64,000 nucleotides of DNA from Oscillospiraceae bacterium. GTDB lineage: Bacteria > Bacillota > Clostridia > Oscillospirales > Oscillospiraceae. Numbering within the stretch: position 1 is the first letter of the stretch; every line of letters starts with the position of its first letter. The notes below the pieces were generated by a model that saw only the letters and a program-made list of their open reading frames with translations, did not search any database and was not told where the DNA came from. Shown here one piece after another: positions 1 to 64,000 of the stretch. The translations under genes were made by a program, and so were the position numbers. Where the stretch lies: assembly GCA_015068495.1 (NCBI GenBank), contig SVKL01000008.1, positions 13,892 through 77,891 of the forward strand, given 5' to 3'.

Positions 1-155
1 AGTTTCCGCCGGAGCAGATTGGCAAAATTCTGGAAGAAGGAAACCGCACCGCCGCCGGCCCTACCGTACCTCCCGGCGGTCTGTATATGACCCATCTGTG
101 GTATGATAACGGATTGGATAAATTTGAATGTCCTTTTTCTACTGAAAATTCATAA
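1..155 (+). CDS. truA: tRNA pseudouridine(38-40) synthase, C-terminal fragment (runs off window start)
   Basis: Frame from nt 3 reads FPPEQIGKILEEGNRTAAGPTVPPGGLYMTHLWY...stop at 153-155, matching the TruA C-terminal R-x-x-AGPT-x-PP-x-GL-x-L motif. Not in the ORF track. Confidence 0.85.
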   Translation, partial: FPPEQIGKILEEGNRTAAGPTVPPGGLYMTHLWYDNGLDKFECPFSTENS

Positions 156-217
156 AATGTTTTCCCATTTCCGGTTTTCGTGTGTTATTCTACCGGAAGA
201 AAGGTTGTGAGAAATGT

Positions 218-2497
218 ATGCAGCCCAAATTGTGTACCAAATGTAAGAAAAATATGGCAGTTTTGTTCATCACGAAGATAGAAAACGGCGTGACGATGAA
301 CGAAGGCTACTGCTTGAAATGCGCCCGTAGCTTGGGAATTCCCCAAATCGATGCGGCAGTGAAGCAAATGGGCTTTTCCGAGGAGGATTTGGAGAATCTG
401 TCAGACGAGATGAGCAATATGTTCGGTCAGATGGAAGCTGAGGATTCCGACGAAACGGAAAGCCGCACAGCCACATTTCCTATGATGAACCAGTTCCTCA
501 GTCAGTTAGGCGGCGAGAAAGGGGAACTAGCTGCCCAAAAACAGGAAGAGGGCAAGGAAGAAAAAGCTTCTAAGGAAAAATCCAAAAAACATAAATTCTT
601 GGACAGCTATTGTATGGATCTTACCGGACGGGCCAAGAAAGGCGCGTTGGATAAGGTGATTGGCAGAGATGTGGAAACCGAGCGTGTTATTCAAATTCTC
701 AACCGCCGGCAGAAAAACAATCCCTGCCTGATTGGTGAACCGGGCGTGGGTAAAACCGCCATTGCCGAGGGTCTTGCCCAGCGGATTGTGGCAGGGGATG
801 TGCCCTATAAACTGCGGGACAAAGAGGTTTTTCTCTTGGACTTGACAGCCTTGGTTGCAGGTACCCAGTTCCGCGGCCAGTTTGAAAGCCGTATGAAGAG
901 CCTCATTACAGAGATTAAAGCCTGTGGCAACATTATTCTGGTAATTGATGAGGTTCATAACCTTGTGGGCGCAGGGGATGCAGAAGGCTCTATGAACGCC
1001 GCAAACATTCTGAAACCTGCCCTTTCCCGTGGTGAAATTCAGGTAATCGGCGCTACCACCTTTAATGAATACCGTAAGCATATTGAAAAGGATGCTGCTT
1101 TGGAGCGGCGCTTCCAGCCCGTAACCGTAAGCGAGCCCTCTATCGAGGAAGCCTGTCAGATTATGCAGGGGATTGCCAAGGCATACGGTGAATTCCACGG
1201 TGTTTCCATATCTCCGGAGATTGCAAGACAGTGTGTCATCCTCTCTGAGCGTTATATCACTGACCGCTTTTTGCCGGACAAAGCAATCGACCTTTTGGAC
1301 GAGGCCTGCTCCGATGTGAATCTGCGCTGCAAGGAAATTTCCCTGCGTGCTGAGAAGAAGAAAGAGCGGGATGACTACGAGCTGGAGCTGCGTATGCTCA
1401 CCGAGGATACAGAAAACGAGCACTACGAGCGTCTTGCGACGATTCGCAGTAAGCTTTGCCAGCTGGCAGCGGAGATTGAGGAACTGGATAAAATCCCTGC
1501 CCCCGCAGTTACGCTGGAGAATCTGGCCCGTATCATTGAACTTTGGACAAAAATCCCTGCCAGCAAAATCAAAGCGCAGGAGTATGAGCAAATCAAAGGC
1601 CTTGCTGACCGCTTGAAAAAGCACATTGTCGGACAGGACGAGGCGGTGGAAGCTGTTGCAAAGGCGATTCGCAGAAATCGCGTCGGCATCAGCCCCAAGA
1701 AGAAACCGGTTTCCTTTATCTTTGTAGGCCCTACCGGCGTGGGTAAGACCGAGCTGGTGAAGTGCTTAGCTAACGATATGTTTGATTCCGTGGATGCCCT
1801 TATCCGGTTGGATATGTCCGAATTTATGGAGAAGCACACGGTTTCCAAGCTGATCGGCTCTCCTCCCGGCTATGTGGGATATGACGAAGCAGGACAGCTG
1901 ACGGAGAAGATTCGCAGAAAACCCTACTCCGTGGTGCTGTTTGATGAAATTGAAAAGGCACATCCGGATGTGCTGAATGTGCTGCTGCAGGTCCTTGACG
2001 ACGGACGGATTACCGACGCCCAAGGCAGAGTGGTCAATTTTGAAAATGCGATTATCGTAATGACCTCCAACGCAGGCTCAGAGGGCAGAGTAGGGGGCTT
2101 AGGCTTCGGCAGAACCGACAATGATATGATTAAGGAAAAGACTATGGGAGCACTTAAGGAGTTCCTGCGTCCTGAATTCCTCAACCGTGTGGATGAGATT
2201 ATCACCTTCAACCGCTTGACGGAAGAAAATTTCCTTGGAATTGCCGATATTATGCTGGAGGAGCTTCGCCAAAGTCTGCAAAATCGTGGCTTAAAGCTCA
2301 CCATCCACGAGGATGTGCGAAAATACTTGGTGGATAAGGCCTATTCCGTCACCTACGGTGCCCGGAATCTCCGCCGGGAAATCCAGAGAAGCTTGGAAGA
2401 TCCTATCAGTGAGAAAATCATTGATTCCTTCGAAAATCCTATTTCTTCCATTGCTGTTTCTGTGAAAAACGGTGAAATCCAGTTAAAAACCAAATAA
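218..2497 (+). CDS. clpC: ATP-dependent Clp protease ATP-binding subunit (ClpC/ClpE type) with N-terminal Cys4 zinc finger
   Basis: Two AAA+ modules ([13 protein letters not shown]; [25 protein letters not shown]-like RLDMSE). N-terminal CxxC...CxxC as in ClpE/McsA. ATG at 218 preferred over GTG at 182. Confidence 0.92.
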
Positions 2498-2503
2498 AAC
2501 AGT

Positions 2504-2543
2504 CAACGGGCACAGAGTTTTTTTGTGCCCGTTGTATCTTTTT
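2504..2543 (+). terminator. Rho-independent terminator after clp
   Basis: caacgggcaca / tgtgcccgttg stem followed by tatcttttt. Confidence 0.75.
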
Positions 2544-2592
2544 GGGTGTTATGCTATTATAATAAAAACGCCAAATATAAAGGAGCAGATTT

Positions 2593-3147
2593 ATGCAGTT
2601 GGAAACAGAAAGACTGATTCTGCGGCCGTGGACAGAAGCGGATGCAGAAAGCTTATATGAATATGCAAAAGACCCTGCTGTAGGCTCTGTTGCCGGCTGG
2701 CCGCCTCACAGATGTGTGGATGAAAGTCTGAATGTTATCAGAAATGTGCTGAATGGTCCGCAGTGTTACGCCATTTGCGAAAAAGCCGACAACAAGGCAA
2801 TCGGCGCAGTGGAGTTGAAATTAAAGGGCCACACAGATATGACCCAGCGAGAGGACGAGTGCGAGCTGGGTTATTGGCTGGGCAAGCCCTTTTGGGGCAG
2901 AGGGTATACACCCGAGGCGGCAAAGGCACTTTTGCGTTACGGCTTTGAAACCCTTGGAATGACCACTGTTTGGTGCGGATATTACGATGGAAATGAAAAG
3001 TCAAAACGGGTACAGGAAAAGCTGGGCTTTACGTACCACCATACCTGCGAGCAAGTTGAAGTTCCTTTACTGAACGAAATACGGGGCGGTCATACCAGCT
3101 TTTTGACAAAACAAAATTGGGAAAAGCTGAACAACAAAGATAGCTAA
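2593..3147 (+). CDS. GNAT N-acetyltransferase, RimJ/RimL family
   Basis: LETERLILRPW, ELGYWLGKPFWGRGY, N-x-x-S-x-RVQEKLGF motifs; RBS AAGGAG. Confidence 0.9.
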   Translation: MQLETERLILRPWTEADAESLYEYAKDPAVGSVAGWPPHRCVDESLNVIRNVLNGPQCYAICEKADNKAIGAVELKLKGHTDMTQREDECELGYWLGKPFWGRGYTPEAAKALLRYGFETLGMTTVWCGYYDGNEKSKRVQEKLGFTYHHTCEQVEVPLLNEIRGGHTSFLTKQNWEKLNNKDS

Positions 3148-3152
3148 ATTGT

Positions 3153-3182
3153 AATGGAGCGCATCGTTTGATACGCTCCATT
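3153..3182. terminator. Terminator between convergent GNAT gene and small ORF
   Basis: aatggagcg / cgctccatt inverted repeat. Confidence 0.65.
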
Positions 3183-3204
3183 CGTTACTTTCCAAAATAA
3201 GAAA

Positions 3205-3381
3205 TCAAAGGTCAAATTCGTCGGTAAGCTTGCTGGAAACGCGCCAGGCAACATCCTCTACCTTGTCAGCAGCCTTTGCTGCAAGCCGGCGTGTGGGATT
3301 GTTCCGCGGCATCGCAAGAATTGCCACTGCGCCTGCGGCAGCACCCAGTCCAAGCGCAATTGCCCATCCTTTCATTTGCAT
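3205..3381 (-). CDS. 58-aa small membrane-anchored protein (YtxH-like architecture)
   Basis: MQMKGWAIALGLGAAAGAVAILAMPRNNPTRRLAAKAADKVEDVAWRVSSKLTDEFDL; RBS AAAGGGGG upstream; N-terminal Gly/Ala hydrophobic helix then a charged helix. Below the ORF-track cutoff. Confidence 0.75.
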   Translation of the reverse strand: MQMKGWAIALGLGAAAGAVAILAMPRNNPTRRLAAKAADKVEDVAWRVSSKLTDEFDL

Positions 3382-3467
3382 CTTTTTTCGCCCCCTTTCG
3401 CCCTTAGTATTCCCCGTGAAACAGGAATCACCAGTGGAAAGGTTTCACACTTTATGTAGAAAATCAG

Positions 3468-3488
3468 GGCGTGCTGCTTGCACGCCCC
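3468..3488 (-). terminator. Terminator after small lipoprotein gene
   Basis: gggcgtgc / gcacgccc stem, T-rich tail on the minus strand. Confidence 0.6.
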
Positions 3489-3493
3489 GTTTT

Positions 3494-3751
3494 TTACATA
3501 GGGGAAAATCTTGCCTGACCGGTTGTGCCGTTGTTTTCAGGAAGCATATCAGGCATTGCGGTGTCTACGGTTGGGTCGGGGATGTTGGTCTCCGGAACGG
3601 GGACAACCATAGTTTCCGTAGGCATTGCGTTATTGGTGCTGGGGGTTGTGTTTGTAGAAGGTGTTGTGGCGGGGGCTGTGTTGGTACATGCGCAGGCGCA
3701 CAGAGAAAGTGCCAAAACAAGACACAGAGCGAAAATAGCAATCTTTTTCAT
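3494..3751 (-). CDS. 85-aa Thr/Pro/Asn-rich lipoprotein
   Basis: MKKIAIFALCLVLALSLCAC lipoprotein signal, then a low-complexity T/P/N tail; RBS AGGAGG. Confidence 0.75.
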   Translation of the reverse strand: MKKIAIFALCLVLALSLCACACTNTAPATTPSTNTTPSTNNAMPTETMVVPVPETNIPDPTVDTAMPDMLPENNGTTGQARFSPM

Positions 3752-3868
3752 AAAAATCCTCCTGTTATTTGATTTCAGAATTAGTATTTCCCCGAATAAT
3801 GTCCTTAGACTGGAAAGATATAACAATATATTATTTTTGAATTTGAACGAAAAAATGAAAATAAGCCA

Positions 3869-3897
3869 TTGCTATTTTCTGTTTGGTAGAGTATAAT
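3869..3897 (+). promoter_or_regulatory. sigma-A-type promoter of ferredoxin gene
   Basis: TTGCTA-17-TATAAT. Confidence 0.65.
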
Positions 3898-3935
3898 ATA
3901 CGGGAAATATATGAAATAAAGGAGAATTCATTTCT

Positions 3936-4322
3936 ATGAAGAAGCTCGCTGTAAAAAAGGATATCCAGTGTATGGCTTGCTTGGAGTGCGTCAGCGCTTG
4001 CTCCAAGGCTTTCTATAAGGAATTTCATCAGGACTTGTCCTGCATCCAAATTGTGGAGAAAAACGGATCTCCTAAGCCTATGACCTGCATTCAGTGCGGT
4101 AAGTGCGCAAAGGTTTGCGAAGCCGGCGCCATTACCCAGAACCCCAAGACAGGCGTTTATATGATCAACAAGAAACTGTGTACCTCCTGTGGCAAGTGCG
4201 TGGAAGCCTGCCCCATGAAGGTGATGGTTGCACCTAAGGAAGGTCCTACAAGCAAGTGCATCGCTTGCGGAATCTGTGTAAAGGCTTGTCCTATGGAGCT
4301 TTTGGAAATCGTAGAGAAGTAA
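3936..4322 (+). CDS. Four-cluster 4Fe-4S ferredoxin-like electron transfer protein (DmsB/HydN/CooF-like)
   Basis: Four CxxCxxCxxxC motifs; RBS AAGGAG. Confidence 0.88.
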   Translation: MKKLAVKKDIQCMACLECVSACSKAFYKEFHQDLSCIQIVEKNGSPKPMTCIQCGKCAKVCEAGAITQNPKTGVYMINKKLCTSCGKCVEACPMKVMVAPKEGPTSKCIACGICVKACPMELLEIVEK

Positions 4323-4335
4323 AATCTACATATTT

Positions 4336-4365
4336 AACAGTCGGGATTTTTCCCGACTGTTTTTT
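4336..4365 (+). terminator. Rho-independent terminator
   Basis: aacagtcggga / tcccgactgtt plus T tract. Confidence 0.8.
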
Positions 4366-4398
4366 GTAGAAATAATTGAAAATTAACAGCTGTAATAA

Positions 4399-4427
4399 TT
4401 GCATATTGTTACGAAATATGCTATACT
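4399..4427 (+). promoter_or_regulatory. sigma-A promoter of murB-whiA-dnaE
   Basis: TTGCAT-17-TATACT with extended -10 TG. Confidence 0.6.
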
Positions 4428-4455
4428 GTAACCAATCATACGCCCGGAGGAGTTT

Positions 4456-5367
4456 ATGACAATTATGACTGATTTTCAGCAGAAAATATCCGCTTTATTG
4501 CCAAATATTGAACTTCGTCTGGAAGAACCTATGGCAAAGCATACCTCGTTTCACATCGGAGGTCCGGTTGAGGTAATGGCGTTTCCCCAAAATAAGGAAG
4601 CGTTGAGAGAAATTTTGAAAGTGTCCGCTTTGTTGGACTGTAAGCCTGCTATTCTAGGGGCAGGAACAAACATTTTAGCTCCGGATGAGGGTATCCGCGG
4701 GTTAATTGTGTGCCTGAAGAACTGCGAAGACAGCCTCGTACAATTGGATGCTACCCACATTCAGGTATCCGCAGGGGTGAGTATGGCGCGGTGCGCTGCC
4801 TTTGCAGCGAATTTAGGCTTGTCCGGCCTTGAATTTGCCCACGGGATTCCCGGCTCTGTTGGCGGCGGCGTGTATATGAACGCAGGCGCCTACGGCGGCG
4901 AAATCTGTCAGGTCTGCACGCAGGTAGAGATTATGGACTTAGACGGCAGCAGCCGCACAATAAGCGGCGAGGAGATGGCGTTTTCCTATCGCCACAGCCG
5001 GTTGGAGGACGAGGGTGGCATTGTGGTCAGCGCCACATTTTCCCTTGTGCCCAAAGCTGCAGATGAAATCCGCAGCACAATGCAGGAGCTGATGTGCCGG
5101 CGCAGAAACTCTCAGCCGCTGGATATGCCTTCGGCCGGCTCCACATTCAAGCGTCCGGTTGGCGGCTATGCCGCAGAGCTTATCGACCGCACCGGTCTGA
5201 AGGGCTATCGCGTCGGCGGCGCGGCTGTTTCCGAAAAGCACGCAGGTTTTGTGGTAAATTTAGGGGGTGCAACATCCCGTGATGTGCAGAAGCTAATGGA
5301 GGAGGTCTCCTGCAAGGTACTTGCGCATACGGGAATTCAGCTGGAACCTGAGGTTCGTATCTGGTAA
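4456..5367 (+). CDS. murB: UDP-N-acetylmuramate dehydrogenase
   Basis: HTSFHIGG, GAGTN, GIPGSVGG..MNAGAYG, PSAGSTFKRP, SEKHAGF, LEPEV motifs. Confidence 0.96.
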   Translation: MTIMTDFQQKISALLPNIELRLEEPMAKHTSFHIGGPVEVMAFPQNKEALREILKVSALLDCKPAILGAGTNILAPDEGIRGLIVCLKNCEDSLVQLDATHIQVSAGVSMARCAAFAANLGLSGLEFAHGIPGSVGGGVYMNAGAYGGEICQVCTQVEIMDLDGSSRTISGEEMAFSYRHSRLEDEGGIVVSATFSLVPKAADEIRSTMQELMCRRRNSQPLDMPSAGSTFKRPVGGYAAELIDRTGLKGYRVGGAAVSEKHAGFVVNLGGATSRDVQKLMEEVSCKVLAHTGIQLEPEVRIW

Positions 5368-5379
5368 GGAGTGTTCTTT

Positions 5380-6291
5380 ATGGCGGTGTCTTTTTCCGGC
5401 AATACAAAGGCAGAAATCTGCCGTTATAATCCGGCGAAGCGCTGCTGTGCCTTAGCGGAATGCTTTGGAATTTTGCTTTTTTGCAACAGCTTTCGCTGGG
5501 ATGGGATTCGTATCATCACGGAAAGCCGTGAGTTTGCCCAGCTGCTTCCCAAGCTGTTCAAGAAAGCCTTTGGTATCACCTTCGATATGATGCCAGAGGA
5601 GAGAAACACAGGAAAACTGAATTTTCAAATTATCAATCGGGATAAAATCCATCAAATTATGGATGCTTACGGCTTTAATGCAAACGATACCCTGTCGCTG
5701 CACATTAACCTTCCTATTGTGGAAGAGGATTGCTGCAAAGCCGCTTTTTTCAAGGGTGCTTTTCTGGCAGGCGGCTCTGTAACAGACCCGGCTAAGGGCT
5801 ACCATATTGAATTAACCACCACCCACAGCAGCGTGGCGCGGGAATGTGACAGCTTGATGCAGGAGATTCTGCATTTTCAGCCGAAATTCACTACCCGCGG
5901 CGGCAGCCACGTACTGTACCTGAAGCAGAGCGATTTGATTTCCGATTGCCTGACCTATCTGGGTGCTCCGGTTGCCGCAATGGGCATTATGGAAGCCAAG
6001 CTGGAAAAGGAACTGAACAACAAGGTGAACCGCCGGTGTAATTGCGATGATGCCAATACATCCAAGGTGGTGGAGGCTGCGCAGGAGCAGCTGTCTGCCA
6101 TTCGCATTCTCAAAGATAGGGGAGCCTATCAAAATTTACCTGTTAAACTACAGCAGGCAGCACGCGCAAGGGAAGAAAATCCGGAAGCATCCCTGACGGA
6201 GCTTGCCGCGATGATGTCACCGCCCATCAGCAAACCCGCTATGAACCATCGGTTGCAAAAGCTGGTACTGCTGTCACAGGAGGAAACGTAA
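5380..6291 (+). CDS. whiA: DNA-binding protein WhiA
   Basis: GAFLAGGSVTDP..YHIE, NRRCNCDDAN, LTELA..SKPAMNHRL motifs; ATG 5380 after RBS AAGGAG. Confidence 0.92.
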   Translation: MAVSFSGNTKAEICRYNPAKRCCALAECFGILLFCNSFRWDGIRIITESREFAQLLPKLFKKAFGITFDMMPEERNTGKLNFQIINRDKIHQIMDAYGFNANDTLSLHINLPIVEEDCCKAAFFKGAFLAGGSVTDPAKGYHIELTTTHSSVARECDSLMQEILHFQPKFTTRGGSHVLYLKQSDLISDCLTYLGAPVAAMGIMEAKLEKELNNKVNRRCNCDDANTSKVVEAAQEQLSAIRILKDRGAYQNLPVKLQQAARAREENPEASLTELAAMMSPPISKPAMNHRLQKLVLLSQEET

Positions 6292-9200
6292 ATGAGCTTT
6301 GTACATCTACATTTGCATACAGAATACAGCCTCTTGGACGGTGCCTGTCGGATTGAGGGACTAATGGACAGAGTCAAGGAGCTGGGGCAGGACGCGGTTG
6401 CCATTACCGACCACGGCGTTATGTACGGCTGTATTGACTTTTATAAGGCGGCAAAGGCTGCCGGAGTGAAGCCCATCATCGGCTGTGAGGTGTATGTTGC
6501 GCCTCGTGCTATGTCCGACCGGGTCCACGGAATCGATAATGACCCGTATCACTTGGTTCTCCTATGTAAAGACAGAACCGGCTATGAAAACCTGTGTTAT
6601 TTGGTGTCCCAAGCCTTTCAAGAGGGCTTTTACGGCAAGCCCCGTGTGGACTTGGTACTTTTGCGAGAGCATCACGAGGGCTTGATTGCTACCTCTGCCT
6701 GCCTTGCCGGCGGTGTTGCCCGGCAGCTTTTGCAGGAGGATTATGACGCGGCAAAAGCTTATGCTATTTCTCTTGCGGATATTTTTGGCGAGGATAACTT
6801 CTATTTGGAGCTGCAGGACCACGGCATTCCGGAGCAGACCCCTGTGAATCAGAGGATTATGCGGATTGCCCGGGAGACGGGGCTGCCGCTGATTGTTTCC
6901 AACGATGCCCACTATCTGCGCAAAGAGGATGCGCAGATGCAGGACGTTCTGCTGTGCGTCCAAACAGGCAAAACAGTGGACGACCCCAACCGAATGAAAT
7001 TCCAAACGGAGGAGTTTTACCTTAAAAGCGAGGAGGAACTGCGCCGTCTATTTCCCAATTGTGAGGAAGCCTTTGAAAATACGCAAAAGATTGCAGACCG
7101 CTGCAATTTAGAGTTTGTTTTTAACGAGTATCACCTGCCGTCATTCCCTGTGCCGGAGGGGTACACCAATGAGCAATATTTCCGTAAGCTCTGTGAAGAC
7201 GGCTTTGCAGAGCGCTACCCCCATGCACCGGAAGAATATCGGGAACGGTTAGAATATGAAATCGGTGTTATCAGCCGAATGGGTTATATCAACTATTATC
7301 TGATTGTTTGGGATTTTATCCGCTACGCAAAAGAGCAGGGGATTCCTGTAGGCCCGGGCCGTGGCTCAGGCGCAGCGTCGATTGTTGCCTACTGTATGCA
7401 CATTACAGAGGTTGACCCTATGAAGTATGCGCTGATTTTTGAGCGCTTCTTAAATCCCGAGCGTGTCAGTATGCCCGATTTTGATACGGACTTTTGCCAA
7501 GAGCGCCGTGGCGAAGTGATTGACTACGTTATGCGCAAATACGGTGCAGATCACGTGGCGCAGATTGCCACATTCGGTACAATGGCAGCCCGTGGCGCTA
7601 TTCGCGATGTGGGCAGAGCCTTGAATTTTACCTACGCGGAAACAGACGTGGTTGCAAAGCTGGTGCCCACGATGCCCCTGCACATTACGCTGAAGGATGC
7701 ACTGAATGTATCTCCGAAGCTGAAAGAAATGTACGACGGTGACGTGCGTGTAAAAACCCTCATCGATACTGCGATGAGTTTGGAGGGAATGCCCAGAAAC
7801 ACCTCCACTCACGCCGCCGGTGTGGTGATTACAGCCCAGCCTGTGCATACCTATGTACCTTTGGCCCGCAATGACGAAACCACTGTCACCCAGTATACGA
7901 TGACCACCATTGAAGAGCTTGGACTTTTGAAGATGGACTTTTTGGGCCTGCGGAACTTAACGGTTATTGAGGACGCAGAGCGGCAAATCCGTGAGCTTGA
8001 GCCGGATTTTGATATTGACAAGGTGCCGGACGATGATCCTGAAACCTTCCAAATGCTTGCCGAGGGCAAGACACAAGGCGTGTTCCAGCTGGAATCTGCA
8101 GGCATTACCGGCGTTTGTATCAATATGAAGCCCACCTCTATCGAGGATATGACGGCAATTGTTGCCCTTTACCGTCCGGGACCAATGGACTCCATTCCAA
8201 AGTTTATTGCCAATAAGCTGGACCACAGCAAAATCACTTACAAAACACCGCTTTTGGAGCCGATTTTGAAGGTGACCTACGGCTGTATCGTCTATCAGGA
8301 GCAGGTTATTGAGATCTTCCGTTCCTTAGGCGGCTACACTATGGGACAAGCAGATAACATTCGCCGGGCCATCTCCAAAAAGAAGATGAAGGTTATTGAC
8401 GCTGAGCGTAATATCTTTGTCTACGGCGATAAGGAAAACGGAATCCCCGGCGCAGTAGCAAAGGGTGTGCCGGAGCAGGTTGCCCAGTCCATTTACGATG
8501 AAATCGTTGACTTTGCAAACTATGCTTTTAACAAGGCCCACGCGGTGTGTTACGCGGTGGTATCCTACCAAACGGCGTACCTGAAGTGCCATTATCCAAA
8601 GCAGTATATGGCGGCGCTGATGACATCAGTTTTGGATTCTGCCACCAAAATCTCCGGCTATATTGCCGAGTGTAAGGACTTGGGTATTGCCACTCTGCCG
8701 CCGGATGTGAACCATTCTATGGACAATTTTGCAGTGGAGGGTGACTCAATCCGGTTTGGTCTTGGCGCTGTGAAAAATGTGGGCAGAGGCCTCATTCGCA
8801 GTATGGTTGCCAAGCGTAATGAAGACGGACCTTTCCAATCTCTGGAGGATTTTATCCAAAGAATGGGTGACGAACTGAACAAGCGGGCAGTGGAGAACTT
8901 TATCAAATGCGGCGCTATGGACTGCTTTGGTCACCACCGCAGCGAGCTGCTTGCGGTTTATGACAGTATGATGGATGCGATTTCCGCTTCCCGGAAGAAA
9001 AATCTGGACGGTCAAATCGGGATGTTTGCGATGCTGCAGGATACCGAGGATGCAATTGCCATTCCCATTCCAAAGCTTGCGGAGATGAACAAAGCGGATT
9101 TGATGCTGCTGGAAAAGGAAACCACAGGCATTTATCTGTCCGGTCACCCGATGGATGACTACCGGCATCTGCTGAAGGGGACACACGTTGTGCCCATTGG

Positions 9201-9744
9201 CGCGTTGCTGGATGAGGAAAACGCCTATCAGGATGACCAGATTGTGAGCATTGCCGGCGTGGTGCAGACCATTAAGATGAAGACCACCCGGAATAACTCT
9301 ATGATGGCATACGTAACCTTAGAGGACGATACGGCATCCATTGAGATGCTGGCATTTTCCAACGTGCTGAATCAGTACGGCGGTTATCTGAAAGAGAATC
9401 AGCCTGTAGTGATTGTGGGCAGAATTTCAATGCGTGACGACAAGGAACCGCAGATTGTGATCAATCGGGCACGCCCTATGTCAGATTTTGCCAACCAACC
9501 CTACGTAGAAGAACAGTCACCTACAGTGCAGCACACAGGCACGCTGTATTTGCGTCTGCCCAGTGAAGCAGAGCCGCTGTTTGGTAGGATACGCGCCATA
9601 CTCAATATGTTCCCCGGTGAAAGTCCGGTGGTTGTCTATTTTGCAGATACCAAGAAGCGGCGGGGAAGCACCTGCACCTTGCACAGCCGTATGCTGAGCG
9701 AGCTGACTCACGTGCTGGGGCAGGAGAATGTTGTTGTAAAATAG
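6292..9744 (+). CDS. dnaE: DNA polymerase III alpha subunit
   Basis: PHP domain HLHLHTEYSLLDG, GPGRGSGA, FERFLNPERVSMPDFDTDF, YAFNKAHA, OB fold. Confidence 0.98.
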   Translation: MSFVHLHLHTEYSLLDGACRIEGLMDRVKELGQDAVAITDHGVMYGCIDFYKAAKAAGVKPIIGCEVYVAPRAMSDRVHGIDNDPYHLVLLCKDRTGYENLCYLVSQAFQEGFYGKPRVDLVLLREHHEGLIATSACLAGGVARQLLQEDYDAAKAYAISLADIFGEDNFYLELQDHGIPEQTPVNQRIMRIARETGLPLIVSNDAHYLRKEDAQMQDVLLCVQTGKTVDDPNRMKFQTEEFYLKSEEELRRLFPNCEEAFENTQKIADRCNLEFVFNEYHLPSFPVPEGYTNEQYFRKLCEDGFAERYPHAPEEYRERLEYEIGVISRMGYINYYLIVWDFIRYAKEQGIPVGPGRGSGAASIVAYCMHITEVDPMKYALIFERFLNPERVSMPDFDTDFCQERRGEVIDYVMRKYGADHVAQIATFGTMAARGAIRDVGRALNFTYAETDVVAKLVPTMPLHITLKDALNVSPKLKEMYDGDVRVKTLIDTAMSLEGMPRNTSTHAAGVVITAQPVHTYVPLARNDETTVTQYTMTTIEELGLLKMDFLGLRNLTVIEDAERQIRELEPDFDIDKVPDDDPETFQMLAEGKTQGVFQLESAGITGVCINMKPTSIEDMTAIVALYRPGPMDSIPKFIANKLDHSKITYKTPLLEPILKVTYGCIVYQEQVIEIFRSLGGYTMGQADNIRRAISKKKMKVIDAERNIFVYGDKENGIPGAVAKGVPEQVAQSIYDEIVDFANYAFNKAHAVCYAVVSYQTAYLKCHYPKQYMAALMTSVLDSATKISGYIAECKDLGIATLPPDVNHSMDNFAVEGDSIRFGLGAVKNVGRGLIRSMVAKRNEDGPFQSLEDFIQRMGDELNKRAVENFIKCGAMDCFGHHRSELLAVYDSMMDAISASRKKNLDGQIGMFAMLQDTEDAIAIPIPKLAEMNKADLMLLEKETTGIYLSGHPMDDYRHLLKGTHVVPIGALLDEENAYQDDQIVSIAGVVQTIKMKTTRNNSMMAYVTLEDDTASIEMLAFSNVLNQYGGYLKENQPVVIVGRISMRDDKEPQIVINRARPMSDFANQPYVEEQSPTVQHTGTLYLRLPSEAEPLFGRIRAILNMFPGESPVVVYFADTKKRRGSTCTLHSRMLSELTHVLGQENVVVK

Positions 9745-9794
9745 CTTTTCATTTACACAGCAATGTGTTATACTATCTTGAAGGGGGTGTTGCC

Positions 9795-11117
9795 GTGAAA
9801 AGAAGAATCAAATATGCGGTATTTTTGCTTGCGGTAGCACTTTTTGCCTCCGGCTGCTCTATGCGGACGGTGGATGAAATGTACGTGCTTCCGAAGCGCT
9901 CAGAGGATTACAGCAATTTGCAGTCTGCAATGGATCAGGCAATGGTTAATCTAGAGTTCAGCGCTCCGCTGAGCGGTGACAATCAGCAGTCTGTTCAAAT
10001 GGCAGACGTGGACGGTGACGGAGAGCAGGAATATATGGTGTTTGCCAAGGCAAACTCCGAATTGCCGCTGCGGATTTTGATTTTTGACCGCAAGGGAGAT
10101 CAATTTGTACATACGGATACCGTCGAGAGTAACGGCACGGCCTTTGATCAAGTAGAGTACATCCAAATGGATGATAAACCCGGAGTTGAAATGGTGTTGG
10201 GCCGACAGGTCAGCGACCAGCTGGTTCGTTCCGTTTCTGTGTACACCTTCTCAAGCGGTGAGGCTGAGCAGCTGATGACAGCCAACTACCAAAAATTTGT
10301 TACTGTGGATTTGGATGACAATGGCTATGATGAGCTGTTCCTTCTTCATCCCGGTCTGACAGAGACAGATAACGGTGTTGCAGAGCTCTACGGAATGGAA
10401 AACGGCATTATGGTGCGTTCCAACGAGATGCCTATGTCAGGACCGGTTGGACAGCTGAAGCGCATACTGGTGGGTAAGCTCCACGATAAAAAGACAGCTG
10501 TCTATGTTGCAAGCACTGTGAATGACACGTCCCTGATTACAGATGTTTACACCAAAGCCGGGCAGCGACTGGTGAATGTAAGCCTGTCCAATGAATCCGG
10601 CACCAGCGTTCAGACGCTGCGGAACTATTATGTATACGCGGATGATATGGATGATGACGGCGTGGTGGAGCTACCCCGGTTGTCGGTGATGGTTCCGCTG
10701 GATACAGCATCCGATTATACCCAGAGCGATTTGCTTATGTGGTATGCCCTTAACAGCGATGGCACAATCGAAGAAAAGCTCTACACCTATTATGATGCAA
10801 CCGGCGGATGGTATCTTGAACTGGATAAAGCGCTTGCGCCCCGGGTCACAGTAGAACGAAAAACAAATTTGTTTGAGTTTTATATTTGGAATGAAGACTA
10901 TTCCTTAGCGCAAAAGGTATTGACAATCTACACCCTTACGGCGCAGAACCGGGAGGAGCAGAGCCTTGCAGACGGACGCTTCGTGCTGATGCGGACCGAT
11001 ACCGTCACTTACGCCGCCAGTTTGGATGCGGCTGCAGCGAATTATCAAATAACCAAAGAAAGCATTGTGAGTAGTTTCCGCCTAATCCATCGGGATTGGA
11101 ATTCGGGAGAAATGTAA
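9795..11117 (+). CDS. Lipoprotein with FG-GAP/VCBS-like Ca-binding repeats
   Basis: GTG start after AAGGGGG; lipobox FASGC; DxDxDG repeats (DVDGDG, DLDDNG, DMDDDG). Confidence 0.75.
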   Translation: MKRRIKYAVFLLAVALFASGCSMRTVDEMYVLPKRSEDYSNLQSAMDQAMVNLEFSAPLSGDNQQSVQMADVDGDGEQEYMVFAKANSELPLRILIFDRKGDQFVHTDTVESNGTAFDQVEYIQMDDKPGVEMVLGRQVSDQLVRSVSVYTFSSGEAEQLMTANYQKFVTVDLDDNGYDELFLLHPGLTETDNGVAELYGMENGIMVRSNEMPMSGPVGQLKRILVGKLHDKKTAVYVASTVNDTSLITDVYTKAGQRLVNVSLSNESGTSVQTLRNYYVYADDMDDDGVVELPRLSVMVPLDTASDYTQSDLLMWYALNSDGTIEEKLYTYYDATGGWYLELDKALAPRVTVERKTNLFEFYIWNEDYSLAQKVLTIYTLTAQNREEQSLADGRFVLMRTDTVTYAASLDAAAANYQITKESIVSSFRLIHRDWNSGEM

Positions 11118-11129
11118 AGAGGGACAGAA

Positions 11130-11816
11130 ATGAAAAAAGTACTGATTTTGGAAGACGAAGTAAATATACGAAGCTTTGTTGTGATTAACCTCAAGCGCGC
11201 CGGCTATGACGCAATCGAGGCAAGCACCGGTATGGAGGCGCTGGAAAAGCTGAACCGATACCCGGACATTGGCGTTGCAATTTTGGATGTGATGCTGCCG
11301 GATATAGACGGATTCGAGGTGTGCCGCCGTATTCGTGCCACCAGCAAGCAGATTGGCATTATTATGCTCACAGCCCGTACTCAGGAGATGGATAAGGTCA
11401 CCGGCCTTATGACCGGCGCAGATGACTATGTAACAAAGCCCTTTTCTCCTGCGGAGCTCACTGCGCGTATTGATGCTTTGTACCGCCGCATTGGCGGGGA
11501 CAGTGGCGTTGATTCCGAGCTCATAAGCCAAGGGCCCTTTGTGATGAACACACGCAATCATACGCTGGAGAAAGCCGGCGTGCGGGTGCGATTAACACAG
11601 GTTGAGTACGCCATACTGAAGCTCTTTATGCAAAATCCCGGCAGAGCACTGTCCCGTGAGGATATCCTCTCTGCTGTTTGGGGAAGAGATTATGAGGGCG
11701 AATTGAAAATCGTTGATGTGAACATTCGCCGTCTGCGTATTAAAATTGAGGACGATACCGCAAACCCGACCTATATCACCACGGTATGGGGTTTCGGCTA
11801 TAAATGGGGCGCATGA
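11130..11816 (+). CDS. OmpR/PhoB-family response regulator
   Basis: LILED, LDVMLP, GADDYVTKPF, winged-helix ITTVWGFGY. Confidence 0.95.
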   Translation: MKKVLILEDEVNIRSFVVINLKRAGYDAIEASTGMEALEKLNRYPDIGVAILDVMLPDIDGFEVCRRIRATSKQIGIIMLTARTQEMDKVTGLMTGADDYVTKPFSPAELTARIDALYRRIGGDSGVDSELISQGPFVMNTRNHTLEKAGVRVRLTQVEYAILKLFMQNPGRALSREDILSAVWGRDYEGELKIVDVNIRRLRIKIEDDTANPTYITTVWGFGYKWGA

Positions 11817-13249
11817 AAATAAAGAAACAAAAGTGGCGCGCAATCAAAATTAAGGGCTTGCGTCGCCGGTGGTTAATTAACACCCTGTCTGTGGTTTGCT
11901 CCTTGGGTTTGGTCTGTGTTCTGGCTGTAACAGCCGCCTTTTCCGCATATTACTATTCTTCTATGGAATCGGATATGCGTTATCGCGCCCGGTCAACTAC
12001 AGAGTTCTTTGCAGACTATTTGAACCAAAGTTATAAGGCTTACTATCAGTCCTGCATTACTTATGCCCAAACCTTTGATGACCGGAATGTGATTGAGCTG
12101 CAGTTTATCAGCGCTGACGGAACGATGGTGGCATCCTCCTACGGAAAATGGGTAGGCAGGGCGCCGGAAACACCGGACATTGCCGAGGCAATCCAGTCCC
12201 GGGGGATTTGCTCCTTTGTGGGTAAGAACCCACAAACCGGAGAGCGCATTATGGCAGTTTCCAGCCCGATGATTTATACCAACGGTGAGGTTATCGGCGT
12301 GCTGCGGTACGTGACCTCCACTGTGAGAATGGATGCTCAGATTGTTGCCATTGCCATTATTTCATTGGGTGTTTTGGCTGTGTTTATTGTGCTGGTGCTG
12401 TTTAGCAGTAACTACTACATCCGTTCTATTTTGGTTCCCTTGGGGGAAATCATTGATAAAGCGGAAAAGATTGCCAACGGCAGTTATGGCATTCAGATTC
12501 AAACAGAGTTTGATGACGAAATCGGCGATTTGGCCCGTATGATCAATGAAATGTCACTGAAAATCAATGAAAACGAGAAAATTCAGCGGGATTTCATATC
12601 ATCTCTTTCCCACGAACTGCGCACACCGCTGACAGCAATTACCGGCTGGAGCGAAACCCTGCTCAGCTCGGATATGCTGGACAATGACACCCGCCGCGGC
12701 ATCCGCATCATCCACAGAGAGGCAGATCGCCTTACCGAAATGGTTGTGGACTTGCTGGACTTCACCCGGATTCAGGATGACAGAATGACCTTAAATATGG
12801 AGGTTGTGGACATTCGCGGTGAATTTGAGGATACGGTGTTTATGTATGGCAGCCGTCTTGCGGAAGAGGGTATCAGCCTGAAATACGTAGATAATGATCA
12901 GGATATACCGGAAATTTCCTGTGACCCCAGACGTTTGCGTCAGGTGTTCCTGAATATCCTGAACAATGCGGTAAAGCACGGCGGAGACGGCAAGCAGATC
13001 GACGCCAGCATTACCTATCAAAATGACTATGTGGTGGTTCGCATCCGCGATTACGGTCCCGGAATTCCGGAGGATGAGCTGCCGCTTGTAAAGAAGAAGT
13101 TTTATAAGGGAAGTTCAAAGGCAAGAGGTTCCGGTATCGGTCTTGCCGTTAGCGATGAAATTGTGCAAATGCACGGTGGAGAACTGACCTTGGAGAATGC
13201 ACTTGCCGGAGGTACATTGGTGACAGTACGGTTACCTGCCTCTCAGTAA
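11813..13249 (+). CDS. Sensor histidine kinase (two TM, HAMP, HisKA, HATPase)
   Basis: SHELRTPLT H-box, NAVKH N-box, DYGPGI and GSGIGL G-boxes; ATGA overlap with the regulator. Confidence 0.95.
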   Translation: MKIKKQKWRAIKIKGLRRRWLINTLSVVCSLGLVCVLAVTAAFSAYYYSSMESDMRYRARSTTEFFADYLNQSYKAYYQSCITYAQTFDDRNVIELQFISADGTMVASSYGKWVGRAPETPDIAEAIQSRGICSFVGKNPQTGERIMAVSSPMIYTNGEVIGVLRYVTSTVRMDAQIVAIAIISLGVLAVFIVLVLFSSNYYIRSILVPLGEIIDKAEKIANGSYGIQIQTEFDDEIGDLARMINEMSLKINENEKIQRDFISSLSHELRTPLTAITGWSETLLSSDMLDNDTRRGIRIIHREADRLTEMVVDLLDFTRIQDDRMTLNMEVVDIRGEFEDTVFMYGSRLAEEGISLKYVDNDQDIPEISCDPRRLRQVFLNILNNAVKHGGDGKQIDASITYQNDYVVVRIRDYGPGIPEDELPLVKKKFYKGSSKARGSGIGLAVSDEIVQMHGGELTLENALAGGTLVTVRLPASQ

Positions 13250-13261
13250 GAAAGGAGCATT

Positions 13262-14245
13262 ATGGCAAATCAAGAAAAATTCAAAACGATGATTGGCGGA
13301 CAAGCGCTGATTGAGGGTCTGATGATGCGTGGTCCTCAAAAGGATGCAATTGTGGTCCGCGGAAAGGAAGGACTGACTGTTGAGGTGTCCGACCGAAAGG
13401 TCCGCCCCAAGGAGTCTCCGCTGAATTGGCCCATTATCCGCGGCGCGGTGGTCTTTTTTGATTCCCAGCTGACAGGCGTAAAGGCGCTGATGCGCTCTGC
13501 AGACCTTTCTCCCGAGGAAAATCAGGAAGAGCCGTCAAAATTGGATAAGTGGCTGGAGAAAAAGCTGGGGGATAAAAAATTTCAACAGCTTGTGGTTGGA
13601 ATTGCAGTTGCAATGGGACTTGCGCTGTCCATCTTTTTGTTCTTCCTGCTGCCAATGGTAATCGGAAGCTTTTTCGACCGCTGGATACGCAGCAATTTGT
13701 TGCTGAATTTGGTGGAGGGTTTCATTAGAATCCTGCTTTTCAGCGGTTATATGATTCTGGTCTCCCGTATGGGCGAGATGAAGCGTGTTTTTGCCTATCA
13801 CGGCGCAGAGCATAAGACCATCCGCTGTTATGAAGCAGGCCTGCCGCTGACCGTTGAAAATGTACGGCAGCAGACGCGTCTTCACCCCCGCTGCGGCACC
13901 AGCTTTTTGCTGGTTGTGATGATCATTTCCATTTTGCTGTTTTCTGTGGCGTCTTCACTGCTGCTGACGATTGTGCCCAGTCTGGCCGCCATACACGGCA
14001 GCTTCCTGTACCGGCTGATTATGATTGCCTTTAAGCTGCTGCTGCTGCCGCTGGTGGTTTCCTTCAGCTATGAGATAAACCGCTGGGTGGGACGTCACGA
14101 CAATACGTTTACCCGTATTCTTTCTGCCCCGGGTATGTGGTTTCAGTATTTTACCACCAACGAGCCGGATGACAGTATGATCGAGGTAGGCATTACCGCG
14201 CTGGAGGCAGTGCTCCCTGAAAATGAGGGTGATGACCTTTGGTAA
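13262..14245 (+). CDS. DUF1385 family membrane protein
   Basis: GGQALIEGLMM, FAYHGAEHKTI, HPRCGTSF, TTNEP motifs; usual neighbour of prmC. Confidence 0.88.
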   Translation: MANQEKFKTMIGGQALIEGLMMRGPQKDAIVVRGKEGLTVEVSDRKVRPKESPLNWPIIRGAVVFFDSQLTGVKALMRSADLSPEENQEEPSKLDKWLEKKLGDKKFQQLVVGIAVAMGLALSIFLFFLLPMVIGSFFDRWIRSNLLLNLVEGFIRILLFSGYMILVSRMGEMKRVFAYHGAEHKTIRCYEAGLPLTVENVRQQTRLHPRCGTSFLLVVMIISILLFSVASSLLLTIVPSLAAIHGSFLYRLIMIAFKLLLLPLVVSFSYEINRWVGRHDNTFTRILSAPGMWFQYFTTNEPDDSMIEVGITALEAVLPENEGDDLW

Positions 14246-15114
14246 GGACACTTTCCCAATTGTATTTGCATACCCGCAATTTGCTTATGCCCCGTGAGGA
14301 CGCCGACTCGGCATCCTTCATTGCCAGACAGCTGCTGTGCCACGCCTCCGGCTTGACGCGGGAGCAGGTGATTGCCAATCGGGATATGCCTGCAACGGAA
14401 AAATGCTGCACGGAAATGGAACGAATGACGGCCCGCGTTATGATGGGTGAGCCGCTGCCTTACGTGTTAGGGGAGTGGGAGTTCTATGGAATGAAGCTGT
14501 TGGTTAATGCCGACGTGCTGATTCCCCGGGACGATACCTGTGCTGTTGCGGATTTGGCAATCCAACAGGCACGGTTTTTGGATTCCAACCCACGGATTCT
14601 TGATTTGTGTACCGGCTCCGGCTGTATCGGCTTGGCAATCGCCAATCGTATCAAGGATGCGAAGGTTACTTTAGGCGATATTTCTGCCGCGGCGCTGCAA
14701 GTGGCGAAAAAGAATGTGGCGCTGCAAAAACTTTCCGGCAGAGTGTCCTGTGTGCAGGTCAATGCGCTGGAAAAGCCTGCGGCATTTTTGGGTAAATTTG
14801 ACTTAATCGTTTCCAATCCTCCATATATTACTACCGATGAAATGCAGCAGCTTCCGGGCAGTGTGGCTAACTTCGAGCCGCACCTTGCGCTCCATGGAGG
14901 CACAGACGGATTGGATTTCTACAGAGCCATCGCAGAGAATTTTACCGCTGCCCTCAAGCCCGGGGGATTCCTTTGCTTTGAATTCGGTATGGGGCAAGGG
15001 GATGCGGTGTGTAGAATTTTAGAAAACAACGGATTTACAATACTGGAGCGTTCCAGAGATTATAACGAAAGAGAACGGGCAGTTTTGGCCCGCTACGACA
15101 GGAAGGACGGGTAA
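14239..15114 (+). CDS. prmC: Peptide chain release factor N5-glutamine methyltransferase
   Basis: [29 protein letters not shown] motifs. Confidence 0.93.
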
Positions 15115-15116
15115 TT

Positions 15117-16217
15117 ATGGCAACAAAGAAAACGGCTTATGAAGCCCCCACACCTGCAACCGACAAGAAAAAAGCGTTGCAGACCGCACTCTCCCAAATT
15201 GAAAAGAACTTTGGTAAAGGCACTGTGATGCGCTTGGGCGACAAGCCGGAGATGAACGTAGATGCCATTCCCACCGGCTCCTTGGCATTGGATGCTGCGC
15301 TGGGTATCGGCGGTGTTCCCAAGGGACGTATCATCGAGATTTACGGTCCGGAATCCTCCGGTAAAACCACCTTGGCGCTGCATATTCTGGCGGAGGCGCA
15401 GAAGATGGGCGGCGAAGTGGCCTTTGTGGACGCAGAGCACGCATTGGACCCTGTCTATGCGGCTGCCTTGGGCGTAAATACCGACGATATGCTGGTCTCC
15501 CAGCCGGATACCGGTGAGCAGGCACTGGAAATTACCGACGCACTGGTGCGCAGCGGCGCTGTGGATGCAGTGGTTGTGGACTCTGTTGCTGCGCTGGTTC
15601 CCAAGCAGGAGATTGAAGGCGAGATGGGCGATACCTTTGTGGGCTTGCAGGCTAGACTGATGAGTCAGGCACTGCGTAAGCTGGCAGGCACCATTGCCAA
15701 AACCAATTGTGTGGTAATTTTCATTAACCAGCTGCGTATGAAGATTGGCGTGATGTACGGCAATCCGGAGACCACCACCGGCGGTAACGCGCTGAAGTTC
15801 TATTCCTCCGTACGTCTGGATGTCCGCCGCGTAGAGTCCCTGAAGGAAGGCGGCAATGTGGTAGGCAACAAGACCCGTGTTAAGGTTGTGAAAAACAAAG
15901 TCGCACCTCCTTTCCGTGAGGCATACTTCGACATTATGTACGGAGAAGGCATCAGCAAGTGGGGCGAACTGGTGGATTTGGCTGTGCAGATGGAAATTGT
16001 CCAAAAAAGCGGCAGCTGGTTCAGTATGGGCGATGAGCGAATCGGTCAAGGCAAGGACAGTGTAAAGGCATTTTTGCAGGCAAATCCCGATGTTGCAGAG
16101 CAGGTAGAAGCGCAGGTCCGTGAGAACTTGTTGGCCGGCGCAGTGGGCAGAACCCCCGCGAAGGCAGCAGAGCGTCCTGTTGCAATCAGCGCAGATGACT
16201 TTGATGATGAAGATTGA
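15117..16217 (+). CDS. recA: Recombinase RecA
   Basis: [42 protein letters not shown]. Confidence 0.99.
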
Positions 16218-16839
16218 GTCGATTACCGCCCAGCCGGACAGAGCTGGGCGGTATACCGTAAAATTTGACACTGGCGCAGTGATGCGCCTGTATCGACAGA
16301 CGGTTGAGGATTTCTGCCTCTATGCCGGAAAGAGCCTAGACGACGGAGAATGGAAACAGCTGCAAGCAGCGGCGGGGCAGATGTCTGCCAAAATGCGAGC
16401 AGTCCGGATTGTGTCTGCCAGTAGTGTTTCCAAGGCTGACTTAGAGTACCGCTTGGTGCAAAAGGGCGAGGACAAAGCCGATGCCCACAGGGCGGTGGCT
16501 TGGATGGAAGAATTGCATCTACTGGACGATTGGAAGACCGCCGAAGCGGTGGTACAGCGCTGTATTTCCAAGGGCTACGGCCGTTCCCGCGCCAAGCAGA
16601 TGTTGTTTGAAAAACGGATTCCCAAGGAATATTGGGAGCAGGCTCTGGAGGATTACCCTGACCAGAGCGAAAAAATACTGGCTTTTCTCCAATCACGGTT
16701 GGGGGACAGCCGGGAGGAAAAGGACCTGCGGCGGGCAGTGGATGCGCTGATTCGCCGTGGGCATAGCTATCAGGAGATTCGCACAGTACTGAATCAGTTT
16801 TTGGAGGATGCGGATTTTCAGGAGGATATGTATGGCTAA
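16204..16839 (+). CDS. recX: Regulatory protein RecX
   Basis: Directly after recA; helical repeats with [17 protein letters not shown] and LIRRGHSY. Start at ATG 16204 or 16207. Confidence 0.85.
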
Positions 16840-18160
16840 TGTTGGCTTTATTTCTTTGGGATGCGCAAAGAATCAAGTAGATTGCGAGCGGATGATGTAC
16901 CGGGTGCAGGAGGCTGGCTTTACTGTTCAGCCCGATGTGCTCCACGCGGATGTTGTGGTTATTAACACCTGCGGTTTTATCGACTCTGCAAAAGCAGAAG
17001 CAATTGATTTCATTCTGCAAATGGGTCAGTTGAAGCAGCAGGGGCTGATTGGCAAAATTCTGGTTACCGGTTGTTTGTCTCAGCGTTATCAGCAGGAGAT
17101 TATCAAGGAAATGCCGGAGGTAGACGGTATTTTGGGCACAGGCAGCTACACGGAAATCGTTCCGGCAATTGAAAGCCTGCTGAATAACAAAGCTGTCAGT
17201 GATTTTGCCTCCATTGATACACCGGAGCAGGAATGTGGCCGGATACTCACCACACCGGAGCATTATGCTTATATAAAGATTGCAGAAGGCTGCGATAACC
17301 GCTGTTCCTACTGCATTATTCCTTATTTACGCGGCAAGTACCGCAGCCGCCAAATGGATGACATTTTGTATGAGGCGAGGGTGCTGGCAGCCAACGGCGT
17401 GAAGGAACTGCTGGTGGTTGCGCAGGATACCAGCCGCTACGGCACAGATTTTGCCGAGCATAAACGTCTTCTTCCGGAGCTGCTGCGCCGCCTTTGTGAG
17501 GTGGAGGGCTTGGAGTGGATTCGCATCCACTATACCTATCCGGATGAAATTGATGATGAACTGATTGAAGTAATAGCATCCCAGCCGAAAATTGTGAAAT
17601 ACTTGGATATTCCCATACAGCATTGCAACAGCAAGATATTGAAGCTGATGAATCGCCGTGGGGACGAGAAGTTTCTGCGAGAGTTATTTGCAAAGCTGCG
17701 CCAGAGAATTCCCGGTCTGATTCTGCGTACCAGTGTAATTACCGGCTTGCCCGGTGAGGGTGAGGAAGAGTTTAACGAACTGTGCGCATTTTTGAAGGAG
17801 CAACGCCTTGAGCGTGTCGGCGCATTTCCTTTCTCACCGGAGGAGGGAACACCGGCTGCGGAAATGGAATTTGTGGATTCTGAGGTTGCCCAATTACGTG
17901 CCCAGCAGGTAGAATTGATTCAGTCCCGCATTATGGACGATTATAATGCCTCTATGCAGGGAAAAGTTGTTCAGGTGCTGGTGGACGGTTTCGATGAGGA
18001 AATGGAGCAATTCTACGGACGTACTTATGCCGATTCGCCGGAAATTGACAGCCGTGTGTGGCTTGCATCTCAGGATGCCTTGACAGAGGGAAGCTTTGTG
18101 AATGTACGCATTGACGGCGTGGCAGACGGAGAACTGTCCGGCTATGTTTTGGAGGATTAA
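16832..18160 (+). CDS. rimO: Ribosomal protein S12 methylthiotransferase
   Basis: SLGCAKN, INTCGFI, IAEGCDNRCSYCIIP radical-SAM motif, C-terminal TRAM with DSPEID. Confidence 0.93.
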   Translation: MANVGFISLGCAKNQVDCERMMYRVQEAGFTVQPDVLHADVVVINTCGFIDSAKAEAIDFILQMGQLKQQGLIGKILVTGCLSQRYQQEIIKEMPEVDGILGTGSYTEIVPAIESLLNNKAVSDFASIDTPEQECGRILTTPEHYAYIKIAEGCDNRCSYCIIPYLRGKYRSRQMDDILYEARVLAANGVKELLVVAQDTSRYGTDFAEHKRLLPELLRRLCEVEGLEWIRIHYTYPDEIDDELIEVIASQPKIVKYLDIPIQHCNSKILKLMNRRGDEKFLRELFAKLRQRIPGLILRTSVITGLPGEGEEEFNELCAFLKEQRLERVGAFPFSPEEGTPAAEMEFVDSEVAQLRAQQVELIQSRIMDDYNASMQGKVVQVLVDGFDEEMEQFYGRTYADSPEIDSRVWLASQDALTEGSFVNVRIDGVADGELSGYVLED

Positions 18161-18163
18161 AAA

Positions 18164-18697
18164 ATGACTTTGGCAAGCAAAATTACACTAATCCGAGTTG
18201 CATTCATACCCGCATTTATGGCGCTTATGTATTTAAGCGGCGGTCAGCCGGGACTGTGGATGTGGCTGTCGCTGGCTGTGTTCATTGTTGCCAGCTTAAC
18301 CGACTACGTGGACGGTCAAATTGCCCGTCGCTGCAATCAGGTAAGCGACTTTGGTAAGTTTTTAGATCCCTTGGCAGACAAGCTGCTGACTATTGCAGCG
18401 ATGGTTATGTTCTGCCAGTGGGGTATGATGCCTGCGTGGGCGCTGATGATTGTGCTCACCCGGGAATTTGCCGTTACCGGTTTGCGACTTGTGGCTGTGG
18501 GTAAGGGCAAGGTGATTGCTGCCGGCTGGAGCGGTAAAGTGAAAACCGCAAGCACGATGATTGGCCTTTGCGCATTGATGGCATTTCCCACAGTTATCTG
18601 GCTGGCAACTGTAGTCAATACCGTGATTGTGCTGACCACCGTGTATTCCGGTGTGGAGTATTTTATCCAGAACTGGAACTGTTTGTGGGATAAATAA
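18164..18697 (+). CDS. pgsA: CDP-diacylglycerol--glycerol-3-phosphate 3-phosphatidyltransferase
   Basis: TDYVDGQIARR..SDFGKFLDPLADK CDP-alcohol phosphotransferase motif. Confidence 0.94.
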   Translation: MTLASKITLIRVAFIPAFMALMYLSGGQPGLWMWLSLAVFIVASLTDYVDGQIARRCNQVSDFGKFLDPLADKLLTIAAMVMFCQWGMMPAWALMIVLTREFAVTGLRLVAVGKGKVIAAGWSGKVKTASTMIGLCALMAFPTVIWLATVVNTVIVLTTVYSGVEYFIQNWNCLWDK

Positions 18698-18740
18698 TCA
18701 TTAGAAGGAAATTACCAAATACGGTTTTAGGAGACTATTT

Positions 18741-19490
18741 ATGCTGATATCAGAGATTATGAAGTTTCTGTACGACTGGACACCCATTGATCCGGAGCAT
18801 CCCATTGTCAATAAGAACCGGGTTGACGGCTGTGTTTATAACGAAGAAGACAGAGATGTTTCCAAGGTAGCTGTTTGCTTGATTGCTACACCCAATGTGC
18901 TGAAAAAAGCCGGTGAAATAGGCGCGGAGCTGATTATCACCCACGAAAACACTTTCTTTGGGTGTCCGCTGAAGAAAGAGCTCGTTGAGAATCTGGATAT
19001 ACCCATTTACCGCATCCATGACTATATGCACTTTTCAAAAGTGGATAAAATCCACGCCGGTTTTGTGCAGCAGCTGGGATTGGAAGTGGAGTATGACGGT
19101 TTCCGCACCCTTGAGCTAAAAAATCCGATTTCCATCACAGAATTGGAAAAAGCAATGTGTGATAATTTGGGATTAAAGCACATTCGTTTTGTGGGCCAGC
19201 GGAACAAGATGGTGAAGCGCATTTCTCTTAACTGCGGCGCGTGGGGCAGTATGGTATCTCAGGAGCTGCACCGTGAGGATATTGACGTGGCTATCTGCGG
19301 TGAGGTGGATGAGGCCAGCACCTGCGAATACGTCCGTGATTCCGCCCAGTTGGGCATAGATAAAGCGCTGTTTATCCTTGGACATATGGGCTCAGAACGC
19401 AGCGGTATGTCCTATATGTGCGACTATATGAATGAAAATCTGGACGGTGTCACAGCAACGTATATTGAATGTGAAGAAGTTTATAATTAA
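18741..19490 (+). CDS. NIF3-like dinuclear metal protein (divergent)
   Basis: LIITHE, IYRIHD, GHMGSERSGM correspond to NIF3 metal ligands. Confidence 0.75.
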   Translation: MLISEIMKFLYDWTPIDPEHPIVNKNRVDGCVYNEEDRDVSKVAVCLIATPNVLKKAGEIGAELIITHENTFFGCPLKKELVENLDIPIYRIHDYMHFSKVDKIHAGFVQQLGLEVEYDGFRTLELKNPISITELEKAMCDNLGLKHIRFVGQRNKMVKRISLNCGAWGSMVSQELHREDIDVAICGEVDEASTCEYVRDSAQLGIDKALFILGHMGSERSGMSYMCDYMNENLDGVTATYIECEEVYN

Positions 19491-19501
19491 TTGAGGCAGA
19501 T

Positions 19502-20647
19502 ATGAACGAAAAGGAAATTGGTGAAATTCGCCGGAGAATCCGGCGAGACCGTAGTAATATGACGGCTATTTACGGCTGCTACGTAAATGACCAAAAGGAA
19601 ATTGTTTCGGAATTTAAGCAAAGCACGGGGATTATGCCGGAAAACGAAGCGGAAAAATACTTCGGTTTACTCAAGCGTGTGTTGTCCGGCGGTGTGGGTA
19701 AAAACCTAATTGATATTTGCTTTAAGACGGCGCAGGTTGCCAATAGTCCGGAGCATAAACTGCTGATGGACTTGCGAAACACCGGCTTAAAGGATGACGG
19801 GCTTCGCGCAGAGCTGTACACAAAAATCATCCAAAATGTCAATTTGGACGACGGTTTTTTGATTCTCCTTGGCTGCGACAGCTATGATGTGCCCTTTAAG
19901 AGCACAGACGGAGAAACCCAGCAGGATAACTCGCAGGAAACCTATACTTATCTACTGTGCGCCGTGTGCCCTGTGAAACAGACCAAATCGAATTTGCGTT
20001 ATGTAGCAGAAGAAAAGGCGTTTCACGATGGCGGGATTTCACAGGTACCCTCTGCGCCTGCGGTGGGCTTTCTGTTCCCGTCCTTTGATAATCGGGCTAC
20101 CAATATCTATAACGCGCTTTTCTATACCCAGAGTCCGAAGGAAAACCACGAGCAATTGGCTAACAGCCTGTTTTGTGTCCCTGTGCCAAAGCCTGCAGCA
20201 GAGCAGAAAAAATCCTTTGAGGCGCTCTTGGGCACATCTTTGCAGAAGGAGTCCAGTCTGTCTGTGGCGCAAACCGTTCACGAGCAGCTGTGTCAAAGCA
20301 TTATGCTGCATAAGGAAAGCCGCGCTGAGGAGCCGCTGCTGATTTCCAAGGAGCAGGTTAAGGGCGCTTTGGCAGAGTGCGGTGTGTCCCAGGAAAGTTT
20401 GTCTAAATTCTCTGTTGCATACGACGAGGTGTTTGGCTTTGAGGCGCAGCTGCATCCGAAGAATATTATCAACAACAAGCGCTTTGAGATTATCACTCCG
20501 GATGTGAAAATTCAGGTCGCACCGGAGCGGAGCGACCTGATTGAAACACGGATTATCGACGGTGTAAAGTACATTCTTATCTGCGCAGACGAGAACGTGG
20601 AGGTAAACGGCATTCCCATTACCATTACTGAAGATGAACATAAATAA
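19502..20647 (+). CDS. DUF4317 family protein
   Basis: MNEKEIGEIRRR, IYGCYV, YDVP, GFLFPSFDNR motifs typical of this clostridial family. Confidence 0.8.
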   Translation: MNEKEIGEIRRRIRRDRSNMTAIYGCYVNDQKEIVSEFKQSTGIMPENEAEKYFGLLKRVLSGGVGKNLIDICFKTAQVANSPEHKLLMDLRNTGLKDDGLRAELYTKIIQNVNLDDGFLILLGCDSYDVPFKSTDGETQQDNSQETYTYLLCAVCPVKQTKSNLRYVAEEKAFHDGGISQVPSAPAVGFLFPSFDNRATNIYNALFYTQSPKENHEQLANSLFCVPVPKPAAEQKKSFEALLGTSLQKESSLSVAQTVHEQLCQSIMLHKESRAEEPLLISKEQVKGALAECGVSQESLSKFSVAYDEVFGFEAQLHPKNIINNKRFEIITPDVKIQVAPERSDLIETRIIDGVKYILICADENVEVNGIPITITEDEHK

Positions 20648-20651
20648 AAAA

Positions 20652-20681
20652 ACAGCCCGACAGGTTCTTCTGCCGGGCTGT
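20652..20681. terminator. Terminator between convergent genes
   Basis: acagcccg / cgggctgt stem with an A tract on the left. Confidence 0.65.
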
Positions 20682-20684
20682 ATC

Positions 20685-21299
20685 TTATATTTTCTCACCG
20701 CGCATCAGCTTAACAAGAATGTCTGTGCAGGTTTCGATACCCAGTCTGCTGCTGTCAAGGCTGATGTCATAGTTTTGCGCCTGACCCCAAGTGCGGCCGG
20801 TGTAGTGCTGATAGTTCACCTTGCGGCGCTTGTCTTTTTCGTTTAACCGCGCCTGAGGGCTCTTTTCAGATTCGCCGTAAAGCCGTACGATTCTCTCTGC
20901 ACGGTAGTCCTTGTTGGCGTAAATAAAAGCGTGCAGGCAATCGGGACGGTCTTTAAGGATGTAGTCTGCATTTCTGCCCACGATTACGCAGGGACCTTTT
21001 TCTGCCAGCTGCATAATGACATTGCATTGAATACTCCACAAAAAATCTGCCGTGGACAGTCCGTTCATAACGCCCGGTACACCCTGAGAGGCGAAGGCGT
21101 AGGAGAATATACTTTTTCCGGGAGAGTGCTCGCCGTGTTCTTCCACAAACTTAGATGCAAAGCCGGACTCCAGGGCTATGTGTTCGACCAGTTCTTTATC
21201 ATAAAACGGAATACCCAAAGCTTCCGCAACCTGATGACCGATGGTACGACCGCCGCTGCCGAATTCACGGCTGATTGTGATCATTTTCATTTTTTCCAT
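20685..21299 (-). CDS. Cytidylate kinase-like family protein
   Basis: ITISREFGSGG, CVIVGRNAD, DKRRK..Y, YDISLDS; ATG 21299 after AAGGAGG. Confidence 0.88.
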   Translation of the reverse strand: MEKMKMITISREFGSGGRTIGHQVAEALGIPFYDKELVEHIALESGFASKFVEEHGEHSPGKSIFSYAFASQGVPGVMNGLSTADFLWSIQCNVIMQLAEKGPCVIVGRNADYILKDRPDCLHAFIYANKDYRAERIVRLYGESEKSPQARLNEKDKRRKVNYQHYTGRTWGQAQNYDISLDSSRLGIETCTDILVKLMRGEKI

Positions 21300-21399
21300 A
21301 GTACGTCCTCCTTTTAATTTGTTAATTATATTATAGAGGAACAGCGGAAAATTGTCAATCATTCATTAATAAAGGGTGCACACATGTGCACCCTTTTTA

Positions 21400-23298
21400 T
21401 TATTTGATTTTAATTCCGCAGACAAGACCGCCGCGTGTACCTACAACCAGTGTGTTTTCGTATACAGCAGGGGATGCCTCAATGTTGGTTTCCAAGGAGA
21501 TTGTGGACAGGGTCTTGCCTGTGCCATCCAGCATTGTCAGGTTGCCCATAGAATCGCCTACAACAATGTAGGCGTTGCCGGACTGGTCATAGACAGCAAC
21601 AGGGGAACTCCAAGAGTAGTTGTCCATAGCTTTTTCCCAGACGATTTCGCCGGTTTCTGTGCTGATGGCAACCAGCTTGCCGTTCCATTCGTTGGGGGTA
21701 CGGGCCACAGTGTAGAGGATAAGGCCCTCAAGCTGCGTGCCGGGCTTGCCCAGCAGCGGGGAAGACTGAACGCCGCCGGAAACGCCGCTGACTGTGTAGC
21801 AGTCAAACTTCTGTTCCCAAACAATCTCGCCGGTTTTTGCGTTGAGCTTGTAGATGCTGATATAGCCCTTGCCGCCGTTTGCTGTCCAGTGCAGGGAGGG
21901 GGCGGTGTAAATGTAGCCGCCATCCAAACCGGCCCACTCAAAGACAGGGGTGGAGTTGGAATCATCCCGGGTGTCCTGCGCCCATACCAAGGACATAGTA
22001 TCCAAATCAATGCAGAAGAACATACCGTCATTTTCAGAGATATACAAATATCTGTCCACAATCACAGCGCTGGGCTCATAACCGACCCAGTGGGTGTTCT
22101 TGTTGGAACGGCTGGTCGCATATCTTGTTTTAACAATTTCCTCCGGCGCGATGGTCAAGGAGCCGGCAGCTTTGTCATAGGCGGTGTTTAGCTTTATACT
22201 GTAAAGCAGTCCATTTTCGCCGGGCCAAATCAAGGTGTCGGTTTCCTTGTCTACCAAAGGCGCAGAGTCGAAAGCGTACCATTTGCGGTCGCCAAAGGCA
22301 TCCATACCGCTCTTTTCGTACAGTATTTTGCCGTCAATCAAGCTGATAATATACATTCTGGGCGTTTTGCTGCCAATGTCATCACCGGAGCCCACATACA
22401 TAAGGGGATATCCTCTGGGATCCAAAGAGCCGGCACCCTTGAAGTTCATACCCACATTGATGGGGTCACGGGTGAATGAGCCGTCATCCAAATCGTAGAA
22501 GTAAATGTTTCCGTCCAGCGTTGCGTAGATAACCTCAACCAAATTTTCCTTTGCCTTCTTATCGGCGCGCATATTCATAATGGCTTTGGTTTCTGCATCC
22601 CATTTGACCATTAGGGGCTGGCCGGTCCAGCCGCATCCGGGCCATCCGTTCAGAGAGCCAACATTGTTCTTTACCCATTGCTTCTCCAGCACTTTTTCGG
22701 TAACGGTTGCCGTGCCGTAAACAGCGCTGTTGCGGAAGTTGTTGCCACGGAAGGTAGCAATGCCGGGAAGCGCGAAGTATTCCTCCGGTTTGCCAAAGGA
22801 GATGGGATTCGCCGTTTGATAGCTGTCTACCACAGCGCCTTTGTTGATGATTTCCCACTTGATGCCCCATTTGTCCGGATTGCTGGAGTCAGCCATTGTC
22901 GGGGTGAAGGTAGGCTCGGGAACAGGGTCAGTAGGTTCAGCGCTCTGCTGTGTCGTGTTGTCAGTTGTGTTTTGAATACTGCTTCCGGTTGTGGAAGGCG
23001 CCGGTGTGGAATCGTCATTGCCTGCTTCCGCCATTTTTTTACCAACAGAGCAGTAACGGAAGGCGCAAGCAATCGTACATATCAGAACAAAAACAGTAAC
23101 AATGCGCATCATACGCAGGATGGTTCTTTGCGTTCTGCGCCAACTGCGACTGCTTTTGATTTTCACACCTAAAAGGGGGAAGGCAATGCAGCCTGCCGTC
23201 AAAATCACCGAAATGAATACCATCAAAAACATAAGAGGCTTCATACTTTGGTAATGCTGAGCATACAGCGCATTCGCCTGAAGAATCGGGAAATACAT
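21400..23298 (-). CDS. Membrane-anchored PQQ-like beta-propeller protein
   Basis: Two N-terminal hydrophobic segments, T/S/P linker, repeated SSP..., G..VW tryptophan-docking motifs; ATG 23298 after GGAGGAG. Confidence 0.8.
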   Translation of the reverse strand: MYFPILQANALYAQHYQSMKPLMFLMVFISVILTAGCIAFPLLGVKIKSSRSWRRTQRTILRMMRIVTVFVLICTIACAFRYCSVGKKMAEAGNDDSTPAPSTTGSSIQNTTDNTTQQSAEPTDPVPEPTFTPTMADSSNPDKWGIKWEIINKGAVVDSYQTANPISFGKPEEYFALPGIATFRGNNFRNSAVYGTATVTEKVLEKQWVKNNVGSLNGWPGCGWTGQPLMVKWDAETKAIMNMRADKKAKENLVEVIYATLDGNIYFYDLDDGSFTRDPINVGMNFKGAGSLDPRGYPLMYVGSGDDIGSKTPRMYIISLIDGKILYEKSGMDAFGDRKWYAFDSAPLVDKETDTLIWPGENGLLYSIKLNTAYDKAAGSLTIAPEEIVKTRYATSRSNKNTHWVGYEPSAVIVDRYLYISENDGMFFCIDLDTMSLVWAQDTRDDSNSTPVFEWAGLDGGYIYTAPSLHWTANGGKGYISIYKLNAKTGEIVWEQKFDCYTVSGVSGGVQSSPLLGKPGTQLEGLILYTVARTPNEWNGKLVAISTETGEIVWEKAMDNYSWSSPVAVYDQSGNAYIVVGDSMGNLTMLDGTGKTLSTISLETNIEASPAVYENTLVVGTRGGLVCGIKIK

Positions 23299-23331
23299 GT
23301 TTACTCCTCCCATAAATCTTAAACTCATTGT

Positions 23332-23360
23332 ATTATACCACCGAATTTGTTTCGGTGCAA
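23332..23360 (-). promoter_or_regulatory. sigma-A promoter of the beta-propeller gene
   Basis: TTGCAC-17-TATAAT with extended -10 TG on the minus strand. Confidence 0.7.
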
Positions 23361-23390
23361 GGGTAAAGCTGGAAATCATAGTAATTTAGA

Positions 23391-23419
23391 TTGAAAAACC
23401 GCTGTTTTTGTGGTATAAT
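23391..23419 (+). promoter_or_regulatory. sigma-A promoter of tex
   Basis: TTGAAA-17-TATAAT with extended -10 TG. Confidence 0.7.
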
Positions 23420-23445
23420 TTTCTATCATATTGCAGGAGAAAACT

Positions 23446-25602
23446 ATGGAAAACATTATTGAAGCATTATCTCTGGAACTGAAACAAAAGACCGACTATG
23501 TGCGCAATGTTGTGGAGCTTTTGGATGAGGGAAACACCATTCCTTTTATTGCCCGCTACCGCAAAGAGCTTCACGGCAGTATGGACGACACCACCTTGCG
23601 TGATTTGGAAACCCGCCTGAAATATCTGCGGAATTTGCAGGAGCGTAAAGAAGAGGTAATCAAATCTATCGATGCCCAAGAGAAGCTGACCGATGAACTA
23701 AAGGAAGCCATCCTGTCAGCTAAGACCTTGGCAGAGGTGGAAGACCTGTATCGCCCTTATAAGCAGAAAAGACGTACAAGAGCAACAGTTGCCAAGGAAA
23801 AAGGCCTTGAGCCGCTGGCACTGGCGATTTTTGAGCAGACGGGGGAAGATCCCGCAGAACTGGCGAAGGACTATGTTGACCCGGAAAAGGGCGTAGAGAC
23901 ACTGGAAGATGCGCTGCAAGGCGCATCGGATATCATCGCGGAGATTATCTCCGATGATGCGGATATCCGCAAGGCGCTTCGTCTGAAAATGGAGCGTTCT
24001 GCGATCATCTCCGTACAGGCTGTAGATGCAGAAACCGATAGCGTTTACAGGCTGTATTACAGCTTTACCTCCCCGGTTGCCCGTCTGCTGAATCACCAGA
24101 TTCTGGCAATTAACCGAGGTGAAAGGGAAGGCTTTTTGAAAGTATCTGCGGCGCTGCCCGGCGCAGAGGGGCAGGCACTGGTATGCCGAATGGCGCTAAA
24201 GCCCACCAAATGGGTATCTGCTTTTGTAAAGGCCGCGGCAGAGGATGCTTTTGACAGATTGATTGCCCCCAGTATTGAGCGTGAGCTGCGAAACACCTTG
24301 ACAGACAGAGCGGCAGAATCTGCAATTTCCAATTTTGCGCTGAATCTGAAGCCCCTTTTGATGCAACCGCCGGTGAAGGGGTTCGTCACAATGGGCTTGG
24401 ACCCCGGATACAAAAACGGCTGTAAGGTTGCTGTTGTAGACCCGATTGGCCGCGTGCTGGATACAACGGTTGTGTATCCTACCTTCTCTCAGCGGAAAAA
24501 AGAGGAGGCAATTGAGCTGCTTACAGCGATGATCCGGAAGCATAATGTCAAGCATATCGCCATCGGCAACGGCACTGCCTCCCGGGAAACGGAAGCAATG
24601 ACGGTGGAGATGCTCCGGAAGCTGCCGGATGTAAGCTATATGATTGTGAATGAAGCCGGGGCATCGGTGTATTCTGCGTCTAAGTTGGCAGCAGAGGAAT
24701 TTCCCGATTACGATGTAAATCTCCGTTCTGCGGTGTCAATTGCCCGCCGCCTGCAGGACCCGCTGGCGGAGCTGGTAAAGATTGACCCCAAGGCCATCGG
24801 TGTGGGTCAGTATCAGCACGATTGTCCCCAAAAGCGCTTGGATGAGGCGCTGGGCGGTGTGGTAGAGGATTGCGTGAACGCGGTGGGCGTTGATTTGAAT
24901 ACCGCATCTGTCAGCTTGCTGCAGCAGGTTTCCGGACTGAATGGAACGACGGCAAAGAACGTAGTTGCCTATCGGGAGGAAAACGGTGCGTTTACCGCCA
25001 GAAGCCAATTGAAAAAAGTGCCCAAACTAGGGCCAAAAGCATACGAGCAATGCGCCGGCTTCCTGCGTGTGCCGGAGAGTAAGGAGATTCTGGACAATAC
25101 CGGCGTCCACCCGGAGAGCTACAAGGCGGCAGAAACGCTGCTGATGCTGTGCGGTTATACCAAAGCGGATGTTGCCAATGGCGGTCTTGACGAGCTGGAA
25201 AAGCGCTTAGAGCAAATTGGTACGCAAGAGGCTGCCCAGCGCTGCGGCGTAGGTGTTCCCACGCTGGAGGATGTGGTTAAGGAATTGGGAAAACCGGGTC
25301 GTGATCCCCGTGATGACCTACCGGCGCCTATCCTCCGCACAGATGTGCTGGAGATGAAGGATTTGAAGGTGGGGATGGTCCTTTCCGGCACTGTGCGAAA
25401 TGTAATTGACTTTGGTGTATTTGTGGATATCGGCGTCCATCAGGACGGATTGGTGCATATCTCACAGGTGTGCAATCGGAAAATCCGTCACCCGTCGGAA
25501 ATCGTTAAAGTGGGCGATGTGGTAAAGGTTGCCGTTCTGGAAGTGGACGAGCAGCGTAAGCGCATCGGTTTGACAATGAAAAATATCCCCAAAGAGGCAT
25601 AA
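23446..25602 (+). CDS. tex: Tex family RNA-binding transcriptional accessory protein
   Basis: TIPFIARYRKE, YqgF-like GLDPG..GNGTASRET, HhH repeats, C-terminal S1 DFGVFVDIGVHQDGLVHISQ. Confidence 0.94.
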   Translation: MENIIEALSLELKQKTDYVRNVVELLDEGNTIPFIARYRKELHGSMDDTTLRDLETRLKYLRNLQERKEEVIKSIDAQEKLTDELKEAILSAKTLAEVEDLYRPYKQKRRTRATVAKEKGLEPLALAIFEQTGEDPAELAKDYVDPEKGVETLEDALQGASDIIAEIISDDADIRKALRLKMERSAIISVQAVDAETDSVYRLYYSFTSPVARLLNHQILAINRGEREGFLKVSAALPGAEGQALVCRMALKPTKWVSAFVKAAAEDAFDRLIAPSIERELRNTLTDRAAESAISNFALNLKPLLMQPPVKGFVTMGLDPGYKNGCKVAVVDPIGRVLDTTVVYPTFSQRKKEEAIELLTAMIRKHNVKHIAIGNGTASRETEAMTVEMLRKLPDVSYMIVNEAGASVYSASKLAAEEFPDYDVNLRSAVSIARRLQDPLAELVKIDPKAIGVGQYQHDCPQKRLDEALGGVVEDCVNAVGVDLNTASVSLLQQVSGLNGTTAKNVVAYREENGAFTARSQLKKVPKLGPKAYEQCAGFLRVPESKEILDNTGVHPESYKAAETLLMLCGYTKADVANGGLDELEKRLEQIGTQEAAQRCGVGVPTLEDVVKELGKPGRDPRDDLPAPILRTDVLEMKDLKVGMVLSGTVRNVIDFGVFVDIGVHQDGLVHISQVCNRKIRHPSEIVKVGDVVKVAVLEVDEQRKRIGLTMKNIPKEA

Positions 25603-25642
25603 AGAAAAGGTCTGTTATCCATTGGGATAACAGACCTTTTCT
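25603..25642. terminator. Bidirectional terminator tex/glyA
   Basis: Perfect 18-bp stem agaaaaggtctgttatcc / ggataacagaccttttct. Confidence 0.88.
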
Positions 25643-25643
25643 A

Positions 25644-26897
25644 TTACTTATATAGGGGGAATTTCTCGCAAATAGCAGCGACAGTTTCCTTTACTTCCTT
25701 GGCAGTGCCCTCAAAATCACGAGCAGTCATAGCAATACAGCGGGCAATTTGCTGCATTTCCGCTGCGCCGAGACCGCGGGTTGTGACGGCGGCAGTACCG
25801 ATACGCACACCGCTGGTGATGGTGGGCTTTTCCGGATCGCCGGGGATGGCGTTTTTGTTCAGTGTGATGTGATTTTGGTCGCAGCGGGACTGCATTTCCT
25901 TGCCGGTGATGTGCATAGGACGCAAGTCAGCCAGCATCAGATGGTTATCCGTACCGCCAGTGACCAAATCAAAGCCTTCTTCAAGCAGTGCGCCTGCGAG
26001 AACCTTAGCGTTGCTGACAATGTTATGCGCATATTCCTTAAATTCAGGAGACATTGCTTCCTTGAAGCAAACCGCCTTTGCAGCAATGATATGCTCCAGT
26101 GGACCGCCCTGTGTGCCGGGGAATACGGCGGAATTCAGCTTCTTTGCAAATTCCTCTTTTGCCAGAATCAAGCCGCCGCGGGGACCGCGCAGGGTCTTGT
26201 GGGTGGTTGTGGTGACGATGTCAGCGTAGGGGACGGGATTCATATGGGCGCCGCCGGCAACCAAGCCTGCAATATGCGCCATATCCACCATCAGTACTGC
26301 ACCAACCTCGTGGGCAATATCGGCAAAAACTTTGAAATCAATGGCTCTGGGGTAGGCAGATGCGCCGGCAATGATCAGCTTGGGCTGGTTCTTTTTTGCC
26401 ATATCCCGAATTTGGTCATAGTCAATCAAACCGGTTTCGTGGTTTACGTCGTAGGAAACAACGTTGTAATACTTGCCGGAGATGTTGGCGGGGCTGCCGT
26501 GAGACAAGTGACCGCCGTTGGCAAGACTCATACCCATTAAGGTATCGCCGGGGTTTAGCAGCGCAACCTCTACAGCCATATTGGCCTGTGCGCCGGAGTG
26601 GGGCTGTACGTTGGCAAACTCAGCGCCAAACAAATCCTTAGCACGTTGAATACACAGCGACTCCAGTTCGTCAACGTGCTGACAGCCGCCGTAGTACCGC
26701 TTGCCGGGCAAGCCTTCTGCATATTTGTTGGTCAAAACAGAACCCATAGCGGCAATTACAGCAGGGGAGGCAAAATTCTCAGAGGCAATCAGCTCCAAGC
26801 CATCCTGCTGACGGGTCAATTCCTGTTCCATTATTTTAGCAACTTCGTTGTCAAACTGGGAAACGAAGCCAATGGAGTCCAAAGTCTTTGATAGCAT
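25644..26897 (-). CDS. glyA: Serine hydroxymethyltransferase
   Basis: [41 protein letters not shown] (PLP Lys), FPGTQGGP. Confidence 0.98.
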
Positions 26898-26925
26898 AGT
26901 ATATATCCTTCTTTCCTAAATTACA

Positions 26926-26956
26926 AACAAAAGCAGGTAGCCGGAAGACTACCTGC
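26926..26956 (-). terminator. Leader terminator (attenuator) upstream of glyA
   Basis: Minus strand GCAGGTAG-tcttccgg-CTACCTGC followed by TTTTGTT. Confidence 0.75.
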
Positions 26957-26997
26957 ACACACGCAATATAATCCTGACAAGAAATTGTCGGGAATCA

Positions 26998-27083
26998 TAT
27001 CTCCGTCCATTTGCCTGAGAGATTCGGCTAACGCCTTGCACCTTCGGCACACAACTGAATGTGTTCTCCAGAGAGTCCTCCAC
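26998..27083 (-). ncRNA. Glycine riboswitch, single aptamer
   Basis: Minus strand GGACTCTCTGGAGA...GCCGAAGGTGCAA...AATCTCTCAGGCAAATGGACGGAGA carries the GGAGA, CCGAAG and CUCUCAGG core; sits in the glyA leader. Confidence 0.9.
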
Positions 27084-27140
27084 CTCCGGTTCCGGCCAGC
27101 GTATCCGAAGGATTCACAGGGTATTTTGTTTATAGACACA

Positions 27141-27168
27141 ATTATACAGGAAATTTCCTGTTTGTCAA
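27141..27168 (-). promoter_or_regulatory. sigma-A promoter of glyA with a palindromic spacer
   Basis: TTGACA-16-TATAAT; the spacer holds the perfect palindrome ACAGGAAATTTCCTGT (27146-27161). Confidence 0.75.
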
Positions 27169-27191
27169 CAGTAATATAATGGATGCATAAT

Positions 27192-28112
27192 TTATAGATT
27201 TTTCTGGCAGAATGTGTCCAATGCCTCGTCGGTAAGGGAAGGCAGCTGCGCCTTTTGCAAGGACCAGTATTCCGTGTGCTCGGTGTGTTCCCCAGGATTC
27301 AGCGTAACCAGTTCCCCAAGAGATTCCACCTCTAAAAACAGAGGGTTGGTGTAGGTTTCAAAGGCCATACCGCCGTCAGAATAATTGCCGTTGGGGTTGA
27401 CGTGGAAGCGTTTGATAAACAAATCTCCGTGATTGAAATAAAGGGCAAAGCCGTGTTGGCTGTTCATACCGATTTTGAAGTAATCGGTGTTGTCCTTATC
27501 CTGCCGCAATGCAAAATACCGATCCATCCAAGTAAGCCGTTTGTCGTGGATTTTTGCCTTGGGCCAAAGGGTGATATAGCGGTTTGGCTGGGTGTATGTG
27601 TCGGCTGTGGGCTGGGGCGCAATCAGAGTGCCACCGGCAGACAGGGGAGATACGCCCCAAGGCGCCAGCGTAACAGCGGTACTTCCGCAGTTGGTAACTC
27701 TGTGGGTCACAGATACTTGGCTCTCGCTGTCAACGGCAAGCTCAATCTGAAACTGATATCCGTTTTGTTTTTGCGCAGGCGGTGTGAAAATTGCGCCGTT
27801 TTCCGTAAGGGAATACGCTACCGGGTCATTGTCGGGATAATAGGTCTTGGGCATATTTTCCGGAGAAATCCACAGACGGTGACCGCCGTAGATGTACCAC
27901 GTGGCGCCACTGCCGTAAAGCGCATCCATTTCCGGGCTGCTTGCGGAGAACACACGGGCTTTGTCCTCAAACATAATGTTTTCGCCGCCTACAAAGGAGA
28001 AGCGAATGATACGGGGACCAAAGTCCAAGGTGACCAAAAGTGTTATTTTCTCGTCAGTAATTTCAAGGCAGTTGCCAAAGCCTTCATATTCCACAACGCG
28101 CTTATAAACCAT
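27192..28112 (-). CDS. Hypothetical protein, DUF4380-like (galactose mutarotase-like fold)
   Basis: GPRII, GGHRLW.SPE, YTN..FLEVESLG motifs; ATG 28112 after AAAGGAG. Confidence 0.65.
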   Translation of the reverse strand: MVYKRVVEYEGFGNCLEITDEKITLLVTLDFGPRIIRFSFVGGENIMFEDKARVFSASSPEMDALYGSGATWYIYGGHRLWISPENMPKTYYPDNDPVAYSLTENGAIFTPPAQKQNGYQFQIELAVDSESQVSVTHRVTNCGSTAVTLAPWGVSPLSAGGTLIAPQPTADTYTQPNRYITLWPKAKIHDKRLTWMDRYFALRQDKDNTDYFKIGMNSQHGFALYFNHGDLFIKRFHVNPNGNYSDGGMAFETYTNPLFLEVESLGELVTLNPGEHTEHTEYWSLQKAQLPSLTDEALDTFCQKNL

Positions 28113-28179
28113 AACAATGCTCCTTTTGTGTTTATATTTGCAGTATAGCACACGGCGCGGCAAAATTCAATGAATATGT

Positions 28180-28215
28180 AAAATCGACAAGGTTACACAG
28201 AACCTTGTCGATTTT
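28180..28215 (-). terminator. Terminator after tRNA-Ala
   Basis: Perfect 15-bp stem aaaatcgacaaggtt / aaccttgtcgatttt. Confidence 0.85.
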
Positions 28216-28291
28216 TGGTGGACTTGAGGAGATTCGAACTCCCGACCCCCACAATGCGAATGTGGTGCGCTCCCAACTGCGCTACAAGCCC
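28216..28291 (-). tRNA. tRNA-Ala (anticodon CGC), CCA encoded
   Basis: GGGCTTG...CAAGTCC-ACCA acceptor with G3:U70; anticodon stem CCACA-TTCGCAT-TGTGG; T loop TTCGAAT; 76 nt. Confidence 0.97.
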
Positions 28292-28306
28292 AAATAAATC
28301 ACTTGC

Positions 28307-28335
28307 ATTATAATTCCAAAAGAATGGTTTGTCAA
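28307..28335 (-). promoter_or_regulatory. Consensus sigma-A promoter of tRNA-Ala
   Basis: TTGACA-17-TATAAT on the minus strand. Confidence 0.85.
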
Positions 28336-28434
28336 TTGCTTTCCTTATTTTGATGGCCTGTCGCATTTCTGCTATTTCTTTTTTTGCTGAATTGTGATAT
28401 AGTGATGAAAAACGATAGAAAAGAGGTGCTGCCT

Positions 28435-30381
28435 GTGGATTTGCTTGAGGCCCGCGAAGAATACATCAGCGCAAGACGTTTGGCGCAAAAAGAAGTGAAA
28501 GAAATGCGCCTGCAGGGAAAGGATACAGAGCCTGCAGTGCTGGATGATATTTTAGGCGATGACTTTGCCAATACTGCGCAGGAGATCGGTGTGGTCAATA
28601 TCCCCATTGAGCGGATTGTCGGCACCAAGACGGCAGGCCGTATTTCTGCTTTTTCTGCCGGTTTTATGCCCCTGTTAGACCCGGAAACCGAGTTCGCACA
28701 AAAATGGATGCACCTTTGCGCAGACCATATGTCCGACGAGGGAATTCGCAATCCCATTGTCTGCTACGAATACTTAGGGGACTTCTATGTCCAAGAGGGC
28801 AATAAGCGGGTCAGCGTACTAAAGCACTTTGGCGCTTCACAAATTCCCGGAACAGTCTACCGCATATTGCCGCAGATGAGCGAGGAGCCCCACATTAGGG
28901 CGTATTACGAATTTTTGGACTTTTATAAAGCATCCGGTCTGTACGATGTCCGTTTCCGCCAGCCCGGCGATTATGAAAAGCTGATTTCTTACCTGGGCAA
29001 GGATATGGATCAGGTTTGGACAGAGCGGGAGCAGCGAACATTCCGGGCATATTTTCGCTATTTCAAGGAAGCCTTTCACGCTTTACGCGGTGATAAACTG
29101 GACATTCTTCCGGAGGAAGCGCTGCTATTGTGGCTCAAGGTTTACTCCTTCCGTGACTTGGGACAGCTGACCGCAGAGGAAATCAAGCAGGCACTCTTTG
29201 CCCTGTGGGATGATGTGGTGTCTGTTTCTCAGGAAAGTCCTGTGCAGGTGGAAACCGAAGCTGATGTGACGGGTAGAGAGAGCTTTTTGAATATGCTGCT
29301 GCCTACAACCCTGAAGGTTGCATTTGTTTACCAGCTGAATCCTGAAATCAGTACGTGGGCAAAGGGACACTGGGAAGGCGCAGAGTATATGCATAAGGTG
29401 CTTTCCGAAAGAGTGTCTATCCGGCATTATTTCCACGCAGACAGCCCCGAGGAGGCAGAGCAGCTGCTGGAACAGGCGGTGGAGGACGGCGCCAATGTGG
29501 TGTTTGCCACCACGCCAAAGCTGAGCCGTCCGACGCTGAAAATGGCGGTTAAGTACCCCCGGGTCCGGTTTTTGAACTGTTCCGTGGATGCGCCGTATTC
29601 CAGTGTCCGTACATACTACAGCCGGATTTACGAGGCAAAATTTATCACCGGTGCCATTGCCGGCGCAATGGCGAATAATGACCGCATCGGCTATATCGGG
29701 TCTTACCCGATTTTCGGCGTGCCTGCATCCGTCAATGCCTTTGCGCTGGGTGCGCAGCTGACCAATCCCCGGGCAAAAATTGCATTGCGCTGGTCTTGCT
29801 TGGGCGGCAATCCCGTTGAGGAATTCATCCAAAGCGGAATCAATGTGATTTCCAACCGGGATGTTCCCACAGCGGACAAAAAGTACTTGGAATTCGGCAC
29901 ATATGGCACATATATGGTAGAAGATGGGAAGCTGTACCCGTTAGGGTCTCCCTGCTGGCTGTGGGGGCACTTTTATGAAAATGTCATCCGCTCCATTCTC
30001 AACGGCAGCTGGGAAAAGGGAAGAAGCAACCGTCACGCGGTGAACTACTGGTGGGGAATGGACAGCGGCGTAATTGATGTCAAGCTGGCAGAGACCCTGC
30101 CCGAAGGACTTACCCAGCTGTGCAATATGCTCCGGGATGGTTTGCGGAACGGCACTGTGGATCCCTTCCGCAGAAGGCTGGTTGACCAGTTTGGCTGTGT
30201 TCGCAACACCGGCACACGCAGCCTGACCCCGGAAGAACTGCTGCATATGGATTGGCTGTGCGAAAATGTTGAGGGAAAAATTCCGCCCTTTGACCAAATT
30301 GCACCGTTTGCCCAAGATATGGTGAGAGAATTGGGCGTGTACCGTGATACCATTCCTATGGAAAAGGAGGGAGAGCTGTGA
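28435..30381 (+). CDS. ParB/Srx-like N-terminal domain fused to a BMP/PnrA-type binding domain, no signal peptide
   Basis: N-terminal IPIERIVGT..FMPL..PI..YEYLGDFYVQEGNKRVSV; C-terminal KVAFVY..WAKGH..YEAKFITGAIAGAM..IGYIG..NAFALGA..YWWGMDSGVID. GTG 28435 follows AAGAGGTG; ATG 28405 is the alternative. Confidence 0.8.
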   Translation: MDLLEAREEYISARRLAQKEVKEMRLQGKDTEPAVLDDILGDDFANTAQEIGVVNIPIERIVGTKTAGRISAFSAGFMPLLDPETEFAQKWMHLCADHMSDEGIRNPIVCYEYLGDFYVQEGNKRVSVLKHFGASQIPGTVYRILPQMSEEPHIRAYYEFLDFYKASGLYDVRFRQPGDYEKLISYLGKDMDQVWTEREQRTFRAYFRYFKEAFHALRGDKLDILPEEALLLWLKVYSFRDLGQLTAEEIKQALFALWDDVVSVSQESPVQVETEADVTGRESFLNMLLPTTLKVAFVYQLNPEISTWAKGHWEGAEYMHKVLSERVSIRHYFHADSPEEAEQLLEQAVEDGANVVFATTPKLSRPTLKMAVKYPRVRFLNCSVDAPYSSVRTYYSRIYEAKFITGAIAGAMANNDRIGYIGSYPIFGVPASVNAFALGAQLTNPRAKIALRWSCLGGNPVEEFIQSGINVISNRDVPTADKKYLEFGTYGTYMVEDGKLYPLGSPCWLWGHFYENVIRSILNGSWEKGRSNRHAVNYWWGMDSGVIDVKLAETLPEGLTQLCNMLRDGLRNGTVDPFRRRLVDQFGCVRNTGTRSLTPEELLHMDWLCENVEGKIPPFDQIAPFAQDMVRELGVYRDTIPMEKEGEL

Positions 30382-31028
30382 AAATCCTCGCGTTGTCCGA
30401 CGAAGTATGCCCGGCGCTATATGATTTTTACACACCGGGGAAATTAGACGGTTACGATTTGATTATCTCCTGCGGAGATCTGAAGCCCAGTTATCTCTCC
30501 TTTTTGGTTACGATGACCCGGGTGCCGCTTATGTATGTTCACGGAAACCACGACGTTCTCTATGCAACAAAACCCCCTGAGGGCTGCGACTGCATTGAAG
30601 ATAAGCTGGTGGTCTATAAGGGCTTGCGGATTTTAGGTTTAGGCGGAAGCCCCAGTTACAATGGGGGAGAGCACCAGTATTCGGAAGGTCAAATGCGTTG
30701 GCGCATTTTTAAGCTCCGGCGGAAAATCCTGCGCCACGGTGGTGTGGATGTGGTGGTATCTCATGCGCCCCTTGCAGGAGTGGGAGACGGGGATGACTAT
30801 GCCCACAGAGGCTTTCACGAATTTCTGCGTTTCGTGGACAAGTACCATCCTGCCTACTGGCTCCACGGGCATATGCACCTGAATTACGGCGTGGACAATA
30901 CCCGTGTTCGCACCTACAACGGCACAAAGGTAATCAATGCCTGCGAGCGTTATGTTTTGGAGATTCCGGACGCGGAAATTCCCGCCAAATCCAAAAAAGG
31001 CGATATCGATTACAGCCATTACAAATAA
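30378..31028 (+). CDS. Calcineurin-like metallophosphoesterase
   Basis: LSD, CGDL, HGNHD, SHAP, HGHMH motifs; GTGA overlap with the upstream gene. Confidence 0.9.
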   Translation: MKILALSDEVCPALYDFYTPGKLDGYDLIISCGDLKPSYLSFLVTMTRVPLMYVHGNHDVLYATKPPEGCDCIEDKLVVYKGLRILGLGGSPSYNGGEHQYSEGQMRWRIFKLRRKILRHGGVDVVVSHAPLAGVGDGDDYAHRGFHEFLRFVDKYHPAYWLHGHMHLNYGVDNTRVRTYNGTKVINACERYVLEIPDAEIPAKSKKGDIDYSHYK

Positions 31029-31029
31029 T

Positions 31030-31061
31030 AAAACCCAGAAGCCAATTGGCTTCTGGGTTTT
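31030..31061. terminator. Bidirectional terminator
   Basis: Perfect 32-bp palindrome aaaacccagaagccaattggcttctgggtttt. Confidence 0.85.
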
Positions 31062-31071
31062 GATTTATGTA

Positions 31072-31902
31072 TTAGATAATGTCGGGGATTTCGTCGTCGG
31101 CGTGCTCGTCCATCCACTTCTGACACTCTTGATAAGCGGGCAGCTCCAAGTCGCCCATAGTGTTGGTGTGGAGGATGATACCTTCAATTTCACCGCAGAG
31201 CATCTTCTCACGGCAGAATTCCAGCTGCTCGCGAACAGACTTCACAGTAGCCTGCTTGCCCTGACCGAAGTTCCACAGATAAACGCCCATCAGACGGCGC
31301 TTGCCGGCGGTCATACGCAGGAACTTATCCCACTTTTCGTAAACTTCGTGGTAGTCGTCCTCATTCCAGCACCACAGAGTGATGCCGTCCAGAGGCTCCA
31401 TGTACTTAACAGCAGCCTCTTCGGGAACCTCATCGGTGCAGATATCGTTGGTGTAGATAACCATCCAGTAGTCCAGAGGACGTACTTCATTGTTCTTCAA
31501 ACGGTCACGGATCATATGGAGCTGTTCAACAGGGATGTTGTTGAATGCGCCGTCACGACGGAAGAAGTCATCCAAAACAACACCGGTGATGTTGTCGAAA
31601 TCCTTAGCTTCGTCAATGTAGCGCTGAATCTTATCAATGTCGGAGGTAGCATCAAAGCACTCCCAAGCCACATCGGTCATTCTGCGGAAAGACAGATTGT
31701 ACTGACGGCGGTTTACATCCACATCCAGAGGAATCATAAAGACCTTCTTGATGTCGAAGTAGTGACAGAACTCGGCGGGTGTCATTCTGGACTTTACTTC
31801 ATTAATCTCAGCTTCCTCTTCGGGAACTCCCTTTTCCTTCCAAGTGAAGTTATAGCGGCCTTCGGGGTGACCCCACAGCCAGCAACGATCCTTTAATTTC
31901 AT
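31072..31902 (-). CDS. Hypothetical protein, possible glycoside-hydrolase-like TIM barrel
   Basis: 276-aa ORF with RBS GGAGG, alternating beta/alpha pattern and NITGVVLDDFF. The fold call is inference. Confidence 0.7.
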   Translation of the reverse strand: MKLKDRCWLWGHPEGRYNFTWKEKGVPEEEAEINEVKSRMTPAEFCHYFDIKKVFMIPLDVDVNRRQYNLSFRRMTDVAWECFDATSDIDKIQRYIDEAKDFDNITGVVLDDFFRRDGAFNNIPVEQLHMIRDRLKNNEVRPLDYWMVIYTNDICTDEVPEEAAVKYMEPLDGITLWCWNEDDYHEVYEKWDKFLRMTAGKRRLMGVYLWNFGQGKQATVKSVREQLEFCREKMLCGEIEGIILHTNTMGDLELPAYQECQKWMDEHADDEIPDII

Positions 31903-32073
31903 TTATTATATCCTCCAATATAATATTTTTTAACAGCAGATCACTGTTTGGAATATAATAGTTCATTTTCTGTTAAAAATCAATAGGATATTCGGTCATT
32001 GTATTACGTGTTTTGGTCAAATAGAGGCAAAATTAAGCGGTACGGAACAGGGTTGTCGGGATAAAGTTAAAAA

Positions 32074-32100
32074 AACAGACCACCAAAAAGGTGGTCTGTT
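32074..32100 (-). terminator. Terminator after rpsI
   Basis: aacagaccacc / ggtggtctgtt stem with a minus-strand T tract. Confidence 0.8.
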
Positions 32101-32117
32101 GCAAAGTGGCACAGTAA

Positions 32118-32522
32118 TTATCTCTTGGAGAACTGGGGTGCACGACGAGCGCCCTTCAAGCCGTACTTCTTTCTTTCCTTCATTCTGGGGTCACGGGTCA
32201 GGAAGCCGGCAGCCTTCAGAGAACCGCGGAACTCGGGGTTCAGGGTTACCAAAGCGCGGGACAGACCGTGGCGAATAGCGCCAGCCTGACCGGAAACGCC
32301 ACCGCCGGTAACGGTAACAATCAGGTCAACCTTGTCAGCCAGACCCAGAGCAGCCAGAGGCTGACGGACAATCAGCTTCAAGGTCTCCAGACCAAAGTAA
32401 TCGTCGATGTCGCGGCCGTTGATGATGATGGAGCCGGTGCCGTTCTCGAACAGACGAACACGGGCAACAGAGGACTTACGGCGGCCGGTGCCGTAGTTAT
32501 ACTTCTTCTTGCTTTCGTACAT
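32118..32522 (-). CDS. rpsI: 30S ribosomal protein S9
   Basis: [45 protein letters not shown]. Confidence 0.99.
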
Positions 32523-32538
32523 AATCAGTTACCTCCCA

Positions 32539-32970
32539 TTAGTCCAGAGTCCATGCTTCAGGCTTCTGAGCAGCGTGGTTGTGCTCAGCACCCTTGCACA
32601 GATGCAGACGGCCCAGGCAGTTGCGACCCAGAGTGTTCTTGGGCAGCATACCCTTAACAGCCAGCTCCATAGCGTAGTCGGAGCGACCTTCCATCATAAC
32701 ACGAGCCTTGGTTTCCTTCAGACCGCCGATCCAGCCGGATACACGGTAGTAGGACTTCTGATCCAGCTTCTTACCGGTCAGAACAGCCTTGTCGGTGTTG
32801 ATGACGATGACATAGTCGCCGCAGTCAACGTTGGGAGTGAATGTGGTCTTGTGCTTACCGCGCAGCAGGTTAGCAGCGATAACAGCGGTACGGCCCAGAG
32901 GCTTGCCGGCTGCATCGATGACATACCACTTGCGCTCAACAGTTTCAAGTTTCGCCAAAGTAGTGGACAT
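32539..32970 (-). CDS. rplM: 50S ribosomal protein L13
   Basis: RKWYVIDA..LGR, LRGKHK..FTPNVDCGDYV, VKGMLPKN; ATG 32970 after GGAGG. Confidence 0.99.
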   Translation of the reverse strand: MSTTLAKLETVERKWYVIDAAGKPLGRTAVIAANLLRGKHKTTFTPNVDCGDYVIVINTDKAVLTGKKLDQKSYYRVSGWIGGLKETKARVMMEGRSDYAMELAVKGMLPKNTLGRNCLGRLHLCKGAEHNHAAQKPEAWTLD

Positions 32971-33000
32971 TATGCTTTCCTCCATATAGGTTAATTTATT

Positions 33001-33029
33001 TTGACAAATTCATATATAAGCAGTACAAT
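33001..33029 (+). promoter_or_regulatory. sigma-A promoter pointing toward ttcA, overlapping the rplM leader
   Basis: TTGACA-17-TACAAT. Confidence 0.6.
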
Positions 33030-33188
33030 GACTGCAAAACGCTTGATTATTTAACCACATTGGAAGTCGATTGTCAACCGATTTTTTGAAAAAATTTCTG
33101 AAATACATTATAAACTCTTAAAAACGCGTAAATTCTCCTAAATGCTCTTAAATGCTAACTTCCTATTTTGAAATTTGGAGGGATAAAA

Positions 33189-33929
33189 ATGCAGAGATTG
33201 GTAGGCTTGCTCCGCCGTTGTGTGGATGACTATAATATGATAAAAGCCGGTGACCGCATTGGCGTCGGTGTGTCCGGCGGCAAGGATTCCCTTGTGCTGC
33301 TGGTGCTTTTGGCAGAGCTCCGGAAATATAACGCCAACCCCTTTACCATAGAAGCTATTACTATTGATATGGGGCTGGGTATGGATTTTTCCGATATTGA
33401 AAAGCTGTGTAAGGACTTGGATGTACCGTTCCATTTAATAAAGACAGAGATTGCACCGATTATTTTTGACCACCGGAAAGAGAAGAATCCCTGCTCTATG
33501 TGTTCCAAAATGCGCCGTGGCGCACTGAATCAGGCGCTGCTGGATTTGGGGCTGAATAAGCTGGCATTGGGGCATCATTACGATGATGCGGTGGAGACCT
33601 TTGTGATGAGCCTGATTTACGAAGGACGTATCAGCTGTTTCCAGCCGGTGACGGACTTGGACAGAACGGGTATCATTCAGATTCGTCCTATGCTTTATAT
33701 CCACGAAAAAACGGTGGACAGCTTTGCTACCCGACAAAACCTGCCGGTGCTGAAAAACCGCTGTCCTGTGGATAAAAACACCAAGCGGGAGGAAATCAAG
33801 CAGCTGGTGTACGACCTGTCTGCCACCTATCCTGATTTGAAGGAGCGAATTTTCGGCGCTATGCAGCGCCTGCCCCTGCCGGAATGGGAGCCGCAGGGTC
33901 GCTACAAAAGACCCAAAGAACAGGAATGA
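33189..33929 (+). CDS. ttcA: tRNA 2-thiocytidine biosynthesis TtcA family protein
   Basis: PP-loop VSGGKDS, PCSMCSKMRRG, GHHYDD, IRPM, RCP. Confidence 0.88.
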   Translation: MQRLVGLLRRCVDDYNMIKAGDRIGVGVSGGKDSLVLLVLLAELRKYNANPFTIEAITIDMGLGMDFSDIEKLCKDLDVPFHLIKTEIAPIIFDHRKEKNPCSMCSKMRRGALNQALLDLGLNKLALGHHYDDAVETFVMSLIYEGRISCFQPVTDLDRTGIIQIRPMLYIHEKTVDSFATRQNLPVLKNRCPVDKNTKREEIKQLVYDLSATYPDLKERIFGAMQRLPLPEWEPQGRYKRPKEQE

Positions 33930-33977
33930 AAAATTTGCCATTGGGAATACTGCCTATAAGTAAGGAGGCGGTAGCCA

Positions 33978-34235
33978 ATGGTAAAGGGAATCTCCCGACA
34001 GGTAATTGTGGTTCGTTCACCGGACCAAAAGCTGTTTGAGCAGGCAATTTTTATTCTCAATGATGAGGCGGTGGCCAAGGGCGTGACAGACGAAATGCTG
34101 CTAAAGTCTGCCGATAAGCTGCTCCGTGGCTCACAAAAAACGAAAAAACCCGGTATTTTTATGTACGGCTCTGTGTGGGCTTGCGCGGGGGCGTTGCTTA
34201 CCGGACTTGTGTGGCTGCTGACATCACTAATATAA
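33978..34235 (+). CDS. Conserved small protein with a C-terminal TM helix
   Basis: MVKGISRQVIVV...FEQAIFIL; RBS AAGGAGG; hydrophobic C-terminus. Confidence 0.75.
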   Translation: MVKGISRQVIVVRSPDQKLFEQAIFILNDEAVAKGVTDEMLLKSADKLLRGSQKTKKPGIFMYGSVWACAGALLTGLVWLLTSLI

Positions 34236-34291
34236 CTTGCAAAAAGAGCGCTTTTGTGCTATAATCTCCCGGTATTTGGGAGGTGAGCAGA

Positions 34292-35257
34292 GTGAATATT
34301 GGCTCGTTGCAAGTGAATAATCCCATAGCCCTTGGCCCTATGGCAGGGGTGACCGACTGGGCATTTCGCACTATCTGCGCGGAATTGGGCGCCAATATCA
34401 CCGTGACGGAGATGGTCTCCTCCCGGGCGTTGGTATATAAGGATAAGAAAAGCGCAGCGCTGCTCCGTAAAAACGAGGGCAGCCTTTGCGGCGCGCAAAT
34501 TTTCGGCAATAATCCGGAGATTATGGCAGAGGGCGCACGGCTTGCTCTTGAAATCTCCGGATGTGACTTTATCGATATCAATATGGGCTGCCCTATGCCG
34601 AAAATTGCAAATAGCGGTGACGGCTGCGGCCTTATGCGCACACCGGAGCTGGCGGGGGAGATTGTAAAGGCAGTTGTAAACGCCGTGGATGTTCCCGTGA
34701 CAGTAAAATGCCGTTTGGGCTGGGATAAGGGCAATATCAATGTGCTGGACTTTACCAAGCGGATGGAGGATAACGGCGCAGCGATGCTCACCGTCCACGG
34801 CAGAACGCGGAGCATGCTTTATTCCGGCGTTGCCGATTGGGACACCATCACCAAGGTCAAGCAGCAGCTTTCTGTTCCTGTGATTGCCAACGGCGACATT
34901 GTGGACGGACAGACAGCGGTGAAATGCTTAAACCGTACCAAAGCCGACGGCGTGATGATAGGCAGAGCCACCTTCGGCAATCCTTGGGTTTTTGCCGATA
35001 CAGTGGCGGCGCTTTCCGGTAATATAGACTATCAGCGTCCGCCTTTAGCAAAGCGGATTGACACCGCAGTGCGGCAGTTTGAACTCGCCTTGGAAGACAA
35101 AGGCGAGCATATCACCTGTTTGGAGGCAAGAAAGCATTTTGCCTGGTATCTCCGGGGCGTTGCCTACGCATCCTATTATAAGGAGCAGATTTCTTCTATT
35201 CAAAAAATGGACGACATCTACCGCATTGCCGAAGGCATCCGCAAGGATTTGCAATAA
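34292..35257 (+). CDS. dusB: tRNA-dihydrouridine synthase
   Basis: PMAGVTD, IDINMGCP, VTVKCRLG, VHGRT, VIANGDI, GVMIGRA; GTG 34292 after GGGAGGTG. Confidence 0.93.
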   Translation: MNIGSLQVNNPIALGPMAGVTDWAFRTICAELGANITVTEMVSSRALVYKDKKSAALLRKNEGSLCGAQIFGNNPEIMAEGARLALEISGCDFIDINMGCPMPKIANSGDGCGLMRTPELAGEIVKAVVNAVDVPVTVKCRLGWDKGNINVLDFTKRMEDNGAAMLTVHGRTRSMLYSGVADWDTITKVKQQLSVPVIANGDIVDGQTAVKCLNRTKADGVMIGRATFGNPWVFADTVAALSGNIDYQRPPLAKRIDTAVRQFELALEDKGEHITCLEARKHFAWYLRGVAYASYYKEQISSIQKMDDIYRIAEGIRKDLQ

Positions 35258-35261
35258 TTGT

Positions 35262-35297
35262 AAAAGCCACCTGGAAGCATCCCTCCAGGTGGCTTTT
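35262..35297. terminator. Bidirectional terminator
   Basis: aaaagccacctgga / tccaggtggctttt. Confidence 0.85.
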
Positions 35298-35301
35298 GAA
35301 A

Positions 35302-36408
35302 TTATGACTCAATTCTGCTTTCTTTCTTTGGTGATAACTTGTTCCAATCCGTAGCGTCATCAATATAGGAATTTAATTCATTAAACACTTGTGTTTTGAG
35401 TTGTTTGAGATGTCCGTGGAACGAATTGTGGCTCTTGCAGGTTATTATAGCGTCGTCAATAATTGATTGAATTTTTACAAGCATTTGTGAATATTTATGA
35501 ATATCTTTATTTGTAGTATCAGACATTTTTGAAACGGCATAATTAAAGATTAAGTCGTTCATATCCCCACATAATTTAACAATTTCATCAAAGGCGATTT
35601 GGTAGTACGCACATACGATTAAATCCGTTTTTGGACCTTTGGCATCTGTGAATTCTCGATTCACATATCCAAGTATGAGTTTCATCAAATCTGTTTTTCT
35701 TACTAAGTCATTTTCGTTAGTTACCTTTGCAATTTGCTGTTTTATAATTTTGCGAGCATTTTCAATAAAACCTTCTGTTAATTCGGTTTCGATAATTTCG
35801 TAATTTCCAACGTTGTCTATGTTGTTTTTTGGGGAAAATGGGGTTGTTTTTTTCAAAGATTGATGTATAGATGTAATCGGAGCAATGGTTTGAGACTTAC
35901 GTTGTATAGTTGTTTTATCAAAAAATAAATGTGCACGCTTTTTGAAGTATTTGATGTTTATGAATGCCATTGTCAACCCAAGAATTAACGACAACGCTGC
36001 ATTCAAGGTAATAAATTGTGAAATGACTATTGCTTCTAAAACATAATAAATAAACAGAACTCCAACTGGGAGAAAAAAGTAAGTGTAAATAAATTTGAGG
36101 GCATCGTGCTCATAGTTAGACAATTTTTCTCGAACTATAAGTGCGAATGCGCCAAAACCTATCAGAAAAAGTCCGTATATAATGTTCATTACTTGCAGTG
36201 CGCTGCCATAGTAGGCGTATACGTCTTCCGCTGTTACTTGTCCATTTGTTTCACTCGCATAAATTGTACCTGTTAGGTATGCAAAGCTATAGAGAATATT
36301 GATTACCGCCCCTGCACCAATTCCAAAACGTACAAGGTAATTATACCAACTCAAACCAATCGGTTTGCCGTTGATATCAGTCGTTGCAATTAGTAATTCT
36401 TTTTTCAT
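35302..36408 (-). CDS. AT-rich hypothetical membrane protein (about 4 N-terminal TM helices plus a soluble C-terminal domain)
   Basis: 368-aa ORF with RBS AAGGAG, visibly much more AT-rich than its neighbours; TM block ends in YFKKRAHLF. Confidence 0.75.
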   Translation of the reverse strand: MKKELLIATTDINGKPIGLSWYNYLVRFGIGAGAVINILYSFAYLTGTIYASETNGQVTAEDVYAYYGSALQVMNIIYGLFLIGFGAFALIVREKLSNYEHDALKFIYTYFFLPVGVLFIYYVLEAIVISQFITLNAALSLILGLTMAFINIKYFKKRAHLFFDKTTIQRKSQTIAPITSIHQSLKKTTPFSPKNNIDNVGNYEIIETELTEGFIENARKIIKQQIAKVTNENDLVRKTDLMKLILGYVNREFTDAKGPKTDLIVCAYYQIAFDEIVKLCGDMNDLIFNYAVSKMSDTTNKDIHKYSQMLVKIQSIIDDAIITCKSHNSFHGHLKQLKTQVFNELNSYIDDATDWNKLSPKKESRIES

Positions 36409-36579
36409 TTCATTTCTCCTTAATATAGTCTTCGATATTGGGCAAGTATATTCTCTTCCTATATTTTACCGCTCATCATAATTTGTGTCAAGTTTAGATG
36501 TTTGTTGTCAAATAAGATTTGCAATAATTGTAAGGAATGATTTATCCATCGTTTCGCAAACTACTTTAGAGGTGGTTTT

Positions 36580-37533
36580 GTGAAACGATGGATTTGCTTT
36601 ATGCTGATACTTGCCTTGCTGCCAATTCTGCCTGCAAAGGCAGAACCTATCAAATGGGTGAATTTTGATGTACCCTACGAATCTTTGAAACTGGCGATGG
36701 ACACGGACATTGCCACCGCAGAGCAGGAAAAGCACATCAGTTGGATTGATACACTGGCGCTTTCTGCCTGCCGGACAGGAGGCAAATGTGGCTTAGCCTC
36801 CGTAAAGAAAGCAATAGCAGACCTGAAAGGGGACAAGTCCCCGGAAGAATTGCTTGGCAACCTATATAAATATTATTCCTATTATCACGAAGCCTACTCA
36901 GCGGTGCTGGGCGGACTTTTAGGAAACTATTCCGTGGAAATCGACGGGGAGTGGAAATCCGCCTATGGTCTTAAGGCTTTTAGTCCTGTTGCTGCAGGCT
37001 ATGGCTATAGCCACTGCTCTGATTTTGGCAACAGCCGCAGCTTCGGCTTTGCCCGGAAGCACTTGGGCAATGACCTGATGGGCAGCTTAGGAACACCCAT
37101 TGTGGCGGTGGAAGGCGGTGTTGTTGAGGCATTGGGCTGGAACCGGTACGGCGGCTGGCGAGTAGGGATTCGCTCCTTTGATTCCAAGCGATACTATTAT
37201 TATGCCCATCTGCAAAAGGACACACCCTTTGCCAAGGATATGTACGAGGGAAAAATTGTCCAGCCGGGAGATGTGATCGGTTTTATGGGCCGCACCGGCT
37301 ATTCCGATAAGGAAAATGTCAACAATATCGAAACTGTCCACCTGCATTTTGGGATGCAGCTTGTTTTCGACGAGAGCCAAAAGGAGTGCAATTCCGAGAT
37401 TTGGATTGATGTGTATCCCATCGTCAAGCTACTGAGCCAACACCGCAGCAGTGTGGAGAAAACTGAGGGTGTGTGGCAGCGGAAATATCCCTTTGTGGAT
37501 TTGGACACACAGATGCTGTTACAGGGGCAATAA
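36580..37533 (+). CDS. M23 family metallopeptidase with signal peptide
   Basis: HLGND..G.PIVAVEGG, YYYYAHL, HLHFG zinc motifs; GTG after GAGGTGG. Confidence 0.9.
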   Translation: MKRWICFMLILALLPILPAKAEPIKWVNFDVPYESLKLAMDTDIATAEQEKHISWIDTLALSACRTGGKCGLASVKKAIADLKGDKSPEELLGNLYKYYSYYHEAYSAVLGGLLGNYSVEIDGEWKSAYGLKAFSPVAAGYGYSHCSDFGNSRSFGFARKHLGNDLMGSLGTPIVAVEGGVVEALGWNRYGGWRVGIRSFDSKRYYYYAHLQKDTPFAKDMYEGKIVQPGDVIGFMGRTGYSDKENVNNIETVHLHFGMQLVFDESQKECNSEIWIDVYPIVKLLSQHRSSVEKTEGVWQRKYPFVDLDTQMLLQGQ

Positions 37534-37560
37534 TTTGTATAAATTTTATGCAATCTCCGT

Positions 37561-37589
37561 TTGACAAAAAAATACTTCTGTGCTACAAT
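37561..37589 (+). promoter_or_regulatory. sigma-A promoter of the pyr operon
   Basis: TTGACA-17-TACAAT with extended -10 TG; leader is short with no attenuator visible. Confidence 0.75.
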
Positions 37590-37622
37590 TTACTGGATAA
37601 TGTAACATAGGAGGGATACGGA

Positions 37623-38837
37623 ATGATGGGCTCTGAAATGAAGGTCAAGGCTGTTGGCTTTTGTGATGGTGTCTCTGTTTCCGCTATTGCCCCGTTGATG
37701 AATGATTTGTCCGTTGATGACGTATCTGAATATGCTGTTTTTCCCGGCTTTTGTGATGTGCACGTGCATTTCCGAGAGCCGGGATTTTCTTATAAAGAGA
37801 CCATTGAAAGCGGTTCAAAGGCATCTGCGCGGGGCGGTTACACAGCGGTTTGTACAATGCCCAACTTAAACCCCGTGCCGGACAGCGTGGCACATTTGGA
37901 CGAGCAGCTGAAACTGATTGAGGAGCAGGCGGTGATTCACGTCTACCCCTACGGCGCGATTACAGTGGGTGAGAAAGGTGAGCTGCTTGCAGATTTAGAG
38001 GGTATGGCGCCCAACTGTATTGCTTTTTCCGATGACGGACGAGGTGTGCAGAGCGATGATATGATGCGGCAGGCTATGCGCCGTGCCAAGGCACTGGGCA
38101 AAATGATTGTTGCCCACTGTGAGGTAAACGAGCTGCTGAAAGGCGGCTATATCCACGATGGTCAGTACGCAGCGGCTCATAACCACAAGGGCATCTGCAG
38201 CGCCAGCGAGTACGAACAAATCGCAAGAGATTTGCGCCTAGTGAGGGAAATCGGCTGCGCCTACCACGTGTGCCACATCTCCACGAAAGAGAGTGTGGAG
38301 CTGATCCGGCAGGCGAAGGCGGAAGGCTTGGATGTGACCTGTGAAACCGGCCCTCACTATCTGACGATGGACGACAGCTTCCTGCAGGAGGACGGCAGAT
38401 TCAAAATGAATCCTCCTTTGCGGGATAAAGCTGACAGGGAAGCGCTGGTTGCCGGTATTGTGGACGGCACAATCGATATGATTGCCACTGACCACGCGCC
38501 CCACAGCGCAGAAGAAAAGAGCAAGGGCTTAGCCGGCAGCGCCTTCGGTGTGGTTGGTATTGAAACAGCCTTCCCGGTGATGTATACCCACTTGGTAAAG
38601 TCCGGCGTGATTACTCTTGAAAAGCTTATTGACCTACTGAGCAATAACCCCCGTAAACGGTTTGGTCTGCCGGCAGGAAATGATTTTACAGTGTGGAATC
38701 TGAGTAAAGAATTTACAGTAGACCCGGCGCAATTCCTGTCTATGGGTAAGGCGACGCCCTTTGCTGGCTGGAAGTTAAATGGTGAATGTTTGCTGACCGT
38801 CTGCGACGGCAAGGCAGTGTATAAATTGGAGGAATGA
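37623..38837 (+). CDS. pyrC: Dihydroorotase (type I)
   Basis: DVHVHFREPG, TMPN, FSDDG, HVCHIST, KMNPPLR, ATDHAPH. Confidence 0.94.
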   Translation: MMGSEMKVKAVGFCDGVSVSAIAPLMNDLSVDDVSEYAVFPGFCDVHVHFREPGFSYKETIESGSKASARGGYTAVCTMPNLNPVPDSVAHLDEQLKLIEEQAVIHVYPYGAITVGEKGELLADLEGMAPNCIAFSDDGRGVQSDDMMRQAMRRAKALGKMIVAHCEVNELLKGGYIHDGQYAAAHNHKGICSASEYEQIARDLRLVREIGCAYHVCHISTKESVELIRQAKAEGLDVTCETGPHYLTMDDSFLQEDGRFKMNPPLRDKADREALVAGIVDGTIDMIATDHAPHSAEEKSKGLAGSAFGVVGIETAFPVMYTHLVKSGVITLEKLIDLLSNNPRKRFGLPAGNDFTVWNLSKEFTVDPAQFLSMGKATPFAGWKLNGECLLTVCDGKAVYKLEE

Positions 38838-38840
38838 AAA

Positions 38841-41800
38841 ATGGCAAAGAGAACGGACTTAAAGAAAATTCTGATTATCGGCTCCGGTCCTATCGTAATC
38901 GGTCAGGCCGCTGAATTTGACTATGCAGGTACACAGGCTTGCTTGGCGCTGAAGGAAGAGGGCTACGAGGTTGTCCTGTGCAACTCCAACCCTGCAACCA
39001 TTATGACGGATACTACCATTGCCGACAAGGTGTATATGGAGCCTCTGACACTGGAATATGTGGCAAAGATTATCCGCTACGAGCGTCCCGATGCCATTCT
39101 GCCCGGCATCGGCGGACAGACCGGTCTGAATCTTGTTATGCAGCTGGAGAAGAAGGGCGTTTTGAAGGAATGCCGCGTGGAGCTGCTGGGTACTTCCAGT
39201 GAATCCATCGAGCGGGCTGAGGACAGAGAACTGTTCAAGGAGCTGTGCCAGTCCATCGGCGAGCCTGTCATTCCCTCCGAGATTACCTATTCTATCGAGG
39301 AAGCGAAAGCGGCGGCTAAGCGGATTGGCTATCCTGTGGTGCTTCGTCCTGCCTTTACCTTGGGCGGCACCGGTGGCGGCTTTGCATATAGTGAAGAAGA
39401 GCTGGTGGAAATCGGCTTAAACGCATTTAAGCTGTCTCCTGTGCATCAGGTGCTCATTGAGAAATCCGTCAAGGGTTATAAGGAAATCGAATTTGAGGTT
39501 ATGCGTGACGGCAACGATCACGCCATCACCATCTGCGGTATGGAAAACATTGACCCTGTAGGCGTCCATACCGGCGATAGCTTGGTGGTTGCGCCGATTA
39601 TGACTCTGAGCGACCACGATTTGAAGATGCTGAACGATTCTGCTATCAAGATCATCAAGGAATTGAAGATTGCAGGTGGCTGTAACGTGCAGTTTGCCCT
39701 GAATCCCAATAGCTCTGAATACTACCTCATTGAGGTAAATCCCAGAGTTTCCCGTTCTTCCGCTTTGGCATCCAAGGCTTCCGGCTATCCCATTGCCCGC
39801 GTAACGGCTAAAATTGCCGTGGGTATGGCGCTGGAGGACATTAAGATTGCCAACACCAACGCTGCTTTCGAGCCGAAGCTGGACTATGTCATTGCCAAGC
39901 TGCCCCGTTTCCCCTTCGATAAGTTCACCTCTGCAACCAACCTGCTGGGCACCCAGATGAAAGCCACCGGTGAGGTTATGGGTATCGGCTCCAATCTGGA
40001 AGAAGCGCTGTTAAAGGGTATCCGTTCTCTGGAAATCGGCGCAAACCACCTGTACCTGTCCAAGTTTGACAATATGAGCGTGGAGGAGCTGCTGGACTAC
40101 ATCAAGCAGTTCCGTTCCGATAACATCTTTGCTATTGCGGAACTGCTGTACCACGGTGTTTCTGTGGAGAAGATTCACGAAATTACACAAATTACACCCT
40201 ACTTCCTGGAATCCATTCGCAAGATTATCGATATGGAGGAAGTCCTTCGGGTTAAGGTAAACGACGTGGATGCCCTGAAGCAGGCAAAGGTTATGGGCTT
40301 CAGCGACAGATATGTTGCACGGCTGTGGAAGTGCGCAGAAATGGATGTTTACAAGCTGCGTAAGGCCAACAATATGTTCCCGGTATTCAAGATGGTGGAT
40401 ACCTGCCATACCGGTGCATACATTCCTTATTTCTACTCCTCCTACACCGGAGAGAACACCTCTGTTCTTACCGATAAAAAGAAAATTGTGGTGCTGGGCG
40501 CCGGTCCTATCCGTATCGGTCAGGGTGTGGAATTTGACTATTCCACCGTTCACTCTGTAATGACCATTCGGGATGCAGGCTACGAGGCCATCATCATTAA
40601 CAACAACCCCGAAACCGTTTCCACCGACTACACCACCGCTGACAAGCTGTACTTTGAGCCACTGACACCTGAGGATGTTATGAACATCATTGAGTTTGAG
40701 AATCCTGTGGGTGTGGTTGCATCCCTTGGCGGTCAAACGGCTATCAATCTTGCTCAGCCTTTGGATGACCGGGGTGTAAAGATTATCGGCACAGATTGCG
40801 CTGCCATCGACAGAGCAGAGGACAGAAATGCCTTTGAAAACCTGCTCAACGACCTGAACATTCCCCGGGCTAAGGGTCAGGCTGTTACCAAGCTGGAAGA
40901 CGGTATTGCCGCCGCAGCGGAGATCGGCTATCCTGTGCTGGTGCGTCCTTCCTTTGTGCTGGGCGGCCGGGCAATGCAGATTGTTGCCAACGAGCAGCAG
41001 CTGCGTCACTACTTGCGTACCGCGGTTGAAATTGACGAGGACAAGCCCGTCTTGGTGGATAAGTATATTGAAGGCCGTGAAGTGGAGATTGACGCCATTT
41101 GCGACGGCCGGGATGTGTTTGTTCCCGGCATTATGGAGCTGGTAGAGCGTACCGGCGTCCACTCCGGCGACTCCATTTCTGTCTATCCCACCTTCTCTAT
41201 TTCCAACAAGGTTAAGGGTATCATCCTGCAGTATGCCAAAAAGCTGGGCTTGGGCATCGGCATTGTGGGTCTGTTCAATATCCAGTTCATCGTGGATAAG
41301 GACGATAATGTGTTTATTATCGAGGTAAATCCCCGTTCCTCCCGTACCGTGCCGTTCCTGAGTAAGGCAACCGGCTATTCCTTGGCAGATATTGCCACCG
41401 AGGTTATTTTGGGCAAGAGCCTGAAGGAGCAGGGCCTGTTTGACATCTACCCCGATGAGAAGGATCGCTGGTATGCCAAAGCACCTGTGTTCTCCTTCAA
41501 TAAAATCCGCGGACTGGACGCTTATCTGTCACCTGAAATGAAGTCCACCGGCGAAGCCATCGGCTACGACAGCACGATGAACCGCGCTTTGTATAAGGCG
41601 CTGCAGGCCTCCGGTATGCACCTGCAGAATTATGGTACTGTGCTGGTTACCATTGCAGACAAGGATAAGGAAGAGGCCCTGCCTTTGATTCGCCGCTTCT
41701 ATCAGCTGGGCTTCAACATTGAAGCAACTGAGGGCACTGCGGACTTCTTGAAAGCAAACGGAATCCGTACCCACAAGCTGGGCAAGATCGGCGACGGCAG

Positions 41801-42008
41801 CGAAGAGATTCCCAATGCGCTGCGTCAGGGCCACATTGCCTACGTGATTAACACCAAAGACCCCGGCAGCAACGGCAGTGACGGTGTGCAGATCCGTCAG
41901 ATTGCCACCGAGCATAATGTTTCTCTGTTCACTGCGTTGGATACCGTAAAGGTGCTGCTGGACGTTTTGGAAGAAACTACGCTGACCATTTCTACCATTG
42001 ATGCTTGA
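38841..42008 (+). CDS. carB: Carbamoyl-phosphate synthase large subunit
   Basis: GSGPIVIGQAAEFDYAG, two ATP-grasp halves, IEVNPRVSRSS and IEVNPRSSRT, C-terminal MGS domain. Confidence 0.97.
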   Translation: MAKRTDLKKILIIGSGPIVIGQAAEFDYAGTQACLALKEEGYEVVLCNSNPATIMTDTTIADKVYMEPLTLEYVAKIIRYERPDAILPGIGGQTGLNLVMQLEKKGVLKECRVELLGTSSESIERAEDRELFKELCQSIGEPVIPSEITYSIEEAKAAAKRIGYPVVLRPAFTLGGTGGGFAYSEEELVEIGLNAFKLSPVHQVLIEKSVKGYKEIEFEVMRDGNDHAITICGMENIDPVGVHTGDSLVVAPIMTLSDHDLKMLNDSAIKIIKELKIAGGCNVQFALNPNSSEYYLIEVNPRVSRSSALASKASGYPIARVTAKIAVGMALEDIKIANTNAAFEPKLDYVIAKLPRFPFDKFTSATNLLGTQMKATGEVMGIGSNLEEALLKGIRSLEIGANHLYLSKFDNMSVEELLDYIKQFRSDNIFAIAELLYHGVSVEKIHEITQITPYFLESIRKIIDMEEVLRVKVNDVDALKQAKVMGFSDRYVARLWKCAEMDVYKLRKANNMFPVFKMVDTCHTGAYIPYFYSSYTGENTSVLTDKKKIVVLGAGPIRIGQGVEFDYSTVHSVMTIRDAGYEAIIINNNPETVSTDYTTADKLYFEPLTPEDVMNIIEFENPVGVVASLGGQTAINLAQPLDDRGVKIIGTDCAAIDRAEDRNAFENLLNDLNIPRAKGQAVTKLEDGIAAAAEIGYPVLVRPSFVLGGRAMQIVANEQQLRHYLRTAVEIDEDKPVLVDKYIEGREVEIDAICDGRDVFVPGIMELVERTGVHSGDSISVYPTFSISNKVKGIILQYAKKLGLGIGIVGLFNIQFIVDKDDNVFIIEVNPRSSRTVPFLSKATGYSLADIATEVILGKSLKEQGLFDIYPDEKDRWYAKAPVFSFNKIRGLDAYLSPEMKSTGEAIGYDSTMNRALYKALQASGMHLQNYGTVLVTIADKDKEEALPLIRRFYQLGFNIEATEGTADFLKANGIRTHKLGKIGDGSEEIPNALRQGHIAYVINTKDPGSNGSDGVQIRQIATEHNVSLFTALDTVKVLLDVLEETTLTISTIDA

Positions 42009-42016
42009 TTTAATGT

Positions 42017-42042
42017 TGTAGCGCGGGGGCTTGCCCCCGCCG
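42017..42042 (+). repeat. GTAG-type REP-like palindrome
   Basis: TGTAG-CGCGGGGGC-TT-GCCCCCGCCG in the carB-pyrK gap. Confidence 0.55.
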
Positions 42043-42070
42043 AACAATACTATGTCAAACGGAGGAAACA

Positions 42071-42808
42071 ATGAAACAATCGAGTTTTACTGTTGTCAGC
42101 AATACCTCTCTGACTGACAATGTTTATAAAATGGTTCTGCAGGGCGACGTATCGGCTATTACTGCGCCGGGCCAGTTTGTCAACCTCAAGCTGGAGGGCC
42201 TGTATCTGCGCCGTCCCATCTCCGTGTGTGATTTGGATGGGGACAAGCTGACCATTGTTTATAAGGCGGTAGGTAAGGGAACAGAGCAGATGTCCCGTAT
42301 GACAGCAGGGGAGAAGCTGGATATTCTCACCGGCTTGGGCAACGGCTATGACCTGAGCCTGTCCGGCGAGAAGCCTGTGCTGCTGGGTGGCGGCGTAGGC
42401 GTGCCTCCTATGTATCTGCTTGCCAAAGAATTGCTGAAACAGGGCAAAAAAGTTTCTGTTATCTTGGGATTCAACACAAAATCCGAGATTTTCTACGAAG
42501 AAGAATTTGAAAAGCTTGGCTGCAATGTAACCGTTACAACCGTGGACGGTAGCTTTGGCACAAAAGGCTTTGTCACCACTGCATTGGAAGGGGTGGACTA
42601 TTCCTACTTCTATACCTGCGGTCCTGAGCCAATGCTGAAGGCTGTATATAAGGCATCCAATACTTCTGGGCAGATGAGCTTTGAAAAGAGGATGGGGTGT
42701 GGCTTTGGCGCATGTATGGGCTGCTCCTGCAAGACCCTCACCGGCTACAAGCGTATCTGCAAGGAAGGCCCTGTGATGAAAAAGGAGGAAATTCTATGGG
42801 AAGATTAA
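42071..42808 (+). CDS. pyrK: Dihydroorotate dehydrogenase electron transfer subunit
   Basis: PGQFV, RRPIS, GGGVG, CGPEPM, MGCGFGACMGC 2Fe-2S motif. Confidence 0.94.
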   Translation: MKQSSFTVVSNTSLTDNVYKMVLQGDVSAITAPGQFVNLKLEGLYLRRPISVCDLDGDKLTIVYKAVGKGTEQMSRMTAGEKLDILTGLGNGYDLSLSGEKPVLLGGGVGVPPMYLLAKELLKQGKKVSVILGFNTKSEIFYEEEFEKLGCNVTVTTVDGSFGTKGFVTTALEGVDYSYFYTCGPEPMLKAVYKASNTSGQMSFEKRMGCGFGACMGCSCKTLTGYKRICKEGPVMKKEEILWED

Positions 42809-43707
42809 GTGTTGACCTGTGTGGAATTACCCTTGATAATCCTGTAATTCCTGCCTCCGGCACCTTCGGCTACGGCTATGAGTATGCTGAAATTTATGAT
42901 ATCAACTGCCTTGGCACGTTCTCTTTTAAGGGCACAACCAAGGAGCCCCGTTTCGGCAACCCTACGCCCCGGATCGCTGAATGTACCGCCGGTATGATCA
43001 ATGCCGTTGGCTTGCAGAATCCCGGTGTGGAAAAGGTTATTGCCGAGGAACTACCGAAGCTGAAAAAATGCTTCCACAAGCCTGTTATGGCAAATATCAG
43101 CGGTTTTGGGGTAGAGGAGTATGCCTACACCTGCGAAAAGCTGGATAAGGAGGCGCAAGTCGGCTGGCTGGAAGTGAACGTCAGCTGTCCCAATGTCCAC
43201 GGCGGCGGTATGAGCTTCGGTACTGACCCGAAAGCAGCCGCTGAGGTGACGAAGGCAGTAAAGAAGGTCACCACCAAGCCGGTGATTGTAAAGCTGTCCC
43301 CCAACGTGACGGACATCGTTTCTATTGCAAAAGCCTGTGAAGATGCCGGCGCTGACGGTATCAGCCTGATTAACACAATGCTGGGTATGCGCATTGACCT
43401 GAAAACCCGCAAGCCGGTAATTGCCAACAAGATGGGCGGCTTCTCCGGCGCAGCAATTTTCCCTGTGGCGGTGCGTATGGTCTATCAGGTCGCCAATGCC
43501 GTCAAGATTCCCGTGGTGGGTATGGGCGGCGTAAGCAGTGCTGAGGACGTGATTGAGATGATGCTGGCTGGCGCAACTGCCGTTGAGGTGGGCGCAGCAA
43601 ACCTTGTGAACCCCTGCATTTGTCGGGATATTATCGAAGAACTTCCCGCAGTTATGGATAAATACAGAATCAATACATTAAGTGAAATTATCGGAGGTGC
43701 GAAATAA
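42796..43707 (+). CDS. pyrD: Dihydroorotate dehydrogenase B catalytic subunit
   Basis: [36 protein letters not shown]; ATG 42796 after AGGAGG. Confidence 0.95.
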
Positions 43708-44405
43708 TGGGTAAGGACGTGATTGTAGCCTGTGATTTTGCCAGCGCAGAGCAGACCTTTGCGTTTTTGGACAAGTTCACCGGCCGGAAGCCTTTCGTGA
43801 AAATCGGCATGGAGCTGTACTACGCAGAAGGCCCTGCCATCGTCAAGGAAATCAAGGCAAGAGGTCATAAGATTTTCTTGGATTTGAAGCTCCACGACAT
43901 TCCCAACACTGTCAAAAAGGCAATGGCAGTTTTGCGGAATCTGGATGTGGATATCACAAACCTGCACGCCGCCGGCACCAAGAATATGATGCGCGCCGCC
44001 TTGGAGGGCTTGACCCGTGAGGACGGCACCCGTCCGCTGCTGATTGCTGTGACCCAGCTGACCTCCACCGATCAGGAGAGTATGGAAAAGGACCTGCTCA
44101 TTGAAAAGCCTATTGATCAGGTGGTTATGCACTACGCCAAATGCGCCGAAGAGGCAGGTCTCGACGGCATCGTATGCTCACCGCTGGAGGCAGGCAAGGT
44201 CCACGATACCTGCGGCAAGAGCTTTTTGACTGTTACCCCCGGTGTCCGCTTTGCTGACGGCGATGTGGGTGACCAGAAGCGGGTTATGACCCCTGCGCAG
44301 GCTAAGGAAATCGGCTCCGACTATATTGTTGTGGGCCGTCCGATTACTGCTGCCGCCGACCCCGTGGCCGCCTACGAGCGCTGCATTGATGAATTCTGCG
44401 ACTAA
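43707..44405 (+). CDS. pyrF: Orotidine-5-phosphate decarboxylase
   Basis: [34 protein letters not shown]. Confidence 0.96.
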
Positions 44406-44408
44406 AAT

Positions 44409-44487
44409 TGTAGGGACCGGCGTCCTCGACGGTCCTATTGCAGAAGTCCGCTTTGCTGACGGACTGTCCGGGAGGCCAGTCCCTACA
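44409..44487. repeat. Inverted doublet of GTAG-type REP units (REPIN/BIME-like)
   Basis: TGTAGGGACCGGCGTCCTCGACGGTCC (44409-44435) and the reverse complement of TGTAGGGACTGGCCTCCCGGACAGTCC (44461-44487). Confidence 0.75.
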
Positions 44488-44512
44488 CATTTATCTTCAA
44501 AGGAGAACCATT

Positions 44513-45166
44513 ATGGAAGCCTATAAAAGAGAATTCATTGAATTCCTGCAGGATGCAGGTGTGTTGAAATTTGGCGATTTTACAGCCAAATCCGGCCGTA
44601 AAATTCCTTATTTTGTCAATGCCGGTATGATTAAGACCGGTGACCAAATTACCAAAATGGGCGAGTTCTACGCCAAGGCTTATTTTGACAAGCTGGGTAA
44701 AAAGCAGGCTGTCCTGTACGGACCTGCCTATAAGGGTATTTCTCTGTCCATTTCTGCCGCTGTGGCGCTGTCCCGTAACGGTCTGAATGTTCCTTTCTTC
44801 TTTAACCGTAAGGAAGTGAAAGACCACGGTGAAGGCGGTACATTCGTAGGCTACGTTCCTCAGGCCGGCGAAGAAATCGTCATAATTGAAGACGTAATTA
44901 CAGCCGGCACTGCTATCCGTGAGTCTATGGAAATCCTCAGCCACTTGGATGGCACGAAAGTTATTGCCACCTTCATTATGGTTGACCGGAAAGAGAAGGG
45001 TCAGACCGAGAAGGGTGCTATGCAGGAGATTGAAGAGCAGTTCGGCTTCCCTGTGTACTCTGTTGTGGACGTTTATGACATTATCGAGTATTTGGAGGAA
45101 GACCCTGCCAACGAAGAAAACGTTACCCGTATTAAGAACTATCTGGCTGTGAATGGAGCGAAATAA
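44513..45166 (+). CDS. pyrE: Orotate phosphoribosyltransferase
   Basis: [40 protein letters not shown]; ATG 44513 after AAGGAG. Confidence 0.95.
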
Positions 45167-46254
45167 TGAGAAGCTTGATTGACATTGTAGATTTTTCCGT
45201 TGAGGAAATTCAGCAGCTGCTGGAGACTGCCTGCGACATCAGCGAAAATCCTGCAAAGTATGCAGAACGCTGCCGTGGCAAGAAGCTGGCAACGCTGTTC
45301 TATGAGCCTTCCACCCGTACCCGCCTTAGCTTTGAAGCGGCTATGTATGAGTTGGGCGGTAACGTGCTGGGCTTTAGCGAGGCGGCATCTTCTTCTGCCG
45401 CAAAGGGAGAGAGCATGGCAGACACTGCAAAAATGCTCTCCTGCTATGCGGATATTATGGCAATCCGTCATCCCAAGGAGGGTGCGCCTTTCGTAGCTGC
45501 AACCAATGCCACCATTCCCGTTATCAATGCCGGTGATGGCGGCCATTGCCACCCCACACAGACCTTGGCTGACCTGCTGACCGTTTATCGGGAAAACGGA
45601 AGACTCCACGATTTGACCATCGGCTGCTGTGGTGATTTGAAATATGGCAGAACGGTGCACTCCTTGATATCTGCTTTTTCACGGTACGACAATATCAAGT
45701 TTGTCCTGATTTCTCCCGAAGAGCTGAAGCTACCCAAGTACGTAAAGTATGAGGTGCTGGATAAAAACGGTATGCAGTATGTGGAAACAACCTCTTTGGA
45801 GGAGGCAATGCCGCAGCTGGATGTTTTGTATATGACCCGTATCCAACGGGAGCGCTTTGACAGCTTTGACGAGTATGAGCGTTTGAAGGACAGCTATATT
45901 CTGACACCTGAGAAGATGGCAGCGGCTAAGCCCACTATGCGCGTGCTGCACCCCCTTCCCAGAGTGAATGAAATCAGCGTAAAGGTGGATGAAGATCCCC
46001 GGGCAGCCTATTTCCGCCAGGCGCTGAACGGCAAGTATATGCGTATGGCGCTGATTCTCAAGCTGCTCAAAGAGGCTGAGGAAGGCAAGCAGATGGAGCC
46101 GGTGAATGCTGTGGAGAACAGTGCTCTTATCTGTGATAACCCCCGCTGTATTTCCTCTACCGAGCAGGAGCTTCCCCACAGATTTAAGCTGGTGGATGCA
46201 GAACGTGGCATTTACCGGTGCATCTATTGCGAGGGTAAAAAAACCTTGGGTTGA
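45166..46254 (+). CDS. pyrB: Aspartate carbamoyltransferase with a fused C-terminal PyrI-type zinc domain
   Basis: [29 protein letters not shown]; extension CDNPRC...RCIYCE. Confidence 0.94.
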
Positions 46255-46323
46255 TATCTTTCACAAAACAAAGGTTTCAAACGCCAAATTTCGTGTAAAA
46301 AACAGAGAAACGCACGGCTTTGC

Positions 46324-46352
46324 TTGACACCAAAACCCAGCCGTGATAAACT
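46324..46352 (+). promoter_or_regulatory. sigma-A promoter of the pur operon
   Basis: TTGACA-17-TAAACT with extended -10 TG. Confidence 0.7.
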
Positions 46353-46369
46353 GTTTACAGTGATGAATA

Positions 46370-46443
46370 TCGTTCTTTGCGACTGACGGAAATGTGGAGC
46401 ACCACAAGGGACCAAAGAATGTAAAAGCCGACCGTCTGGGCGC
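46370..46443 (+). ncRNA. ZMP/ZTP (pfl) riboswitch
   Basis: P1 TTCTTTG/CAAAGAA, GCGACTGACGGA junction, P2 GTGG/CCAC, P3 GCCGACCGTCTGGGC whose loop can pseudoknot with GACGG; upstream of purE. Confidence 0.92.
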
Positions 46444-46478
46444 ATTTGACAGTAACCTTAGTCAAGTGCGCCCTTTTT
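46438..46478 (+). terminator. Expression-platform terminator of the ZTP riboswitch
   Basis: GGGCGCATTTGAC / GTCAAGTGCGCCC + TTTTT; the 5-prime arm overlaps P3. Confidence 0.85.
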
Positions 46479-46497
46479 AGGTTTTAGGAGGTAATGT

Positions 46498-46986
46498 ATG
46501 AAAAAAGTTGGCATTGTAATGGGCAGTGACAGTGATTTGCCCATCGTCCAAAAGGCAATTGATATGCTAAAGAGCCTTGAAATTCCTTATGAGGTGCACA
46601 TCTATTCTGCCCACAGAACGCCTGTTGAAGCGCGGGATTTTGCGCTCAATGCAAGAGTAAACGGTTTTGGAGCGATTATCTGTGCTGCCGGTATGGCGGC
46701 GCATTTGGCAGGCGCGATTGCCGCCAACACAACCCTTCCTGTGGTGGGAATTCCCTGCAAGGGTGGAATGATGGACGGAATGGACGCGTTGCTGTCTACA
46801 GTGCAGATGCCCACAGGTATCCCTGTGGCTACCGTCGCGATTAATGGTGCGGCCAATGCGGCGCTTCTGTGTGCACAAATTTTGGCTGTTGAAGACAAGG
46901 GGTTGGCTGAAAAATTGGATGCCAAACGCAAGAGCGATGCCGCTAAGGTCCTGCAAAAGGATGCGGATATTGCTGCAAATCTGTAA
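46498..46986 (+). CDS. purE: AIR carboxylase / N5-CAIR mutase
   Basis: MGSDSD, SAHRTP, AGMAAHLAG, PVVGIP, QMPTGIPVATV. Confidence 0.96.
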   Translation: MKKVGIVMGSDSDLPIVQKAIDMLKSLEIPYEVHIYSAHRTPVEARDFALNARVNGFGAIICAAGMAAHLAGAIAANTTLPVVGIPCKGGMMDGMDALLSTVQMPTGIPVATVAINGAANAALLCAQILAVEDKGLAEKLDAKRKSDAAKVLQKDADIAANL

Positions 46987-47028
46987 TTTCTGAGTTATAC
47001 ACTCACTATGATAAAGGAGAAATTGATT

Positions 47029-47715
47029 ATGGAAAAGAAGCTTATTTACACCGGTAAGACCAAAAATGTTTATGAACTGCCCAACGGTAACTGCCTGTTG
47101 CTGTTTAAGGACGACTGCACCGGTAAGGACGGTGTGTTTGATCCCGGTGAGAACGCCGTTGGCTTGACCATCGAGGGTGTAGGTGATGTAAACCTGCGTA
47201 TGTCCATTTACTTCTTCGAAAAAATCAATGCTGCCGGTATTAAGACCCACTATGTGTCTGCTGATTTGGCTAGCACCACTATGGAAGTTTTGCCCGCCAA
47301 GGTGTTTGGTAAGGGTCTGGAGGTTATCTGCCGTTGTAAAGCAGTAGGCTCCTTCTTCCGCCGCTACAATGAATATTGTACCGAGGGTCAGGACCTGCCT
47401 TTCTATGTTGAGACCACCTTCAAGAACGATGCACTGGGTGATCCTCTGGTTACCAAGGACGGTCTTGTTGATTTGGGCGTTATGACTGCAGAGCAGTATG
47501 ATTCTCTGAAGGCTCAGACACAGGCAATTACCAAGATCGTTGCCGATGATTTGGCAGCCAAGGGTTTGGATCTGTATGATATCAAGTTTGAATTCGGTTA
47601 CGACCCTGATGGCAACGTAATGCTCATTGATGAGGTTGCATCCGGCAATATGCGTGTCTATAAGGACGGTCAGTACATTGACCCCATGACCCTGAACAAG
47701 CTGTTCTTTGCCTAA
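47029..47715 (+). CDS. purC: SAICAR synthetase
   Basis: YTGKTK, FKDD, LEVICR, ETTFKND, DIKFEFG, LIDE; ATG 47029 after AAGGAG. Confidence 0.93.
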
Positions 47716-47738
47716 ATTCTGATTAAGGAGCTTGCCCC

Positions 47739-49163
47739 ATGGGAGGATTTTTTGGAGTTACATCCAAGGTCGATTGTATGATGGATGTATTTTTCGGTGT
47801 GGATTACCATTCTCATTTGGGTACTCGCCGCGGCGGTATGGCTGCGTGGGACCCGGAGATTGGTTTGCAGCGGAAGATTCACAGTATTGAAAATTCCCCG
47901 TTTCGCACCAAATTTGAGCATATTTTTGATGAGATGCAAGGCACCTCTGTTATCGGCTGCATCAGCGATACAGACCCCCAACCTATGCTGATTCGTTCCC
48001 ATTTGGGAACCTACGCCATTTCCACTGTCGGCGTTATCAACAATGCTGACGAGCTGATTCAGCAGGTGATGGACAACCACGGCGGTTACTTTGACGCAAT
48101 GACCGGTGGCAGAGTCAATTCCACTGAGCTGGTTGCGGCGCTGATTAACCGGAAAGAGAACTTCGTTGCCGGTATTCAGTATGCCCAATCCGTGATTGAC
48201 GGAACAGCGAATATTTTGATTCTTACCGATAAGGGCAGTTTGATTGCCGCCCGTGACCGTCTGGGCAGAATCCCCGTGCAGATCGGCAGGGACGAAAACG
48301 GATACTGCGCCTCTTTTGAGGAATTTGCATTTACCAAGCTGGGCTATGAAAAAGTATGTGAGCTTGGCCCCAGCGAAATTGTGGAGCTGACGCCGGATTC
48401 TATGACCCAGTTGGCTGCCCCCGGAGACAAGATGAAGGTCTGCGCCTTCCTGTGGAGCTACTATGGCTATCCTACCTCTACCTACGAGGGGATTAACGTG
48501 GAATCTATGCGCTACCGTAACGGCGCGACCATTGCCGAGCGGGATATGGAAAAAGGCCGCAGTATGGACATTGACTATGTAGGCGGTGTTCCCGACTCCG
48601 GCACACCCCACGCCATTGGCTATGCCAATCGGACGGGTAAGCCCTTTGCCCGGGCATTTATTAAATACACACCTACCTGGTCCCGTTCCTTCACCCCTGC
48701 CAAGCAGGCCGACCGGAAAAAGGTGGCGAAGATGAAGCAGATTCCTGTCCACGATTTGATTAAAGGCAAAAAGCTTTTGTTTGTGGACGATTCCATTGTC
48801 CGTGGCACCCAGCTGCAGGAAACGGTGGAATTCCTTTACGAAAACGGTGCGAAGGAAGTCCATATGCGGTCTGCCTGCCCGCCGATTATGTATGGCTGTA
48901 AATATCTGAACTTTTCCCGTTCTACCTCGGATATGGATCTCATTTCCCGCCGTGTGATTATGGAGCTGGAAGGTGAGGAAGGGTTCAAGCACATAGAGGA
49001 GTATGCCGACGGCAACACAGAGCGTGGCAAAAAAATGCGCCAGACTATCTGTGAGAAGTTTAAGTTTGCATCCTTAGGCTTCCAGACGGTGGACGGCGTT
49101 GTCAAGGCAATCGGCATTGAGCCTTGCAAGCTTTGCACCTACTGCTGGAACGGTAAAGAATAA
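47739..49163 (+). CDS. purF: Amidophosphoribosyltransferase, variant lacking catalytic Cys1
   Basis: PRT domain VPDSG, FVDDSIVRGT, ACPP and C-terminal CTYC; N-terminus MGGFFG. Confidence 0.93.
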   Translation: MGGFFGVTSKVDCMMDVFFGVDYHSHLGTRRGGMAAWDPEIGLQRKIHSIENSPFRTKFEHIFDEMQGTSVIGCISDTDPQPMLIRSHLGTYAISTVGVINNADELIQQVMDNHGGYFDAMTGGRVNSTELVAALINRKENFVAGIQYAQSVIDGTANILILTDKGSLIAARDRLGRIPVQIGRDENGYCASFEEFAFTKLGYEKVCELGPSEIVELTPDSMTQLAAPGDKMKVCAFLWSYYGYPTSTYEGINVESMRYRNGATIAERDMEKGRSMDIDYVGGVPDSGTPHAIGYANRTGKPFARAFIKYTPTWSRSFTPAKQADRKKVAKMKQIPVHDLIKGKKLLFVDDSIVRGTQLQETVEFLYENGAKEVHMRSACPPIMYGCKYLNFSRSTSDMDLISRRVIMELEGEEGFKHIEEYADGNTERGKKMRQTICEKFKFASLGFQTVDGVVKAIGIEPCKLCTYCWNGKE

Positions 49164-49177
49164 ATAAGGAGAAGCGT

Positions 49178-50230
49178 ATGGAACATAAGAATTCCCAGTC
49201 TGCCAGCTATGCTGCTGCCGGTGTGGACATTACCGCCGGCTATAAGGCTGTTGAACTGATGAAGAAGCATATCAAGCGCACAAAAAATGAGGGCTGCTTG
49301 GACGATGTTGGCGGCTTTGGCGGCTGCTTTGGTCTGAACATTGCCGGTATGGAAGAGCCTGTGCTGGTCTCCGGTACAGACGGCTGCGGCACAAAAGTCA
49401 AGCTTGCTATTTTAATGGACAAGCACGATACCATCGGTATTGACGCGGTGGCAATGTGCGTTAACGATATTATCTGCTGCGGCGCAAAGCCTTTGTTTTT
49501 CCTTGATTACATTGCTTGCGGTAAGAATTATCCCGAGAAAATCGCGGCCATTGTGGGCGGCGTAGCAGAGGGCTGCGTTCAGTCCGGCGCAGCGCTCATC
49601 GGCGGTGAAACTGCCGAGCATCCCGGCTTGATGCCGCTTGAAGACTATGACCTTGCAGGCTTTGCAGTTGGTGTTGTGGACAAGAAGAAAATTATCGACA
49701 ACACCCGTATGGCAGCAGGGGATGTGGTGATTGCGCTGGCATCTACCGGTATCCATTCTAACGGTTTCTCTCTGTGCCGTAAGGTGTTTGATATTGATAA
49801 CAACCCGGCAGAGCTGTATGTTGCCCGTGAGGAGTTGGACGGTAAGAGTGTTGCAGAAGCGTTGCTCGTACCTACACGTATCTACGTAAAGTCCATCCTT
49901 GCTCTGTTGGAGCAGGTGGATGTAAAGGGTATCTCCCACATCACCGGCGGCGGCTTTTATGAGAATATTCCCCGTTCCATCCCCGATGGCTTGGGTGCAG
50001 TAATCGAAAAGAATGCTGTTAAGGTGCTGCCTATTTTCGATATGATTGCCAAGACCGGCAATATCCCTGAGCGTGATATGTTCAACACCTACAATATGGG
50101 TGTGGGTATGAGCGTCGTGGTAAAGCCTGAGGAAGTAGAGAAGGCATTGGAAATCCTTACCGCCCACGGGGAAAATGCCTATGTGATCGGTAAGATTGTA
50201 GCCTCTGACGAGAAGATTACCATTGTGTGA
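49178..50230 (+). CDS. purM: Phosphoribosylformylglycinamidine cyclo-ligase
   Basis: YAAAGVDI, GTDGCGTK, AMCVND, GGETAEHPG, SHITGGG. Confidence 0.97.
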   Translation: MEHKNSQSASYAAAGVDITAGYKAVELMKKHIKRTKNEGCLDDVGGFGGCFGLNIAGMEEPVLVSGTDGCGTKVKLAILMDKHDTIGIDAVAMCVNDIICCGAKPLFFLDYIACGKNYPEKIAAIVGGVAEGCVQSGAALIGGETAEHPGLMPLEDYDLAGFAVGVVDKKKIIDNTRMAAGDVVIALASTGIHSNGFSLCRKVFDIDNNPAELYVAREELDGKSVAEALLVPTRIYVKSILALLEQVDVKGISHITGGGFYENIPRSIPDGLGAVIEKNAVKVLPIFDMIAKTGNIPERDMFNTYNMGVGMSVVVKPEEVEKALEILTAHGENAYVIGKIVASDEKITIV

Positions 50231-50238
50231 GGTAGGAA

Positions 50239-50835
50239 ATGGTGAAAGCGAGAATTGCTGTGCTGGTGTCCGGCGGCGGCACGAACCTGCAGGCGCTGAT
50301 TGACGCGCAAGGCAGCGGAATTATTCACAGCGGAGAAATCTGCCTTGTGATTTCCAATAATCGGGATGCCTATGCTTTGCAGCGCGCGGCAAATGCGGGA
50401 ATAGCCACCGAGGTTGTCCTGAAAAAGGAACTGGGCAGCCAAGCCGCATTTGAAGAGAAAATCAAAGAATTGCTCACCGAAAATAGGATTGACATCATTG
50501 TTCTTGCGGGCTTTATGTCCATTTTAAGTGAGGCGTTCACCTCCTGCTATCCCAAGCGGATTCTCAATGTCCACCCGTCGCTGATTCCGTCTTTTTGCGG
50601 TGAGGGCTTTTATGGTCTCCGGGTTCACGAGGCAGCGCTTAATTATGGCGTGAAGGTCACCGGCGCAACCGTTCACTTTGTTAACGAGATTCCCGACGGC
50701 GGTGAGATCATTCTCCAAAAGGCTGTGGAAATTCAGCCGGAGGACACACCTGAAACCCTGCAAAAACGGGTGATGGAACAAGCAGAATGGAAGATTTTAC
50801 CTGCCGCAGTTGAGCAGGTTTGCAGTATGCTGTGA
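50239..50835 (+). CDS. purN: Phosphoribosylglycinamide formyltransferase
   Basis: SGGGTNLQA, LAGFM, NVHPSLIP, GATVHFV..DGG. Confidence 0.96.
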   Translation: MVKARIAVLVSGGGTNLQALIDAQGSGIIHSGEICLVISNNRDAYALQRAANAGIATEVVLKKELGSQAAFEEKIKELLTENRIDIIVLAGFMSILSEAFTSCYPKRILNVHPSLIPSFCGEGFYGLRVHEAALNYGVKVTGATVHFVNEIPDGGEIILQKAVEIQPEDTPETLQKRVMEQAEWKILPAAVEQVCSML

Positions 50836-50851
50836 GAAAGGAATTTGCAAT

Positions 50852-51565
50852 ATGAATGTTTATGAAGTTGGCTCTCTTGCTGAGAAGCTGTCTACCAATG
50901 TGTATCCCGGCCGTGGCATTGTGTTAGGTGTAACTCCCGACGGCACTAAGTCTGTTGCTGCTTATTTCATTATGGGCCGCAGCGTCAATAGTCGCAACCG
51001 TGTGTTTGTACAGGAGCCGGACGGTATCCGCACCGAAGCTCATGATCCCAGCCTGATGAAAGACCCTCATCTGATTATTTACCATCCTGTCCGTGAAGCA
51101 GGCTGTGGTTTGATTGTTACCAACGGTGACCAGACCGATACCATTTGGGAATACCTTGCCAAGGGCGAAAGCTGGGAAGCTGCTCTGCGTACCCGTTGTT
51201 TCGAAGATGACGGCCCTAACTGGACACCTCGTATTTCCGGCTTGCTGGCAGGTGACGGAAGCTACAAGATGTCCATTTTGAAGTCTGCTGATGCAGAGGG
51301 CACAGCCTGCGCAAGATTTTTCTATGAGTATCCTGCAATCGCCGGACTGGGTCACTTTATCCACACCTATGTGTGCGATGGTAACCCCGTAATCCCCACA
51401 TTCCAAGGGGAGCCGGAGCGTGTGGCTATGGATAACGATATGGATGCCTTTGCGGAAATGCTGTGGAACAACTTGAATGAAGACAATAAAATCTCCCTGT
51501 TCGTCCGTTACACTGATTTGAAGACCGGCAGCTACGAGCAGAAGATTTACAACAAACATAACTAA
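50852..51565 (+). CDS. purO: Stand-alone IMP cyclohydrolase, PurO-like (Ntn fold)
   Basis: YPGRGI, YFIMGRS.NSRNR, LIIY, VTNGDQTD, FEDD.PNWTPRISG; ATG 50852. Confidence 0.85.
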   Translation: MNVYEVGSLAEKLSTNVYPGRGIVLGVTPDGTKSVAAYFIMGRSVNSRNRVFVQEPDGIRTEAHDPSLMKDPHLIIYHPVREAGCGLIVTNGDQTDTIWEYLAKGESWEAALRTRCFEDDGPNWTPRISGLLAGDGSYKMSILKSADAEGTACARFFYEYPAIAGLGHFIHTYVCDGNPVIPTFQGEPERVAMDNDMDAFAEMLWNNLNEDNKISLFVRYTDLKTGSYEQKIYNKHN

Positions 51566-51577
51566 GGAGTAGGGAAG

Positions 51578-52762
51578 ATGAAAGAGTTTGAACTGAAATA
51601 CGGCTGTAACCCCAATCAAAAGCCTGCAAAGATTTATATGCACGACGGCACCGACCTGCCCATCCAGATTCTCAACGGCCGCCCCGGCTTTATTAATTTC
51701 CTGGATGCCTTCAACTCTTGGCAGCTGGTGAAGGAGCTGAAGGAAGCTACCGGTATGTGCGCTGTTACCTCTTTTAAGCACGTTTCTCCTACTTCTGCCG
51801 CTGTTGGCAAGAAGCTGCCTATAGAGCTGAAAAAGGCTTGCTTTGTGGAAGATATCGAAGGCTTGGATGAGAATCCTTTGGCTTGCGCATATGCCCGTGC
51901 CCGTGGTGCAGACCGTCTGTGCTCCTTTGGCGACTGGGTGGCACTGAGTGACACCTGCGACGCGCTGACAGCCAAGCTCATTGCCCGCGAGGTATCCGAC
52001 GGCGTGATTGCTCCCGGCTACACCGATGAGGCGCTGGAGATTCTGAAGACCAAACGTGGCGGCAACTATAACGTAGTTGCTATTGACCCCAACTTCGTTC
52101 CTGCTGAACAGGAAACCAAGCAGGTGTTCGGTATTACTTTCCAGCAGGGCCGCAACAACTTCAAAATTGACAATGCACTTTTGGAGAACATTGTTACTGA
52201 TAATAAGAACTTTACCGAGGACGCAAAGACTGACTTGATCATCTCCCTGATTACCCTGAAGTACACACAGTCTAATTCCGTCTGCTTTGCTTATGACGGA
52301 CAGGCTATCGGTGTTGGTGCCGGTCAGCAGTCCCGTGTGCACTGCGTAAGACTTGCAGGCGGTAAGGCTGACACTTGGTTCCTCCGCCAGCACCCCAAGA
52401 CCTTGAATCTTCCTTTCCGCGAGGACTTGGGCCGTCCCGGCCGTGACAATGCCATCGACGGCTATATCAACGGCAACGAGGAGGATGTCTGCGCTGAGGG
52501 TATCTGGCAGAACTACTTTACCACCCGTCCCGAGCCTCTGACCGAGGCTGAAAAGCGTGCATTCTTGGATGCGCAGACCGGTGTTGCGCTGGGTTCTGAC
52601 GCTTTCTTCCCGTTCCCGGACAGTATTAAGCGTGCTAAAGCCTCCGGTGTTTCCTACGTCGCTGAGCCCGGCGGCTCTATCCGTGATGACCTTGTGATTG
52701 CTGAGTGCAATAAGAATAATATGGTTATGGCATTCACCGGAATGCGTCTGTTCCACCACTAA
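51578..52762 (+). CDS. purH: AICAR transformylase lacking the IMP cyclohydrolase domain
   Basis: LKYGCNPNQ, FKHVSP, KYTQSNSV, GAGQQSRVHC, SDAFFPF, GMRLFHH; no MGS-like N-terminal domain. Confidence 0.92.
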   Translation: MKEFELKYGCNPNQKPAKIYMHDGTDLPIQILNGRPGFINFLDAFNSWQLVKELKEATGMCAVTSFKHVSPTSAAVGKKLPIELKKACFVEDIEGLDENPLACAYARARGADRLCSFGDWVALSDTCDALTAKLIAREVSDGVIAPGYTDEALEILKTKRGGNYNVVAIDPNFVPAEQETKQVFGITFQQGRNNFKIDNALLENIVTDNKNFTEDAKTDLIISLITLKYTQSNSVCFAYDGQAIGVGAGQQSRVHCVRLAGGKADTWFLRQHPKTLNLPFREDLGRPGRDNAIDGYINGNEEDVCAEGIWQNYFTTRPEPLTEAEKRAFLDAQTGVALGSDAFFPFPDSIKRAKASGVSYVAEPGGSIRDDLVIAECNKNNMVMAFTGMRLFHH

Positions 52763-52837
52763 AATACCTTTGCCACACCGTCTTTTGCGGTGTGGCAATC
52801 GGTCTGTTTTACGAATCTGACATTTTGGAGAGTATCT

Positions 52838-54106
52838 ATGAAAATATTGGTTGTTGGCGGTGGCGGAAGAGAACATGCCATCATTAAAAAACTGAAAGAG
52901 AATAAGACAGTTACAGAAATTTTTGCAACCCCCGGCAATGGCGGTATTGCCAAGGATGCTACCTGTGTAGACATCGGCGCAAAGGAGATTGATAAAATTG
53001 TTGCCTTTGCAGTTGAGAATGCCATTGACTATGCGGTGGTTGCTCCCGATGACCCTCTGGTGCTGGGTTGCGTAGACGCATTGGAGGAGAAGGGGATTCC
53101 TTGCTTTGGACCTCGCGCCAATGCTGCCATTATTGAAGGCAGTAAGGTTTTTTCCAAAAACCTGATGAAAAAATATAATATTCCCACTGCAGCGTATGAA
53201 GTGTTCACCGATATGGATGCGGCAATTTCCTATTTGGAAACTGCTCCAATTCCTACGGTCATCAAGGCTGACGGACTTGCATTGGGCAAGGGCGTTATTA
53301 TTGCGGAAACCCGTGAGGATGCCAAGGCTGCTGTGAAATCTATGATGTCCGATAAGGTCTTCGGCAAAAGCGGTGACCAGATTGTCATTGAGGAATTCCT
53401 CACCGGTCCTGAGGTGTCTGTGCTTGCCTTTACCGACGGCAAGACAGTGAAGCCTATGATTTCCTCTATGGACCATAAGCGGGCAGGGGATAACGATACA
53501 GGCCTCAACACCGGCGGCATGGGCACGGTTGCTCCCAACCCCTACTACACTGCCGATATTGCTAAGGTGTGTATGGAAACCATTTTCCTGCCTACCATCG
53601 CCGCAATGAATGCCGAGGGCCGTACCTTTAAGGGCTGCTTGTACTTTGGCTTGATGCTCACCCCCAACGGCCCTAAGGTTATTGAGTACAACTGCCGTTT
53701 CGGCGACCCGGAGACGCAGGTGGTGCTGCCGCTGCTGGAAAGTGATCTGCTCACCGTTATGCAGGCAACCACCAACGGCACCTTGGCAGAAACCGAGGTT
53801 AAATTTGCCGACAAGAACGCCTGCTGCGTGATTATGGCGTCCAAGGGTTATCCCACCGCCTACGAAAAGGGCTTTGAGATGACCGTTCCGGAGGCAATTT
53901 GGAATAATGTCTATGTGGCAGGCGCTGCATTAAAGGACGGAAAGCTTCTGACAAACGGCGGCCGTGTCCTTGGCGCAACTGCTGTTGCTGACACCTTAGA
54001 GAACGCCATTAACGAGGCTTATAAAATGGTAGAAACCATTCATTTTGACAATGCTTATTATCGTCACGATATTGGCGCGAAGGCTATGAAAGCCGGGAGG
54101 AATTAA
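52838..54106 (+). CDS. purD: Phosphoribosylamine--glycine ligase
   Basis: VVGGGGREHA, KADGLALGKGV, EYNCRFGDPE, TNGGRVL; ATG 52838. Confidence 0.97.
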   Translation: MKILVVGGGGREHAIIKKLKENKTVTEIFATPGNGGIAKDATCVDIGAKEIDKIVAFAVENAIDYAVVAPDDPLVLGCVDALEEKGIPCFGPRANAAIIEGSKVFSKNLMKKYNIPTAAYEVFTDMDAAISYLETAPIPTVIKADGLALGKGVIIAETREDAKAAVKSMMSDKVFGKSGDQIVIEEFLTGPEVSVLAFTDGKTVKPMISSMDHKRAGDNDTGLNTGGMGTVAPNPYYTADIAKVCMETIFLPTIAAMNAEGRTFKGCLYFGLMLTPNGPKVIEYNCRFGDPETQVVLPLLESDLLTVMQATTNGTLAETEVKFADKNACCVIMASKGYPTAYEKGFEMTVPEAIWNNVYVAGAALKDGKLLTNGGRVLGATAVADTLENAINEAYKMVETIHFDNAYYRHDIGAKAMKAGRN

Positions 54107-54108
54107 CA

Positions 54109-57100
54109 TTGGTTTATAGAGTATATGTAGAGAAAAAAGAAGCGCTTGCAAACGAAGCAAAGGCTCTTTTGAACGATGCCCGCAACCTGCTGGGGATTAA
54201 GGCGCTGGAGAATGTTCGCCTGCTGAACCGCTATGATGCAGAAAATATTACAAAAGAGCTGTTCGATTATGCAATCGATACCGTGTTTTCTGAGCCCCAG
54301 CTGGACATTGCCACAGCTGAATATGAGTTAGCAGGCGCTACGGTGTTTGCCGTTGAGCCGCTGCCCGGTCAGTTTGACCAGCGAGCCGACTCCGCTGCTC
54401 AGTGTATTCAGATTATTTCTCAAGGTGAGCGTCCGCTGATTCGCTCCGCTAAGGTGTACGGTCTGTACGGCAAGCTGACAGAGGAAGAAATCACCGCGAT
54501 TAAAAAACACGTGATTAACCCTGTGGAATGCCGTGAAGCAGAGCTGACCCTGCCCGAAACGTTGAAAGCAGATTACGCTATCCCGCAGTCCGTTGCTACC
54601 GTTGACGGCTTCATCGGATTAGACGAAAAGGGCCTTTCTGATTTGCTGGACAAGCTGGGTCTTGCGATGGATCTGGACGATTTGAAGTTCCTGCAGAACT
54701 ACTTCCGTGACGAAGAAAAGCGCGACCCTACGATTACCGAAATCCGTGTTGTGGATACCTACTGGTCTGACCACTGCCGTCACACTACCTTCTCCACCAT
54801 CATTGACGATGTAAAAATTTCCGATCCCGCAGTGGCTGCTGCCTACAAGCGTTATTTGGATGCCCGTGTGGAAGTCTATGGAGAAGAGAAGGCTGCAAAG
54901 CGTCCTCAGACACTGATGGATATTGCCACTATCGGCGCAAAGACTTTGAAGAAGCGTGGATTGCTGCCCGAGCTGGACGAGAGCGAGGAAATCAACGCCT
55001 GCTCTATCCACGTTACTGCAAAGGTAAATGGCGAAGATCAGGACTGGCTGCTGATGTTCAAGAACGAGACCCACAACCATCCCACCGAGATTGAGCCTTT
55101 TGGCGGCGCAGCCACCTGTATCGGCGGCTGTATCCGTGACCCTTTGTCCGGCCGTGCATACGTCCATCAAGCAATGCGTGTTACCGGCGCAGCTGATCCC
55201 CGCAAGCCTCTGAATGAGACCATTCCCGGCAAGCTGCCCCAGCGTAAGCTGTGTCAGACTGCCGCAGCCGGCTATTCCTCATACGGCAACCAAATCGGTC
55301 TTGCTACCGGTCACGTTGCAGAAATCTATCACGATGGCTACGCCGCAAAGCGCTTGGAGTGTGGCGCAGTTGTTGGCGCAGCGCCTGCCTACAACGTACG
55401 CCGTGAGCGTCCCGCAGCCGGCGATGTGGTTGTGCTGCTGGGTGGCCGTACCGGCCGTGACGGTATCGGCGGCGCTACCGGTTCTTCCAAGAGTCACAAT
55501 ATGAAATCCCTGACCACAATGGCTTCCGAAGTCCAAAAGGGTAATGCTCCCGAGGAACGGAAGATTCAGCGCTTGTTCCGGGATAGCGCTGTTACCCGTT
55601 TGATTAAGCGCTGCAACGACTTTGGCGCAGGCGGTGTGTCTGTTGCTATCGGTGAGTTGGCTGCCGGTCTGCAGATTGACTTGGATGCTGTTCGCAAGAA
55701 GTATGATGGCTTGGACGGTACCGAAATCGCTATCTCCGAATCTCAGGAGCGTATGGCAGTTGTGGTTGCAGCTGAGGATGCGGATACCTTTATCGCAGCA
55801 GCCCAGAAAGAAAATCTGGAAGCTTATCGTGTGGCTGTGGTCACCGAAGAAGAAAGAATGGTGATGGTCTGGAAGGGTCAGACAGTTGCAAATCTGTCCC
55901 GCGCATTTTTGGACACCAACGGCGCCAGCAAGCATACCAAGGTTGACGTTACCGAAAAGGACCTGTCCGTGCTGAGCAACGCCCTGTACGGCAGCCTGCG
56001 TGAGATGGCAGGGGATTTGAAGACTGCCAGCCGCAGAGGCCTTGTGGAGCGTTTTGACGGTAGTATCGGCGCAGGCTCTGTGCTGATGCCCTTTGGCGGC
56101 AAAACACAGACCACTCCCGCCCAAGCAATGGCAGCTGTGCTGCCCGTCCTGCCCGGTCAGGAAACCAGTCAGGGCAGTGTAATGGCTTGGGGTCTAGATC
56201 CCGATATGATGAGCGTGGATCCTTACACCGGCTCCCGCGCCGCCATCTATACTTCTATGGCAAAGCTGGTTGCAGCCGGCGCTGACTATAAGAAAGCTTA
56301 CCTGACCCTACAGGAGTTCTTTGAAAAGCTGAAAGCTGAGCCTGCCCGCTGGGGCAAGCCCTTTGCAGCGCTCCTTGGCGCACTGGATGCCCAGCTGGAG
56401 CTGGGTGCTGCTGCCATCGGCGGTAAGGATTCTATGTCCGGTTCCTTTATGGATATGGACGTGCCGCCCACGCTGATTTCTTTTGCAATCGCTCCCATTG
56501 ATAAGGAGCAGGTGCTCACTCCCGAATTTAAGACCGCCGGCAATCCGGTTTACCTCTTCGGACCTACCGATGAGACCGCTGAGAGCCAAAAGCAGGCTTG
56601 GGAATACTTCCACCAGCTGCACCTTGCCGGTAAAGTCAACGCCGGCTGGGCGGTGGAGAATGGCTTGGGCGAAGCGGTGATGAAGATGTCCTTCGGTAAC
56701 CGCATCGGTTTTGCCTCCTGCGGCGCTGTGGGCGAGGAATGGCACAAGAACCTCTACGGCTTTATTGTGGCTGAGCTGACCGAAGATGTTGACCTGCCCG
56801 GCGTGCTGAAGATTGGCGAAACCACTGCCGAAGCAGCAATTGTTTTGGACGGTGACAGCGCATCTATCGACGAGCTGCTTGCCATCAATGAAGGCATTTT
56901 GGAGGATGTATATACCACTGTTGTTCCTGAGGATAAGGGTCAGATTCCTGCCTTTAACTACACCGGCACGGTTGCGAAGGCACCTGCTGTAAAGTGTGCA
57001 AAGCCCAAGGTGCTGATCCCTGTATTCCCCGGTACCAACTGTGAGTTTGACTCCGCCCGTGCGGTTATTGCAGCAGGCGCTGACGCAGAAATCGCCGTAA

Positions 57101-57801
57101 TTCGCAACCTGACCGCTGATGATGTTGCCAAGAGCGTGGAAAGCGTAGCTGCGAAGATTGCAGACAGCCAGATGATTTTCATTCCCGGCGGTTTCTCCGG
57201 CGGTGACGAGCCGGACGGCTCTGCCAAGTTCATTACCGCCTTCTTCCGCAACCCTGCCATCAAGGAGCAGGTGACAAAGCTGCTGGAAGAGCGGGACGGC
57301 TTGATGTGCGGCATCTGTAACGGCTTCCAAGCGCTGATTAAGCTGGGCTTGGTGCCTTACGGCAAGATTATTGATACCGACGAGAATTGCCCCACCTTGA
57401 CCTTCAATACCATTTCCCGTCACCAGTCCAAAATTGTCCGTACCCGTATCGCATCCAACAAGTCGCCTTGGCTGAGGCTGATGAATGTGGGTGACGTTGT
57501 GAATGTTCCCATTTCCCACGGCGAGGGTCGCTTCTATGCATCTGAGGAATTGGCAATGAAATTGGCTGAAAACGGTCAGATTGCCACCCAGTATGTGGAC
57601 TTGGACGGCAATCCCACTATGGATACCGCTTTCAACCCCAACGGCTCTCTGTTTGCTATCGAGGGTATTACCTCTCCCGACGGCAGAGTCATCGGTAAGA
57701 TGGGTCACAGCGAGCGTATCGGCGCAGGCCTTTACAAGAACGTACCTGGTAACTACGATATCCGTATGTTTGAAGCCGCAGTTAAATATTTTAAGGGCTA
57801 A
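54109..57801 (+). CDS. purL: Fused large FGAM synthase (PurS-PurL-PurQ)
   Basis: WSDHCRH, KNETHNHPTEIEPFGGAAT, DFGAGG, ISESQERM; GATase FPGTNCE, GICNGFQ, GHSER. TTG start. Confidence 0.97.
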   Translation: MVYRVYVEKKEALANEAKALLNDARNLLGIKALENVRLLNRYDAENITKELFDYAIDTVFSEPQLDIATAEYELAGATVFAVEPLPGQFDQRADSAAQCIQIISQGERPLIRSAKVYGLYGKLTEEEITAIKKHVINPVECREAELTLPETLKADYAIPQSVATVDGFIGLDEKGLSDLLDKLGLAMDLDDLKFLQNYFRDEEKRDPTITEIRVVDTYWSDHCRHTTFSTIIDDVKISDPAVAAAYKRYLDARVEVYGEEKAAKRPQTLMDIATIGAKTLKKRGLLPELDESEEINACSIHVTAKVNGEDQDWLLMFKNETHNHPTEIEPFGGAATCIGGCIRDPLSGRAYVHQAMRVTGAADPRKPLNETIPGKLPQRKLCQTAAAGYSSYGNQIGLATGHVAEIYHDGYAAKRLECGAVVGAAPAYNVRRERPAAGDVVVLLGGRTGRDGIGGATGSSKSHNMKSLTTMASEVQKGNAPEERKIQRLFRDSAVTRLIKRCNDFGAGGVSVAIGELAAGLQIDLDAVRKKYDGLDGTEIAISESQERMAVVVAAEDADTFIAAAQKENLEAYRVAVVTEEERMVMVWKGQTVANLSRAFLDTNGASKHTKVDVTEKDLSVLSNALYGSLREMAGDLKTASRRGLVERFDGSIGAGSVLMPFGGKTQTTPAQAMAAVLPVLPGQETSQGSVMAWGLDPDMMSVDPYTGSRAAIYTSMAKLVAAGADYKKAYLTLQEFFEKLKAEPARWGKPFAALLGALDAQLELGAAAIGGKDSMSGSFMDMDVPPTLISFAIAPIDKEQVLTPEFKTAGNPVYLFGPTDETAESQKQAWEYFHQLHLAGKVNAGWAVENGLGEAVMKMSFGNRIGFASCGAVGEEWHKNLYGFIVAELTEDVDLPGVLKIGETTAEAAIVLDGDSASIDELLAINEGILEDVYTTVVPEDKGQIPAFNYTGTVAKAPAVKCAKPKVLIPVFPGTNCEFDSARAVIAAGADAEIAVIRNLTADDVAKSVESVAAKIADSQMIFIPGGFSGGDEPDGSAKFITAFFRNPAIKEQVTKLLEERDGLMCGICNGFQALIKLGLVPYGKIIDTDENCPTLTFNTISRHQSKIVRTRIASNKSPWLRLMNVGDVVNVPISHGEGRFYASEELAMKLAENGQIATQYVDLDGNPTMDTAFNPNGSLFAIEGITSPDGRVIGKMGHSERIGAGLYKNVPGNYDIRMFEAAVKYFKG

Positions 57802-57811
57802 TCGGCTTAAT

Positions 57812-57844
57812 AAAACCCGGAAGGCAAATGCCTTCCGGGTTTTT
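57812..57844 (+). terminator. Terminator of the pur operon
   Basis: aaaacccggaaggca / tgccttccgggtttt. Confidence 0.85.
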
Positions 57845-57914
57845 ACGATAAAAATTTTGTGAAATAGAAATAAAAACGTCCTTCTCAAATGTCTAATGGG
57901 TACAAGGAGGTGAA

Positions 57915-58391
57915 GTGGCTGTGAATAACGATGAATTTGCACTGCGGATTGGCACTGTGCGTACGAAGCTTTATAAGACTGCACTGACCTATTTGGAAAG
58001 TGAAGCTTTGGCAATAGATGCTGTGGATGAGGCTGTATATAAAGCGCTGTGCGGCAAATGGAGACTCCGTCAGCCGGAGTACTTTGACACTTGGATTACC
58101 CGTATTCTGATTAACGAATGCTACAATGAACTACGCCGGCAAAAGCGGTATCAACCTCTGGAAGCACTGCCCGATACGGCAGTGGAGGAATTTGATTCAT
58201 TGCCATTGAGGGAGGCACTTCAGAAGCTTCCCCAAGACCTGAAAGATGTGATTATTTTGCGATTCTTTGGTGGATACACCGTGGCCGAAACTGCCCAAGC
58301 GTTACGCATACCCCCGGGAACAGTTGCCACACGTCAGAGAAAGGCGCTACAGCTGCTTCGCCTTGAACTGGAAGAGGAGGTGCTTTTATGA
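57915..58391 (+). CDS. ECF RNA polymerase sigma factor
   Basis: Region 2 (A.DAVDEA..KA, WITRILINEC) and region 4.2 (ETAQALRIPPGTVATR); GTG after AAGGAGG. Confidence 0.9.
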   Translation: MAVNNDEFALRIGTVRTKLYKTALTYLESEALAIDAVDEAVYKALCGKWRLRQPEYFDTWITRILINECYNELRRQKRYQPLEALPDTAVEEFDSLPLREALQKLPQDLKDVIILRFFGGYTVAETAQALRIPPGTVATRQRKALQLLRLELEEEVLL

Positions 58392-59737
58392 ATCGAAAAA
58401 ACGAGTTTGACGCTATGAAGGCGGCGTTTAATCAGCCATTTCCCGAACTGGAGGATGTTTTGCAGCGCGCTTACAGGAGAAAAAGAAAGAGAACCGCAAA
58501 AAATATTCTCTGCCCACTGGGAGGACTGGCTGCCTGTTTTGTCACTTTTGTTTTGCTGGTTAATATGTCTGTGACGGTGGCCAATGCCTGTGCGCAATTT
58601 CCTGTCCTGCGTCAGTTAGCCAAAGCGGTAACCTTCTCCCGCTCGCTATCCAGTGCGGTGGAAAACAATTATGTGCAGAAGATAAATCAAAAGAAAACGC
58701 AAAATGATATAACAGCCCAGATCGAATATCTGATAGTAGATCAAAAGCAGGTAAATATTTTCTACCGCTTAACATCTGAAAAATATACCGGGGAATATGA
58801 AAATCTTGCGGCTAATCCTGTTATCACCTGTGATGATGAAAATACGTCTTTTTACGTATATAATCACAGTTTTGGTGAAGAAAATGGGGAATTACTGTCT
58901 GCGACGGTTGACTTTACCCAAGGAAATGTACCTGATAAATTACAATGCACGCTGAAAGTGTTTTTCCAGAATTGGCATTTATTCAATGCTTCAATAGAAA
59001 GCGGTCCTGAATATTTGGCAGAAATAGAATTTGATTTGGAGTTTGACCCGCAGTTTACAGCCGCCGGAAAGGTGTTTCCAGTGAATGAGACGGTGATTCT
59101 GGACGGGCAAGAGATTTCTGTAAAAAATATTGAGGTATATCCCACCCATCTGAGAGTTGAAATTACGGAATCGGAGGATAACACTGCTTGGCTGAAAAGC
59201 TTGGACTTCTATATTGAAACCGAACAAGGTACGAAGTTTGTACCTGTTTCCAGTGGTGTTACCGCTACCGGTTCTGCGGATTCTCCTTCTATGGTTTCCT
59301 ACCGGGCAGACAGCACCTATTTCTATGAGGCTGAGCATCTGAAGCTTGTTATAACCGGAGCAAAATGGCTGGAAAAGGATATGGAATCAACATATTTGAA
59401 TTTGGTTACGAAAGAACACGGTGAGCTTCCGGATGGAGTATCCTTTGATTCCGTTCAGAAGCAGGGAGATAACTGGTCGGTTACAGTTCGCAGTACTCCC
59501 GATGAAAACGGTGAAATACCCATACCATTTAGTGATGTATATCTAGACTCGGCAGGAAACAGATACAGCACTGGGAATTTGCGTGTTTCAGTCGGTAAGC
59601 TGAACAAAAATGACACTATACAATACTACTATACGTTTCTTTCACTGAAAAACTATCCCTATGATGAAGTTTGGCTCACACCGCAGCATTCCCATATTTG
59701 GACGGCAGAGCAACCAATAGAAATTACAGTACAATAA
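58388..59737 (+). CDS. Putative membrane anti-sigma factor (DUF4179-like)
   Basis: ATGA-coupled to the sigma gene; one TM helix then FVLLVN.S..VANACAQFPVL; large extracellular beta domain. Confidence 0.75.
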   Translation: MNRKNEFDAMKAAFNQPFPELEDVLQRAYRRKRKRTAKNILCPLGGLAACFVTFVLLVNMSVTVANACAQFPVLRQLAKAVTFSRSLSSAVENNYVQKINQKKTQNDITAQIEYLIVDQKQVNIFYRLTSEKYTGEYENLAANPVITCDDENTSFYVYNHSFGEENGELLSATVDFTQGNVPDKLQCTLKVFFQNWHLFNASIESGPEYLAEIEFDLEFDPQFTAAGKVFPVNETVILDGQEISVKNIEVYPTHLRVEITESEDNTAWLKSLDFYIETEQGTKFVPVSSGVTATGSADSPSMVSYRADSTYFYEAEHLKLVITGAKWLEKDMESTYLNLVTKEHGELPDGVSFDSVQKQGDNWSVTVRSTPDENGEIPIPFSDVYLDSAGNRYSTGNLRVSVGKLNKNDTIQYYYTFLSLKNYPYDEVWLTPQHSHIWTAEQPIEITVQ

Positions 59738-59744
59738 ATTGAAA

Positions 59745-59774
59745 AAACCCCCTGTGTGTATACACAGGGGGTTT
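59745..59774. terminator. Bidirectional terminator
   Basis: aaaccccctgtgt / acacagggggttt. Confidence 0.8.
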
Positions 59775-59776
59775 CT

Positions 59777-61033
59777 TTATAACTTTGCACCGTTTTCAAC
59801 GAGGGTAGCTTTCAGCTTTTGAATATCAACGTGCTTGGTGTCGGTGTTTGTCTTCTTTGCAATGGCGGCGGCAGTGCCTGCAGCCTGACCGATGCAGGCG
59901 CAAATGGGCATAATTCTTATGGATGCCTGCGCTTCGTGGGTTACGGAGATACATCTGCCTGCAACAAGCATATTGTCATATTCCTTCGGCAGAAGACTGC
60001 GGTAAGGAATGTTATAATAAGCGCCGGCAGGGAAGTAGTAGTGAGAGGTTCCGGAGCCTGTGGGGCTGTGGATATCCAAATCGTAGTTTCCGAGGGCAAT
60101 GGAATCCTCAAAGCGGCAGCAGGAACACAAATCCTCAGCAGTAAGAATGTACTCGCCCTTTAATTTCCGGCTTTCTCTAACGCCAATTTGATTTGAAAGG
60201 GTGACAATTGTGCTGTGTGCAAAGGCGGTTGAATTGGTTTTCAGGAATTGCTCCATTTCATATACCTGCCGTCTTGCCAGCATTTCGGCGCGGCTGATCT
60301 CCAACGCATCGGTGGGATTATGCTTGATAACACGTGTGGTGTTGAAGTGAAGCACATCTTCACCTACACCGTAAAACAGAAGAATGTCCTCACGGGGGTT
60401 TTTGATCTCGCCTTTGGACTGCAGCTGCTTGTATTTGGCTTGAAGCTCGGGAAGTTCTTTCTTGAACTGTTCCACATCAACGCCGCACATACGGAAGCAA
60501 GTTGTCATGGGCTGACAGTATCCGTCACTGTCTCTGCCCAACTGGTAATCACAGCCGGCAAGAGAGAACAGGTTGCCGTCACCTGTGGCATCAATGAAGA
60601 AATCCGCCTGCAGCGTGACGGTTTCGCCAATGGTTGTAGCAGTGATTTCGGTAATTTTCTTGCCCGTTTTGGTAACGGAAAAGACCTTTGTATGGAACAG
60701 GACATCCACGCCTGCCTCGCACAGCATATCGTCTAAAATGAACTTATAATACTCCGGGCCGCTGAAGCGGATGCCTACATCAGTGCCGCAGTATTCCTTT
60801 TGCCTATTGAGAAGCTCCCGATAAATGCCCTCAGACAGCTGTTTTGTTTCGCCGGTCTCCGGGTCCTTGGTGCGATTGGGCATAAAGGGATATACAAGGC
60901 AATTCGTCATAGCGCCACCCAGCGCGCCGGACTGCTCAATCAGCAAAACCGAAACACCCAGCCTTGCAGCACAGGTTGCAGCAGCAACGCCGGAAAAACC
61001 GCCGCCAACCACAATCAAATCATATTTCTTCAT
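59777..61033 (-). CDS. FAD-dependent oxidoreductase (FAD_oxidored-like family)
   Basis: IVVGGGFSGVAAA, FIDATGDG, GVRESR, DIH, YNIPYRSLLP, VAGRCIS. Confidence 0.88.
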   Translation of the reverse strand: MKKYDLIVVGGGFSGVAAATCAARLGVSVLLIEQSGALGGAMTNCLVYPFMPNRTKDPETGETKQLSEGIYRELLNRQKEYCGTDVGIRFSGPEYYKFILDDMLCEAGVDVLFHTKVFSVTKTGKKITEITATTIGETVTLQADFFIDATGDGNLFSLAGCDYQLGRDSDGYCQPMTTCFRMCGVDVEQFKKELPELQAKYKQLQSKGEIKNPREDILLFYGVGEDVLHFNTTRVIKHNPTDALEISRAEMLARRQVYEMEQFLKTNSTAFAHSTIVTLSNQIGVRESRKLKGEYILTAEDLCSCCRFEDSIALGNYDLDIHSPTGSGTSHYYFPAGAYYNIPYRSLLPKEYDNMLVAGRCISVTHEAQASIRIMPICACIGQAAGTAAAIAKKTNTDTKHVDIQKLKATLVENGAKL

Positions 61034-61110
61034 AGGAAAACCTCCTTTGCTTTCTATTCTTCATTATAGGCACACCCACCATAAAAATCTTGTATTTTTT
61101 TCACCGGATA

Positions 61111-61139
61111 TTGAACAGATTATACATTAGTGCTATAAT
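61111..61139 (+). promoter_or_regulatory. sigma-A promoter of the AraC gene
   Basis: TTGAAC-17-TATAAT with extended -10 TG. Confidence 0.65.
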
Positions 61140-61171
61140 AATGAAAAAACTATTCTATTTCCGGAGGGGTT

Positions 61172-61993
61172 ATGGACTGCGCTTCTCTTTGTGATCTAAT
61201 AAAATGTATCGAGTATGGCAATAAACTGCATATTGGTGTGATTATGCTGAGCAATCAAATGAATGAAAAAATGCTGTTGCCACTGGAGATGAAAATACAC
61301 GCCTCAGCCATTTGCTCAGAAATTAAAGAAATGAACGGCGGCTACCAAACCTGCTATGCCTGCCGTAATGCAGCAATTGAAAAAGTGCTGGCAACCAAAA
61401 GCAGTAGTTACGGTCTTTGTATCCACGGTGTGTATGAATATATGCAGCCGGTTCTTTTTCGTGACGAGGTGATTGCGATCATTTTTGTGGGGAATATTCT
61501 CACAGACCGAGGCCGTGAGCGCTTGATGAACATCAGTGAGGCTCTGCCGCTGGATACGATGGAGATAAATTGCGATTTGCAAAAATGCGTTGAGATTTCC
61601 AATCTGATTGAAGGGTATATACAGATACTGCTTGAAAAATACGGCAGCAATCTGAAAAATCCTGTAATTGACCATATCAAGTCCTATATCGCGGAGAATA
61701 TGGAAAATGATATTTCTGTCGTTGAACTCTCCCAACGCTTCGGCTACAACGAAGCGTACTTAGGAAGACTTTTTAAGACAGAAACCGGCTATGCAATCAG
61801 GGAATATGTCAATAGGGAGAGGATCAAAAAAGCAAAATCACGCCTTCTGACCGGAGAAAGCGTGATTGAGATTGCTCAAAGCGTTGGCTTTAATAATGTT
61901 ACATACTTTAATAAGATTTTTAAGCAGCAGGTGGGTACAACGCCCACACAGTACCGAAAGGCACATAACGCCACAAAGCAAGAAACGTGGTAA
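61172..61993 (+). CDS. AraC/XylS regulator with a PocR-like ligand-binding domain
   Basis: N-terminal H...C..C..C..G (PocR-like); C-terminal YLGRLFK..TG, IAQSVGFNNVTYFNKIFK..G.TP.QYR. Confidence 0.88.
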   Translation: MDCASLCDLIKCIEYGNKLHIGVIMLSNQMNEKMLLPLEMKIHASAICSEIKEMNGGYQTCYACRNAAIEKVLATKSSSYGLCIHGVYEYMQPVLFRDEVIAIIFVGNILTDRGRERLMNISEALPLDTMEINCDLQKCVEISNLIEGYIQILLEKYGSNLKNPVIDHIKSYIAENMENDISVVELSQRFGYNEAYLGRLFKTETGYAIREYVNRERIKKAKSRLLTGESVIEIAQSVGFNNVTYFNKIFKQQVGTTPTQYRKAHNATKQETW

Positions 61994-61998
61994 GCTTT

Positions 61999-63186
61999 TT
62001 ACTGTTTAAGCAGCGCCATTGCTTTTCTGGCTACAATGATTTCTTCGTTGGTGTCCACAACAAAGATCCGCACCTTGCTGCCTGCGGCAGAAATGTCATC
62101 CCCACCGTCGGGGGTGGCATTTTTTGCGTCATCCAGCGAAACACCAAGGAATTCCAAGCCTTCAAGGCTCATTGCACGAACAGTGTCGCTCTTTCTGCCG
62201 ATGCCGCCGCCAAACACAATGGCATCTAAGCCGCCCATAGCCGCGGCATAAGCGCCAATATACTTTTTGATGCCATAGGCGTATGCTTTGATGGCGTTCT
62301 GACAGTCCACGTTGCCGTTTTTGGCAGCTTCCTGAATATCCCGCAGGTCATTGGAGACACCGCCGGACATACCAAGCAAACCACTCTTGGTTTGCAGCAT
62401 TGACTTAATTTCCCTTAGTTCCATACCGCATTCTTCTGCCAAATGGAAGATAATATAGGGGTCCATATCTCCAATACGGTTGTTCTGCAGAACGCCGCAT
62501 TGTAAGCCCATACCCATTGTGGTGTCAATGCTGACGCCATTCTTTACAGCGCACAGGCTGCCGCTGCCACCTAAGTGACAGCAAACCAGCTTCAAATCAT
62601 CCCGACCCATTTTTTCAGCAGTCCAAGTAGACAGATATTCCAGTGAAGCGCCGTGGAAGCCGTAGCGGCGGATTGCGTGCTTCTTGCTCAGCTCCAGCGG
62701 AATGGGATAGAGGTAGGCTTCCGGGGGCATATTGGCGTGGAAGGCGGTTTCAAAGGAGCCGATCATAGGGGTGTCCGGCATCAGATTCTTAAACTGCCGA
62801 ATAGCGGCAATATACGGGGGATTGTGAGCCGGCGCAACGGAGTTGAAATCTGCCATTGCCCGGAGCACTTCTTCCGTCAGATATTGCACGCCGGTTACAC
62901 CCTTTGCGTGGACAACCTTAAAGCCTACGCAAGAAATCTCGGAAAGAGATTCAATGCAGCCGCACAGCAGCTGTTCCAGCATAGCGCAGATTGCTTCCCG
63001 GTGGGTGGGAAAGACCGCCTCTTGATTCACCGCGTCGCCTGTCAAGTTGTTTTTATGATAGAATAAGGATTTTTCTGCGCCTACTCGCTCAGCGCCGCCG
63101 GCGCACAGCACCTTTTCGCCCGCATCCATATCAAAAAGCTGATATTTTAGTGATGTGCTGCCTACATTGCAGATTAAAATATTCAT
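61999..63186 (-). CDS. ackA: Acetate/propionate kinase family protein (divergent)
   Basis: NVGSTSLK, APAHNP, RRYGFHG, CHLG, SGLLG, TNEE; several catalytic motifs differ from canonical (see findings). Confidence 0.85.
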   Translation of the reverse strand: MNILICNVGSTSLKYQLFDMDAGEKVLCAGGAERVGAEKSLFYHKNNLTGDAVNQEAVFPTHREAICAMLEQLLCGCIESLSEISCVGFKVVHAKGVTGVQYLTEEVLRAMADFNSVAPAHNPPYIAAIRQFKNLMPDTPMIGSFETAFHANMPPEAYLYPIPLELSKKHAIRRYGFHGASLEYLSTWTAEKMGRDDLKLVCCHLGGSGSLCAVKNGVSIDTTMGMGLQCGVLQNNRIGDMDPYIIFHLAEECGMELREIKSMLQTKSGLLGMSGGVSNDLRDIQEAAKNGNVDCQNAIKAYAYGIKKYIGAYAAAMGGLDAIVFGGGIGRKSDTVRAMSLEGLEFLGVSLDDAKNATPDGGDDISAAGSKVRIFVVDTNEEIIVARKAMALLKQ

Positions 63187-63866
63187 AGCTTACAAACTTC
63201 CTTTACATATAGTGTGTCATTGTCTACTGAAAACCGGATATCAAATCCCGCAAAGGAAAGACCGTATATTCTGTCAGACTGTTCTTGATAGGAGGGTCTT
63301 GGATCGTGGGACAAAAGCTCCAATGCCGCTTCCTGCTTCTCCTTAGGAAGAATTTCAAGAAGCTCCTGCGGGAAGTCTACCTGCAGCAGATATTCCTTTG
63401 CAGTGGATGTGAAGCCGCCCAAAGCATCCGGATGACAATCTCCATACGGGATATAGGGTTTTATATCAAATATAGGTGTTCCGTCCATTAAATCTGCGCC
63501 GGCAACGTGAATCACAGTTCCGTTTTCGGCGGTCTGCTCGATTCCGATAACCTTCACACAGGAAAGTCCCAAAGCGTTTGGACGGAAAGGGGAGCGGGTG
63601 GCAAACACACCCATACGGGTATTCCCTCCCAAACGGGGCGGACGGACTGTGGGTGTCCACTCCTTACGCACAGCCTCGGAAAATTGCCAAATCAGCCAAA
63701 TGTGGGAGAAATCCTCCAAGCCCCGCAGGGCGTCGGGGTTACGATATTCCGGCTCAAACACAATGGTGGAACGCAGACTATTCACAAGCCCACTCTGACG
63801 GGGGATTCCAAACTTTGTGGGGAAATCGCTGCGCATAACCGCAATGGGGCGAATGATTGCTTCCAT
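63183..63866 (-). CDS. trmO: tRNA N6-threonylcarbamoyladenosine(37)-N6-methyltransferase
   Basis: KFGIPRQS, SHIWLIWQF, VRPPRLGGN, FATRSPFRPN, DGTPIFDIKPY, DPRPSY. Confidence 0.92.
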   Translation of the reverse strand: MEAIIRPIAVMRSDFPTKFGIPRQSGLVNSLRSTIVFEPEYRNPDALRGLEDFSHIWLIWQFSEAVRKEWTPTVRPPRLGGNTRMGVFATRSPFRPNALGLSCVKVIGIEQTAENGTVIHVAGADLMDGTPIFDIKPYIPYGDCHPDALGGFTSTAKEYLLQVDFPQELLEILPKEKQEAALELLSHDPRPSYQEQSDRIYGLSFAGFDIRFSVDNDTLYVKEVCKL

Positions 63867-63867
63867 A

Positions 63868-64000
63868 TCAGCAACGCACCTTTCTCAAACAGAAGGATAT
63901 AACAAAAATACCGGCCAAGACCAAGGAAATTGCCGCACCGGCAGAAGTGCCGAGGTAATAGGAAATCACAAGACCGGCGATACCGGAAATTAGCGCAAAC
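63868..64000 (-). CDS. C-terminal fragment of a metal ABC transporter permease (ZnuB/ABC-3 type)
   Basis: Reads FALISGIAGLVISYYLGTSAGAAISLVLAGIFVISFCLRKVRC-stop, matching the G...S..L....GA.I permease end; runs off the window. Confidence 0.7.
   Translation of the reverse strand, partial: FALISGIAGLVISYYLGTSAGAAISLVLAGIFVISFCLRKVRC

Follow-up and report, generated by a model that had tools for sequence, protein, structure and literature searches.

A cytoplasmic ParB/Srx-BMP fusion protein linked to a dedicated metallophosphoesterase: a candidate two-protein system in Clostridia

The window, by which we mean the whole 64,000-nucleotide stretch of DNA that was analysed, carries on its forward strand two overlapping genes, referred to here as gene A and gene B, whose features are collected in Table 1. 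Gene A (stop codon included in its coordinates) encodes a 648-aa fusion of a ParB/Srx domain, a helical domain and a BMP domain. Its open reading frame opens with a TTG at 28384, and we set the start at the GTG at 28435 because the homologues (648-652 aa) begin there. No convincing sigma-70 promoter was found on the forward strand, and an Rfam scan of positions 27000-31500 gave neither a riboswitch nor a leader in front of gene A. Gene B encodes a predicted calcineurin-like metallophosphoesterase (MPE; PF00149, E 3.8e-7, score 31.2 against a cut-off of 21.5). An earlier reading of the letters alone (hereafter the sequence-only reading) had described the two genes as coupled through GTGA and closed by a strong terminator. 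Both features are present, the latter as a hairpin of 15 bp (-26.5 kcal/mol, z -8.4).

Table 1. Features of the gene pair, in window coordinates
Feature	Position	Strand	Remarks
Ribosome-binding site GAGG	28423-28426	+	8 nt before the GTG of gene A; from sequence
Gene A, cytoplasmic ParB/Srx-helical-BMP fusion	28435-30381	+	homologue lengths and shared start
Conserved N-terminal helix, residues 1-39 (Y10, A13, G28)	28435-28551	+	
ParB/Srx-fold putative nucleotide-binding core, residues 40-168	28552-28938	+	AF2, Foldseek, profiles
Box II / P-motif G122-N123-K124-R125	28798-28809	+	corresponds to ParB GERR, Srx GCHR
Acidic all-helical domain, residues 169-268	28939-29238	+	
Acidic linker, residues 269-292	29239-29310	+	low model confidence
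Complete BMP/PnrA-type (periplasmic-binding-protein type I) domain, residues 293-620	29311-30294	+	
C-terminal helix and tail, residues 621-648	30295-30378	+	conserved only among close (Faecousia-like) relatives
AAGGAGG	30364-30370	+	8 nt upstream of the gene B GTG
GTGA start/stop overlap of genes A and B	30378-30381	+	translational coupling
Gene B, 216-aa MPE	30378-31028	+	distinct orthogroup
Bidirectional intrinsic terminator hairpin	31029-31062	.	common to the convergent downstream gene

The gene A protein has a hydrophilic N-terminus and lacks a signal peptide, a lipobox and a transmembrane helix; its highest Kyte-Doolittle mean over 19 residues is 1.13. In addition, about 290 residues of cytoplasmic type come before the BMP domain, which begins at residue 293. 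Judged by these features of its sequence, the protein is cytoplasmic, in line with the earlier description of a product of about 650 aa free of export and membrane signals. That description had also noted no ABC permease or ATPase nearby. The window's contig contains no BMP-type permease (PF02653), and no conserved ABC permease was found near the pair in 118 loci. The two canonical BMP binding proteins of the genome are encoded elsewhere, on contig C23 with permeases 2-4 kb downstream and on contig C8 with permeases about 19 kb away.

The N-terminal 300 residues of the gene A protein have no match in Pfam or NCBIfam; the Pfam model PF02195 likewise fails to match the window protein. A Foldseek search with the AF2 model of the N-terminal domain (pLDDT 89.1) returned Noc, ParB and KorB as best matches (E 3.5e-5, prob 1.0), then sulfiredoxin (Srx), SbnI and SerK, and matches to these proteins and to PadC range from prob 0.97 to 1.0. 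TM-scores to the ParB-type matches are low (0.23-0.35, rmsd ~18 A), and the compact N-domain superposes on structures of the Srx/SerK/SbnI type at 2.8-3.5 A. By sequence profile, the relationship rests on the broader family profile A4 and not on A2, the profile of close relatives. All 15 PDB matches of A4 with E<=1 are ParB/Srx proteins, the best being Srx 6ky4 (1.5e-4), Bs ParB (4.4e-4) and SbnI (1e-3); A2 retrieved only ParB and Srx, neither significantly (E 0.12 and 0.2). On the combined weight of model and profiles, the N-terminal domain is a member of the ParB/Srx (ParB-CTPase fold) superfamily. The sequence-only reading had arrived at the same assignment from a G-x-x-R motif, which lies in FYVQEGNKRVSV (residues 117-128, exactly 28783-28818). 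Many relatives of the ferredoxin, RAM and USP types (see below) do match PF02195, and hhalign connects them with the window protein (97.2%, E 3.9e-11).

Most family-invariant residues of the gene A protein sit in the ParB/Srx core, namely P57, G63, T64, R69, E86, K90, W91, E112, E121, G122, N123, K124 and R125, as well as S127, K130, R143 and Y157. Box II is aligned with ParB GERR and Srx GCHR, G122 and R125 being invariant in BMP-, ferredoxin-, RAM- and USP-type and short members, and E159 (at least 90% conserved in A2) aligns with the Box III Glu of ParB. CTP hydrolysis by MxParB depends on the catalytic Gln/Glu pair Q52 and E93, and the catalytic residues of Srx and SerK are Cys99 and Glu30, respectively. 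Where ParB has its catalytic Glu, at least 97% of the 39 BMP-type sequences carry Asn123, and the other types carry Asn or His; the alignment at the Gln position is unreliable. Asn also stands at the Srx Cys position in the gene A protein. Non-BMP relatives have G-N-H-R as Box II, to be compared with Srx GCHR and SbnI GVHR. For MxParB, Box II comprises G92-E93 and R95, and a catalytic role of E93 has been described (bioRxiv 10.1101/2021.05.05.442810). The NTP specificity of the ParB/Srx fold is not predictable from sequence or AF3 (PMC12704722). In topology the helical domain corresponds to the helices found after the N-domain in ParB. It is acidic (pI 4.97; family median 4.97, range 4.4-6.8) and poorly conserved, and contains a weak SANT/Myb-like 'WTExE' stretch.

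The full BMP/PnrA-like domain described earlier is recovered by Pfam (PF02608, Bmp; E 5.5e-16, 58.9 bits against a cut-off of 24.1), by the match of P0001 residues 308-634 to AtzT (6pi5; E 1e-31, 25% identity) and 3s99 (E 3e-29), and by Foldseek (E 1e-16 over ~350 columns), where the lac repressor core is among the fold matches. AtzT and the Brucella protein 3s99, the nearest solved structures, bind free purine bases (adenine/guanine). We compared the AtzT pocket (Tyr45, Ser97, Phe98 NH, Glu165, Trp194, Asn218 and Asn220) with the family by sequence alignment. Several positions are kept or conservatively replaced (Tyr45 by an invariant Trp308, Ser97 by Ser/Thr360, Asn220 by Asp/Asn476). Others are changed: Phe98 is replaced by Pro, Glu165 by Gly/Asp/Glu and Thr139 by Lys/Arg, and Trp194 is variable. 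Since Glu165, Trp194, Phe98 and Thr139 are altered, the ligand is probably not simply guanine or adenine; with several AtzT pocket residues lost and some positions variable within the family, it may be something other than a purine.

The MPE belongs to an orthogroup set apart by a gap in scores (E<=1e-71, then 1e-17), and MPPED2 (3rl4, E 1.2e-3) is the sole solved structure matched by its sequence. Invariant residues are D8, G33-D34, G56-N57-H58, H129, H143, G145 and H163-G-H165-x-H167. Motifs II-V are invariant in the 54 partner MPEs. In motif I the Asp is kept and the usual His is replaced by Glu in 42 of the 54 and by Val in the window MPE and 7 others, giving D-x-E in most and D-E-V in the window.

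Linkage of the two genes was assessed in homologous loci. An MPE orthologue adjoins the gene A homologue in all 80 close loci and in 35 of 38 distant, diverse Clostridia loci, in co-directional, convergent or upstream arrangements. The co-occurrence without permeases on which the sequence-only reading depended is thus present, as are its ParB/Srx-like N-terminal domain and a protein with neither export signals nor an ABC partner. In the same Clostridia loci conservation is higher for the MPE (41-57% identity) than for the fusion protein (29-50%), the pattern to be expected if a catalytic effector is accompanied by a faster-evolving regulator. Among 401 genomes, the MPE orthogroup is found in 25; 23 of these also have a match to the N-domain, and in the remaining two the MPE gene is overlapped by a short ParBc_2-like gene. 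Of 399 Clostridia genomes sampled, 38 have the pair; across the genome collection it is present in at least 413 species (976 protein clusters at 50% identity). Gut anaerobes commonly carry it, and most members of some families have kept it (12 of 14 in f165). The genomic position of the pair differs between relatives, which show no synteny with the genes flanking it in the window. When neighbouring genes were clustered, first for 39 loci and then for 118, no conserved third gene emerged; what synteny there is follows lineages (DUF2461 in 34 close loci, an MsmX-like ATPase in 15, DapABF, PrmA). The flanks consist of housekeeping genes (SHMT, Tex, tRNA-Ala, S9, DapABF, PrmA), and no conserved purine genes were found in those of the 118 loci. 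No ParA lies near gene A; two canonical ParB genes are present at other sites in the genome. The MPE of one genus has an adenine deaminase as its coupled partner instead (two species, G001 and G365), an arrangement found in these 2 genomes only. In other genomes the MPE adjoins NudC or PurD.

The same ParB/Srx clade carries other sensor domains (4Fe-4S, Lrp/AsnC RAM, USP) or none, and across phyla these members have as neighbour an MPE of the same orthogroup (40-48% identity). More specifically, the MPE is linked in 14 of 14 ferredoxin-type relatives, in a RAM-type locus (L143) and in USP-type loci (L144 and L145), and in a protein from Thermodesulfobacteriota (P0329, locus L146) MPE, ParB/Srx and RAM are fused in a single chain. 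Given that the MPE partner stays while the sensor domain changes, and given this natural fusion, the conserved core is ParB/Srx plus MPE, with BMP as an exchangeable input. Conservation of the MPE beyond its metal ligands with all partner types argues for one common chemistry, for which the variable domains would be inputs. These relatives also bear on the earlier proposal of an intracellular nucleoside sensor. The idea of an intracellular sensor is strengthened, because 4Fe-4S, RAM and USP domains occupy the BMP position in relatives that keep the MPE; the word nucleoside was too specific, because the closest solved relatives bind free purine bases and the pocket is only partly retained.

As a tentative first choice among mechanisms, we infer that a purine- and NTP-gated ParB/Srx subunit controls its MPE. 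The two proteins would form a cytoplasmic enzyme unit of a ParB/Srx-fold NTP-binding protein and one dedicated binuclear MPE, the input in this case being the BMP domain on the ParB/Srx protein. This domain would close on a purine-like ligand (a base, a nucleoside or possibly a phosphorylated purine), as suggested by the invariant Trp stack and the conserved Lys/Arg. The core would bind NTP-Mg through Box II (G122, R125) and Box III (E159); hydrolysis by the ParB mechanism is unlikely, as the BMP type has Asn (and the others Asn or His) in place of the general-base Glu. As happens in ParB and PadC, the ParB/Srx subunit would dimerise or change conformation according to the combined ligand and NTP state, and the switched subunit would turn the bound MPE on or off toward a substrate common to all sensor variants, probably a nucleotide-derived phosphoester. 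In this way phosphoesterase activity would follow purine status in this organism, and relatives would couple it to amino acids, adenylates or redox state. The hints of a purine are the nearest structures, which bind adenine or guanine, and the adenine deaminase coupling in one genus. On the other side, the many invariant charged residues of the core and the G-N-H-R motif fit a kinase role as well as a switch, and NTP binding, the identity of the ligand, complex formation and the MPE substrate are all inferred.

The main rival, a real possibility if a somewhat unlikely one, is a writer/eraser pair, in which the ParB/Srx domain would be a phosphotransferase like Srx, SerK or SbnI that, with the BMP domain liganded, phosphorylates a small molecule or protein at the expense of an NTP, and the MPE would take the phosphate off again. 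Fold and profile matches do include Srx, SbnI and SerK, the G-N-H-R of the wider clade resembles the Srx and SbnI motifs and not the GERR of ParB, the core is rich in invariant charged residues, and antagonistic enzymes are often co-encoded or fused (compare P0329). However, no acceptor is identifiable, the neighbours in the 118 loci include no third conserved gene, SerK falls below the profile-search threshold (E<=1), so that the SerK/SbnI catalytic residues are not alignable, and a kinase and a phosphatase acting on one substrate would run a futile cycle unless oppositely regulated. The data fit the model of a regulatory subunit of the MPE at least as well as they fit a writer and an eraser. 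The proximity of the BMP domain to adenine-/guanine-binding proteins, the adenine deaminase, NudC and PurD neighbours, and MPPED2, a nucleotide-binding phosphodiesterase, as closest solved MPE could also point to a salvage or catabolic pathway. The BMP domain would then be the substrate site of a novel purine/nucleoside kinase (or other NTP-dependent enzyme) and the MPE a nucleotidase or phosphodiesterase before or after it in purine salvage. We consider this quite improbable: the same MPE pairs with ParB/Srx proteins bearing 4Fe-4S, RAM, USP or no extra domain, so the extra domain cannot set a common substrate, and conserved purine genes are absent from the flanks of the 118 loci.

Very unlikely, in our view, is a CTP-dependent DNA clamp or transcription factor of the KorB/Noc kind whose dimerisation domain has been replaced by a LacI/PurR-like ligand binder. 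The Foldseek alignments to Noc, ParB and KorB span ~230 columns and take in the helices behind the N-domain, and an HTH with a type-I binding-protein fold would recall the LacI/PurR layout, the lac repressor being among the fold matches; but the TM-scores are low, the helical domain is acidic and poorly conserved, a ParA partner is missing while two canonical ParB genes exist elsewhere, and the MPE is left unexplained. A DNA-binding ParB was rejected on account of the acidic helical domain. The chances of an anti-phage defence or other conflict system seem equally slim. The MPE weakly matches the PADLOC candidate PDC-S10 (E 4e-15), a putative single-gene system, ParB/Srx domains are common in conflict systems and the position of the pair shifts between relatives, but the fusion protein has no PADLOC match, the flanks are housekeeping and most members of some families retain the pair. 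That gene A encodes a standard substrate-binding protein of an ABC importer, extended unusually at its N-terminus, as its sole Pfam label (Bmp) would have it, is close to untenable: export and membrane signals are missing, the residues ahead of the domain are cytoplasmic in type, and neither a permease nor an ATPase is linked in the 118 loci or on the window's contig. An ABC-importer binding protein is contradicted by the sequence.

Beyond control of one MPE by its ParB/Srx subunit, a broader and rather doubtful reading is that ParB/Srx core and MPE constitute an unrecognised, widespread signalling output module with a logic like that of GGDEF/EAL or kinase/phosphatase pairs, which would take interchangeable sensors as inputs and both produce and degrade (or control the degradation of) a signal that is phosphorylated or derived from a nucleotide. 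The inputs in such a module would be purines for BMP, amino acids for RAM, adenylates for USP and redox for 4Fe-4S.

In the literature searched, we found no paper on ParB/Srx with BMP or MPE, and the accessible portions of the 2025 ParB-fold survey and its supplements (PMC12704722) make no mention of Bmp, Metallophos, ferredoxin, PF13224 or PF06245. The survey missed this branch because PF02195 does not detect the window-type protein. Automatic annotation would probably name gene A a transporter part, since Pfam sees only the Bmp domain, and would thereby hide a large unstudied branch of the ParB-CTPase/Srx superfamily. The ParB-CTPase fold is an actively studied new class of NTP switch, and strict MPE partnership, natural fusion and sensor swapping together make a concrete, testable system. 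From the pair one could learn how an NTP module of the ParB type comes to be coupled with an enzyme rather than with DNA, and it may reveal how gut anaerobes link phosphoesterase activity with purine status.

Comparison with known systems places each half of the pair. Gene B is a very distant relative of MPPED2 and class III cyclic-nucleotide phosphodiesterase-like MPEs, with motifs II-V intact; unlike them, its orthogroup lacks the motif I His (D-x-E/V) and has the extra invariant His143 and His163. The BMP domain matches AtzT and 3s99 over its full length, shares the S-R-x-Y-E and W-G-x-F-Y motifs and retains the aromatic stack, but those proteins are periplasmic, whereas the gene A protein is cytoplasmic, without lipobox or transporter. 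Cytoplasmic type-I binding-protein folds that sense small molecules and are attached to, or control, an output module are familiar from the LacI/PurR family and AmiC; the output here is ParB/Srx plus MPE instead of an HTH or antiterminator. The N-domain is superposable on Srx, SerK and SbnI, with Srx 6ky4 and SbnI among the best profile matches and a similar G-N-H-R in the wider clade, yet the BMP type has no Cys at the Srx position and Lys in place of His, and the C-terminal domains are unrelated. With ParB/Spo0J, Noc, KorB and PadC it shares the fold, the invariant Box II G-x-x-R and the conserved Box III Glu. In contrast to canonical ParB, the gene A protein lacks the general-base Glu (G-N-K-R), a basic HTH, the C-terminal dimerisation domain (replaced by BMP) and ParA, and it has a near-obligate MPE partner; the papers searched report no such partner for a ParB-fold protein. 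In being fused to a lineage-specific domain, the fold here follows a theme of the ParB-fold survey (Kaljevic et al., 2025; PMC12704722).

The gene pair comprises a 648-aa fusion of a ParB/Srx core, a helical domain and a BMP domain (gene A) and an adjoining metallophosphoesterase (MPE, gene B), and comes from a Faecousia-like member of the Oscillospiraceae. The upstream-most start of the gene A reading frame is a TTG at 28384 (+ strand); we took the downstream GTG as the start because full-length homologues (more than 100) are 648-652 aa long with N-termini at the residue matching it, and because a GAGG lies 8 nt before it. The gene A stop overlaps the GTG of gene B (GTGA), with AAGGAGG upstream. 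The hairpin that closes the pair also serves a convergent gene downstream, and equal folding was reached in 0 of 200 shuffles. A tRNA-Ala(CGC) lies upstream on the opposite strand, with a sigma-70 promoter of perfect consensus ahead of it (TTGACA, 17 nt, TATAAT; 12/12), and the other neighbours are housekeeping genes (SHMT, Tex, ribosomal protein S9). A glycine riboswitch with one aptamer (RF00504, 55.6 bits, E 1.1e-10) immediately precedes the serine hydroxymethyltransferase gene; this riboswitch class is best known ahead of glycine-cleavage genes. The ORF between riboswitch and tRNA has a sub-threshold DUF4380 match (27.1 bits, cut-off 29.4).

Features of the gene pair and its surroundings (window positions)
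Feature	Position	Strand	Remarks
Gene A	28435-30381	+	648 aa; GTG start at 28435
Gene B	30378-31028	+	216-aa ORF
15-bp hairpin	31029-31062		-26.5 kcal/mol, z -8.4
tRNA-Ala(CGC) element with promoter	28216-28335	-	divergent from gene A
Sigma-70 promoter	28335-28307	-	precedes tRNA-Ala(CGC)
ORF	27192-28163	-	323 aa
Glycine riboswitch aptamer	26993-27081	-
Serine hydroxymethyltransferase gene	25644-26897	-

The N-terminal 300 residues of gene A gave no Pfam or NCBIfam match. A high-confidence AF2 model of the N-terminal domain (20-sequence alignment; pLDDT 89.1, pTM 0.83) was compared with the PDB using Foldseek, which placed Noc, ParB and KorB at the top (E 3.5e-5, prob 1.0, ~230 columns), followed by sulfiredoxin (TM 0.69 on target, rmsd 2.8 A) and then SbnI, SerK and PadC. 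A broad family profile of this domain, built including distant relatives, found nothing in the PDB except ParB/Srx proteins (Srx, 1.5e-4; B. subtilis ParB, 4.4e-4; SbnI, 1e-3). The ParB/Srx-type G-x-x-R motif proposed in the sequence-only reading was borne out, as G122-N123-K124-R125 corresponds to GERR in ParB and GCHR in Srx. In the alignment the conserved Glu159 falls on the first Glu of ENLQRE, which is Box III of ParB. This core is the best-conserved region of gene A, and P57, G63, T64, R69, E86, K90, W91, E112, E121, G122, N123, K124, R125, S127, K130, R143 and Y157 do not vary across a diverse set of 39 sequences.

The helical domain (residues 169-268) is poorly conserved, yet its topology aligns with ParB helices. 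It is unlikely to be a DNA-binding HTH because of this poor conservation and its acidity (pI 4.97 in the window protein; family median 4.97, range 4.4-6.8). The sole Pfam match on gene A is Bmp (PF02608, E 5.5e-16). In a search against PDB sequences, the whole C-terminal half (residues 308-634 of P0001, a version with 17 additional N-terminal residues) matched AtzT 6pi5 (E 1e-31) and, from Brucella, 3s99 (E 3e-29). A Foldseek run on the full-length model gave the same picture (E 1e-16, ~350 columns), and ranked next were the nucleoside binders Lbp, PnrA and BmpD. The pocket was mapped by alignment to AtzT, whose pocket residues were taken from PMC6834077. The family keeps the stacking aromatic (Trp308 in 38/39) and the positions Ser/Thr360 and Asp/Asn476, gains Lys/Arg402 (36/39), lacks Glu165 and Trp194, and carries Pro at the position whose backbone NH AtzT uses. 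This partly kept, partly changed pocket suggests that, instead of free guanine or adenine, the family may bind a derivative of a purine, perhaps an anionic one. In some homologues of the fusion (P0201, 885 aa; P0213, 820 aa) the BMP domain is followed by a long C-terminal tail that is rich in Ala/Glu/Lys and coiled-coil-like.

A role for gene A as a transporter part was rejected. No PF02653 permease occurs anywhere on the window's contig, and no conserved permease or BMP-type ATPase lies near the fusion gene in 118 loci. The source genome encodes two ordinary BMP binding proteins, both on other contigs, with permeases 2-4 kb downstream in one case and ~19 kb off in the other (contigs C23 and C8, respectively). 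No signal peptide, lipobox or TM segment was found in the gene A protein (max KD19 1.13).

Searching with gene B (tblastn), we found that gene A is immediately followed by an orthologue of gene B in 80/80 loci of related species. In a class-wide sample the fusion is present in 38 of 399 Clostridia genomes, at 29-50% identity (MPE, 41-57%), and the MPE is adjacent in 35 of the 38 loci. Of the other three, L106 holds a second paralogue, L123 lies at a contig end, and L121 shows no MPE within 4 kb. The paralogue belongs to genome G774, where the MPE adjoins only the other copy (L097). Gene order varies from co-directional and overlapping to convergent tail-to-tail (e.g., L107-L120) or upstream (L125); flank synteny is absent even among close relatives, and no conserved third gene was found among the neighbours. 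Since adjacency survives inversions and relocations, there is strong evidence that fusion and MPE form a functional pair. A DUF2461 gene (PF09365, E 1.5e-35; L032:7765-8412) follows the MPE in 34 of the 80 Faecousia-like loci and is missing from the window and all 38 distant loci.

The pairing of MPE with ParB/Srx predates the fusion to BMP. Phylum-wide, the N-domain profile detected the fusion in 3/401 genomes and ~320-aa distant relatives in ~15 more (E ~1e-13), whose homology to the BMP-type was confirmed by hhalign (97.2%, E 3.9e-11). These relatives consist of a ParB/Srx core (weak PF02195, DUF4032 and DUF1015 matches) and a C-terminal 4Fe-4S ferredoxin motif, and in 14/14 an MPE lies immediately upstream, often overlapping, at 40-45% identity to the window MPE (E 1e-42 to 1e-51). 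In two families, such loci keep a fixed succession of MPE, ParB/Srx-ferredoxin and endonuclease III (Nth) (L139:2318-4608, L127, L129, L130, L134, L141). A homology search from one ferredoxin-type relative recovered members of the same clade with an Lrp/AsnC ligand-binding (RAM) domain in Pseudomonadota and Deltaproteobacteria, and others with a universal-stress-protein (USP) domain, N-terminal in the alignment. The MPE overlaps a ParB-RAM gene in L143 and is convergent with a ParB-USP gene in L144 and L145, and a Thermodesulfobacteriota MAG joins MPE, ParB/Srx and RAM in one 560-aa chain (P0329; L146:2730-4412).

The MPE orthogroup is sharply bounded (E<=1e-71; next match 1e-17) and occurs in 25 of 401 genomes, 23 of which also have an N-domain match; the remaining two have a short (~200 aa) ParBc_2-like gene overlapping the MPE. 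All 54 partner MPEs share D8, G33-D34, G56-N57-H58, H129, H143, G145 and H163-G-H165-x-H167, and the MPE is also constant at many non-ligand positions across the partner types. Motif I is D-x-E in 42/54 and D-x-V in the window's lineage; D-x-H occurs in none. Other MPE neighbours include a NudC-type NUDIX (L154) and BcrAD/PurD (L148, L150). In a genus from another class of Bacillota, two species have the MPE coupled immediately downstream of an adenine deaminase (L147:3001-5516, L149:1071-3633; genomes G001, G365), a hint of a purine link. Genomes with such non-ParB/Srx neighbours retain unlinked short ParB-like matches.

In M. xanthus ParB, E93 of G92-E93-x-R95 is the proposed general base; without it CTP hydrolysis, though not binding, is nearly abolished, and non-hydrolysing PadC lacks this residue (bioRxiv 10.1101/2021.05.05.442810). 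In gene A both the phosphate-binding Arg and the Glu of Box III are retained, for which reason the core likely binds NTP-Mg; NTP specificity in this fold is not predictable from sequence (PMC12704722). The general-base Glu is replaced by Asn in the BMP-type and by Asn or His in other types, and the G-N-H-R of the wider clade resembles Srx GCHR and SbnI GVHR. ParB-style hydrolysis is thus probably missing, and the domain would be a phosphotransferase or else an NTP-dependent switch that does not hydrolyse.

BMP, 4Fe-4S, RAM and USP are classic small-molecule or redox sensor domains. As the MPE stays constant while these, or none, alternate, the accessory domain is most simply read as an input, not as the determinant of a common substrate. 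We tentatively favour a model in which the ParB/Srx subunit, gated by ligand and NTP, would control the MPE, because the MPE is the better conserved partner and can adjoin another enzyme, the adenine deaminase, and because an order of input, switch and enzyme fits the fused chain. The kinase/phosphatase pair of the sequence-only reading is a serious rival that we consider possible and rank lower. Other parts of that reading (ParB/Srx motif, lack of export signals and transporter link, MPE pairing) stood.

Among the papers searched, we found none describing a protein that joins ParB/Srx to BMP, or a pairing of ParB/Srx with an MPE. A 2025 survey of ParB-CTPase fold fusions relied on PF02195 (PMC12704722), which does not detect the gene A protein, and neither its text nor the supplements examined mention Bmp, Metallophos or ferredoxin fusions. 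Gene A can be placed among the ParB-fold fusion proteins; its obligate partner enzyme is one not previously reported, and its sensors are exchangeable.

Follow-up and report, generated by a model that had tools for sequence, protein, structure and literature searches.

The de novo synthesis of purines and pyrimidines is textbook glutamine chemistry. CarB, the large subunit of E. coli carbamoyl-phosphate synthase (CPS), suffices in vivo for the synthesis of carbamoyl phosphate from NH3 (Rubino et al. 1987, as cited in PMC3017870), and CPS with a blocked tunnel remains active with NH3 (PMC4655335). Human CPS1, the mitochondrial CPS I (PDB 5DOT/5DOU), takes external NH3 and has retained the Cys/Ala/Ala gate (PMC4655335). 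CPS I requires N-acetylglutamate, and its glutaminase-like moiety is still fused to it, though inactive. When Cys1 of E. coli PurF is mutated, the enzyme loses the use of glutamine and keeps that of NH3, which becomes its only nitrogen source (Mei & Zalkin 1989, as cited in PMC3261824). The archaeal PurF paralogue Mlab_0150 has Ser in place of the nucleophile Cys1, and was described as a recent duplicate beside a normal purF and dismissed as not being PurF (Brown et al. 2011, PMC3261824). GMP synthase of archaea is made of two subunits, of which one is the ATP-pyrophosphatase part.

The window, which is the whole 64,000-nucleotide stretch of DNA that was analysed, comes from a 1.77-Mb genome assembly (G000; 40 contigs, 92.9% complete), whose nearest named relatives are Faecousia and Oscillospiraceae MAGs. 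Gene content, residue changes and distribution were established by comparison with an order-level sample of 131 high-quality genomes, each at least 90% complete, and a smaller sample of 41 genomes. The window probably carries an "ammonia set" of nucleotide-synthesis genes, common to many Oscillospirales-type gut and rumen Clostridia. The set would consist of a CarA-independent CarB lineage, a PurF paralogue without Cys1 (PurF') and a variant of PurC (PurC').

The sixteen pyr and pur genes of the window are intact, tightly packed and conserved between species, and all lie on the + strand. The pyr operon has the order pyrC-carB-pyrK-pyrD-pyrF-pyrE-pyrB. Dihydroorotase pyrC (37623..38837; NF006837, 500.9 bits; TIGR00857, 370.9 bits) is followed after 4 nt by the start of the orphan carB (38841..42008), the electron-transfer subunit pyrK of dihydroorotate dehydrogenase B (42071..42808; NF000799, 245.9 bits) and dihydroorotate dehydrogenase 1B, pyrD (42697..43707; NF005574, 436.9 bits), the coordinates of which are those of the earliest possible start, with the family match beginning at residue 35. 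The operon continues with OMP decarboxylase pyrF (43707..44405; NF001273, 295.8 bits), orotate phosphoribosyltransferase pyrE (44438..45166; TIGR00336, 151.6 bits, matched from residue 35) and pyrB (45166..46254; TIGR00670, 353 bits), to which no part of PyrI but the zinc domain is fused (PF02748, PyrI_C, at residues 321-357). The pur operon, purE-purC'-purF'-purM-purN-purO-purH-purD-purL, is headed by a ZMP/ZTP riboswitch aptamer (46369..46448; Rfam RF01750, 60.8 bits, gathering score 39), the 3' end of which was placed 50 nt upstream of purE by the covariance model. Its genes are purE (46498..46986; TIGR01162, 187.6 bits), purC' (47008..47715), purF' (47739..49163), purM (49178..50230; TIGR00878, 429 bits), purN (50239..50835; TIGR00639, 205.5 bits), a purO-type IMP cyclohydrolase (50810..51565; PF07826, 200 bits, domain from residue 32), a purH with the AICAR formyltransferase domain only (51578..52762; NF005492, 652.8 bits), purD (52790..54106; TIGR00877, 519.5 bits) and a single-chain FGAM synthase of the clostridial type, purL (54109..57801; TIGR01857, 1716 bits, above the cut-off). 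The glutaminase triad Cys/His/Glu of PurL is intact in the motifs GICNGFQ and GHSER, as had been stated in a preliminary description of this DNA.

The orphan CarB matches TIGR01369 over its full length (1403 bits against a curated cut-off of 1027) and contains the Pfam domains CPSase_L_D1, D2, D3 and MGS, corresponding to two ATP-grasp halves, the oligomerisation domain and the MGS-like domain. It is the only CarB in the assembly. The full-length large subunit is 45% identical to that of E. coli CarAB (PDB 1BXR/1JDB), with which it shares the domain layout and the internal tunnel gate, and it scores 802 bits against human CPS1. The small-subunit moiety, which CPS I keeps in inactive form, is wholly absent. 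The preliminary description had noted a CarB with no carA, and neither a TIGR01368 profile search (best score 24.6 bits) nor tblastn with CarA of a congener and of E. coli as queries found a carA in the 92.9%-complete genome.

The orphan CarB does not conserve the residues that are invariant in large subunits paired with CarA. Of 372 alignment columns invariant across 13 CarA-paired CarBs, 214 lie in the N-terminal half, where the orphan consensus departs at 14, and 158 in the C-terminal half, where it departs at 1 (p = 0.003); the differences are thus almost confined to the N-terminal half. The signature of the orphan clade is E260D, Y261L, Q262K, R265N, a two-residue deletion of E535/F536, and E552T; in addition, the invariant R435 is Asn in this CarB (R435N). 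We take R265 and Y261 to be CarA-facing, following the literature on E. coli CPS. The catalytic residues are invariant in orphan CarBs, and E217, C232, A251, N283, N301, A314 and M378, which gate or line the tunnel in E. coli, are identical in 12 of 12 of them. C232, A251 and A314 are the gate residues named in PMC4655335. The earlier view that the small-subunit contacts are eroded is correct for the segment 253-266 and for the change of DTCAAEF to DTCHT--, both of which are specific to orphans. It is wrong for the short IANTNAA loop, which is not a sign of erosion, because it also occurs in the CarA-paired CarBs of congeners and of G040. The same sites are altered in the independent carA-less lineages G026/G128, G124, G069 and, in part, G055, with replacement residues that vary between lineages. 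The altered contact sites point to long-term life without CarA, and they show convergent change of CarA-facing positions in carA-less lineages, of which three or four, if not more, are independent of each other. Free NH3 would enter CarB through the open mouth of the tunnel, which is otherwise covered by CarA, and would then pass the gate of C232, A251 and A314 to reach carboxyphosphate.

PurF' was previously described as a PurF with a dead glutaminase domain, and the residues agree with this. Its N-terminus reads MGGFFG and places Gly2 at the position of Cys1 of the B. subtilis GPATase and of the canonical PurFs of relatives. An 8-residue deletion removes the RYxTxG glutamine loop (the Arg73/Tyr74 loop), HNGN is changed to TVGV (Asn101 to Val), and SDTE to NSTE (Asp127 to Ser). 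In comparison to the Fe-S PurF of B. subtilis (PDB 1AO0/1GPH), PurF' retains the two-domain layout, the operon position, the PRPP loop DDSIVRGT and the four cysteines C235, C387, C466 and C469, which align with the Fe-S ligands and are nearly or fully invariant in the PurF' family. It differs in the flexible-loop sequence, in about 25 residues inserted close to the C-terminus, and in a conserved motif of its own, G(T/V)DYHSHLG, within the former glutaminase domain. This motif speaks against simple decay of the N-terminal domain, to which a ligand or partner may bind. The match to TIGR01134 is below the cut-off (160.5 bits against 350) and covers profile positions 80-380 only. A genome search found no second purF, with or without Cys1, in the 92.9%-complete assembly, so that PurF' is the sole PurF homologue.

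The PurF' family comprises 572 clusters at 50% identity (E < 1e-30), and all full-length representatives lack Cys1. In 80 loci of other genomes, purF' is preceded by purE and, where found, purC or purC', and followed by purM; no additional conserved gene accompanies it in these loci. Of the 131 genomes, 35 have no PurF other than PurF', as is also the case in the isolate Evtepia gabavorous, 21 have PurF' beside canonical PurF, and 13 have no PurF of either kind. PurF' is a natural family that has lost more of the glutamine site than the E. coli Cys1 mutants, and, unlike Mlab_0150, it is the sole copy in many genomes. Operon position and sole-copy status point to PurF' as a predicted phosphoribosylamine-forming enzyme, which would combine PRPP and NH3 at the intact phosphoribosyltransferase site.

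The ammonia pattern is wider than the two entry steps. Searches of the 92.9%-complete source genome failed to find pyrG, glmS, purA, purB and amt, and GuaA' (333 aa) matches only residues 194-512 of full-length GuaA, with the glutaminase domain missing. GuaA' resembles the ATP-pyrophosphatase part of the archaeal two-subunit GMP synthase; it differs in that no GuaA glutaminase subunit was found in the source genome, where the class I glutamine amidotransferases (GATases) otherwise comprise only HisH and a peptidase C26 protein. The look at pyrG, guaA and glmS suggested in the preliminary description thus returned two genes not found and one shortened. The genes carA, canonical purF, pyrG, glmS, purA, purB and amt are likewise missing in G014, G037 (100% complete) and G039 (98% complete). 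GdhA and NagB are present in the source genome. GuaA' would aminate XMP with NH3, NagB would supply glucosamine-6-phosphate from NH3, and glutamate dehydrogenase would assimilate NH3. Glutamine synthetase, PurL, AsnB and HisH are still linked to glutamine, and the last three would remain glutamine-dependent, fed by type III glutamine synthetase.

Larger congeners retain both gene sets. For example, G022 contains the same pyr and pur operons (91% identity to the source genome for CarB, 92% for PurC', 65% for PurF' and 76-92% for the operon neighbours of PurF') together with a linked block of amt, asnB, purC, purA, purB, guaA, glmS, pyrG, purF, carA and carB. The lower identity of PurF' relative to its neighbours tells against the ammonia-fed reading. 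G002 represents a broken intermediate, with a split purF, a truncated carB and no carA. The source genome has no part of this glutamine- and aspartate-dependent block, and the glutaminase-free enzymes are therefore its only route. No riboswitch was detected on the block at threshold. When the regions flanking the block in G007 and G022 were mapped onto the source genome, most flanking ORFs were unmatched or scattered over contigs, and with synteny this poor an empty site did not emerge.

The preliminary description proposed a parallel loss of glutamine dependence at the two entry steps, which might spare ATP of glutamine synthetase. Entry steps without a glutaminase are borne out by the sole copies, the conserved operons and the recurrence in other genomes, but parallel decay within this genome is not, since orphan CarB and PurF' coexist with carAB and purF in the larger congeners. 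Both represent paralogue lineages that are old and widespread, and neither is a product of recent decay. Because the glutamine-dependent copies lie in one block, which is absent here, few loss events are indicated rather than two independent ones. Among the 131 genomes, CarB without carA is present in 27, which belong to 13 families. The proposed co-occurrence of carA loss and PurF' was found at order level: the four-way counts for PurF' as the only PurF and orphan CarB are 18/14/9/68, with an odds ratio of 9.7, or about 10, uncorrected for phylogeny. Outside the genus the two traits are also found apart, with carA in 14 genomes that have PurF' only and canonical purF in nine that have an orphan CarB.

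The third unusual enzyme of the window, PurC', is placed between purE and purF' and belongs to the fold family of SAICAR synthetase PurC (E. coli 2GQS, T. maritima 1KUT, human PAICS), of which it keeps the ATP/CAIR motifs YxGKxK, DxKxEFG and DE..S....R. It is below the TIGR00081 cut-off (112.3 bits against 189.9) and matches profile positions 4-219 of 279 only. In contrast to PurC, its C-terminus is truncated by about 17 residues, the C-terminal DKDRFR motif with its Lys/Arg pair is missing and reads DPMTLNK, and a conserved 7-residue insertion, GVFDPGEN, is located beside the Thr/substrate loop. The aspartate carboxylate is bound by K228/R232 in human PAICS (PMC9376930), and these residues were mapped to bacterial PurC by spacing, so that the correspondence is an inferred one.

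The loss of purB tracks PurC'. In the 131 high-quality genomes, purB is missing from 25 of 37 that have PurC' only (13 families) and from one of 84 with canonical PurC, which is a fragmented assembly. Of the genomes lacking purA, all 7 with canonical PurC still have purB, whereas 25 of the 26 with PurC' have lost it (p = 2e-6, uncorrected for phylogeny), and four additional genomes conform to the same rule. An association of purB loss with PurF' was perfect in the 41-genome set and was rejected at order level (14 versus 12 genomes). Candidates for a hidden lyase were not substantiated: the Lyase_1 proteins of the source genome are AspA and ArgH only, a PF00206 search of four purB-less genomes with PurC' only found no Lyase_1 protein besides ArgH or AspA, and the genes adjoining purL encode an ECF sigma factor and a DUF4179 anti-sigma-like protein. 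Genomes relying on PurC' may be without purB, and PurC' appears to make adenylosuccinate lyase (PurB) unnecessary. The missing Lys/Arg pair, the conserved insertion and the pattern of purB absence lead us to propose, with slightly more doubt than confidence, that PurC' may not be a SAICAR synthetase but a CAIR-ammonia ligase ("AICAR synthetase"), catalyzing CAIR + ATP + NH3 -> AICAR. Aspartate and PurB would then be dispensable for the formation of IMP, and PurC' would be a third ammonia-fed step beside CarB and PurF'. Alternatively, a non-homologous SAICAR lyase may replace PurB, or PurC' may use a different amine donor.

The entry enzymes are present only in glutaminase-free versions and together with PurC', which suggests that nucleotide synthesis is fed directly by ammonia. 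It is very improbable that the absences reflect assembly or binning, with the glutamine-dependent block present in the organism and unassembled or unbinned. The source genome is in 40 contigs, the missing genes are clustered in congeners, so that the loss of one contig could remove them all, and in G145 and G160 (91% complete) carA is missing although all contact residues are kept. However, the same genes are absent from roughly ten further species-level genomes in the genus, and from G031 (99% complete) as well as the near-complete G037 and G039. Furthermore, GuaA' is a distinct short gene and not a fragment of full-length guaA, and the altered CarB contacts speak for a prolonged absence of CarA. 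A glutaminase acting in trans could keep the enzymes glutamine-dependent, and might be the peptidase C26 protein, the PurL domain or an unrecognised partner docking to CarB or PurF'. The C26 protein (contig 9, 219 aa) is a free-standing class I GATase with intact Cys/His/Glu in GICRGCQ and WHPER, the triad of PurL is likewise intact, and the N-terminal domain of PurF' is conserved. We nevertheless regard such a glutaminase as unlikely, because the CarA-facing positions of CarB differ between orphan lineages and show no single new conserved interface, the 80 purF' loci have no additional companion gene, the C26 gene is unlinked to both operons, and the glutamine loop of PurF', which is part of the NH3 channel, is deleted.

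The absence of purA, purB, pyrG and glmS means that the organism must salvage some precursors, and the pyr and pur operons therefore need not carry the entire flux. PurF', the orphan CarB or both could then be regulatory subunits, pseudoenzymes or enzymes for other substrates, in an organism that salvages bases or nucleosides. The 13 genomes of the order without any PurF fit this possibility, and so does the presence of canonical PurF alongside PurF' or, in five loci, in tandem with it, from which PurF' could be a subunit or regulator. We consider a role outside the pathway improbable, since the sixteen close-packed genes are intact and conserved between species, the catalytic residues of CarB and the PRPP loop and Fe-S cysteines of PurF' are invariant, the 35 high-quality genomes with PurF' only retain the remaining pathway, and the pur operon is under a ZTP riboswitch. 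Catalytic activity of orphan CarB and PurF' with NH3 as substrate is the prediction that we favor.

If nucleotide synthesis is fed by ammonia as proposed, free ammonia would start both pathways in about a quarter of a highly abundant order of gut and rumen bacteria. Many carriers would hold two alternatives, one for low ammonia, which is linked to amt and glutamine synthetase, and one for high ammonia, and lineages with small genomes would retain the high-ammonia set only. This would change metabolic models of nitrogen flow in the gut and rumen, and would account for the ammonia requirement long reported for many rumen bacteria. The window would also be a source of natural CPS without CarA and natural PurF without Cys1, with which the opening of ammonia tunnels could be studied. 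The PurC'/purB pattern points to a reaction that may be new to a central pathway and that can be tested directly.

A 524-aa protein encoded on contig 10, which has a weak GATase_7 match, was set aside as an Asn-synthase-like protein in a polysaccharide context. Present annotation labels the genes of the window plainly as "amidophosphoribosyltransferase", "carB" and "purC".

Two adjoining operons occupy window positions 37623-57801 on the plus strand. The pyr operon contains, in order, pyrC, carB, pyrK, pyrD, pyrF, pyrE, and pyrB, the last as a fusion with a PyrI zinc domain. The pur operon comprises purE, purC', purF', purM, purN, the gene of a PurO-type IMP cyclohydrolase, purH, purD, and purL, where PurC' is a PurC variant without the DKDRFR motif and PurF' a PurF paralogue without Cys1. 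The 243-nt spacer between the operons holds a ZMP/ZTP riboswitch that forms part of the pur leader (46369-46448, plus strand; RF01750, 60.8 bits). The fused pyrB (45166-46254, plus strand) includes no part of PyrI other than its C-terminal zinc domain (PF02748, residues 321-357), whereas the relative G037 has a separate, 137-residue-long PyrI.

The carB gene begins 4 nt past pyrC and encodes a full-length large subunit of carbamoyl-phosphate synthase (1403 bits, cut-off 1027). It is the single CarB of G000, the assembly that holds the window (1.77 Mb, 40 contigs, 92.9% complete), and no CarA was found in this assembly, in agreement with the preliminary description of a CarB without carA. We aligned 12 such orphan CarBs of the G000 clade and one independent orphan with 13 CarA-paired CarBs, including that of E. 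coli. The paired proteins share 372 invariant columns; the orphan consensus departs from them at 14 of the 214 that lie within residues 1-553, but at only 1 of the 158 in the C-terminal half (Fisher p = 0.003, calculated from non-independent sequences). The clearest changes affect, in E. coli numbering, E260, Y261, R265, R435, E552, and E535/F536, which are deleted. The alignment shows no change at catalytic residues or at the tunnel gate (C232/A251/A314). R265 and Y261 reportedly line the CarA-CarB tunnel junction (work of Raushel and Holden). The same positions are altered, in different ways, in other carA-less lineages (G026/G128, G124, G069, and partly G055); judged from the alignment, such convergence is the signal expected upon release from a partner. 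The carA-less genomes G145 and G160 (both 91% complete) keep all these residues, and their carA may simply be unassembled. Of the three motifs previously described as eroded small-subunit contacts, one, a short loop before FEP, was rejected because it occurs in paired CarBs too.

The N-terminus of PurF' reads MGGFFG, and the protein scores 160 bits against the 350 required by TIGR01134. Alignment with B. subtilis GPATase and canonical PurFs of relatives showed that Gly replaces Cys1, Val replaces Asn101, and Ser replaces Asp127 in the glutaminase site, and that an eight-residue deletion removes the RYxTxG glutamine loop; the PRPP loop and the four Fe-S cysteines are intact. The glutaminase residues are thus gone, in line with the dead domain described before, and no second PurF was found in the G000 assembly. 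A full-library search at E < 1e-30 retrieved 572 clusters (50% identity), in which all full-length representatives start with M-[GSTA]-G-x-x-G, have no Cys there, and share a G(T/V)DYHSHLG motif; PurF' is an old, large family. Its source annotation is plain 'amidophosphoribosyltransferase', and it is the sole PurF of the isolate Evtepia gabavorous KLE1738. In 80 loci fetched from other genomes (L074-L153), purF' lies inside the pur operon, with purE and purC or purC' upstream and purM downstream where neighbours were detected. Five of the 80, and in addition G045 contig 177, 2235-4893, carry canonical purF and purF' in tandem in one pur operon; the two proteins could therefore substitute for each other or assemble into a mixed oligomer. 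The literature searched on Cys1-less PurF mentioned only one archaeal Ser-for-Cys paralogue, dismissed as not PurF (PMC3261824).

The pattern in G000 is broader than the two entry steps noted initially. No pyrG, glmS, purA, or purB was found in the 92.9%-complete assembly. GuaA' (333 residues; contig 19, L025:2157-3158, plus strand) consists of the ATP-pyrophosphatase and dimerisation part only; its glutaminase domain is absent, and the upstream DNA holds no trace of one but encodes a GNAT acetyltransferase. The same short form occurs in G014 and G037. The only class I glutaminase domains of G000 are those of HisH and a free-standing, 219-residue-long peptidase C26 protein with an intact Cys/His/Glu set (contig 9, L027:2011-2670, plus strand). 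No other glutaminase of G000 is left without an assigned role. The single-chain PurL has complete glutaminase motifs, as described before, and AsnB and HisH are of the glutamine type with intact nucleophiles. G000 also keeps type III glutamine synthetase, GdhA, AspA, NagB, and ArgG/ArgH. Neither amt nor PII was found in G000, G014, G037, or G039, and this profile, together with GdhA, NagB, and AspA, is what passive uptake of NH3 from ammonia-rich surroundings would lead one to expect. The absence of amt, purA, purB, pyrG, and glmS points to a habitat rich in ammonia and in some nucleobases or amino sugars.

Based on the gene content, residue losses, conservation, and distribution among genomes demonstrated here, a mechanism of ammonia use can be proposed. 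Free NH3 probably enters CarB at the uncovered tunnel mouth, PurF' would form phosphoribosylamine from PRPP and NH3, GuaA' would likewise use NH3, and NagB and GDH may assimilate it, while PurL, AsnB, and HisH presumably remain glutamine-dependent. E. coli CarB alone supports NH3-based carbamoyl-phosphate synthesis in vivo (Rubino et al. 1987, as cited in PMC3017870), NH3 still sustains the activity of synthase variants with a blocked tunnel, and external ammonia is the substrate of CPS I (PMC4655335). PurF Cys1 mutants retain NH3-dependent activity (Mei & Zalkin 1989, as cited in PMC3261824). The initial observation is thus confirmed, and its interpretation as ammonia-fed entry steps is partly supported.

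Parallel decay at two steps, as the preliminary description had it, was not borne out by the relatives, the closest named ones being Faecousia and Oscillospiraceae MAGs of gut origin (ruminants, humans, and chickens). The larger congener G022 has the same pyr and pur operons (identities of 91% for orphan CarB, 92% for PurC', and 65% for PurF'). Larger congeners also possess a further block of linked genes, all on the same strand, in the order glutamine synthetase III, amt, asnB, canonical purC, purA, purB, full-length guaA, glmS, pyrG, canonical purF, carA, and carB. In G022, it spans contig 69, 174-20141 (minus strand; L023 and L073); the eleven nitrogen genes adjoining glutamine synthetase III look like a low-ammonia regulon, and no Rfam element was found on the G022 block. 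Within the genus, some ten small genomes are without the whole block; the same holds in other families for G037 (100% complete) and G039 (98%). G002 (99% complete) is a broken intermediate (contig 26, 817-10473; L024): purF is in two frames, carA is absent, glmS and guaA are gone, and the last ~290 codons of carB, a 3' fragment, adjoin pyrG, with purA, purB, and purC intact. The glutamine-dependent entry enzymes of the genus were therefore linked and went missing together. Judging from these gene sets, parallel decay should give way to an account in which the linked glutamine-type block was lost and an old set of ammonia-type paralogues was kept. Synteny between the flanks of the block and G000 is poor, and no empty site is demonstrable. 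The absences could instead be a binning artefact of this single assembly, but this is unlikely because many good-quality genomes show the same ones.

Among 131 Oscillospirales genomes, each at least 90% complete, carA was not found in 37, of which 27, from 13 families, have a full-length CarB. PurF' is the only PurF in 35 genomes, 83 have canonical PurF (21 of them also PurF'), and 13 have neither. Co-occurrence of carA loss with MGGFFG-type PurF was found, though incompletely: of the 109 genomes that have CarB and a PurF of either type, 18, from eight families, combine PurF' as the only PurF with an orphan CarB, 14 and 9 have a single trait, and 68 neither (odds ratio 9.7, Fisher p = 3e-6, a statistic that ignores phylogeny). 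The two traits are associated yet separable.

PurC' (47008-47715, plus strand) scores 112 bits of the 190 required. It differs from canonical PurC in three ways: the chain is some 17 residues shorter, there is no DKDRFR motif at the C-terminal end, and a conserved GVFDPG(E/S)N insertion adjoins the TGxxG loop. Human PAICS binds the carboxylates of aspartate through K228, R232, T40, and K191 (PMC9376930); by spacing, K228 and R232 would correspond to the Lys and Arg missing from PurC'. Insertion and motif are strictly linked in loci fetched from other genomes, with PurC recognised by motif: 25 have the insertion without the motif, 12 the reverse, and one neither. In the order sample, 25 of the 37 genomes with PurC' only (13 families) have no purB, against just 1 of 84 with canonical PurC, a 410-contig assembly (p = 8e-16). 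All 25 purB-less PurC'-only genomes also lack purA. Within the 33 purA-less genomes, purB is kept in 7/7 with canonical PurC and lost in 25/26 with PurC' (p = 2e-6). Four further genomes fit the rule; a dependence of purB loss on PurF type was not borne out in the order sample. On the simplest reading, AICAR synthesis by way of PurC' has no need of PurB, and direct amidation of CAIR with ammonia by PurC' would suit the theme of the locus. A lyase of another kind or a different amine donor is possible; no Lyase_1 proteins other than ArgH or AspA were found in G000, G014, G037, and G039. Our literature search found no paper describing a PurB-free PurC' route. ZMP is AICAR, and the pur operon is therefore tuned by the very intermediate whose source is in doubt when purB is missing; histidine synthesis is another source of AICAR.

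The last two purine steps are shared by the PurO-type IMP cyclohydrolase and a PurH with AICAR formyltransferase only (50810-52762, plus strand), a split known from some prokaryotes (PMC6486802). On the minus strand, the window also contains a glycine riboswitch aptamer (26993-27081; RF00504, 55.6 bits) and a tRNA gene (28219-28291).

Follow-up and report, generated by a model that had tools for sequence, protein, structure and literature searches.

Since the glutamine-splitting parts have been lost from the entry enzymes of pyrimidine, purine and GMP synthesis in an Oscillospiraceae bacterium of the gut, as in many related bacteria, its nucleotides are most likely built directly from free ammonia. 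We put at about two in three the probability that these nitrogen-entry enzymes, having no working glutaminase, take NH3 directly. The genes present, their residue changes, their conservation and phylogeny and their co-occurrence are what the analysis shows; from these we infer the donor and the way in which NH3 enters. The genome analysed here (GCA_015068495.1) is a 40-contig draft, 92.9% complete. The window, i.e., the whole stretch of DNA under analysis, covers 64,000 nt of contig SVKL01000008.1 (positions 13,892–77,891, forward strand), and the genes in question lie at 37,623–57,801 of it. An earlier note on this DNA had proposed a parallel loss of glutamine dependence at two steps. At the genomic level this proposal held, as neither carA nor a canonical purF with Cys1 was found in this genome or in relatives with the same genes that are 98–100% complete; its details had to be revised.

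One pyr–pur supercluster was found on the plus strand of the window, in the order pyrC-carB-pyrK-pyrD-pyrF-pyrE-pyrB, ZTP riboswitch, purE-purC-PurF-like-purM-purN-purO-purH-purD-purL. All its features have the same orientation (+), and dN/dS is 0.02–0.08 for every pyr and pur gene compared. The pyr operon begins with pyrC for dihydroorotase (37623..38837; 501 bits with NCBIfam dihydroorotase models), followed by an orphan carB (38841..42008; NF003671, 1441 bits), which encodes a full-length CPSase large subunit of 1055 aa and is proposed to be an ammonia-dependent CPSase. Then come pyrK for the DHODH electron-transfer subunit (42071..42808), pyrD for the DHODH B catalytic subunit (42799..43707, start codon approximate; NF005574, 437 bits, the alignment beginning at residue 35 of an ORF that starts at 42697), pyrF for OMP decarboxylase (43707..44405) and pyrE for orotate phosphoribosyltransferase (44438..45166). 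The last gene, pyrB (45166..46254; TIGR00670, 353 bits), encodes ATCase, the consumer of carbamoyl phosphate, fused to a C-terminal PyrI zinc domain (PF02748 PyrI_C, residues 321–357).

The ATG of carB lies 3 nt past the pyrC stop codon, so there is no space for carA between them, and no carA was detected in the 92.9% complete genome (best TIGR01368 match 24.6 bits; no match with PF00988 or by tblastn with the CarA of a relative). The earlier statement that CarB occurs without carA is thus borne out. Carbamate kinase was considered as another source of carbamoyl phosphate, and none was found (best match 30 bits). All Pfam domains of CarB are present, namely two ATP-grasp halves, the oligomerisation domain and the MGS-like allosteric domain (TIGR01369, 1403 bits). 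In the alignment with 1BXR, Cys232, His243, Ala251 and Ala314, which we take to be residues of the internal ammonia tunnel, are identical.

Phylogenetically, this CarB falls inside a clade of orphan CarBs (18 rows in the tree, SH-aLRT 99); in the genomes behind five of these rows, carAB is present as well and the orphan is a second CPS. The subunit is under strong purifying selection throughout, with dN/dS of 0.031 overall and 0.023 for residues 1–400. The earlier description of the small-subunit contacts as eroded was not confirmed: the tunnel residues are kept and, compared with CarA-partnered CarBs, the members of the clade share substitutions of their own and lack two residues at each of two sites, without relaxed conservation. 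This CarB is one of a single conserved clade, not a recently widowed, decaying subunit.

The closest known systems are E. coli CarAB and animal mitochondrial CPS I. With the former (1BXR, 1JDB), the protein shares its full length, 60–65% similarity over the carboxyphosphate domain and the four tunnel residues; it differs in that the genome has no CarA and in that the substitutions and small deletions fall where CarA-partnered CarBs are invariant. CPS I (5DOT, 5DOU) uses free ammonia and a CarB-like synthetase (the synthetase part matches with 608 bits), and such ammonia use is predicted here. However, CPS I depends on N-acetylglutamate and still has a glutaminase-like domain, inactivated and fused to it, whereas here the glutaminase subunit is wholly absent and CarB begins at the synthetase domain, without the inactive N-terminal domains of CPS I. 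Isolated CarB is active with ammonia. The orphan CarB would make carbamoyl phosphate from bicarbonate, two ATP and NH3, which would enter the intact tunnel at the surface normally capped by CarA.

The pur operon is preceded by a ZMP/ZTP riboswitch located 5' of purE and regulating the operon (46369..46448; Rfam RF01750, 60.8 bits, gathering score 39). Downstream of purE and purC (46498..47715) lies a gene (47739..49163) for a Cys-less, PurF-like homologue of PRPP amidotransferase, 474 aa long with the N-terminus MGGFFG. It is followed by purM, purN, a PurO-type IMP cyclohydrolase, an AICARFT-only purH and purD (49178..54106). A large single-chain PurL closes the operon (54109..57801; TIGR01857, 1716 bits). 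Its C-terminal Cys/His/Glu triad, noted before, is indeed intact (GICNGFQ at residue 1068, GHSER at residue 1199), and the enzyme is predicted to be still glutamine-dependent.

The PurF-like protein is the only PurF of the 92.9% complete genome, as neither HMM nor tblastn searches gave a second one. It is most likely the phosphoribosylamine synthase, being the sole candidate for step 1 of a complete pur operon, and its activity is proposed to depend on ammonia. Compared with TIGR01134, it reaches 160.5 bits, below the equivalog cut-off of 350, and aligns over residues 76–392 only. In the alignment with B. subtilis PurF (1AO0), Cys1 is replaced by Gly2, Arg26 by Leu, Asn101 by Val and Asp127 by Ser, and the glutamine loop with Arg73 and Tyr74 is deleted. 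Across the family, the glutamine-site residues are not retained: the position of Asn101 is taken by Val or others and only Gly102 is kept, while position 2 is occupied by Gly in 89 of the 91 members, by Ser in the other two and by Cys in none. A hidden upstream start exposing a Cys was ruled out by the strong AAGGAG ribosome-binding site before the ATG and by an upstream open frame of 4 codons only. Cys74 as a relocated nucleophile is weakened because its conservation is only 86%.

The glutaminase domain of this protein had been called dead earlier. Its Cys1 and glutamine-site residues are gone, but the domain is not decaying: dN/dS of the N-domain is 0.048, both domains are under strong purifying selection, and D22-Y23-H24-S-H26, H48, R56, D77 and N127 are invariant in 91 sequences. 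Judging from the sequences compared (54–86% identity within the family), the Cys-less PurFs make up an old and well conserved family whose pocket was remodelled and is neither dead nor eroding. The PRTase part has an invariant PRPP motif DDSIVRGT, a flexible loop K309–F318 and four Fe-S cysteines. In the AlphaFold model (mean pLDDT 80), Ntn-type and type-I PRTase domains were recognised, with Foldseek TM scores of 0.74–0.77 to 1AO0, 6LBP and 1ECB.

With the B. subtilis-type PurF containing a 4Fe-4S cluster (1AO0, 1GPH), the protein shares the two-domain fold (TM 0.74–0.76), PRPP motif, flexible loop, four cluster cysteines and place in the pur operon. It differs in having no propeptide, no Cys1, no Arg26, Asn101 or Asp127 and no glutamine loop, and in carrying some 24 additional residues behind the third cluster cysteine; where a canonical PurF occurs in the same genome, the two share only about 28% identity. 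As stated in PMC3261824 with reference to Mei and Zalkin 1989, an E. coli PurF in which Cys1 has been replaced can no longer use glutamine but still synthesises phosphoribosylamine with ammonia. This ammonia-only activity is the working mode proposed for the PurF-like protein, although the E. coli enzymes are single-residue laboratory variants, whereas here we deal with a natural, old and widespread family with a rebuilt pocket, acting as sole PurF. The Cys-less PurF would form phosphoribosylamine from PRPP and NH3, and its Ntn-like domain may have been kept because the PRTase active site and the channel are partly formed by it. The old pocket, from which the loop that closes over glutamine was deleted, is relined with the invariant polar residues listed above; their conservation suggests that it binds something, not necessarily NH4+.

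The inspection of pyrG and guaA revealed a pattern wider than had been proposed. The GuaA ORF encodes 333 aa, which align to positions 194–512 of the full-length model, and the GATase domain (TIGR00888) is absent. The ORF starts at the ATP-pyrophosphatase domain, its upstream neighbour being a GNAT gene, and tblastn with the GuaA of a relative matched in this genome only along residues 210–541. The ATP-pyrophosphatase and dimerisation domain scores 439.7 bits with TIGR00884 (cut-off 338.75), and more than 100 almost identical gene models of the same length (333 aa) are known from other assemblies. The ATP-pyrophosphatase domain of GMP synthase is active with ammonia, and this half alone would aminate XMP with NH3. 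A stand-alone protein of about 330 aa with ATP-pyrophosphatase and dimerisation domains is also found in archaeal two-subunit GMP synthase, but no gene for a GATase subunit was found here; the only weak candidate reaches 59 bits, where the cut-off is 198, and does not co-occur with the traits.

No pyrG for CTP synthase was recognisable in the genome, and a diverged or domain-trimmed PyrG was sought by maximum-sensitivity phmmer with the N and C halves, which gave only ParA, radical-SAM and DJ-1 proteins. The outright loss of pyrG, instead of its trimming to the synthetase domain, is not predicted by a simple switch to ammonia. A true udk is present, but salvage through it does not explain the loss in general, since only 5 of 50 pyrG-less genomes have a true udk.

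The idea that glutamine is spared was incomplete. Intact glutaminase sites are kept in PurL, HisH and AsnB, which means that glutamine is still made and used. The alternative offered earlier, in which the GATase domain of PurL supplies PurF with ammonia, found no support. GDH and a single type-III glutamine synthetase, both of which were found in this genome, would assimilate nitrogen. Neither an Amt transporter nor a GOGAT domain was detected in it, and this lack would fit a gut niche with high ammonia.

The distribution of the traits was studied across 121 genomes, all from the order of this bacterium. The expected co-occurrence of carA loss and PurF of the MGGFFG type is real: orphan CarB goes together with the PurF-like protein as sole PurF (14/22 genomes versus 13/82, odds ratio 9), as the absence of pyrG does with GATase-less GuaA (41/50 versus 5/71, odds ratio 60), the Fisher P values overstating both associations because related genomes are not independent. 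The four traits co-vary inside at least six families, and no pyrG turned up in about 40% of the genomes sampled from this order. Five genomes of 98–100% completeness share the combination seen here.

Several other readings have to be weighed against direct use of free NH3. It is possible, yet in our opinion doubtful, that we deal with a distinct and largely glutamine-independent nucleotide synthesis, in which the relined N-domain of PurF would serve to capture or deprotonate NH4+ or would be a metal-dependent amide-hydrolysing site (D22, H24, H26, H48, D77), and CTP would come from an enzyme non-homologous to PyrG.

Somewhat less probable is that an amide donor is still used, either because the N-domain of the PurF-like protein is a new hydrolytic or ligand-binding site, with its invariant HxH, His, Asp and Arg, or because an unrecognised glutaminase not of class I docks on CarB or GuaA. 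The ex-glutaminase domain is in fact constrained like a catalytic domain, and the clade-specific invariant residues of the orphan CarB at 260–269, 329–367 and 517–524 could form a new interface. Nevertheless, the PurF-like protein has no nucleophile at position 2, its Cys74 is not fully conserved, and its glutamine loop, oxyanion Asn and alpha-amino-binding Asp are all gone. No additional conserved unknown gene that might be a partner or stand in for PyrG was found in the pur or pyr operons or their flanks at 80 loci, the sole recurring neighbours being formate-THF ligase and spurious ORFs. The genome has only two PF00117 domains, in HisH and in a C26-type protein (L006:1288-1947); the latter was considered as a shared stand-alone glutaminase and rejected, since its distribution across genomes does not track the traits. 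Three of the five nearly complete relatives with the same traits have a single class-I GATase each, HisH-sized, versus seven in a control genome.

It is unlikely, too, that the PurF-like protein is a pseudoenzyme or regulator, with phosphoribosylamine formed otherwise, e.g., by a non-enzymatic reaction of ribose-5-phosphate with ammonia, or with nucleotides salvaged and little de novo flux. At least cytidine nucleotides may be salvaged in the absence of pyrG, given the true udk of this genome; the genomes are small (1.4–2.3 Mb), and in many genomes the PurF-like protein occurs beside a canonical PurF, sometimes adjacent to it, so that it may serve for something other than simply replacing that enzyme. 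These points are opposed by the invariant PRTase catalytic motifs, flexible loop and Fe-S ligands, by the low dN/dS of all the pyr and pur genes compared, by the placement between purC and purM in a ZTP-riboswitch-controlled operon, conserved across many genomes, and by the 28 of 121 genomes where this is the only PurF.

That carA, canonical purF, pyrG and the GATase half of guaA all lie in the unassembled part of the genome (about 7%) is very improbable: the assembly is a draft, and glmS was also not found in it, like the GOGAT domain, both being present in some relatives, but the same combination recurs in the nearly complete genomes, the truncated GuaA ORF is directly seen behind its GNAT neighbour and has its many counterparts in other assemblies, and CarB belongs to the orphan clade.

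The direct use of free NH3, if correct, would provide a gene-level reason for a known feature of rumen physiology, the dependence of many gut and rumen Firmicutes on free ammonia. From the evolutionary point of view, the usual trend towards glutamine amidotransferases would have been reversed repeatedly in nature. The enzymology itself is of a known type, and it is the system-level pattern across the four traits that is notable. The tight coupling of pyrG absence to the other traits points to a widespread dependence on cytidine or an undiscovered route to CTP. Nothing specific was found in the literature on the Cys-less PurF family, bacterial orphan-CarB CPSase, GATase-less bacterial GuaA or pyrG-less Clostridia.

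Annotation pipelines name the PurF-like protein "amidophosphoribosyltransferase" and the short GuaA "glutamine-hydrolyzing GMP synthase", so that for many Clostridia of the gut and rumen the nitrogen donor given in metabolic models is probably wrong. Among cultured bacteria, Evtepia gabavorous KLE1738, in which pyrG is missing but carA retained, is a carrier of the Cys-less PurF as its sole PurF.

Two abutting operons occupy positions 37623-57801 on the + strand. The first one consists of pyrC, carB, pyrK, pyrD, pyrF, pyrE and pyrB, and the second one of purE, purC, the gene of a Cys-less PurF homologue (PurF-like, 47739-49163, + strand), purM, purN, the gene of a PurO-type IMP cyclohydrolase, AICARFT-only purH, purD and a large purL, with an intergenic spacing of -26 to 62 nt within each operon. 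A gap of 243 nt before purE contains a ZMP/ZTP riboswitch (46369-46448, 60.8 bits), and the pur operon with its Cys-less PurF is therefore placed under a folate/AICAR signal. The nearest named records are gut MAGs labelled as Faecousia sp. or Oscillospiraceae. At its C-terminus, PyrB (45166-46254) is fused to the zinc-binding domain of PyrI (PF02748, residues 321-357) and lacks the allosteric domain of PyrI; the same 362-aa form was found in the relative L167. The late purine steps (50810-52762) are archaeal-style, with the PurO-type enzyme (PF07826) and AICARFT-only PurH instead of bifunctional PurH; the start of purO is uncertain because the purN and purO frames overlap by 26 nt.

CarB (38841-42008, + strand) contains 1055 aa and all domains (1441 bits), and its ATG lies 3 nt after the pyrC stop. 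Searches of the whole genome (1.77 Mb, 40 contigs, 92.9% complete; the window is contig C22) with TIGR01368, PF00988 and, by tblastn, the CarA of a relative revealed no carA, in agreement with the earlier note. The same note regarded the small-subunit contacts as eroded, and this was not confirmed: compared with L167, which is 91% identical and has the identical gene order, dN/dS is 0.031 for CarB and 0.023 for its residues 1-400. The ammonia-tunnel residues Cys232, His243, Ala251 and Ala314 are all retained. In comparison with CarA-partnered CarBs, clade-specific changes, two 2-residue deletions among them, were found at 260-269, 329-367, 386-393, 428, 452 and 517-524.

PurF-like is a protein of 474 aa with the N-terminus MGGFFG, preceded by the RBS AAGGAG and just four open codons before the ATG. 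It scores 160 bits against the PurF cut-off of 350 bits, and NCBIfam has no dedicated model for it. A genome-wide search, including tblastn, found no second PurF. Relative to B. subtilis PurF, Cys1 is replaced by Gly, Arg26 by Leu, Asn101 by Val and Asp127 by Ser, and an 8-residue deletion removes the Arg73/Tyr74 loop; the PRPP motif, the flexible loop and four Fe-S cysteines are retained. Orthologues from 20 genomes of the order share 54-73% identity with this protein, versus about 28% for canonical PurFs of the same genomes. Position 2 is Cys in none of 91 sequences, Cys74 is conserved at 86%, and D22-Y-H24-S-H26-L-G, H48, P54-F-R56, F59, I75, D77, Q81-P, N102 and N127 are invariant in the former glutamine pocket. 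In the comparison with L167, dN/dS is 0.048 for the N-domain and 0.028 for the PRTase domain. The AlphaFold model has a mean pLDDT of 80, mostly above 85 in the N-domain, and matches PurF structures at TM 0.74-0.77. The glutaminase domain had been considered dead; Cys1 and the glutamine-site residues are indeed gone, but the low dN/dS, the invariant pocket and the PurF-type fold of the model speak against decay and indicate a remodelled, maintained N-domain.

PurL has the motifs GICNGFQ and GHSER, which confirm its intact glutaminase triad, and AsnB retains its Cys. Class-I GATase domains of the genome are limited to HisH and a C26-type protein adjoining an EamA transporter. GuaA (contig C19, L009:1438-2439) is only 333 aa long, matches the full-length model over positions 194-512 and retains the ATP-pyrophosphatase and dimerisation half without the GATase domain; a GNAT gene is located immediately upstream, and no GATase subunit of GuaA was found in the genome. 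Other assemblies contain over 100 near-identical gene models of 333 aa, and the sources naming them, including NCBI records, use "glutamine-hydrolyzing GMP synthase". Neither pyrG (HMM, tblastn, maximum-sensitivity phmmer) nor a remote homologue of either PyrG domain was found in the genome. The genome encodes GDH (C29:23139) and a single type-III glutamine synthetase (C13:94059), and no carbamate kinase was found. It also yielded no Amt transporter, glmS or GOGAT (Glu_synthase) domain, and some of these three absences may fall in the missing 7%, because relatives with the same traits (G043, G013 and G094) have glmS and another relative, G122, has the GOGAT domain.

In a sample of 121 genomes from 30 families of the same order, carB without detectable carA was found in 22 genomes, PurF-like as the sole PurF in 28, GuaA without the GATase domain in 46 and absence of pyrG (TIGR00337) in 50. 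The earlier note proposed testing whether carA loss and MGGFFG-type PurF co-occur, and they do: among genomes with carB and some PurF, PurF-like is the sole PurF in 14/22 orphan-CarB genomes versus 13/82 others (odds ratio 9.3), and GATase-less GuaA was found in 41/50 pyrG-less genomes versus 5/71 (odds ratio 60), although the P values exaggerate these associations, because related genomes are not independent. Twenty of the 22 orphan-CarB genomes lack pyrG, and all four traits switch together within each of six families (f1, f14, f15, f17, f19 and f25). The pattern is also seen in genomes that are 98-100% complete (G043, G013, G016, G094 and G113). Class-I GATases number one each in G013, G016 and G094 versus seven in G014, a control belonging to the same family as the window; the C26-type GATase, found in 47/121 genomes, has no relation to the four traits. 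Two MAGs beyond the sample with the same supercluster (G124 and G125) are without carA, canonical PurF and pyrG. In cultured Evtepia gabavorous KLE1738, PurF-like is the sole PurF and pyrG was not found, but carA is kept. PurF-like occurs alongside canonical PurF in many other sampled genomes. Sometimes the two are adjacent, sharing one operon with the canonical Cys1 enzyme at G099:C4:1480738-1483612, G019:C7:63670-66402 and G118:C30:54934-57602, which suggests either that the two serve as isozymes under different nitrogen conditions or that they form a mixed oligomer.

In a tree of 41 CarB sequences, orphan CarBs form one short-branched clade of 18 rows (SH-aLRT 99), 13 from carA-less genomes and 5 representing a second CarB where carAB is also present. 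Its sister is a pyr-type CarB with carA still adjacent, and the remaining carA-linked CarBs are grouped in the opposite clade. In seven sampled genomes, orphan carB and PurF-like share a contig at a distance of 6-14 kb, and several MAGs carry the complete pyr-pur supercluster. Judging from this tree and the shared supercluster, the orphan state seems to have arisen once, long ago, and then to have been inherited or transferred, and repeated local loss with decay is disfavoured. The nearest relative of the window CarB comes from another family (G013, 85% identity), and the orphan CarB of G043, a genome from the same family as the window, is more distant. This suggests that the cluster may be mobile between lineages or else extremely conserved. 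In many relatives, the carA-linked CarB is a 1343-aa fusion carrying a diaminopimelate epimerase (DapF) domain at the C-terminus, for example, L165:13-4044 in G010, and about 40 further CarB ORFs of 1340-1375 aa with this fusion were found in the order sample.

In our opinion, the best-supported reading of these sequences is that CarB, PurF-like and GuaA would take free NH3 directly. It is reached by elimination, because no partner glutaminase was found, and is favoured by strong selection and by the fact that the catalytic machinery is kept. CarB in isolation can use ammonia, and so can the GMP synthase ATP-pyrophosphatase domain. Ammonia use by PurF survives Cys1 substitution, according to the passage of PMC3261824 citing Mei and Zalkin 1989. 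This established enzymology is consistent with the free-NH3 reading, and the glutamine-loop deletion in PurF-like would plausibly open the channel mouth to solvent. A simple avoidance of glutamine is complicated by the fact that PurL, HisH and AsnB still use it, and also because pyrG was lost whole and not trimmed, with true udk in only 5/50 pyrG-less genomes (G013 and G016 are without udk and pyrG alike).

The chemistry is already known; what is unexpected is the correlation of the four traits and the lack of a CTP synthase. The searchable literature yielded no description of the Cys-less PurF family as the sole PurF, bacterial orphan-CarB CPSases, GATase-less bacterial GuaA or pyrG-less Clostridia. 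At 33168-33929, 3.7 kb upstream of the pyr operon, a putative TtcA-like PP-loop ATPase (180 bits, cut-off 272), possibly of a pyrimidine-activating enzyme type, is encoded. A glycine riboswitch aptamer (26993-27081, - strand) lies directly upstream of glyA (serine hydroxymethyltransferase, 25644-26897, - strand), an unusual target of this riboswitch, the common ones being gcv genes.

Follow-up and report, generated by a model that had tools for sequence, protein, structure and literature searches.

Textbook nucleotide synthesis draws its nitrogen from glutamine and aspartate, and the locus described here raises the question of whether free ammonia could take the place of these donors. The window, meaning the whole stretch of 64,000 nucleotides analysed (contig SVKL01000008.1), comes from an Oscillospiraceae MAG that is 92.9% complete and split into 40 contigs. 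It carries adjacent pyr and pur operons, and a first-pass annotation proposed that both had lost their dependence on glutamine in parallel, at their entry steps. From evidence that is computational throughout and mostly MAG-derived, we consider it fairly probable, though well short of certain, that the window holds an "ammonia-type" pyr-pur super-operon of Faecousia-like Oscillospiraceae, with synthases fed by free ammonia. The genes form one plus-strand run at 37623-57801, in the following order:

37623..38837, plus strand: pyrC, dihydroorotase (NF006837, 500.9 bits; TIGR00857, 370.9 bits)
38841..42008, plus strand: carB, orphan carbamoyl-phosphate synthetase (CPS) large subunit, 1055 aa (NF003671, 1441 bits)
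42071..42808, plus strand: pyrK, dihydroorotate dehydrogenase B electron-transfer subunit (NF000799, 245.9 bits)
42805..43707, plus strand: pyrD, dihydroorotate dehydrogenase; the start is approximate, as the ORF opens at 42697 (NF005574, 436.9 bits from ORF residue 35)
43707..44405, plus strand: pyrF, OMP decarboxylase (NF001273, 295.8 bits)
44438..45166, plus strand: pyrE, orotate phosphoribosyltransferase (TIGR00336, 151.6 bits); the true start probably lies about 16-34 codons inside the ORF, the alignment with relative G024 beginning at residue 17
45166..46254, plus strand: pyrB, aspartate carbamoyltransferase catalytic chain (TIGR00670, 353 bits) fused to a regulatory-chain zinc domain (PyrI_C, PF02748, residues 321-357)
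46498..46986, plus strand: purE (TIGR01162, 187.6 bits)
47008..47715, plus strand: purC, divergent SAICAR-synthetase homologue (TIGR00081, 112 bits, below the cut-off of 189.9)
47739..49163, plus strand: purF, homologue of PurF in which none of the glutaminase residues is retained (TIGR01134, 160 bits against a cut-off of 350)
49178..50230, plus strand: purM (TIGR00878, 429.4 bits)
50239..50835, plus strand: purN (TIGR00639, 205.5 bits)
50810..51565 (ORF), plus strand: purO-type IMP cyclohydrolase, likely start near 50897 (PF07826, 200 bits from residue 32)
51578..52762, plus strand: purH, AICAR formyltransferase only (NF005492, 652.8 bits)
52790..54106, plus strand: purD (TIGR00877, 519.5 bits)
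54109..57801, plus strand: purL, FGAM synthase in a single chain, its class I glutaminase domain intact (TIGR01857, 1716 bits; PF13507 (GATase_5), 279 bits)

All 16 genes are intact. The order from purE to purL, with the divergent purC and purF in place, recurs in most of 80 related loci, and the pyr-pur gene order is kept across GTDB families. For a pair of genomes, neither of which has the canonical gene set described below, dN/dS was 0.04-0.11 for every gene for which it could be computed (0.05 for carB), with dS saturated; for purF, dN was 0.135 and dS too saturated for a ratio. It is this purifying selection that suggests functional operons, as PurB, PurA and PyrG are missing and, by known enzymes, the pathways are incomplete. 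In PurL, the glutaminase triad was correctly described as complete, with GICNGFQ at 1068 and GHSER at 1199 providing Cys1070, His1200 and Glu1202. Downstream of purL lie genes for an ECF sigma factor and an anti-sigma-like protein, and no pathway genes. A search of sequencing runs placed the window sequence in animal faecal and gut metagenomes; runs holding less than one fifth of the sampled words, including the sole RNA run (share 0.05), were excluded as evidence of habitat or expression.

In regard to the pyrimidine entry step, CarB indeed stands without a CarA. The pyrC stop and the carB start are 3 nt apart, with no carA between them, and none was found in the 92.9%-complete assembly, either by profile (top match 24.6 bits against a cut-off of 307 bits) or by tblastn with a same-genus CarA. 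The protein is full length, NF003671 spanning residues 1-1047, and Pfam recognises all four domains, i.e. two ATP-grasp halves, an oligomerisation domain and an MGS-like allosteric domain. Orphan CarBs are 80-91% identical across five GTDB families, separate from paired CarBs in the tree with 100/100 support, and are more conserved within their clade than the CarA-paired ones are within theirs. The accompanying claim that the small-subunit contacts are eroded stood only in part. General erosion was rejected by a relative-rate test, which gave no acceleration in any domain (the distance to outgroup CarBs over residues 1-400 is 0.391 for orphan and 0.384 for CarA-paired sequences). On the other hand, 10 of 16 orphan-clade-specific replacements at otherwise conserved sites fall in the carboxyphosphate domain, and a small patch of five changes within residues 259-292 (K259H, E260D, R265N, L269I and F292S) weakly favours the claim. 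Position 265, which is Asn in the orphan clade and Arg at the equivalent position of human CPS1, is presumably the position changed in the large subunit when the "perforated tunnel" triple mutant was made (Kim and Raushel 2004). Nearly every position that paired CarB conserves is retained in orphan CarB. Many genomes have it alongside CarA, and there it may still bind this subunit. A carbamate kinase, which could have offered another source of carbamoyl phosphate, was not found in the assembly. ArgG and ArgH are encoded, and arginine synthesis also requires carbamoyl phosphate.

At the purine entry step, alignments to Bacillus subtilis PurF (1ao0; residues 3-415 aligned, E = 3e-42) and to the canonical PurF of relatives bore out the description of a dead glutaminase domain, with every glutaminase residue replaced. 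The N-terminus reads MGGFFG, with Gly at the Cys1 position, Arg26 is replaced by Leu (HRG to HLG), Asn101 by Val (HNGN to TVGV), and SDTE with Asp127 is lost behind a 5-residue insertion. No alternative start with Cys was found, a TAA lying four codons upstream without a start codon in between, nor was a canonical purF found in the 92.9%-complete assembly. The phosphoribosyltransferase motifs DSG and DDSIVRGT are retained, and the 4Fe-4S ligands Cys235, Cys387, Cys466 and Cys469 show little or no variation across the family. This family of Cys-less PurFs is bacterial, found in Clostridia and in Bacteroidota such as Muribaculaceae, and 68 of 70 loci encode the MGGFFG N-terminus. Family members may have G, S, T, A, K or D at position 2, which is Gly in the clade of the window. 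Members only 33-62% identical share a family-specific motif, DYHSHLG, in which Y23 never varies and D22 and H26 hardly do; this strong conservation suggests that the N-domain may not be simply dead, but may have another role. The Cys-less form is the sole PurF homologue in 17 of 41 related genomes, and in nine of 12 further ones, including the cultured isolate Evtepia gabavorous. As E. gabavorous has only this PurF, yet possesses carA and PurB, loss of carA and sole reliance on Cys-less PurF are separable traits.

The proposed scope of two entry steps turned out to be too narrow, since GuaA lacks a glutaminase, PurC lacks its aspartate-binding motif, and PyrG, GlmS, PurA and PurB were not found in the 92.9%-complete assembly. 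The GuaA homologue, GuaA-C (contig C19, 22156-23157, 333 aa), is the ATP-pyrophosphatase half alone, matching only positions 194-512 of NF000848 and scoring 440 bits on the C-terminal-half model TIGR00884. The ORFs upstream of it encode a GNAT acetyltransferase and an LPG-synthase-C protein, and a GuaA-type glutaminase subunit was not found in the assembly. GuaA-C is 71-88% identical across relatives, some of which also have a full-length GuaA. The divergent PurC matches PF01259 at profile positions 2-203 of 233 and retains the ATP- and CAIR-side motifs, e.g. DIKFEFG. It ends in LFFA and lacks the K-x3-R motif (LDKDRFRRD) that is present in every canonical PurC from the clusters of relatives and that binds the aspartate carboxylates through Lys228 and Arg232 in human PAICS (PMC9376930). 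It is the sole PurC in nine of ten PurB-less genomes checked, the tenth (G037) having a different short PurC likewise devoid of the motif, and it is 91-95% identical across the best 120 of 8,000 metagenomic protein clusters scored. Such a PurC may use ammonia. PurA and PurB are missing together from one and the same set of 14 genomes out of 41, and PyrG is co-absent too. With PurA, PurB and PyrG missing, AMP, CTP and IMP cannot be completed by textbook enzymes.

Could nitrogen reach these synthases from an organic donor instead, through a docking glutaminase or amidase, through a PurF N-domain acting on a different amide, or from the glutaminase of PurL? We regard this as unlikely, even though the N-domain is highly conserved rather than decaying, some family members carry Ser or Thr at the Cys1 position (in principle a possible N-terminal nucleophile), and orphan CarB keeps most of the positions conserved in paired CarB. 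Because position 2 is variable, and Gly in this clade, it is no conserved nucleophile, and the residues of the oxyanion hole and of glutamine binding are all replaced. The only class I glutaminase domains in the assembly belong to HisH, to PurL (PF13507) and to a Peptidase_C26 protein on contig C9. The last has the amidotransferase fold with Cys and His-Glu motifs, yet it was rejected as a synthase partner, as it matches gamma-glutamyl hydrolases and is unlinked to the pyr and pur operons. One AsnB-like protein (524 aa) has no glutaminase domain; it is encoded next to a polysaccharide flippase and looks unrelated. PurL itself had been named as a possible ammonia source, and this suggestion gained no support: its glutaminase domain is part of the same chain as its synthase, to which a tunnel connects it, and to our knowledge there is no precedent for sharing it with other enzymes. 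Finally, a glutamate dehydrogenase was found in the assembly and an ammonium transporter (Amt) was not, a combination that suits a high-ammonia lifestyle; among five carA-less genomes checked, Amt was found in none and glutamate dehydrogenase in all. More broadly, searches for Amt came up empty in 15 of 17 carA-less genomes, compared with 12 of 24 with carA.

The supply of free ammonia, which remains the reading we favour, has also to be seen against the second gene set of many relatives. There, a canonical cluster, with a fusion of ammonium transporter and PII at its head, comprises amt-PII, asnB, purC, purA, purB, guaA, glmS, pyrG, purF, carA and carB, and this amt-adjoining arrangement recurs in three GTDB families. 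The canonical set is absent from our assembly and from 13 of 40 relatives sampled, three of which are 98-100% complete; this lineage lost it or never had it. Genomes without it measure 1.2-2.1 Mb, except for one 3.5-Mb bin that is 70% complete. Six relatives with a completeness of 90% or more are without carA or canonical purF. Five of them lack both (G002, G014, G026, G037 and G039), in line with a co-occurrence of carA loss and sole Cys-less PurF; G031 lacks canonical purF and has carA. All that is left of canonical purF in G002 and G026 is a copy disrupted by a frameshift or by a TAG inside the gene. In G002 (99% complete), where the purF copy is the frameshifted one, carA is gone and only the last 300 residues of the paired carB remain, with orphan CarB and Cys-less PurF intact. 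Judging from these comparisons, orphan CarB, Cys-less PurF and GuaA-C are separate, old and conserved isozyme families rather than products of recent in-place decay. The idea of parallel loss thus holds in that both entry enzymes lack a glutaminase and are under purifying selection, and fails as a description of decay in place.

An assembly artefact, in which carA, canonical purF, purA, purB, pyrG and glmS are merely unassembled or unbinned and the glutaminase-less genes are secondary isozymes, seems decidedly improbable. It is true that our assembly is incomplete and fragmented, that all-minus genomes are MAGs without exception, and that in G022, its closest relative by CarB, all these genes share one 39-kb contig, in an accessory region without orthologues in our assembly. 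For this reason we treat carA and canonical purF as "not found" in the assembly rather than as proven absent. Excision breakpoints could not be defined, since the cluster flanks of G007 and G022 have nearly no orthologues in it. However, the same pattern is seen in G037 (100% complete, 20 contigs), in G039 (98%) and partly in G031 (99%), and G002 preserves physical remnants of deletion. PurA and PurB are jointly missing from the same genomes, yet several genomes that possess both carry them on different contigs. Furthermore, all-minus genomes carry GuaA-C in place of full GuaA, and none of the five all-minus or carA-less genomes has Amt. A last alternative, that these are relic operons without flux in a nucleotide auxotroph living on salvage, is suggested by the small genomes and by the incomplete AMP, CTP and IMP routes (GlmS being missing as well), but is very unlikely given 16 intact genes, the low dN/dS between two such genomes (at saturated dS), the gene order kept across families, the uniformity of the divergent PurC among its best metagenomic matches, and the ArgG and ArgH whose pathway also consumes carbamoyl phosphate.

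Under the ammonia-fed reading, three synthase-only isozymes without glutaminase, namely orphan CarB, PurF with its non-catalytic N-domain, and GuaA-C, would receive free NH3, which would diffuse into the cell, as no Amt was found, and would enter the synthase sites directly to yield carbamoyl phosphate, phosphoribosylamine and GMP. The affinity of such enzymes for NH3 is usually poor. The genome encodes a type III glutamine synthetase, whose product would be kept for PurL, HisH, AsnB and translation, with a possible saving of glutamine-synthetase ATP. The canonical set of the relatives would draw nitrogen from glutamine and aspartate, plausibly for times of scarce ammonium, while our assembly and its small-genome relatives would manage with the ammonia-type set alone. 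It is from gene content, residue replacements, orthology, purifying selection and co-occurrence that we infer both the ammonia substrate and this regulatory role of the cluster. A bolder extension, doubtful but conceivable, is that ammonia-only nucleotide synthesis includes at least one new reaction, in which the divergent PurC would ligate NH3 to CAIR to give AICAR, making PurB dispensable for IMP. The co-absence of PurA, PurB and PyrG (14 of 41) would then mean either new NH3-dependent aminations of IMP to AMP and of UTP to CTP, or de novo synthesis of G and U combined with salvage of A and C, and the amt-PII-linked canonical genes would be a swappable low-ammonium module.

If the ammonia-fed reading is true, abundant Clostridia of gut and rumen and, in the case of PurF, apparently also some Bacteroidota have a parallel set of free-ammonia isozymes, on which some lineages depend alone, without an ammonium transporter. 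Models of gut and rumen communities would have to treat nitrogen flow and ammonia dependence differently. It would also account for many pathway gaps in MAGs (missing carA, purB, purA and pyrG) and for "glutamine-hydrolysing" annotations where no glutaminase exists. Candidates for new enzyme specificities would be Cys-less PurF, orphan CarB, GuaA-C and, especially, the divergent PurC, and E. gabavorous, being cultured and having Cys-less PurF only, makes a first test practical.

Several known systems resemble parts of this set. In the two-subunit GMP synthetase of archaea, the ATPPase subunit can use NH4+ by itself. GuaA-C resembles that enzyme, with its separate GATase and ATPPase subunits (bioRxiv 10.1101/2022.02.27.481963; PMC10526850), in that the ATP-pyrophosphatase/dimerisation half is a polypeptide of its own, but it corresponds to the C-terminal half of a bacterial GuaA and has no glutaminase subunit that we could find in the assembly. 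Bacillus and Lactobacillus have two CPS isozymes (pyrAA/AB and carAB), each with its own small subunit. The likeness lies in two CarB paralogues per genome, one of them in a pyr operon, and the difference in that the pyr-operon CarB here has no small subunit. The divergent PurC shares the fold and operon position of canonical PurC, and differs by the absent K-x3-R motif.

Bacterial CPS is given only as a heterodimer or a fusion in a 2018 review (PMC6022934). E. coli CPS with a blocked or perforated ammonia tunnel is fully active on external ammonia, and in vertebrate CPS I, whose glutaminase domain is dead, ammonia has been proposed to enter separately (PMC4655335). As in these enzymes, and in E. 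coli CarB without CarA, the synthase of orphan CarB is proposed to take external NH3; unlike CPS I, orphan CarB has no glutaminase subunit or domain at all, and occurs in a bacterium. Our literature search returned no description of a bacterial orphan CarB or of a bacterial Cys-less PurF; apart from an archaeal proposal, what it yielded of relevance was general work on CPS and PAICS. E. coli PurF Cys1 mutants are cited in PMC3261824 as retaining the use of NH3, and the nearest precedent is the archaeal proposal made there: crenarchaeal PurF′, a PurF paralogue without the N-terminal Cys that lies among purine genes, was suggested, without testing, to be a PRPP aminotransferase that depends on ammonia (Brown, Hoopes, White and Sarisky 2011, Biol Direct, PMC3261824). 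The PurF described here is alike in the missing N-terminal Cys and in the purine-gene context. However, each of the crenarchaea also has a Cys-bearing PurF, whereas the PurF of the window belongs to a bacterial family (Clostridia and Bacteroidota), is often the sole homologue in its genome, has a conserved DYHSHLG motif of its own, and keeps the Fe-S cysteines.

It had been proposed in the first-pass annotation that CarB and PurF were rewired to free ammonia by parallel loss of glutamine dependence. The observation itself is largely right, and so is the direction of that reading, but its scope was too narrow: a stand-alone half of GMP synthase (GuaA-C), a motif-less PurC (PurC*) and the missing PurA, PurB, PyrG and GlmS are also involved. 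Loss in place has to be replaced, since relatives possess two isozyme types; we suggest that this genome kept ammonia-type (glutaminase-less) isozymes, while the canonical module of glutamine- or aspartate-using genes was lost or never there. The evidence is computational throughout and comes mostly from MAGs.

The window belongs to contig C22 of a 1.77-Mb assembly (40 contigs, 92.9% complete). Among named relatives, Faecousia and further Oscillospiraceae MAGs come closest, and a sequencing-run search found near-identical DNA in animal faecal and gut metagenomes. The features discussed are:

37623-57801, plus strand: pyr-pur run of 16 genes, uninterrupted on one strand
45166-46254, plus strand: pyrB with the zinc-binding domain of PyrI (PF02748, residues 321-357) fused at its C-terminus
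47008-47715, plus strand: purC* (PurC score 112 bits, cut-off 189.9)
50810-52762, plus strand: PurO, an archaeal-type IMP cyclohydrolase, beside a PurH with AICAR formyltransferase only
57915-59737: ECF sigma factor and DUF4179/DUF5643 anti-sigma-like protein, immediately after purL

The gene order is pyrC, carB, pyrK, pyrD, pyrF, pyrE, pyrB, purE, purC, purF, purM, purN, the PurO-type cyclohydrolase, purH, purD and purL (one chain), and it is retained in a genome of another GTDB family (G039). The regulatory chain's nucleotide-binding half is not part of the pyrB fusion, and the pairing of PurO with formyltransferase-only PurH is kept in most related loci. Between this genome and G024, both without the canonical set, dN/dS was 0.04-0.11 for all computable pyr and pur genes (carB 0.05, purC* 0.08), with dS saturated; for purF*, dN was 0.135 and dS too saturated for a ratio.

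The glutaminase residues of the PurF homologue (PurF*, P0001; PurF model score 160 bits, cut-off 350) are all replaced, in line with what had been claimed. In alignments to Bacillus subtilis and the relatives' canonical (Cys1-bearing) PurF, Cys1 is replaced by Gly, HRG by HLG and HNGN by TVGV, and the SDTE aspartate is missing behind a 5-residue insertion, while DSG, DDSIVRGT and all four Fe-S cysteines are retained. A longer N-terminus is excluded by an in-frame TAA and a Shine-Dalgarno AAGGAG immediately 5' of the gene, and a TGC codon in the spacer is not translatable. The N-domain exhibits conservation and no decay; the family-specific, nearly invariant GxDYHSHLG (residues 20-33; 47739-47830) occupies the position of the glutamine-site LQHRG of canonical PurF. 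The PurL motifs, by comparison, are intact, also as claimed (GICNGFQ at 1068, GHSER at 1199). Searches of the assembly found no canonical purF. Among relatives PurF* is the pur-operon type and Cys-bearing PurF a second type, and outside the 40-relative sample canonical PurF is absent from 9 of 12 PurF*-bearing genomes, including the cultured isolate Evtepia gabavorous. Judged by gene content, PurF* as the only PurF must itself carry out the opening step of purine synthesis. Since E. gabavorous has carA and PurB, the expected co-occurrence of PurF* with carA loss is borne out in part: the traits are linked in the lineage of our genome and can be separated elsewhere.

Likewise, carA is absent from the 3 nt between the pyrC stop and the carB start, and neither assembly searches nor tblastn with proteins of the relative G022 matched it elsewhere in the genome. 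Such orphan CarB (80-91% identity to that of the window; in pyr operons, carA never adjacent) is present in 26 of 40 relatives from five GTDB families and forms a clade with 100/100 support, whereas paired CarB, with carA directly adjacent, is 67-73% identical. Measured against an outgroup of distant paired CarBs, orphan CarBs show no excess divergence over paired ones in any domain and vary less among themselves. Broad erosion of CarB is thereby rejected, and of the eroded small-subunit contacts previously described there remains a small patch of changes. Sixteen sites conserved in paired and outgroup CarBs are changed in orphans, ten of them in the carboxyphosphate domain as against four reverse changes, and five lie within residues 259-292 (K259H, E260D, R265N, L269I, F292S), a stretch in which the numbering matches that of E. 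coli. The alphaP360A/alphaH361A/betaR265A mutant of Kim and Raushel (2004) reportedly perforates the ammonia-tunnel wall; its beta-Arg265 we take to be the large-subunit residue at the site of R265N, which, if so, would be a plausible solvent entry for NH3. CPS variants with a perforated or blocked tunnel remain active with external ammonia (PMC4655335). No carbamate kinase was found in this genome and ArgG and ArgH are present, so CarB would also have to supply the carbamoyl phosphate that arginine synthesis requires. In the tree, the orphan CarBs of G031, G037, G038 and G039 (L107-L110), 83-85% identical across GTDB families, fall among those of the genus, and lateral transfer of the pyr-pur super-operon is possible.

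Ten features were searched across the same 40 relatives, and three loci outside the window are referred to here:

G022:C69:174-17862 (L010), minus strand: canonical cluster, a single-strand gene group
G002:C26:817-7644 (L014): decaying canonical cluster in a 99% complete genome
G000:C19:22156-23157 (L015:5157-6158), in the window's own genome: GuaA-C, 333 aa, only the ATP-pyrophosphatase and dimerisation half

The G022 cluster holds an amt-PII fusion, asnB, canonical purC, purA, purB, guaA, glmS, pyrG, purF, carA and carB, which cover nearly all steps drawing nitrogen from glutamine or aspartate. Just outside it lie glutamine synthetase genes. Partial clusters beside amt occur in G016, G027 and G040, from three GTDB families. 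In G002, carA is gone, only the last ~300 residues of the paired carB survive and canonical purF is broken into two ORFs, while orphan CarB, PurF*, pyrG, purB and purA are intact. By tblastn with G022 proteins, pyrG, glmS, purA, purB and amt also had no match in our genome. Essentially the same absences were found in 13 others, including G037 (100% complete), G039 (98%) and G031 (99%; carA present). PurA and PurB are missing from an identical set of 14 of the 41 genomes, some of them 98-100% complete, as is PyrG; in several genomes having both, PurA and PurB lie on separate contigs. For the genomes lacking these enzymes, no known pathway leads to AMP or CTP.

GuaA-C is the only GuaA form here, with no glutaminase gene nearby, and belongs to a conserved orthologous group apart from full-length GuaA (identity to this genome's copy 71-88% for the relatives' stand-alone halves vs 49-57% for full-length proteins); in G038 the two are adjacent. 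The class I glutaminase domain PF00117 occurs only in HisH and one Peptidase_C26 protein, and AsnB retains Cys1. A 524-aa asparagine-synthase-like protein without a recognisable glutaminase domain (C10:117304-118878; L009:1375-2949) adjoins a flippase of polysaccharide biosynthesis; its probable role is the amidation of a sugar or polymer.

PurC* ends in ...LFFA and lacks the LDKDRFRRD motif (K-x3-R) found in every canonical PurC of the relatives' clusters; in human PAICS, Lys228 and Arg232 of K-x3-R, with Thr40 and Lys191, bind the two carboxylates of aspartate (PMC9376930). A motif-less PurC is the sole form in all ten PurB-less genomes checked (PurC* in nine, a different short form in G037), and PurC* identity is 91-95% across the best 120 of 8,000 metagenomic clusters scored. 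With PurB also absent, PurC* may take NH3 and give AICAR directly. The fumarate-lyase family is otherwise represented in the genome by ArgH and AspA alone, and a promiscuous ArgH could alternatively be responsible.

Amt was found in none of five carA-less genomes, all of which have glutamate dehydrogenase, vs 14 of 14 controls; among 41 genomes it is missing in 15/17 carA-less vs 12/24 carA-bearing ones, with a p-value (0.018) that overstates the evidence because the genomes are related. Lacking Amt while having glutamate dehydrogenase would be consistent with a high-ammonia lifestyle. Our genome also encodes a glutamine synthetase of type III and two Glucosamine_iso ORFs. NagB belongs to the latter family and might, where GlmS is missing, form glucosamine-6-phosphate with ammonia as the nitrogen source.

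Ammonia use by the synthase domains of amidotransferases is classical. New are the bacterial families PurF*, orphan CarB, GuaA-C and PurC*, a core ammonia-type set alongside a swappable amt-headed canonical cluster, and lineages possessing the core set alone. Orphan CarB may be likened to the ammonia-dependent vertebrate CPS I; bacterial CPS was described only as heterodimer or fusion in a 2018 review (PMC6022934). PurF* is a bacterial family, in contrast to the archaeal, likewise Cys-less PurF' of Crenarchaeota, for which ammonia dependence was proposed in 2011 (PMC3261824).
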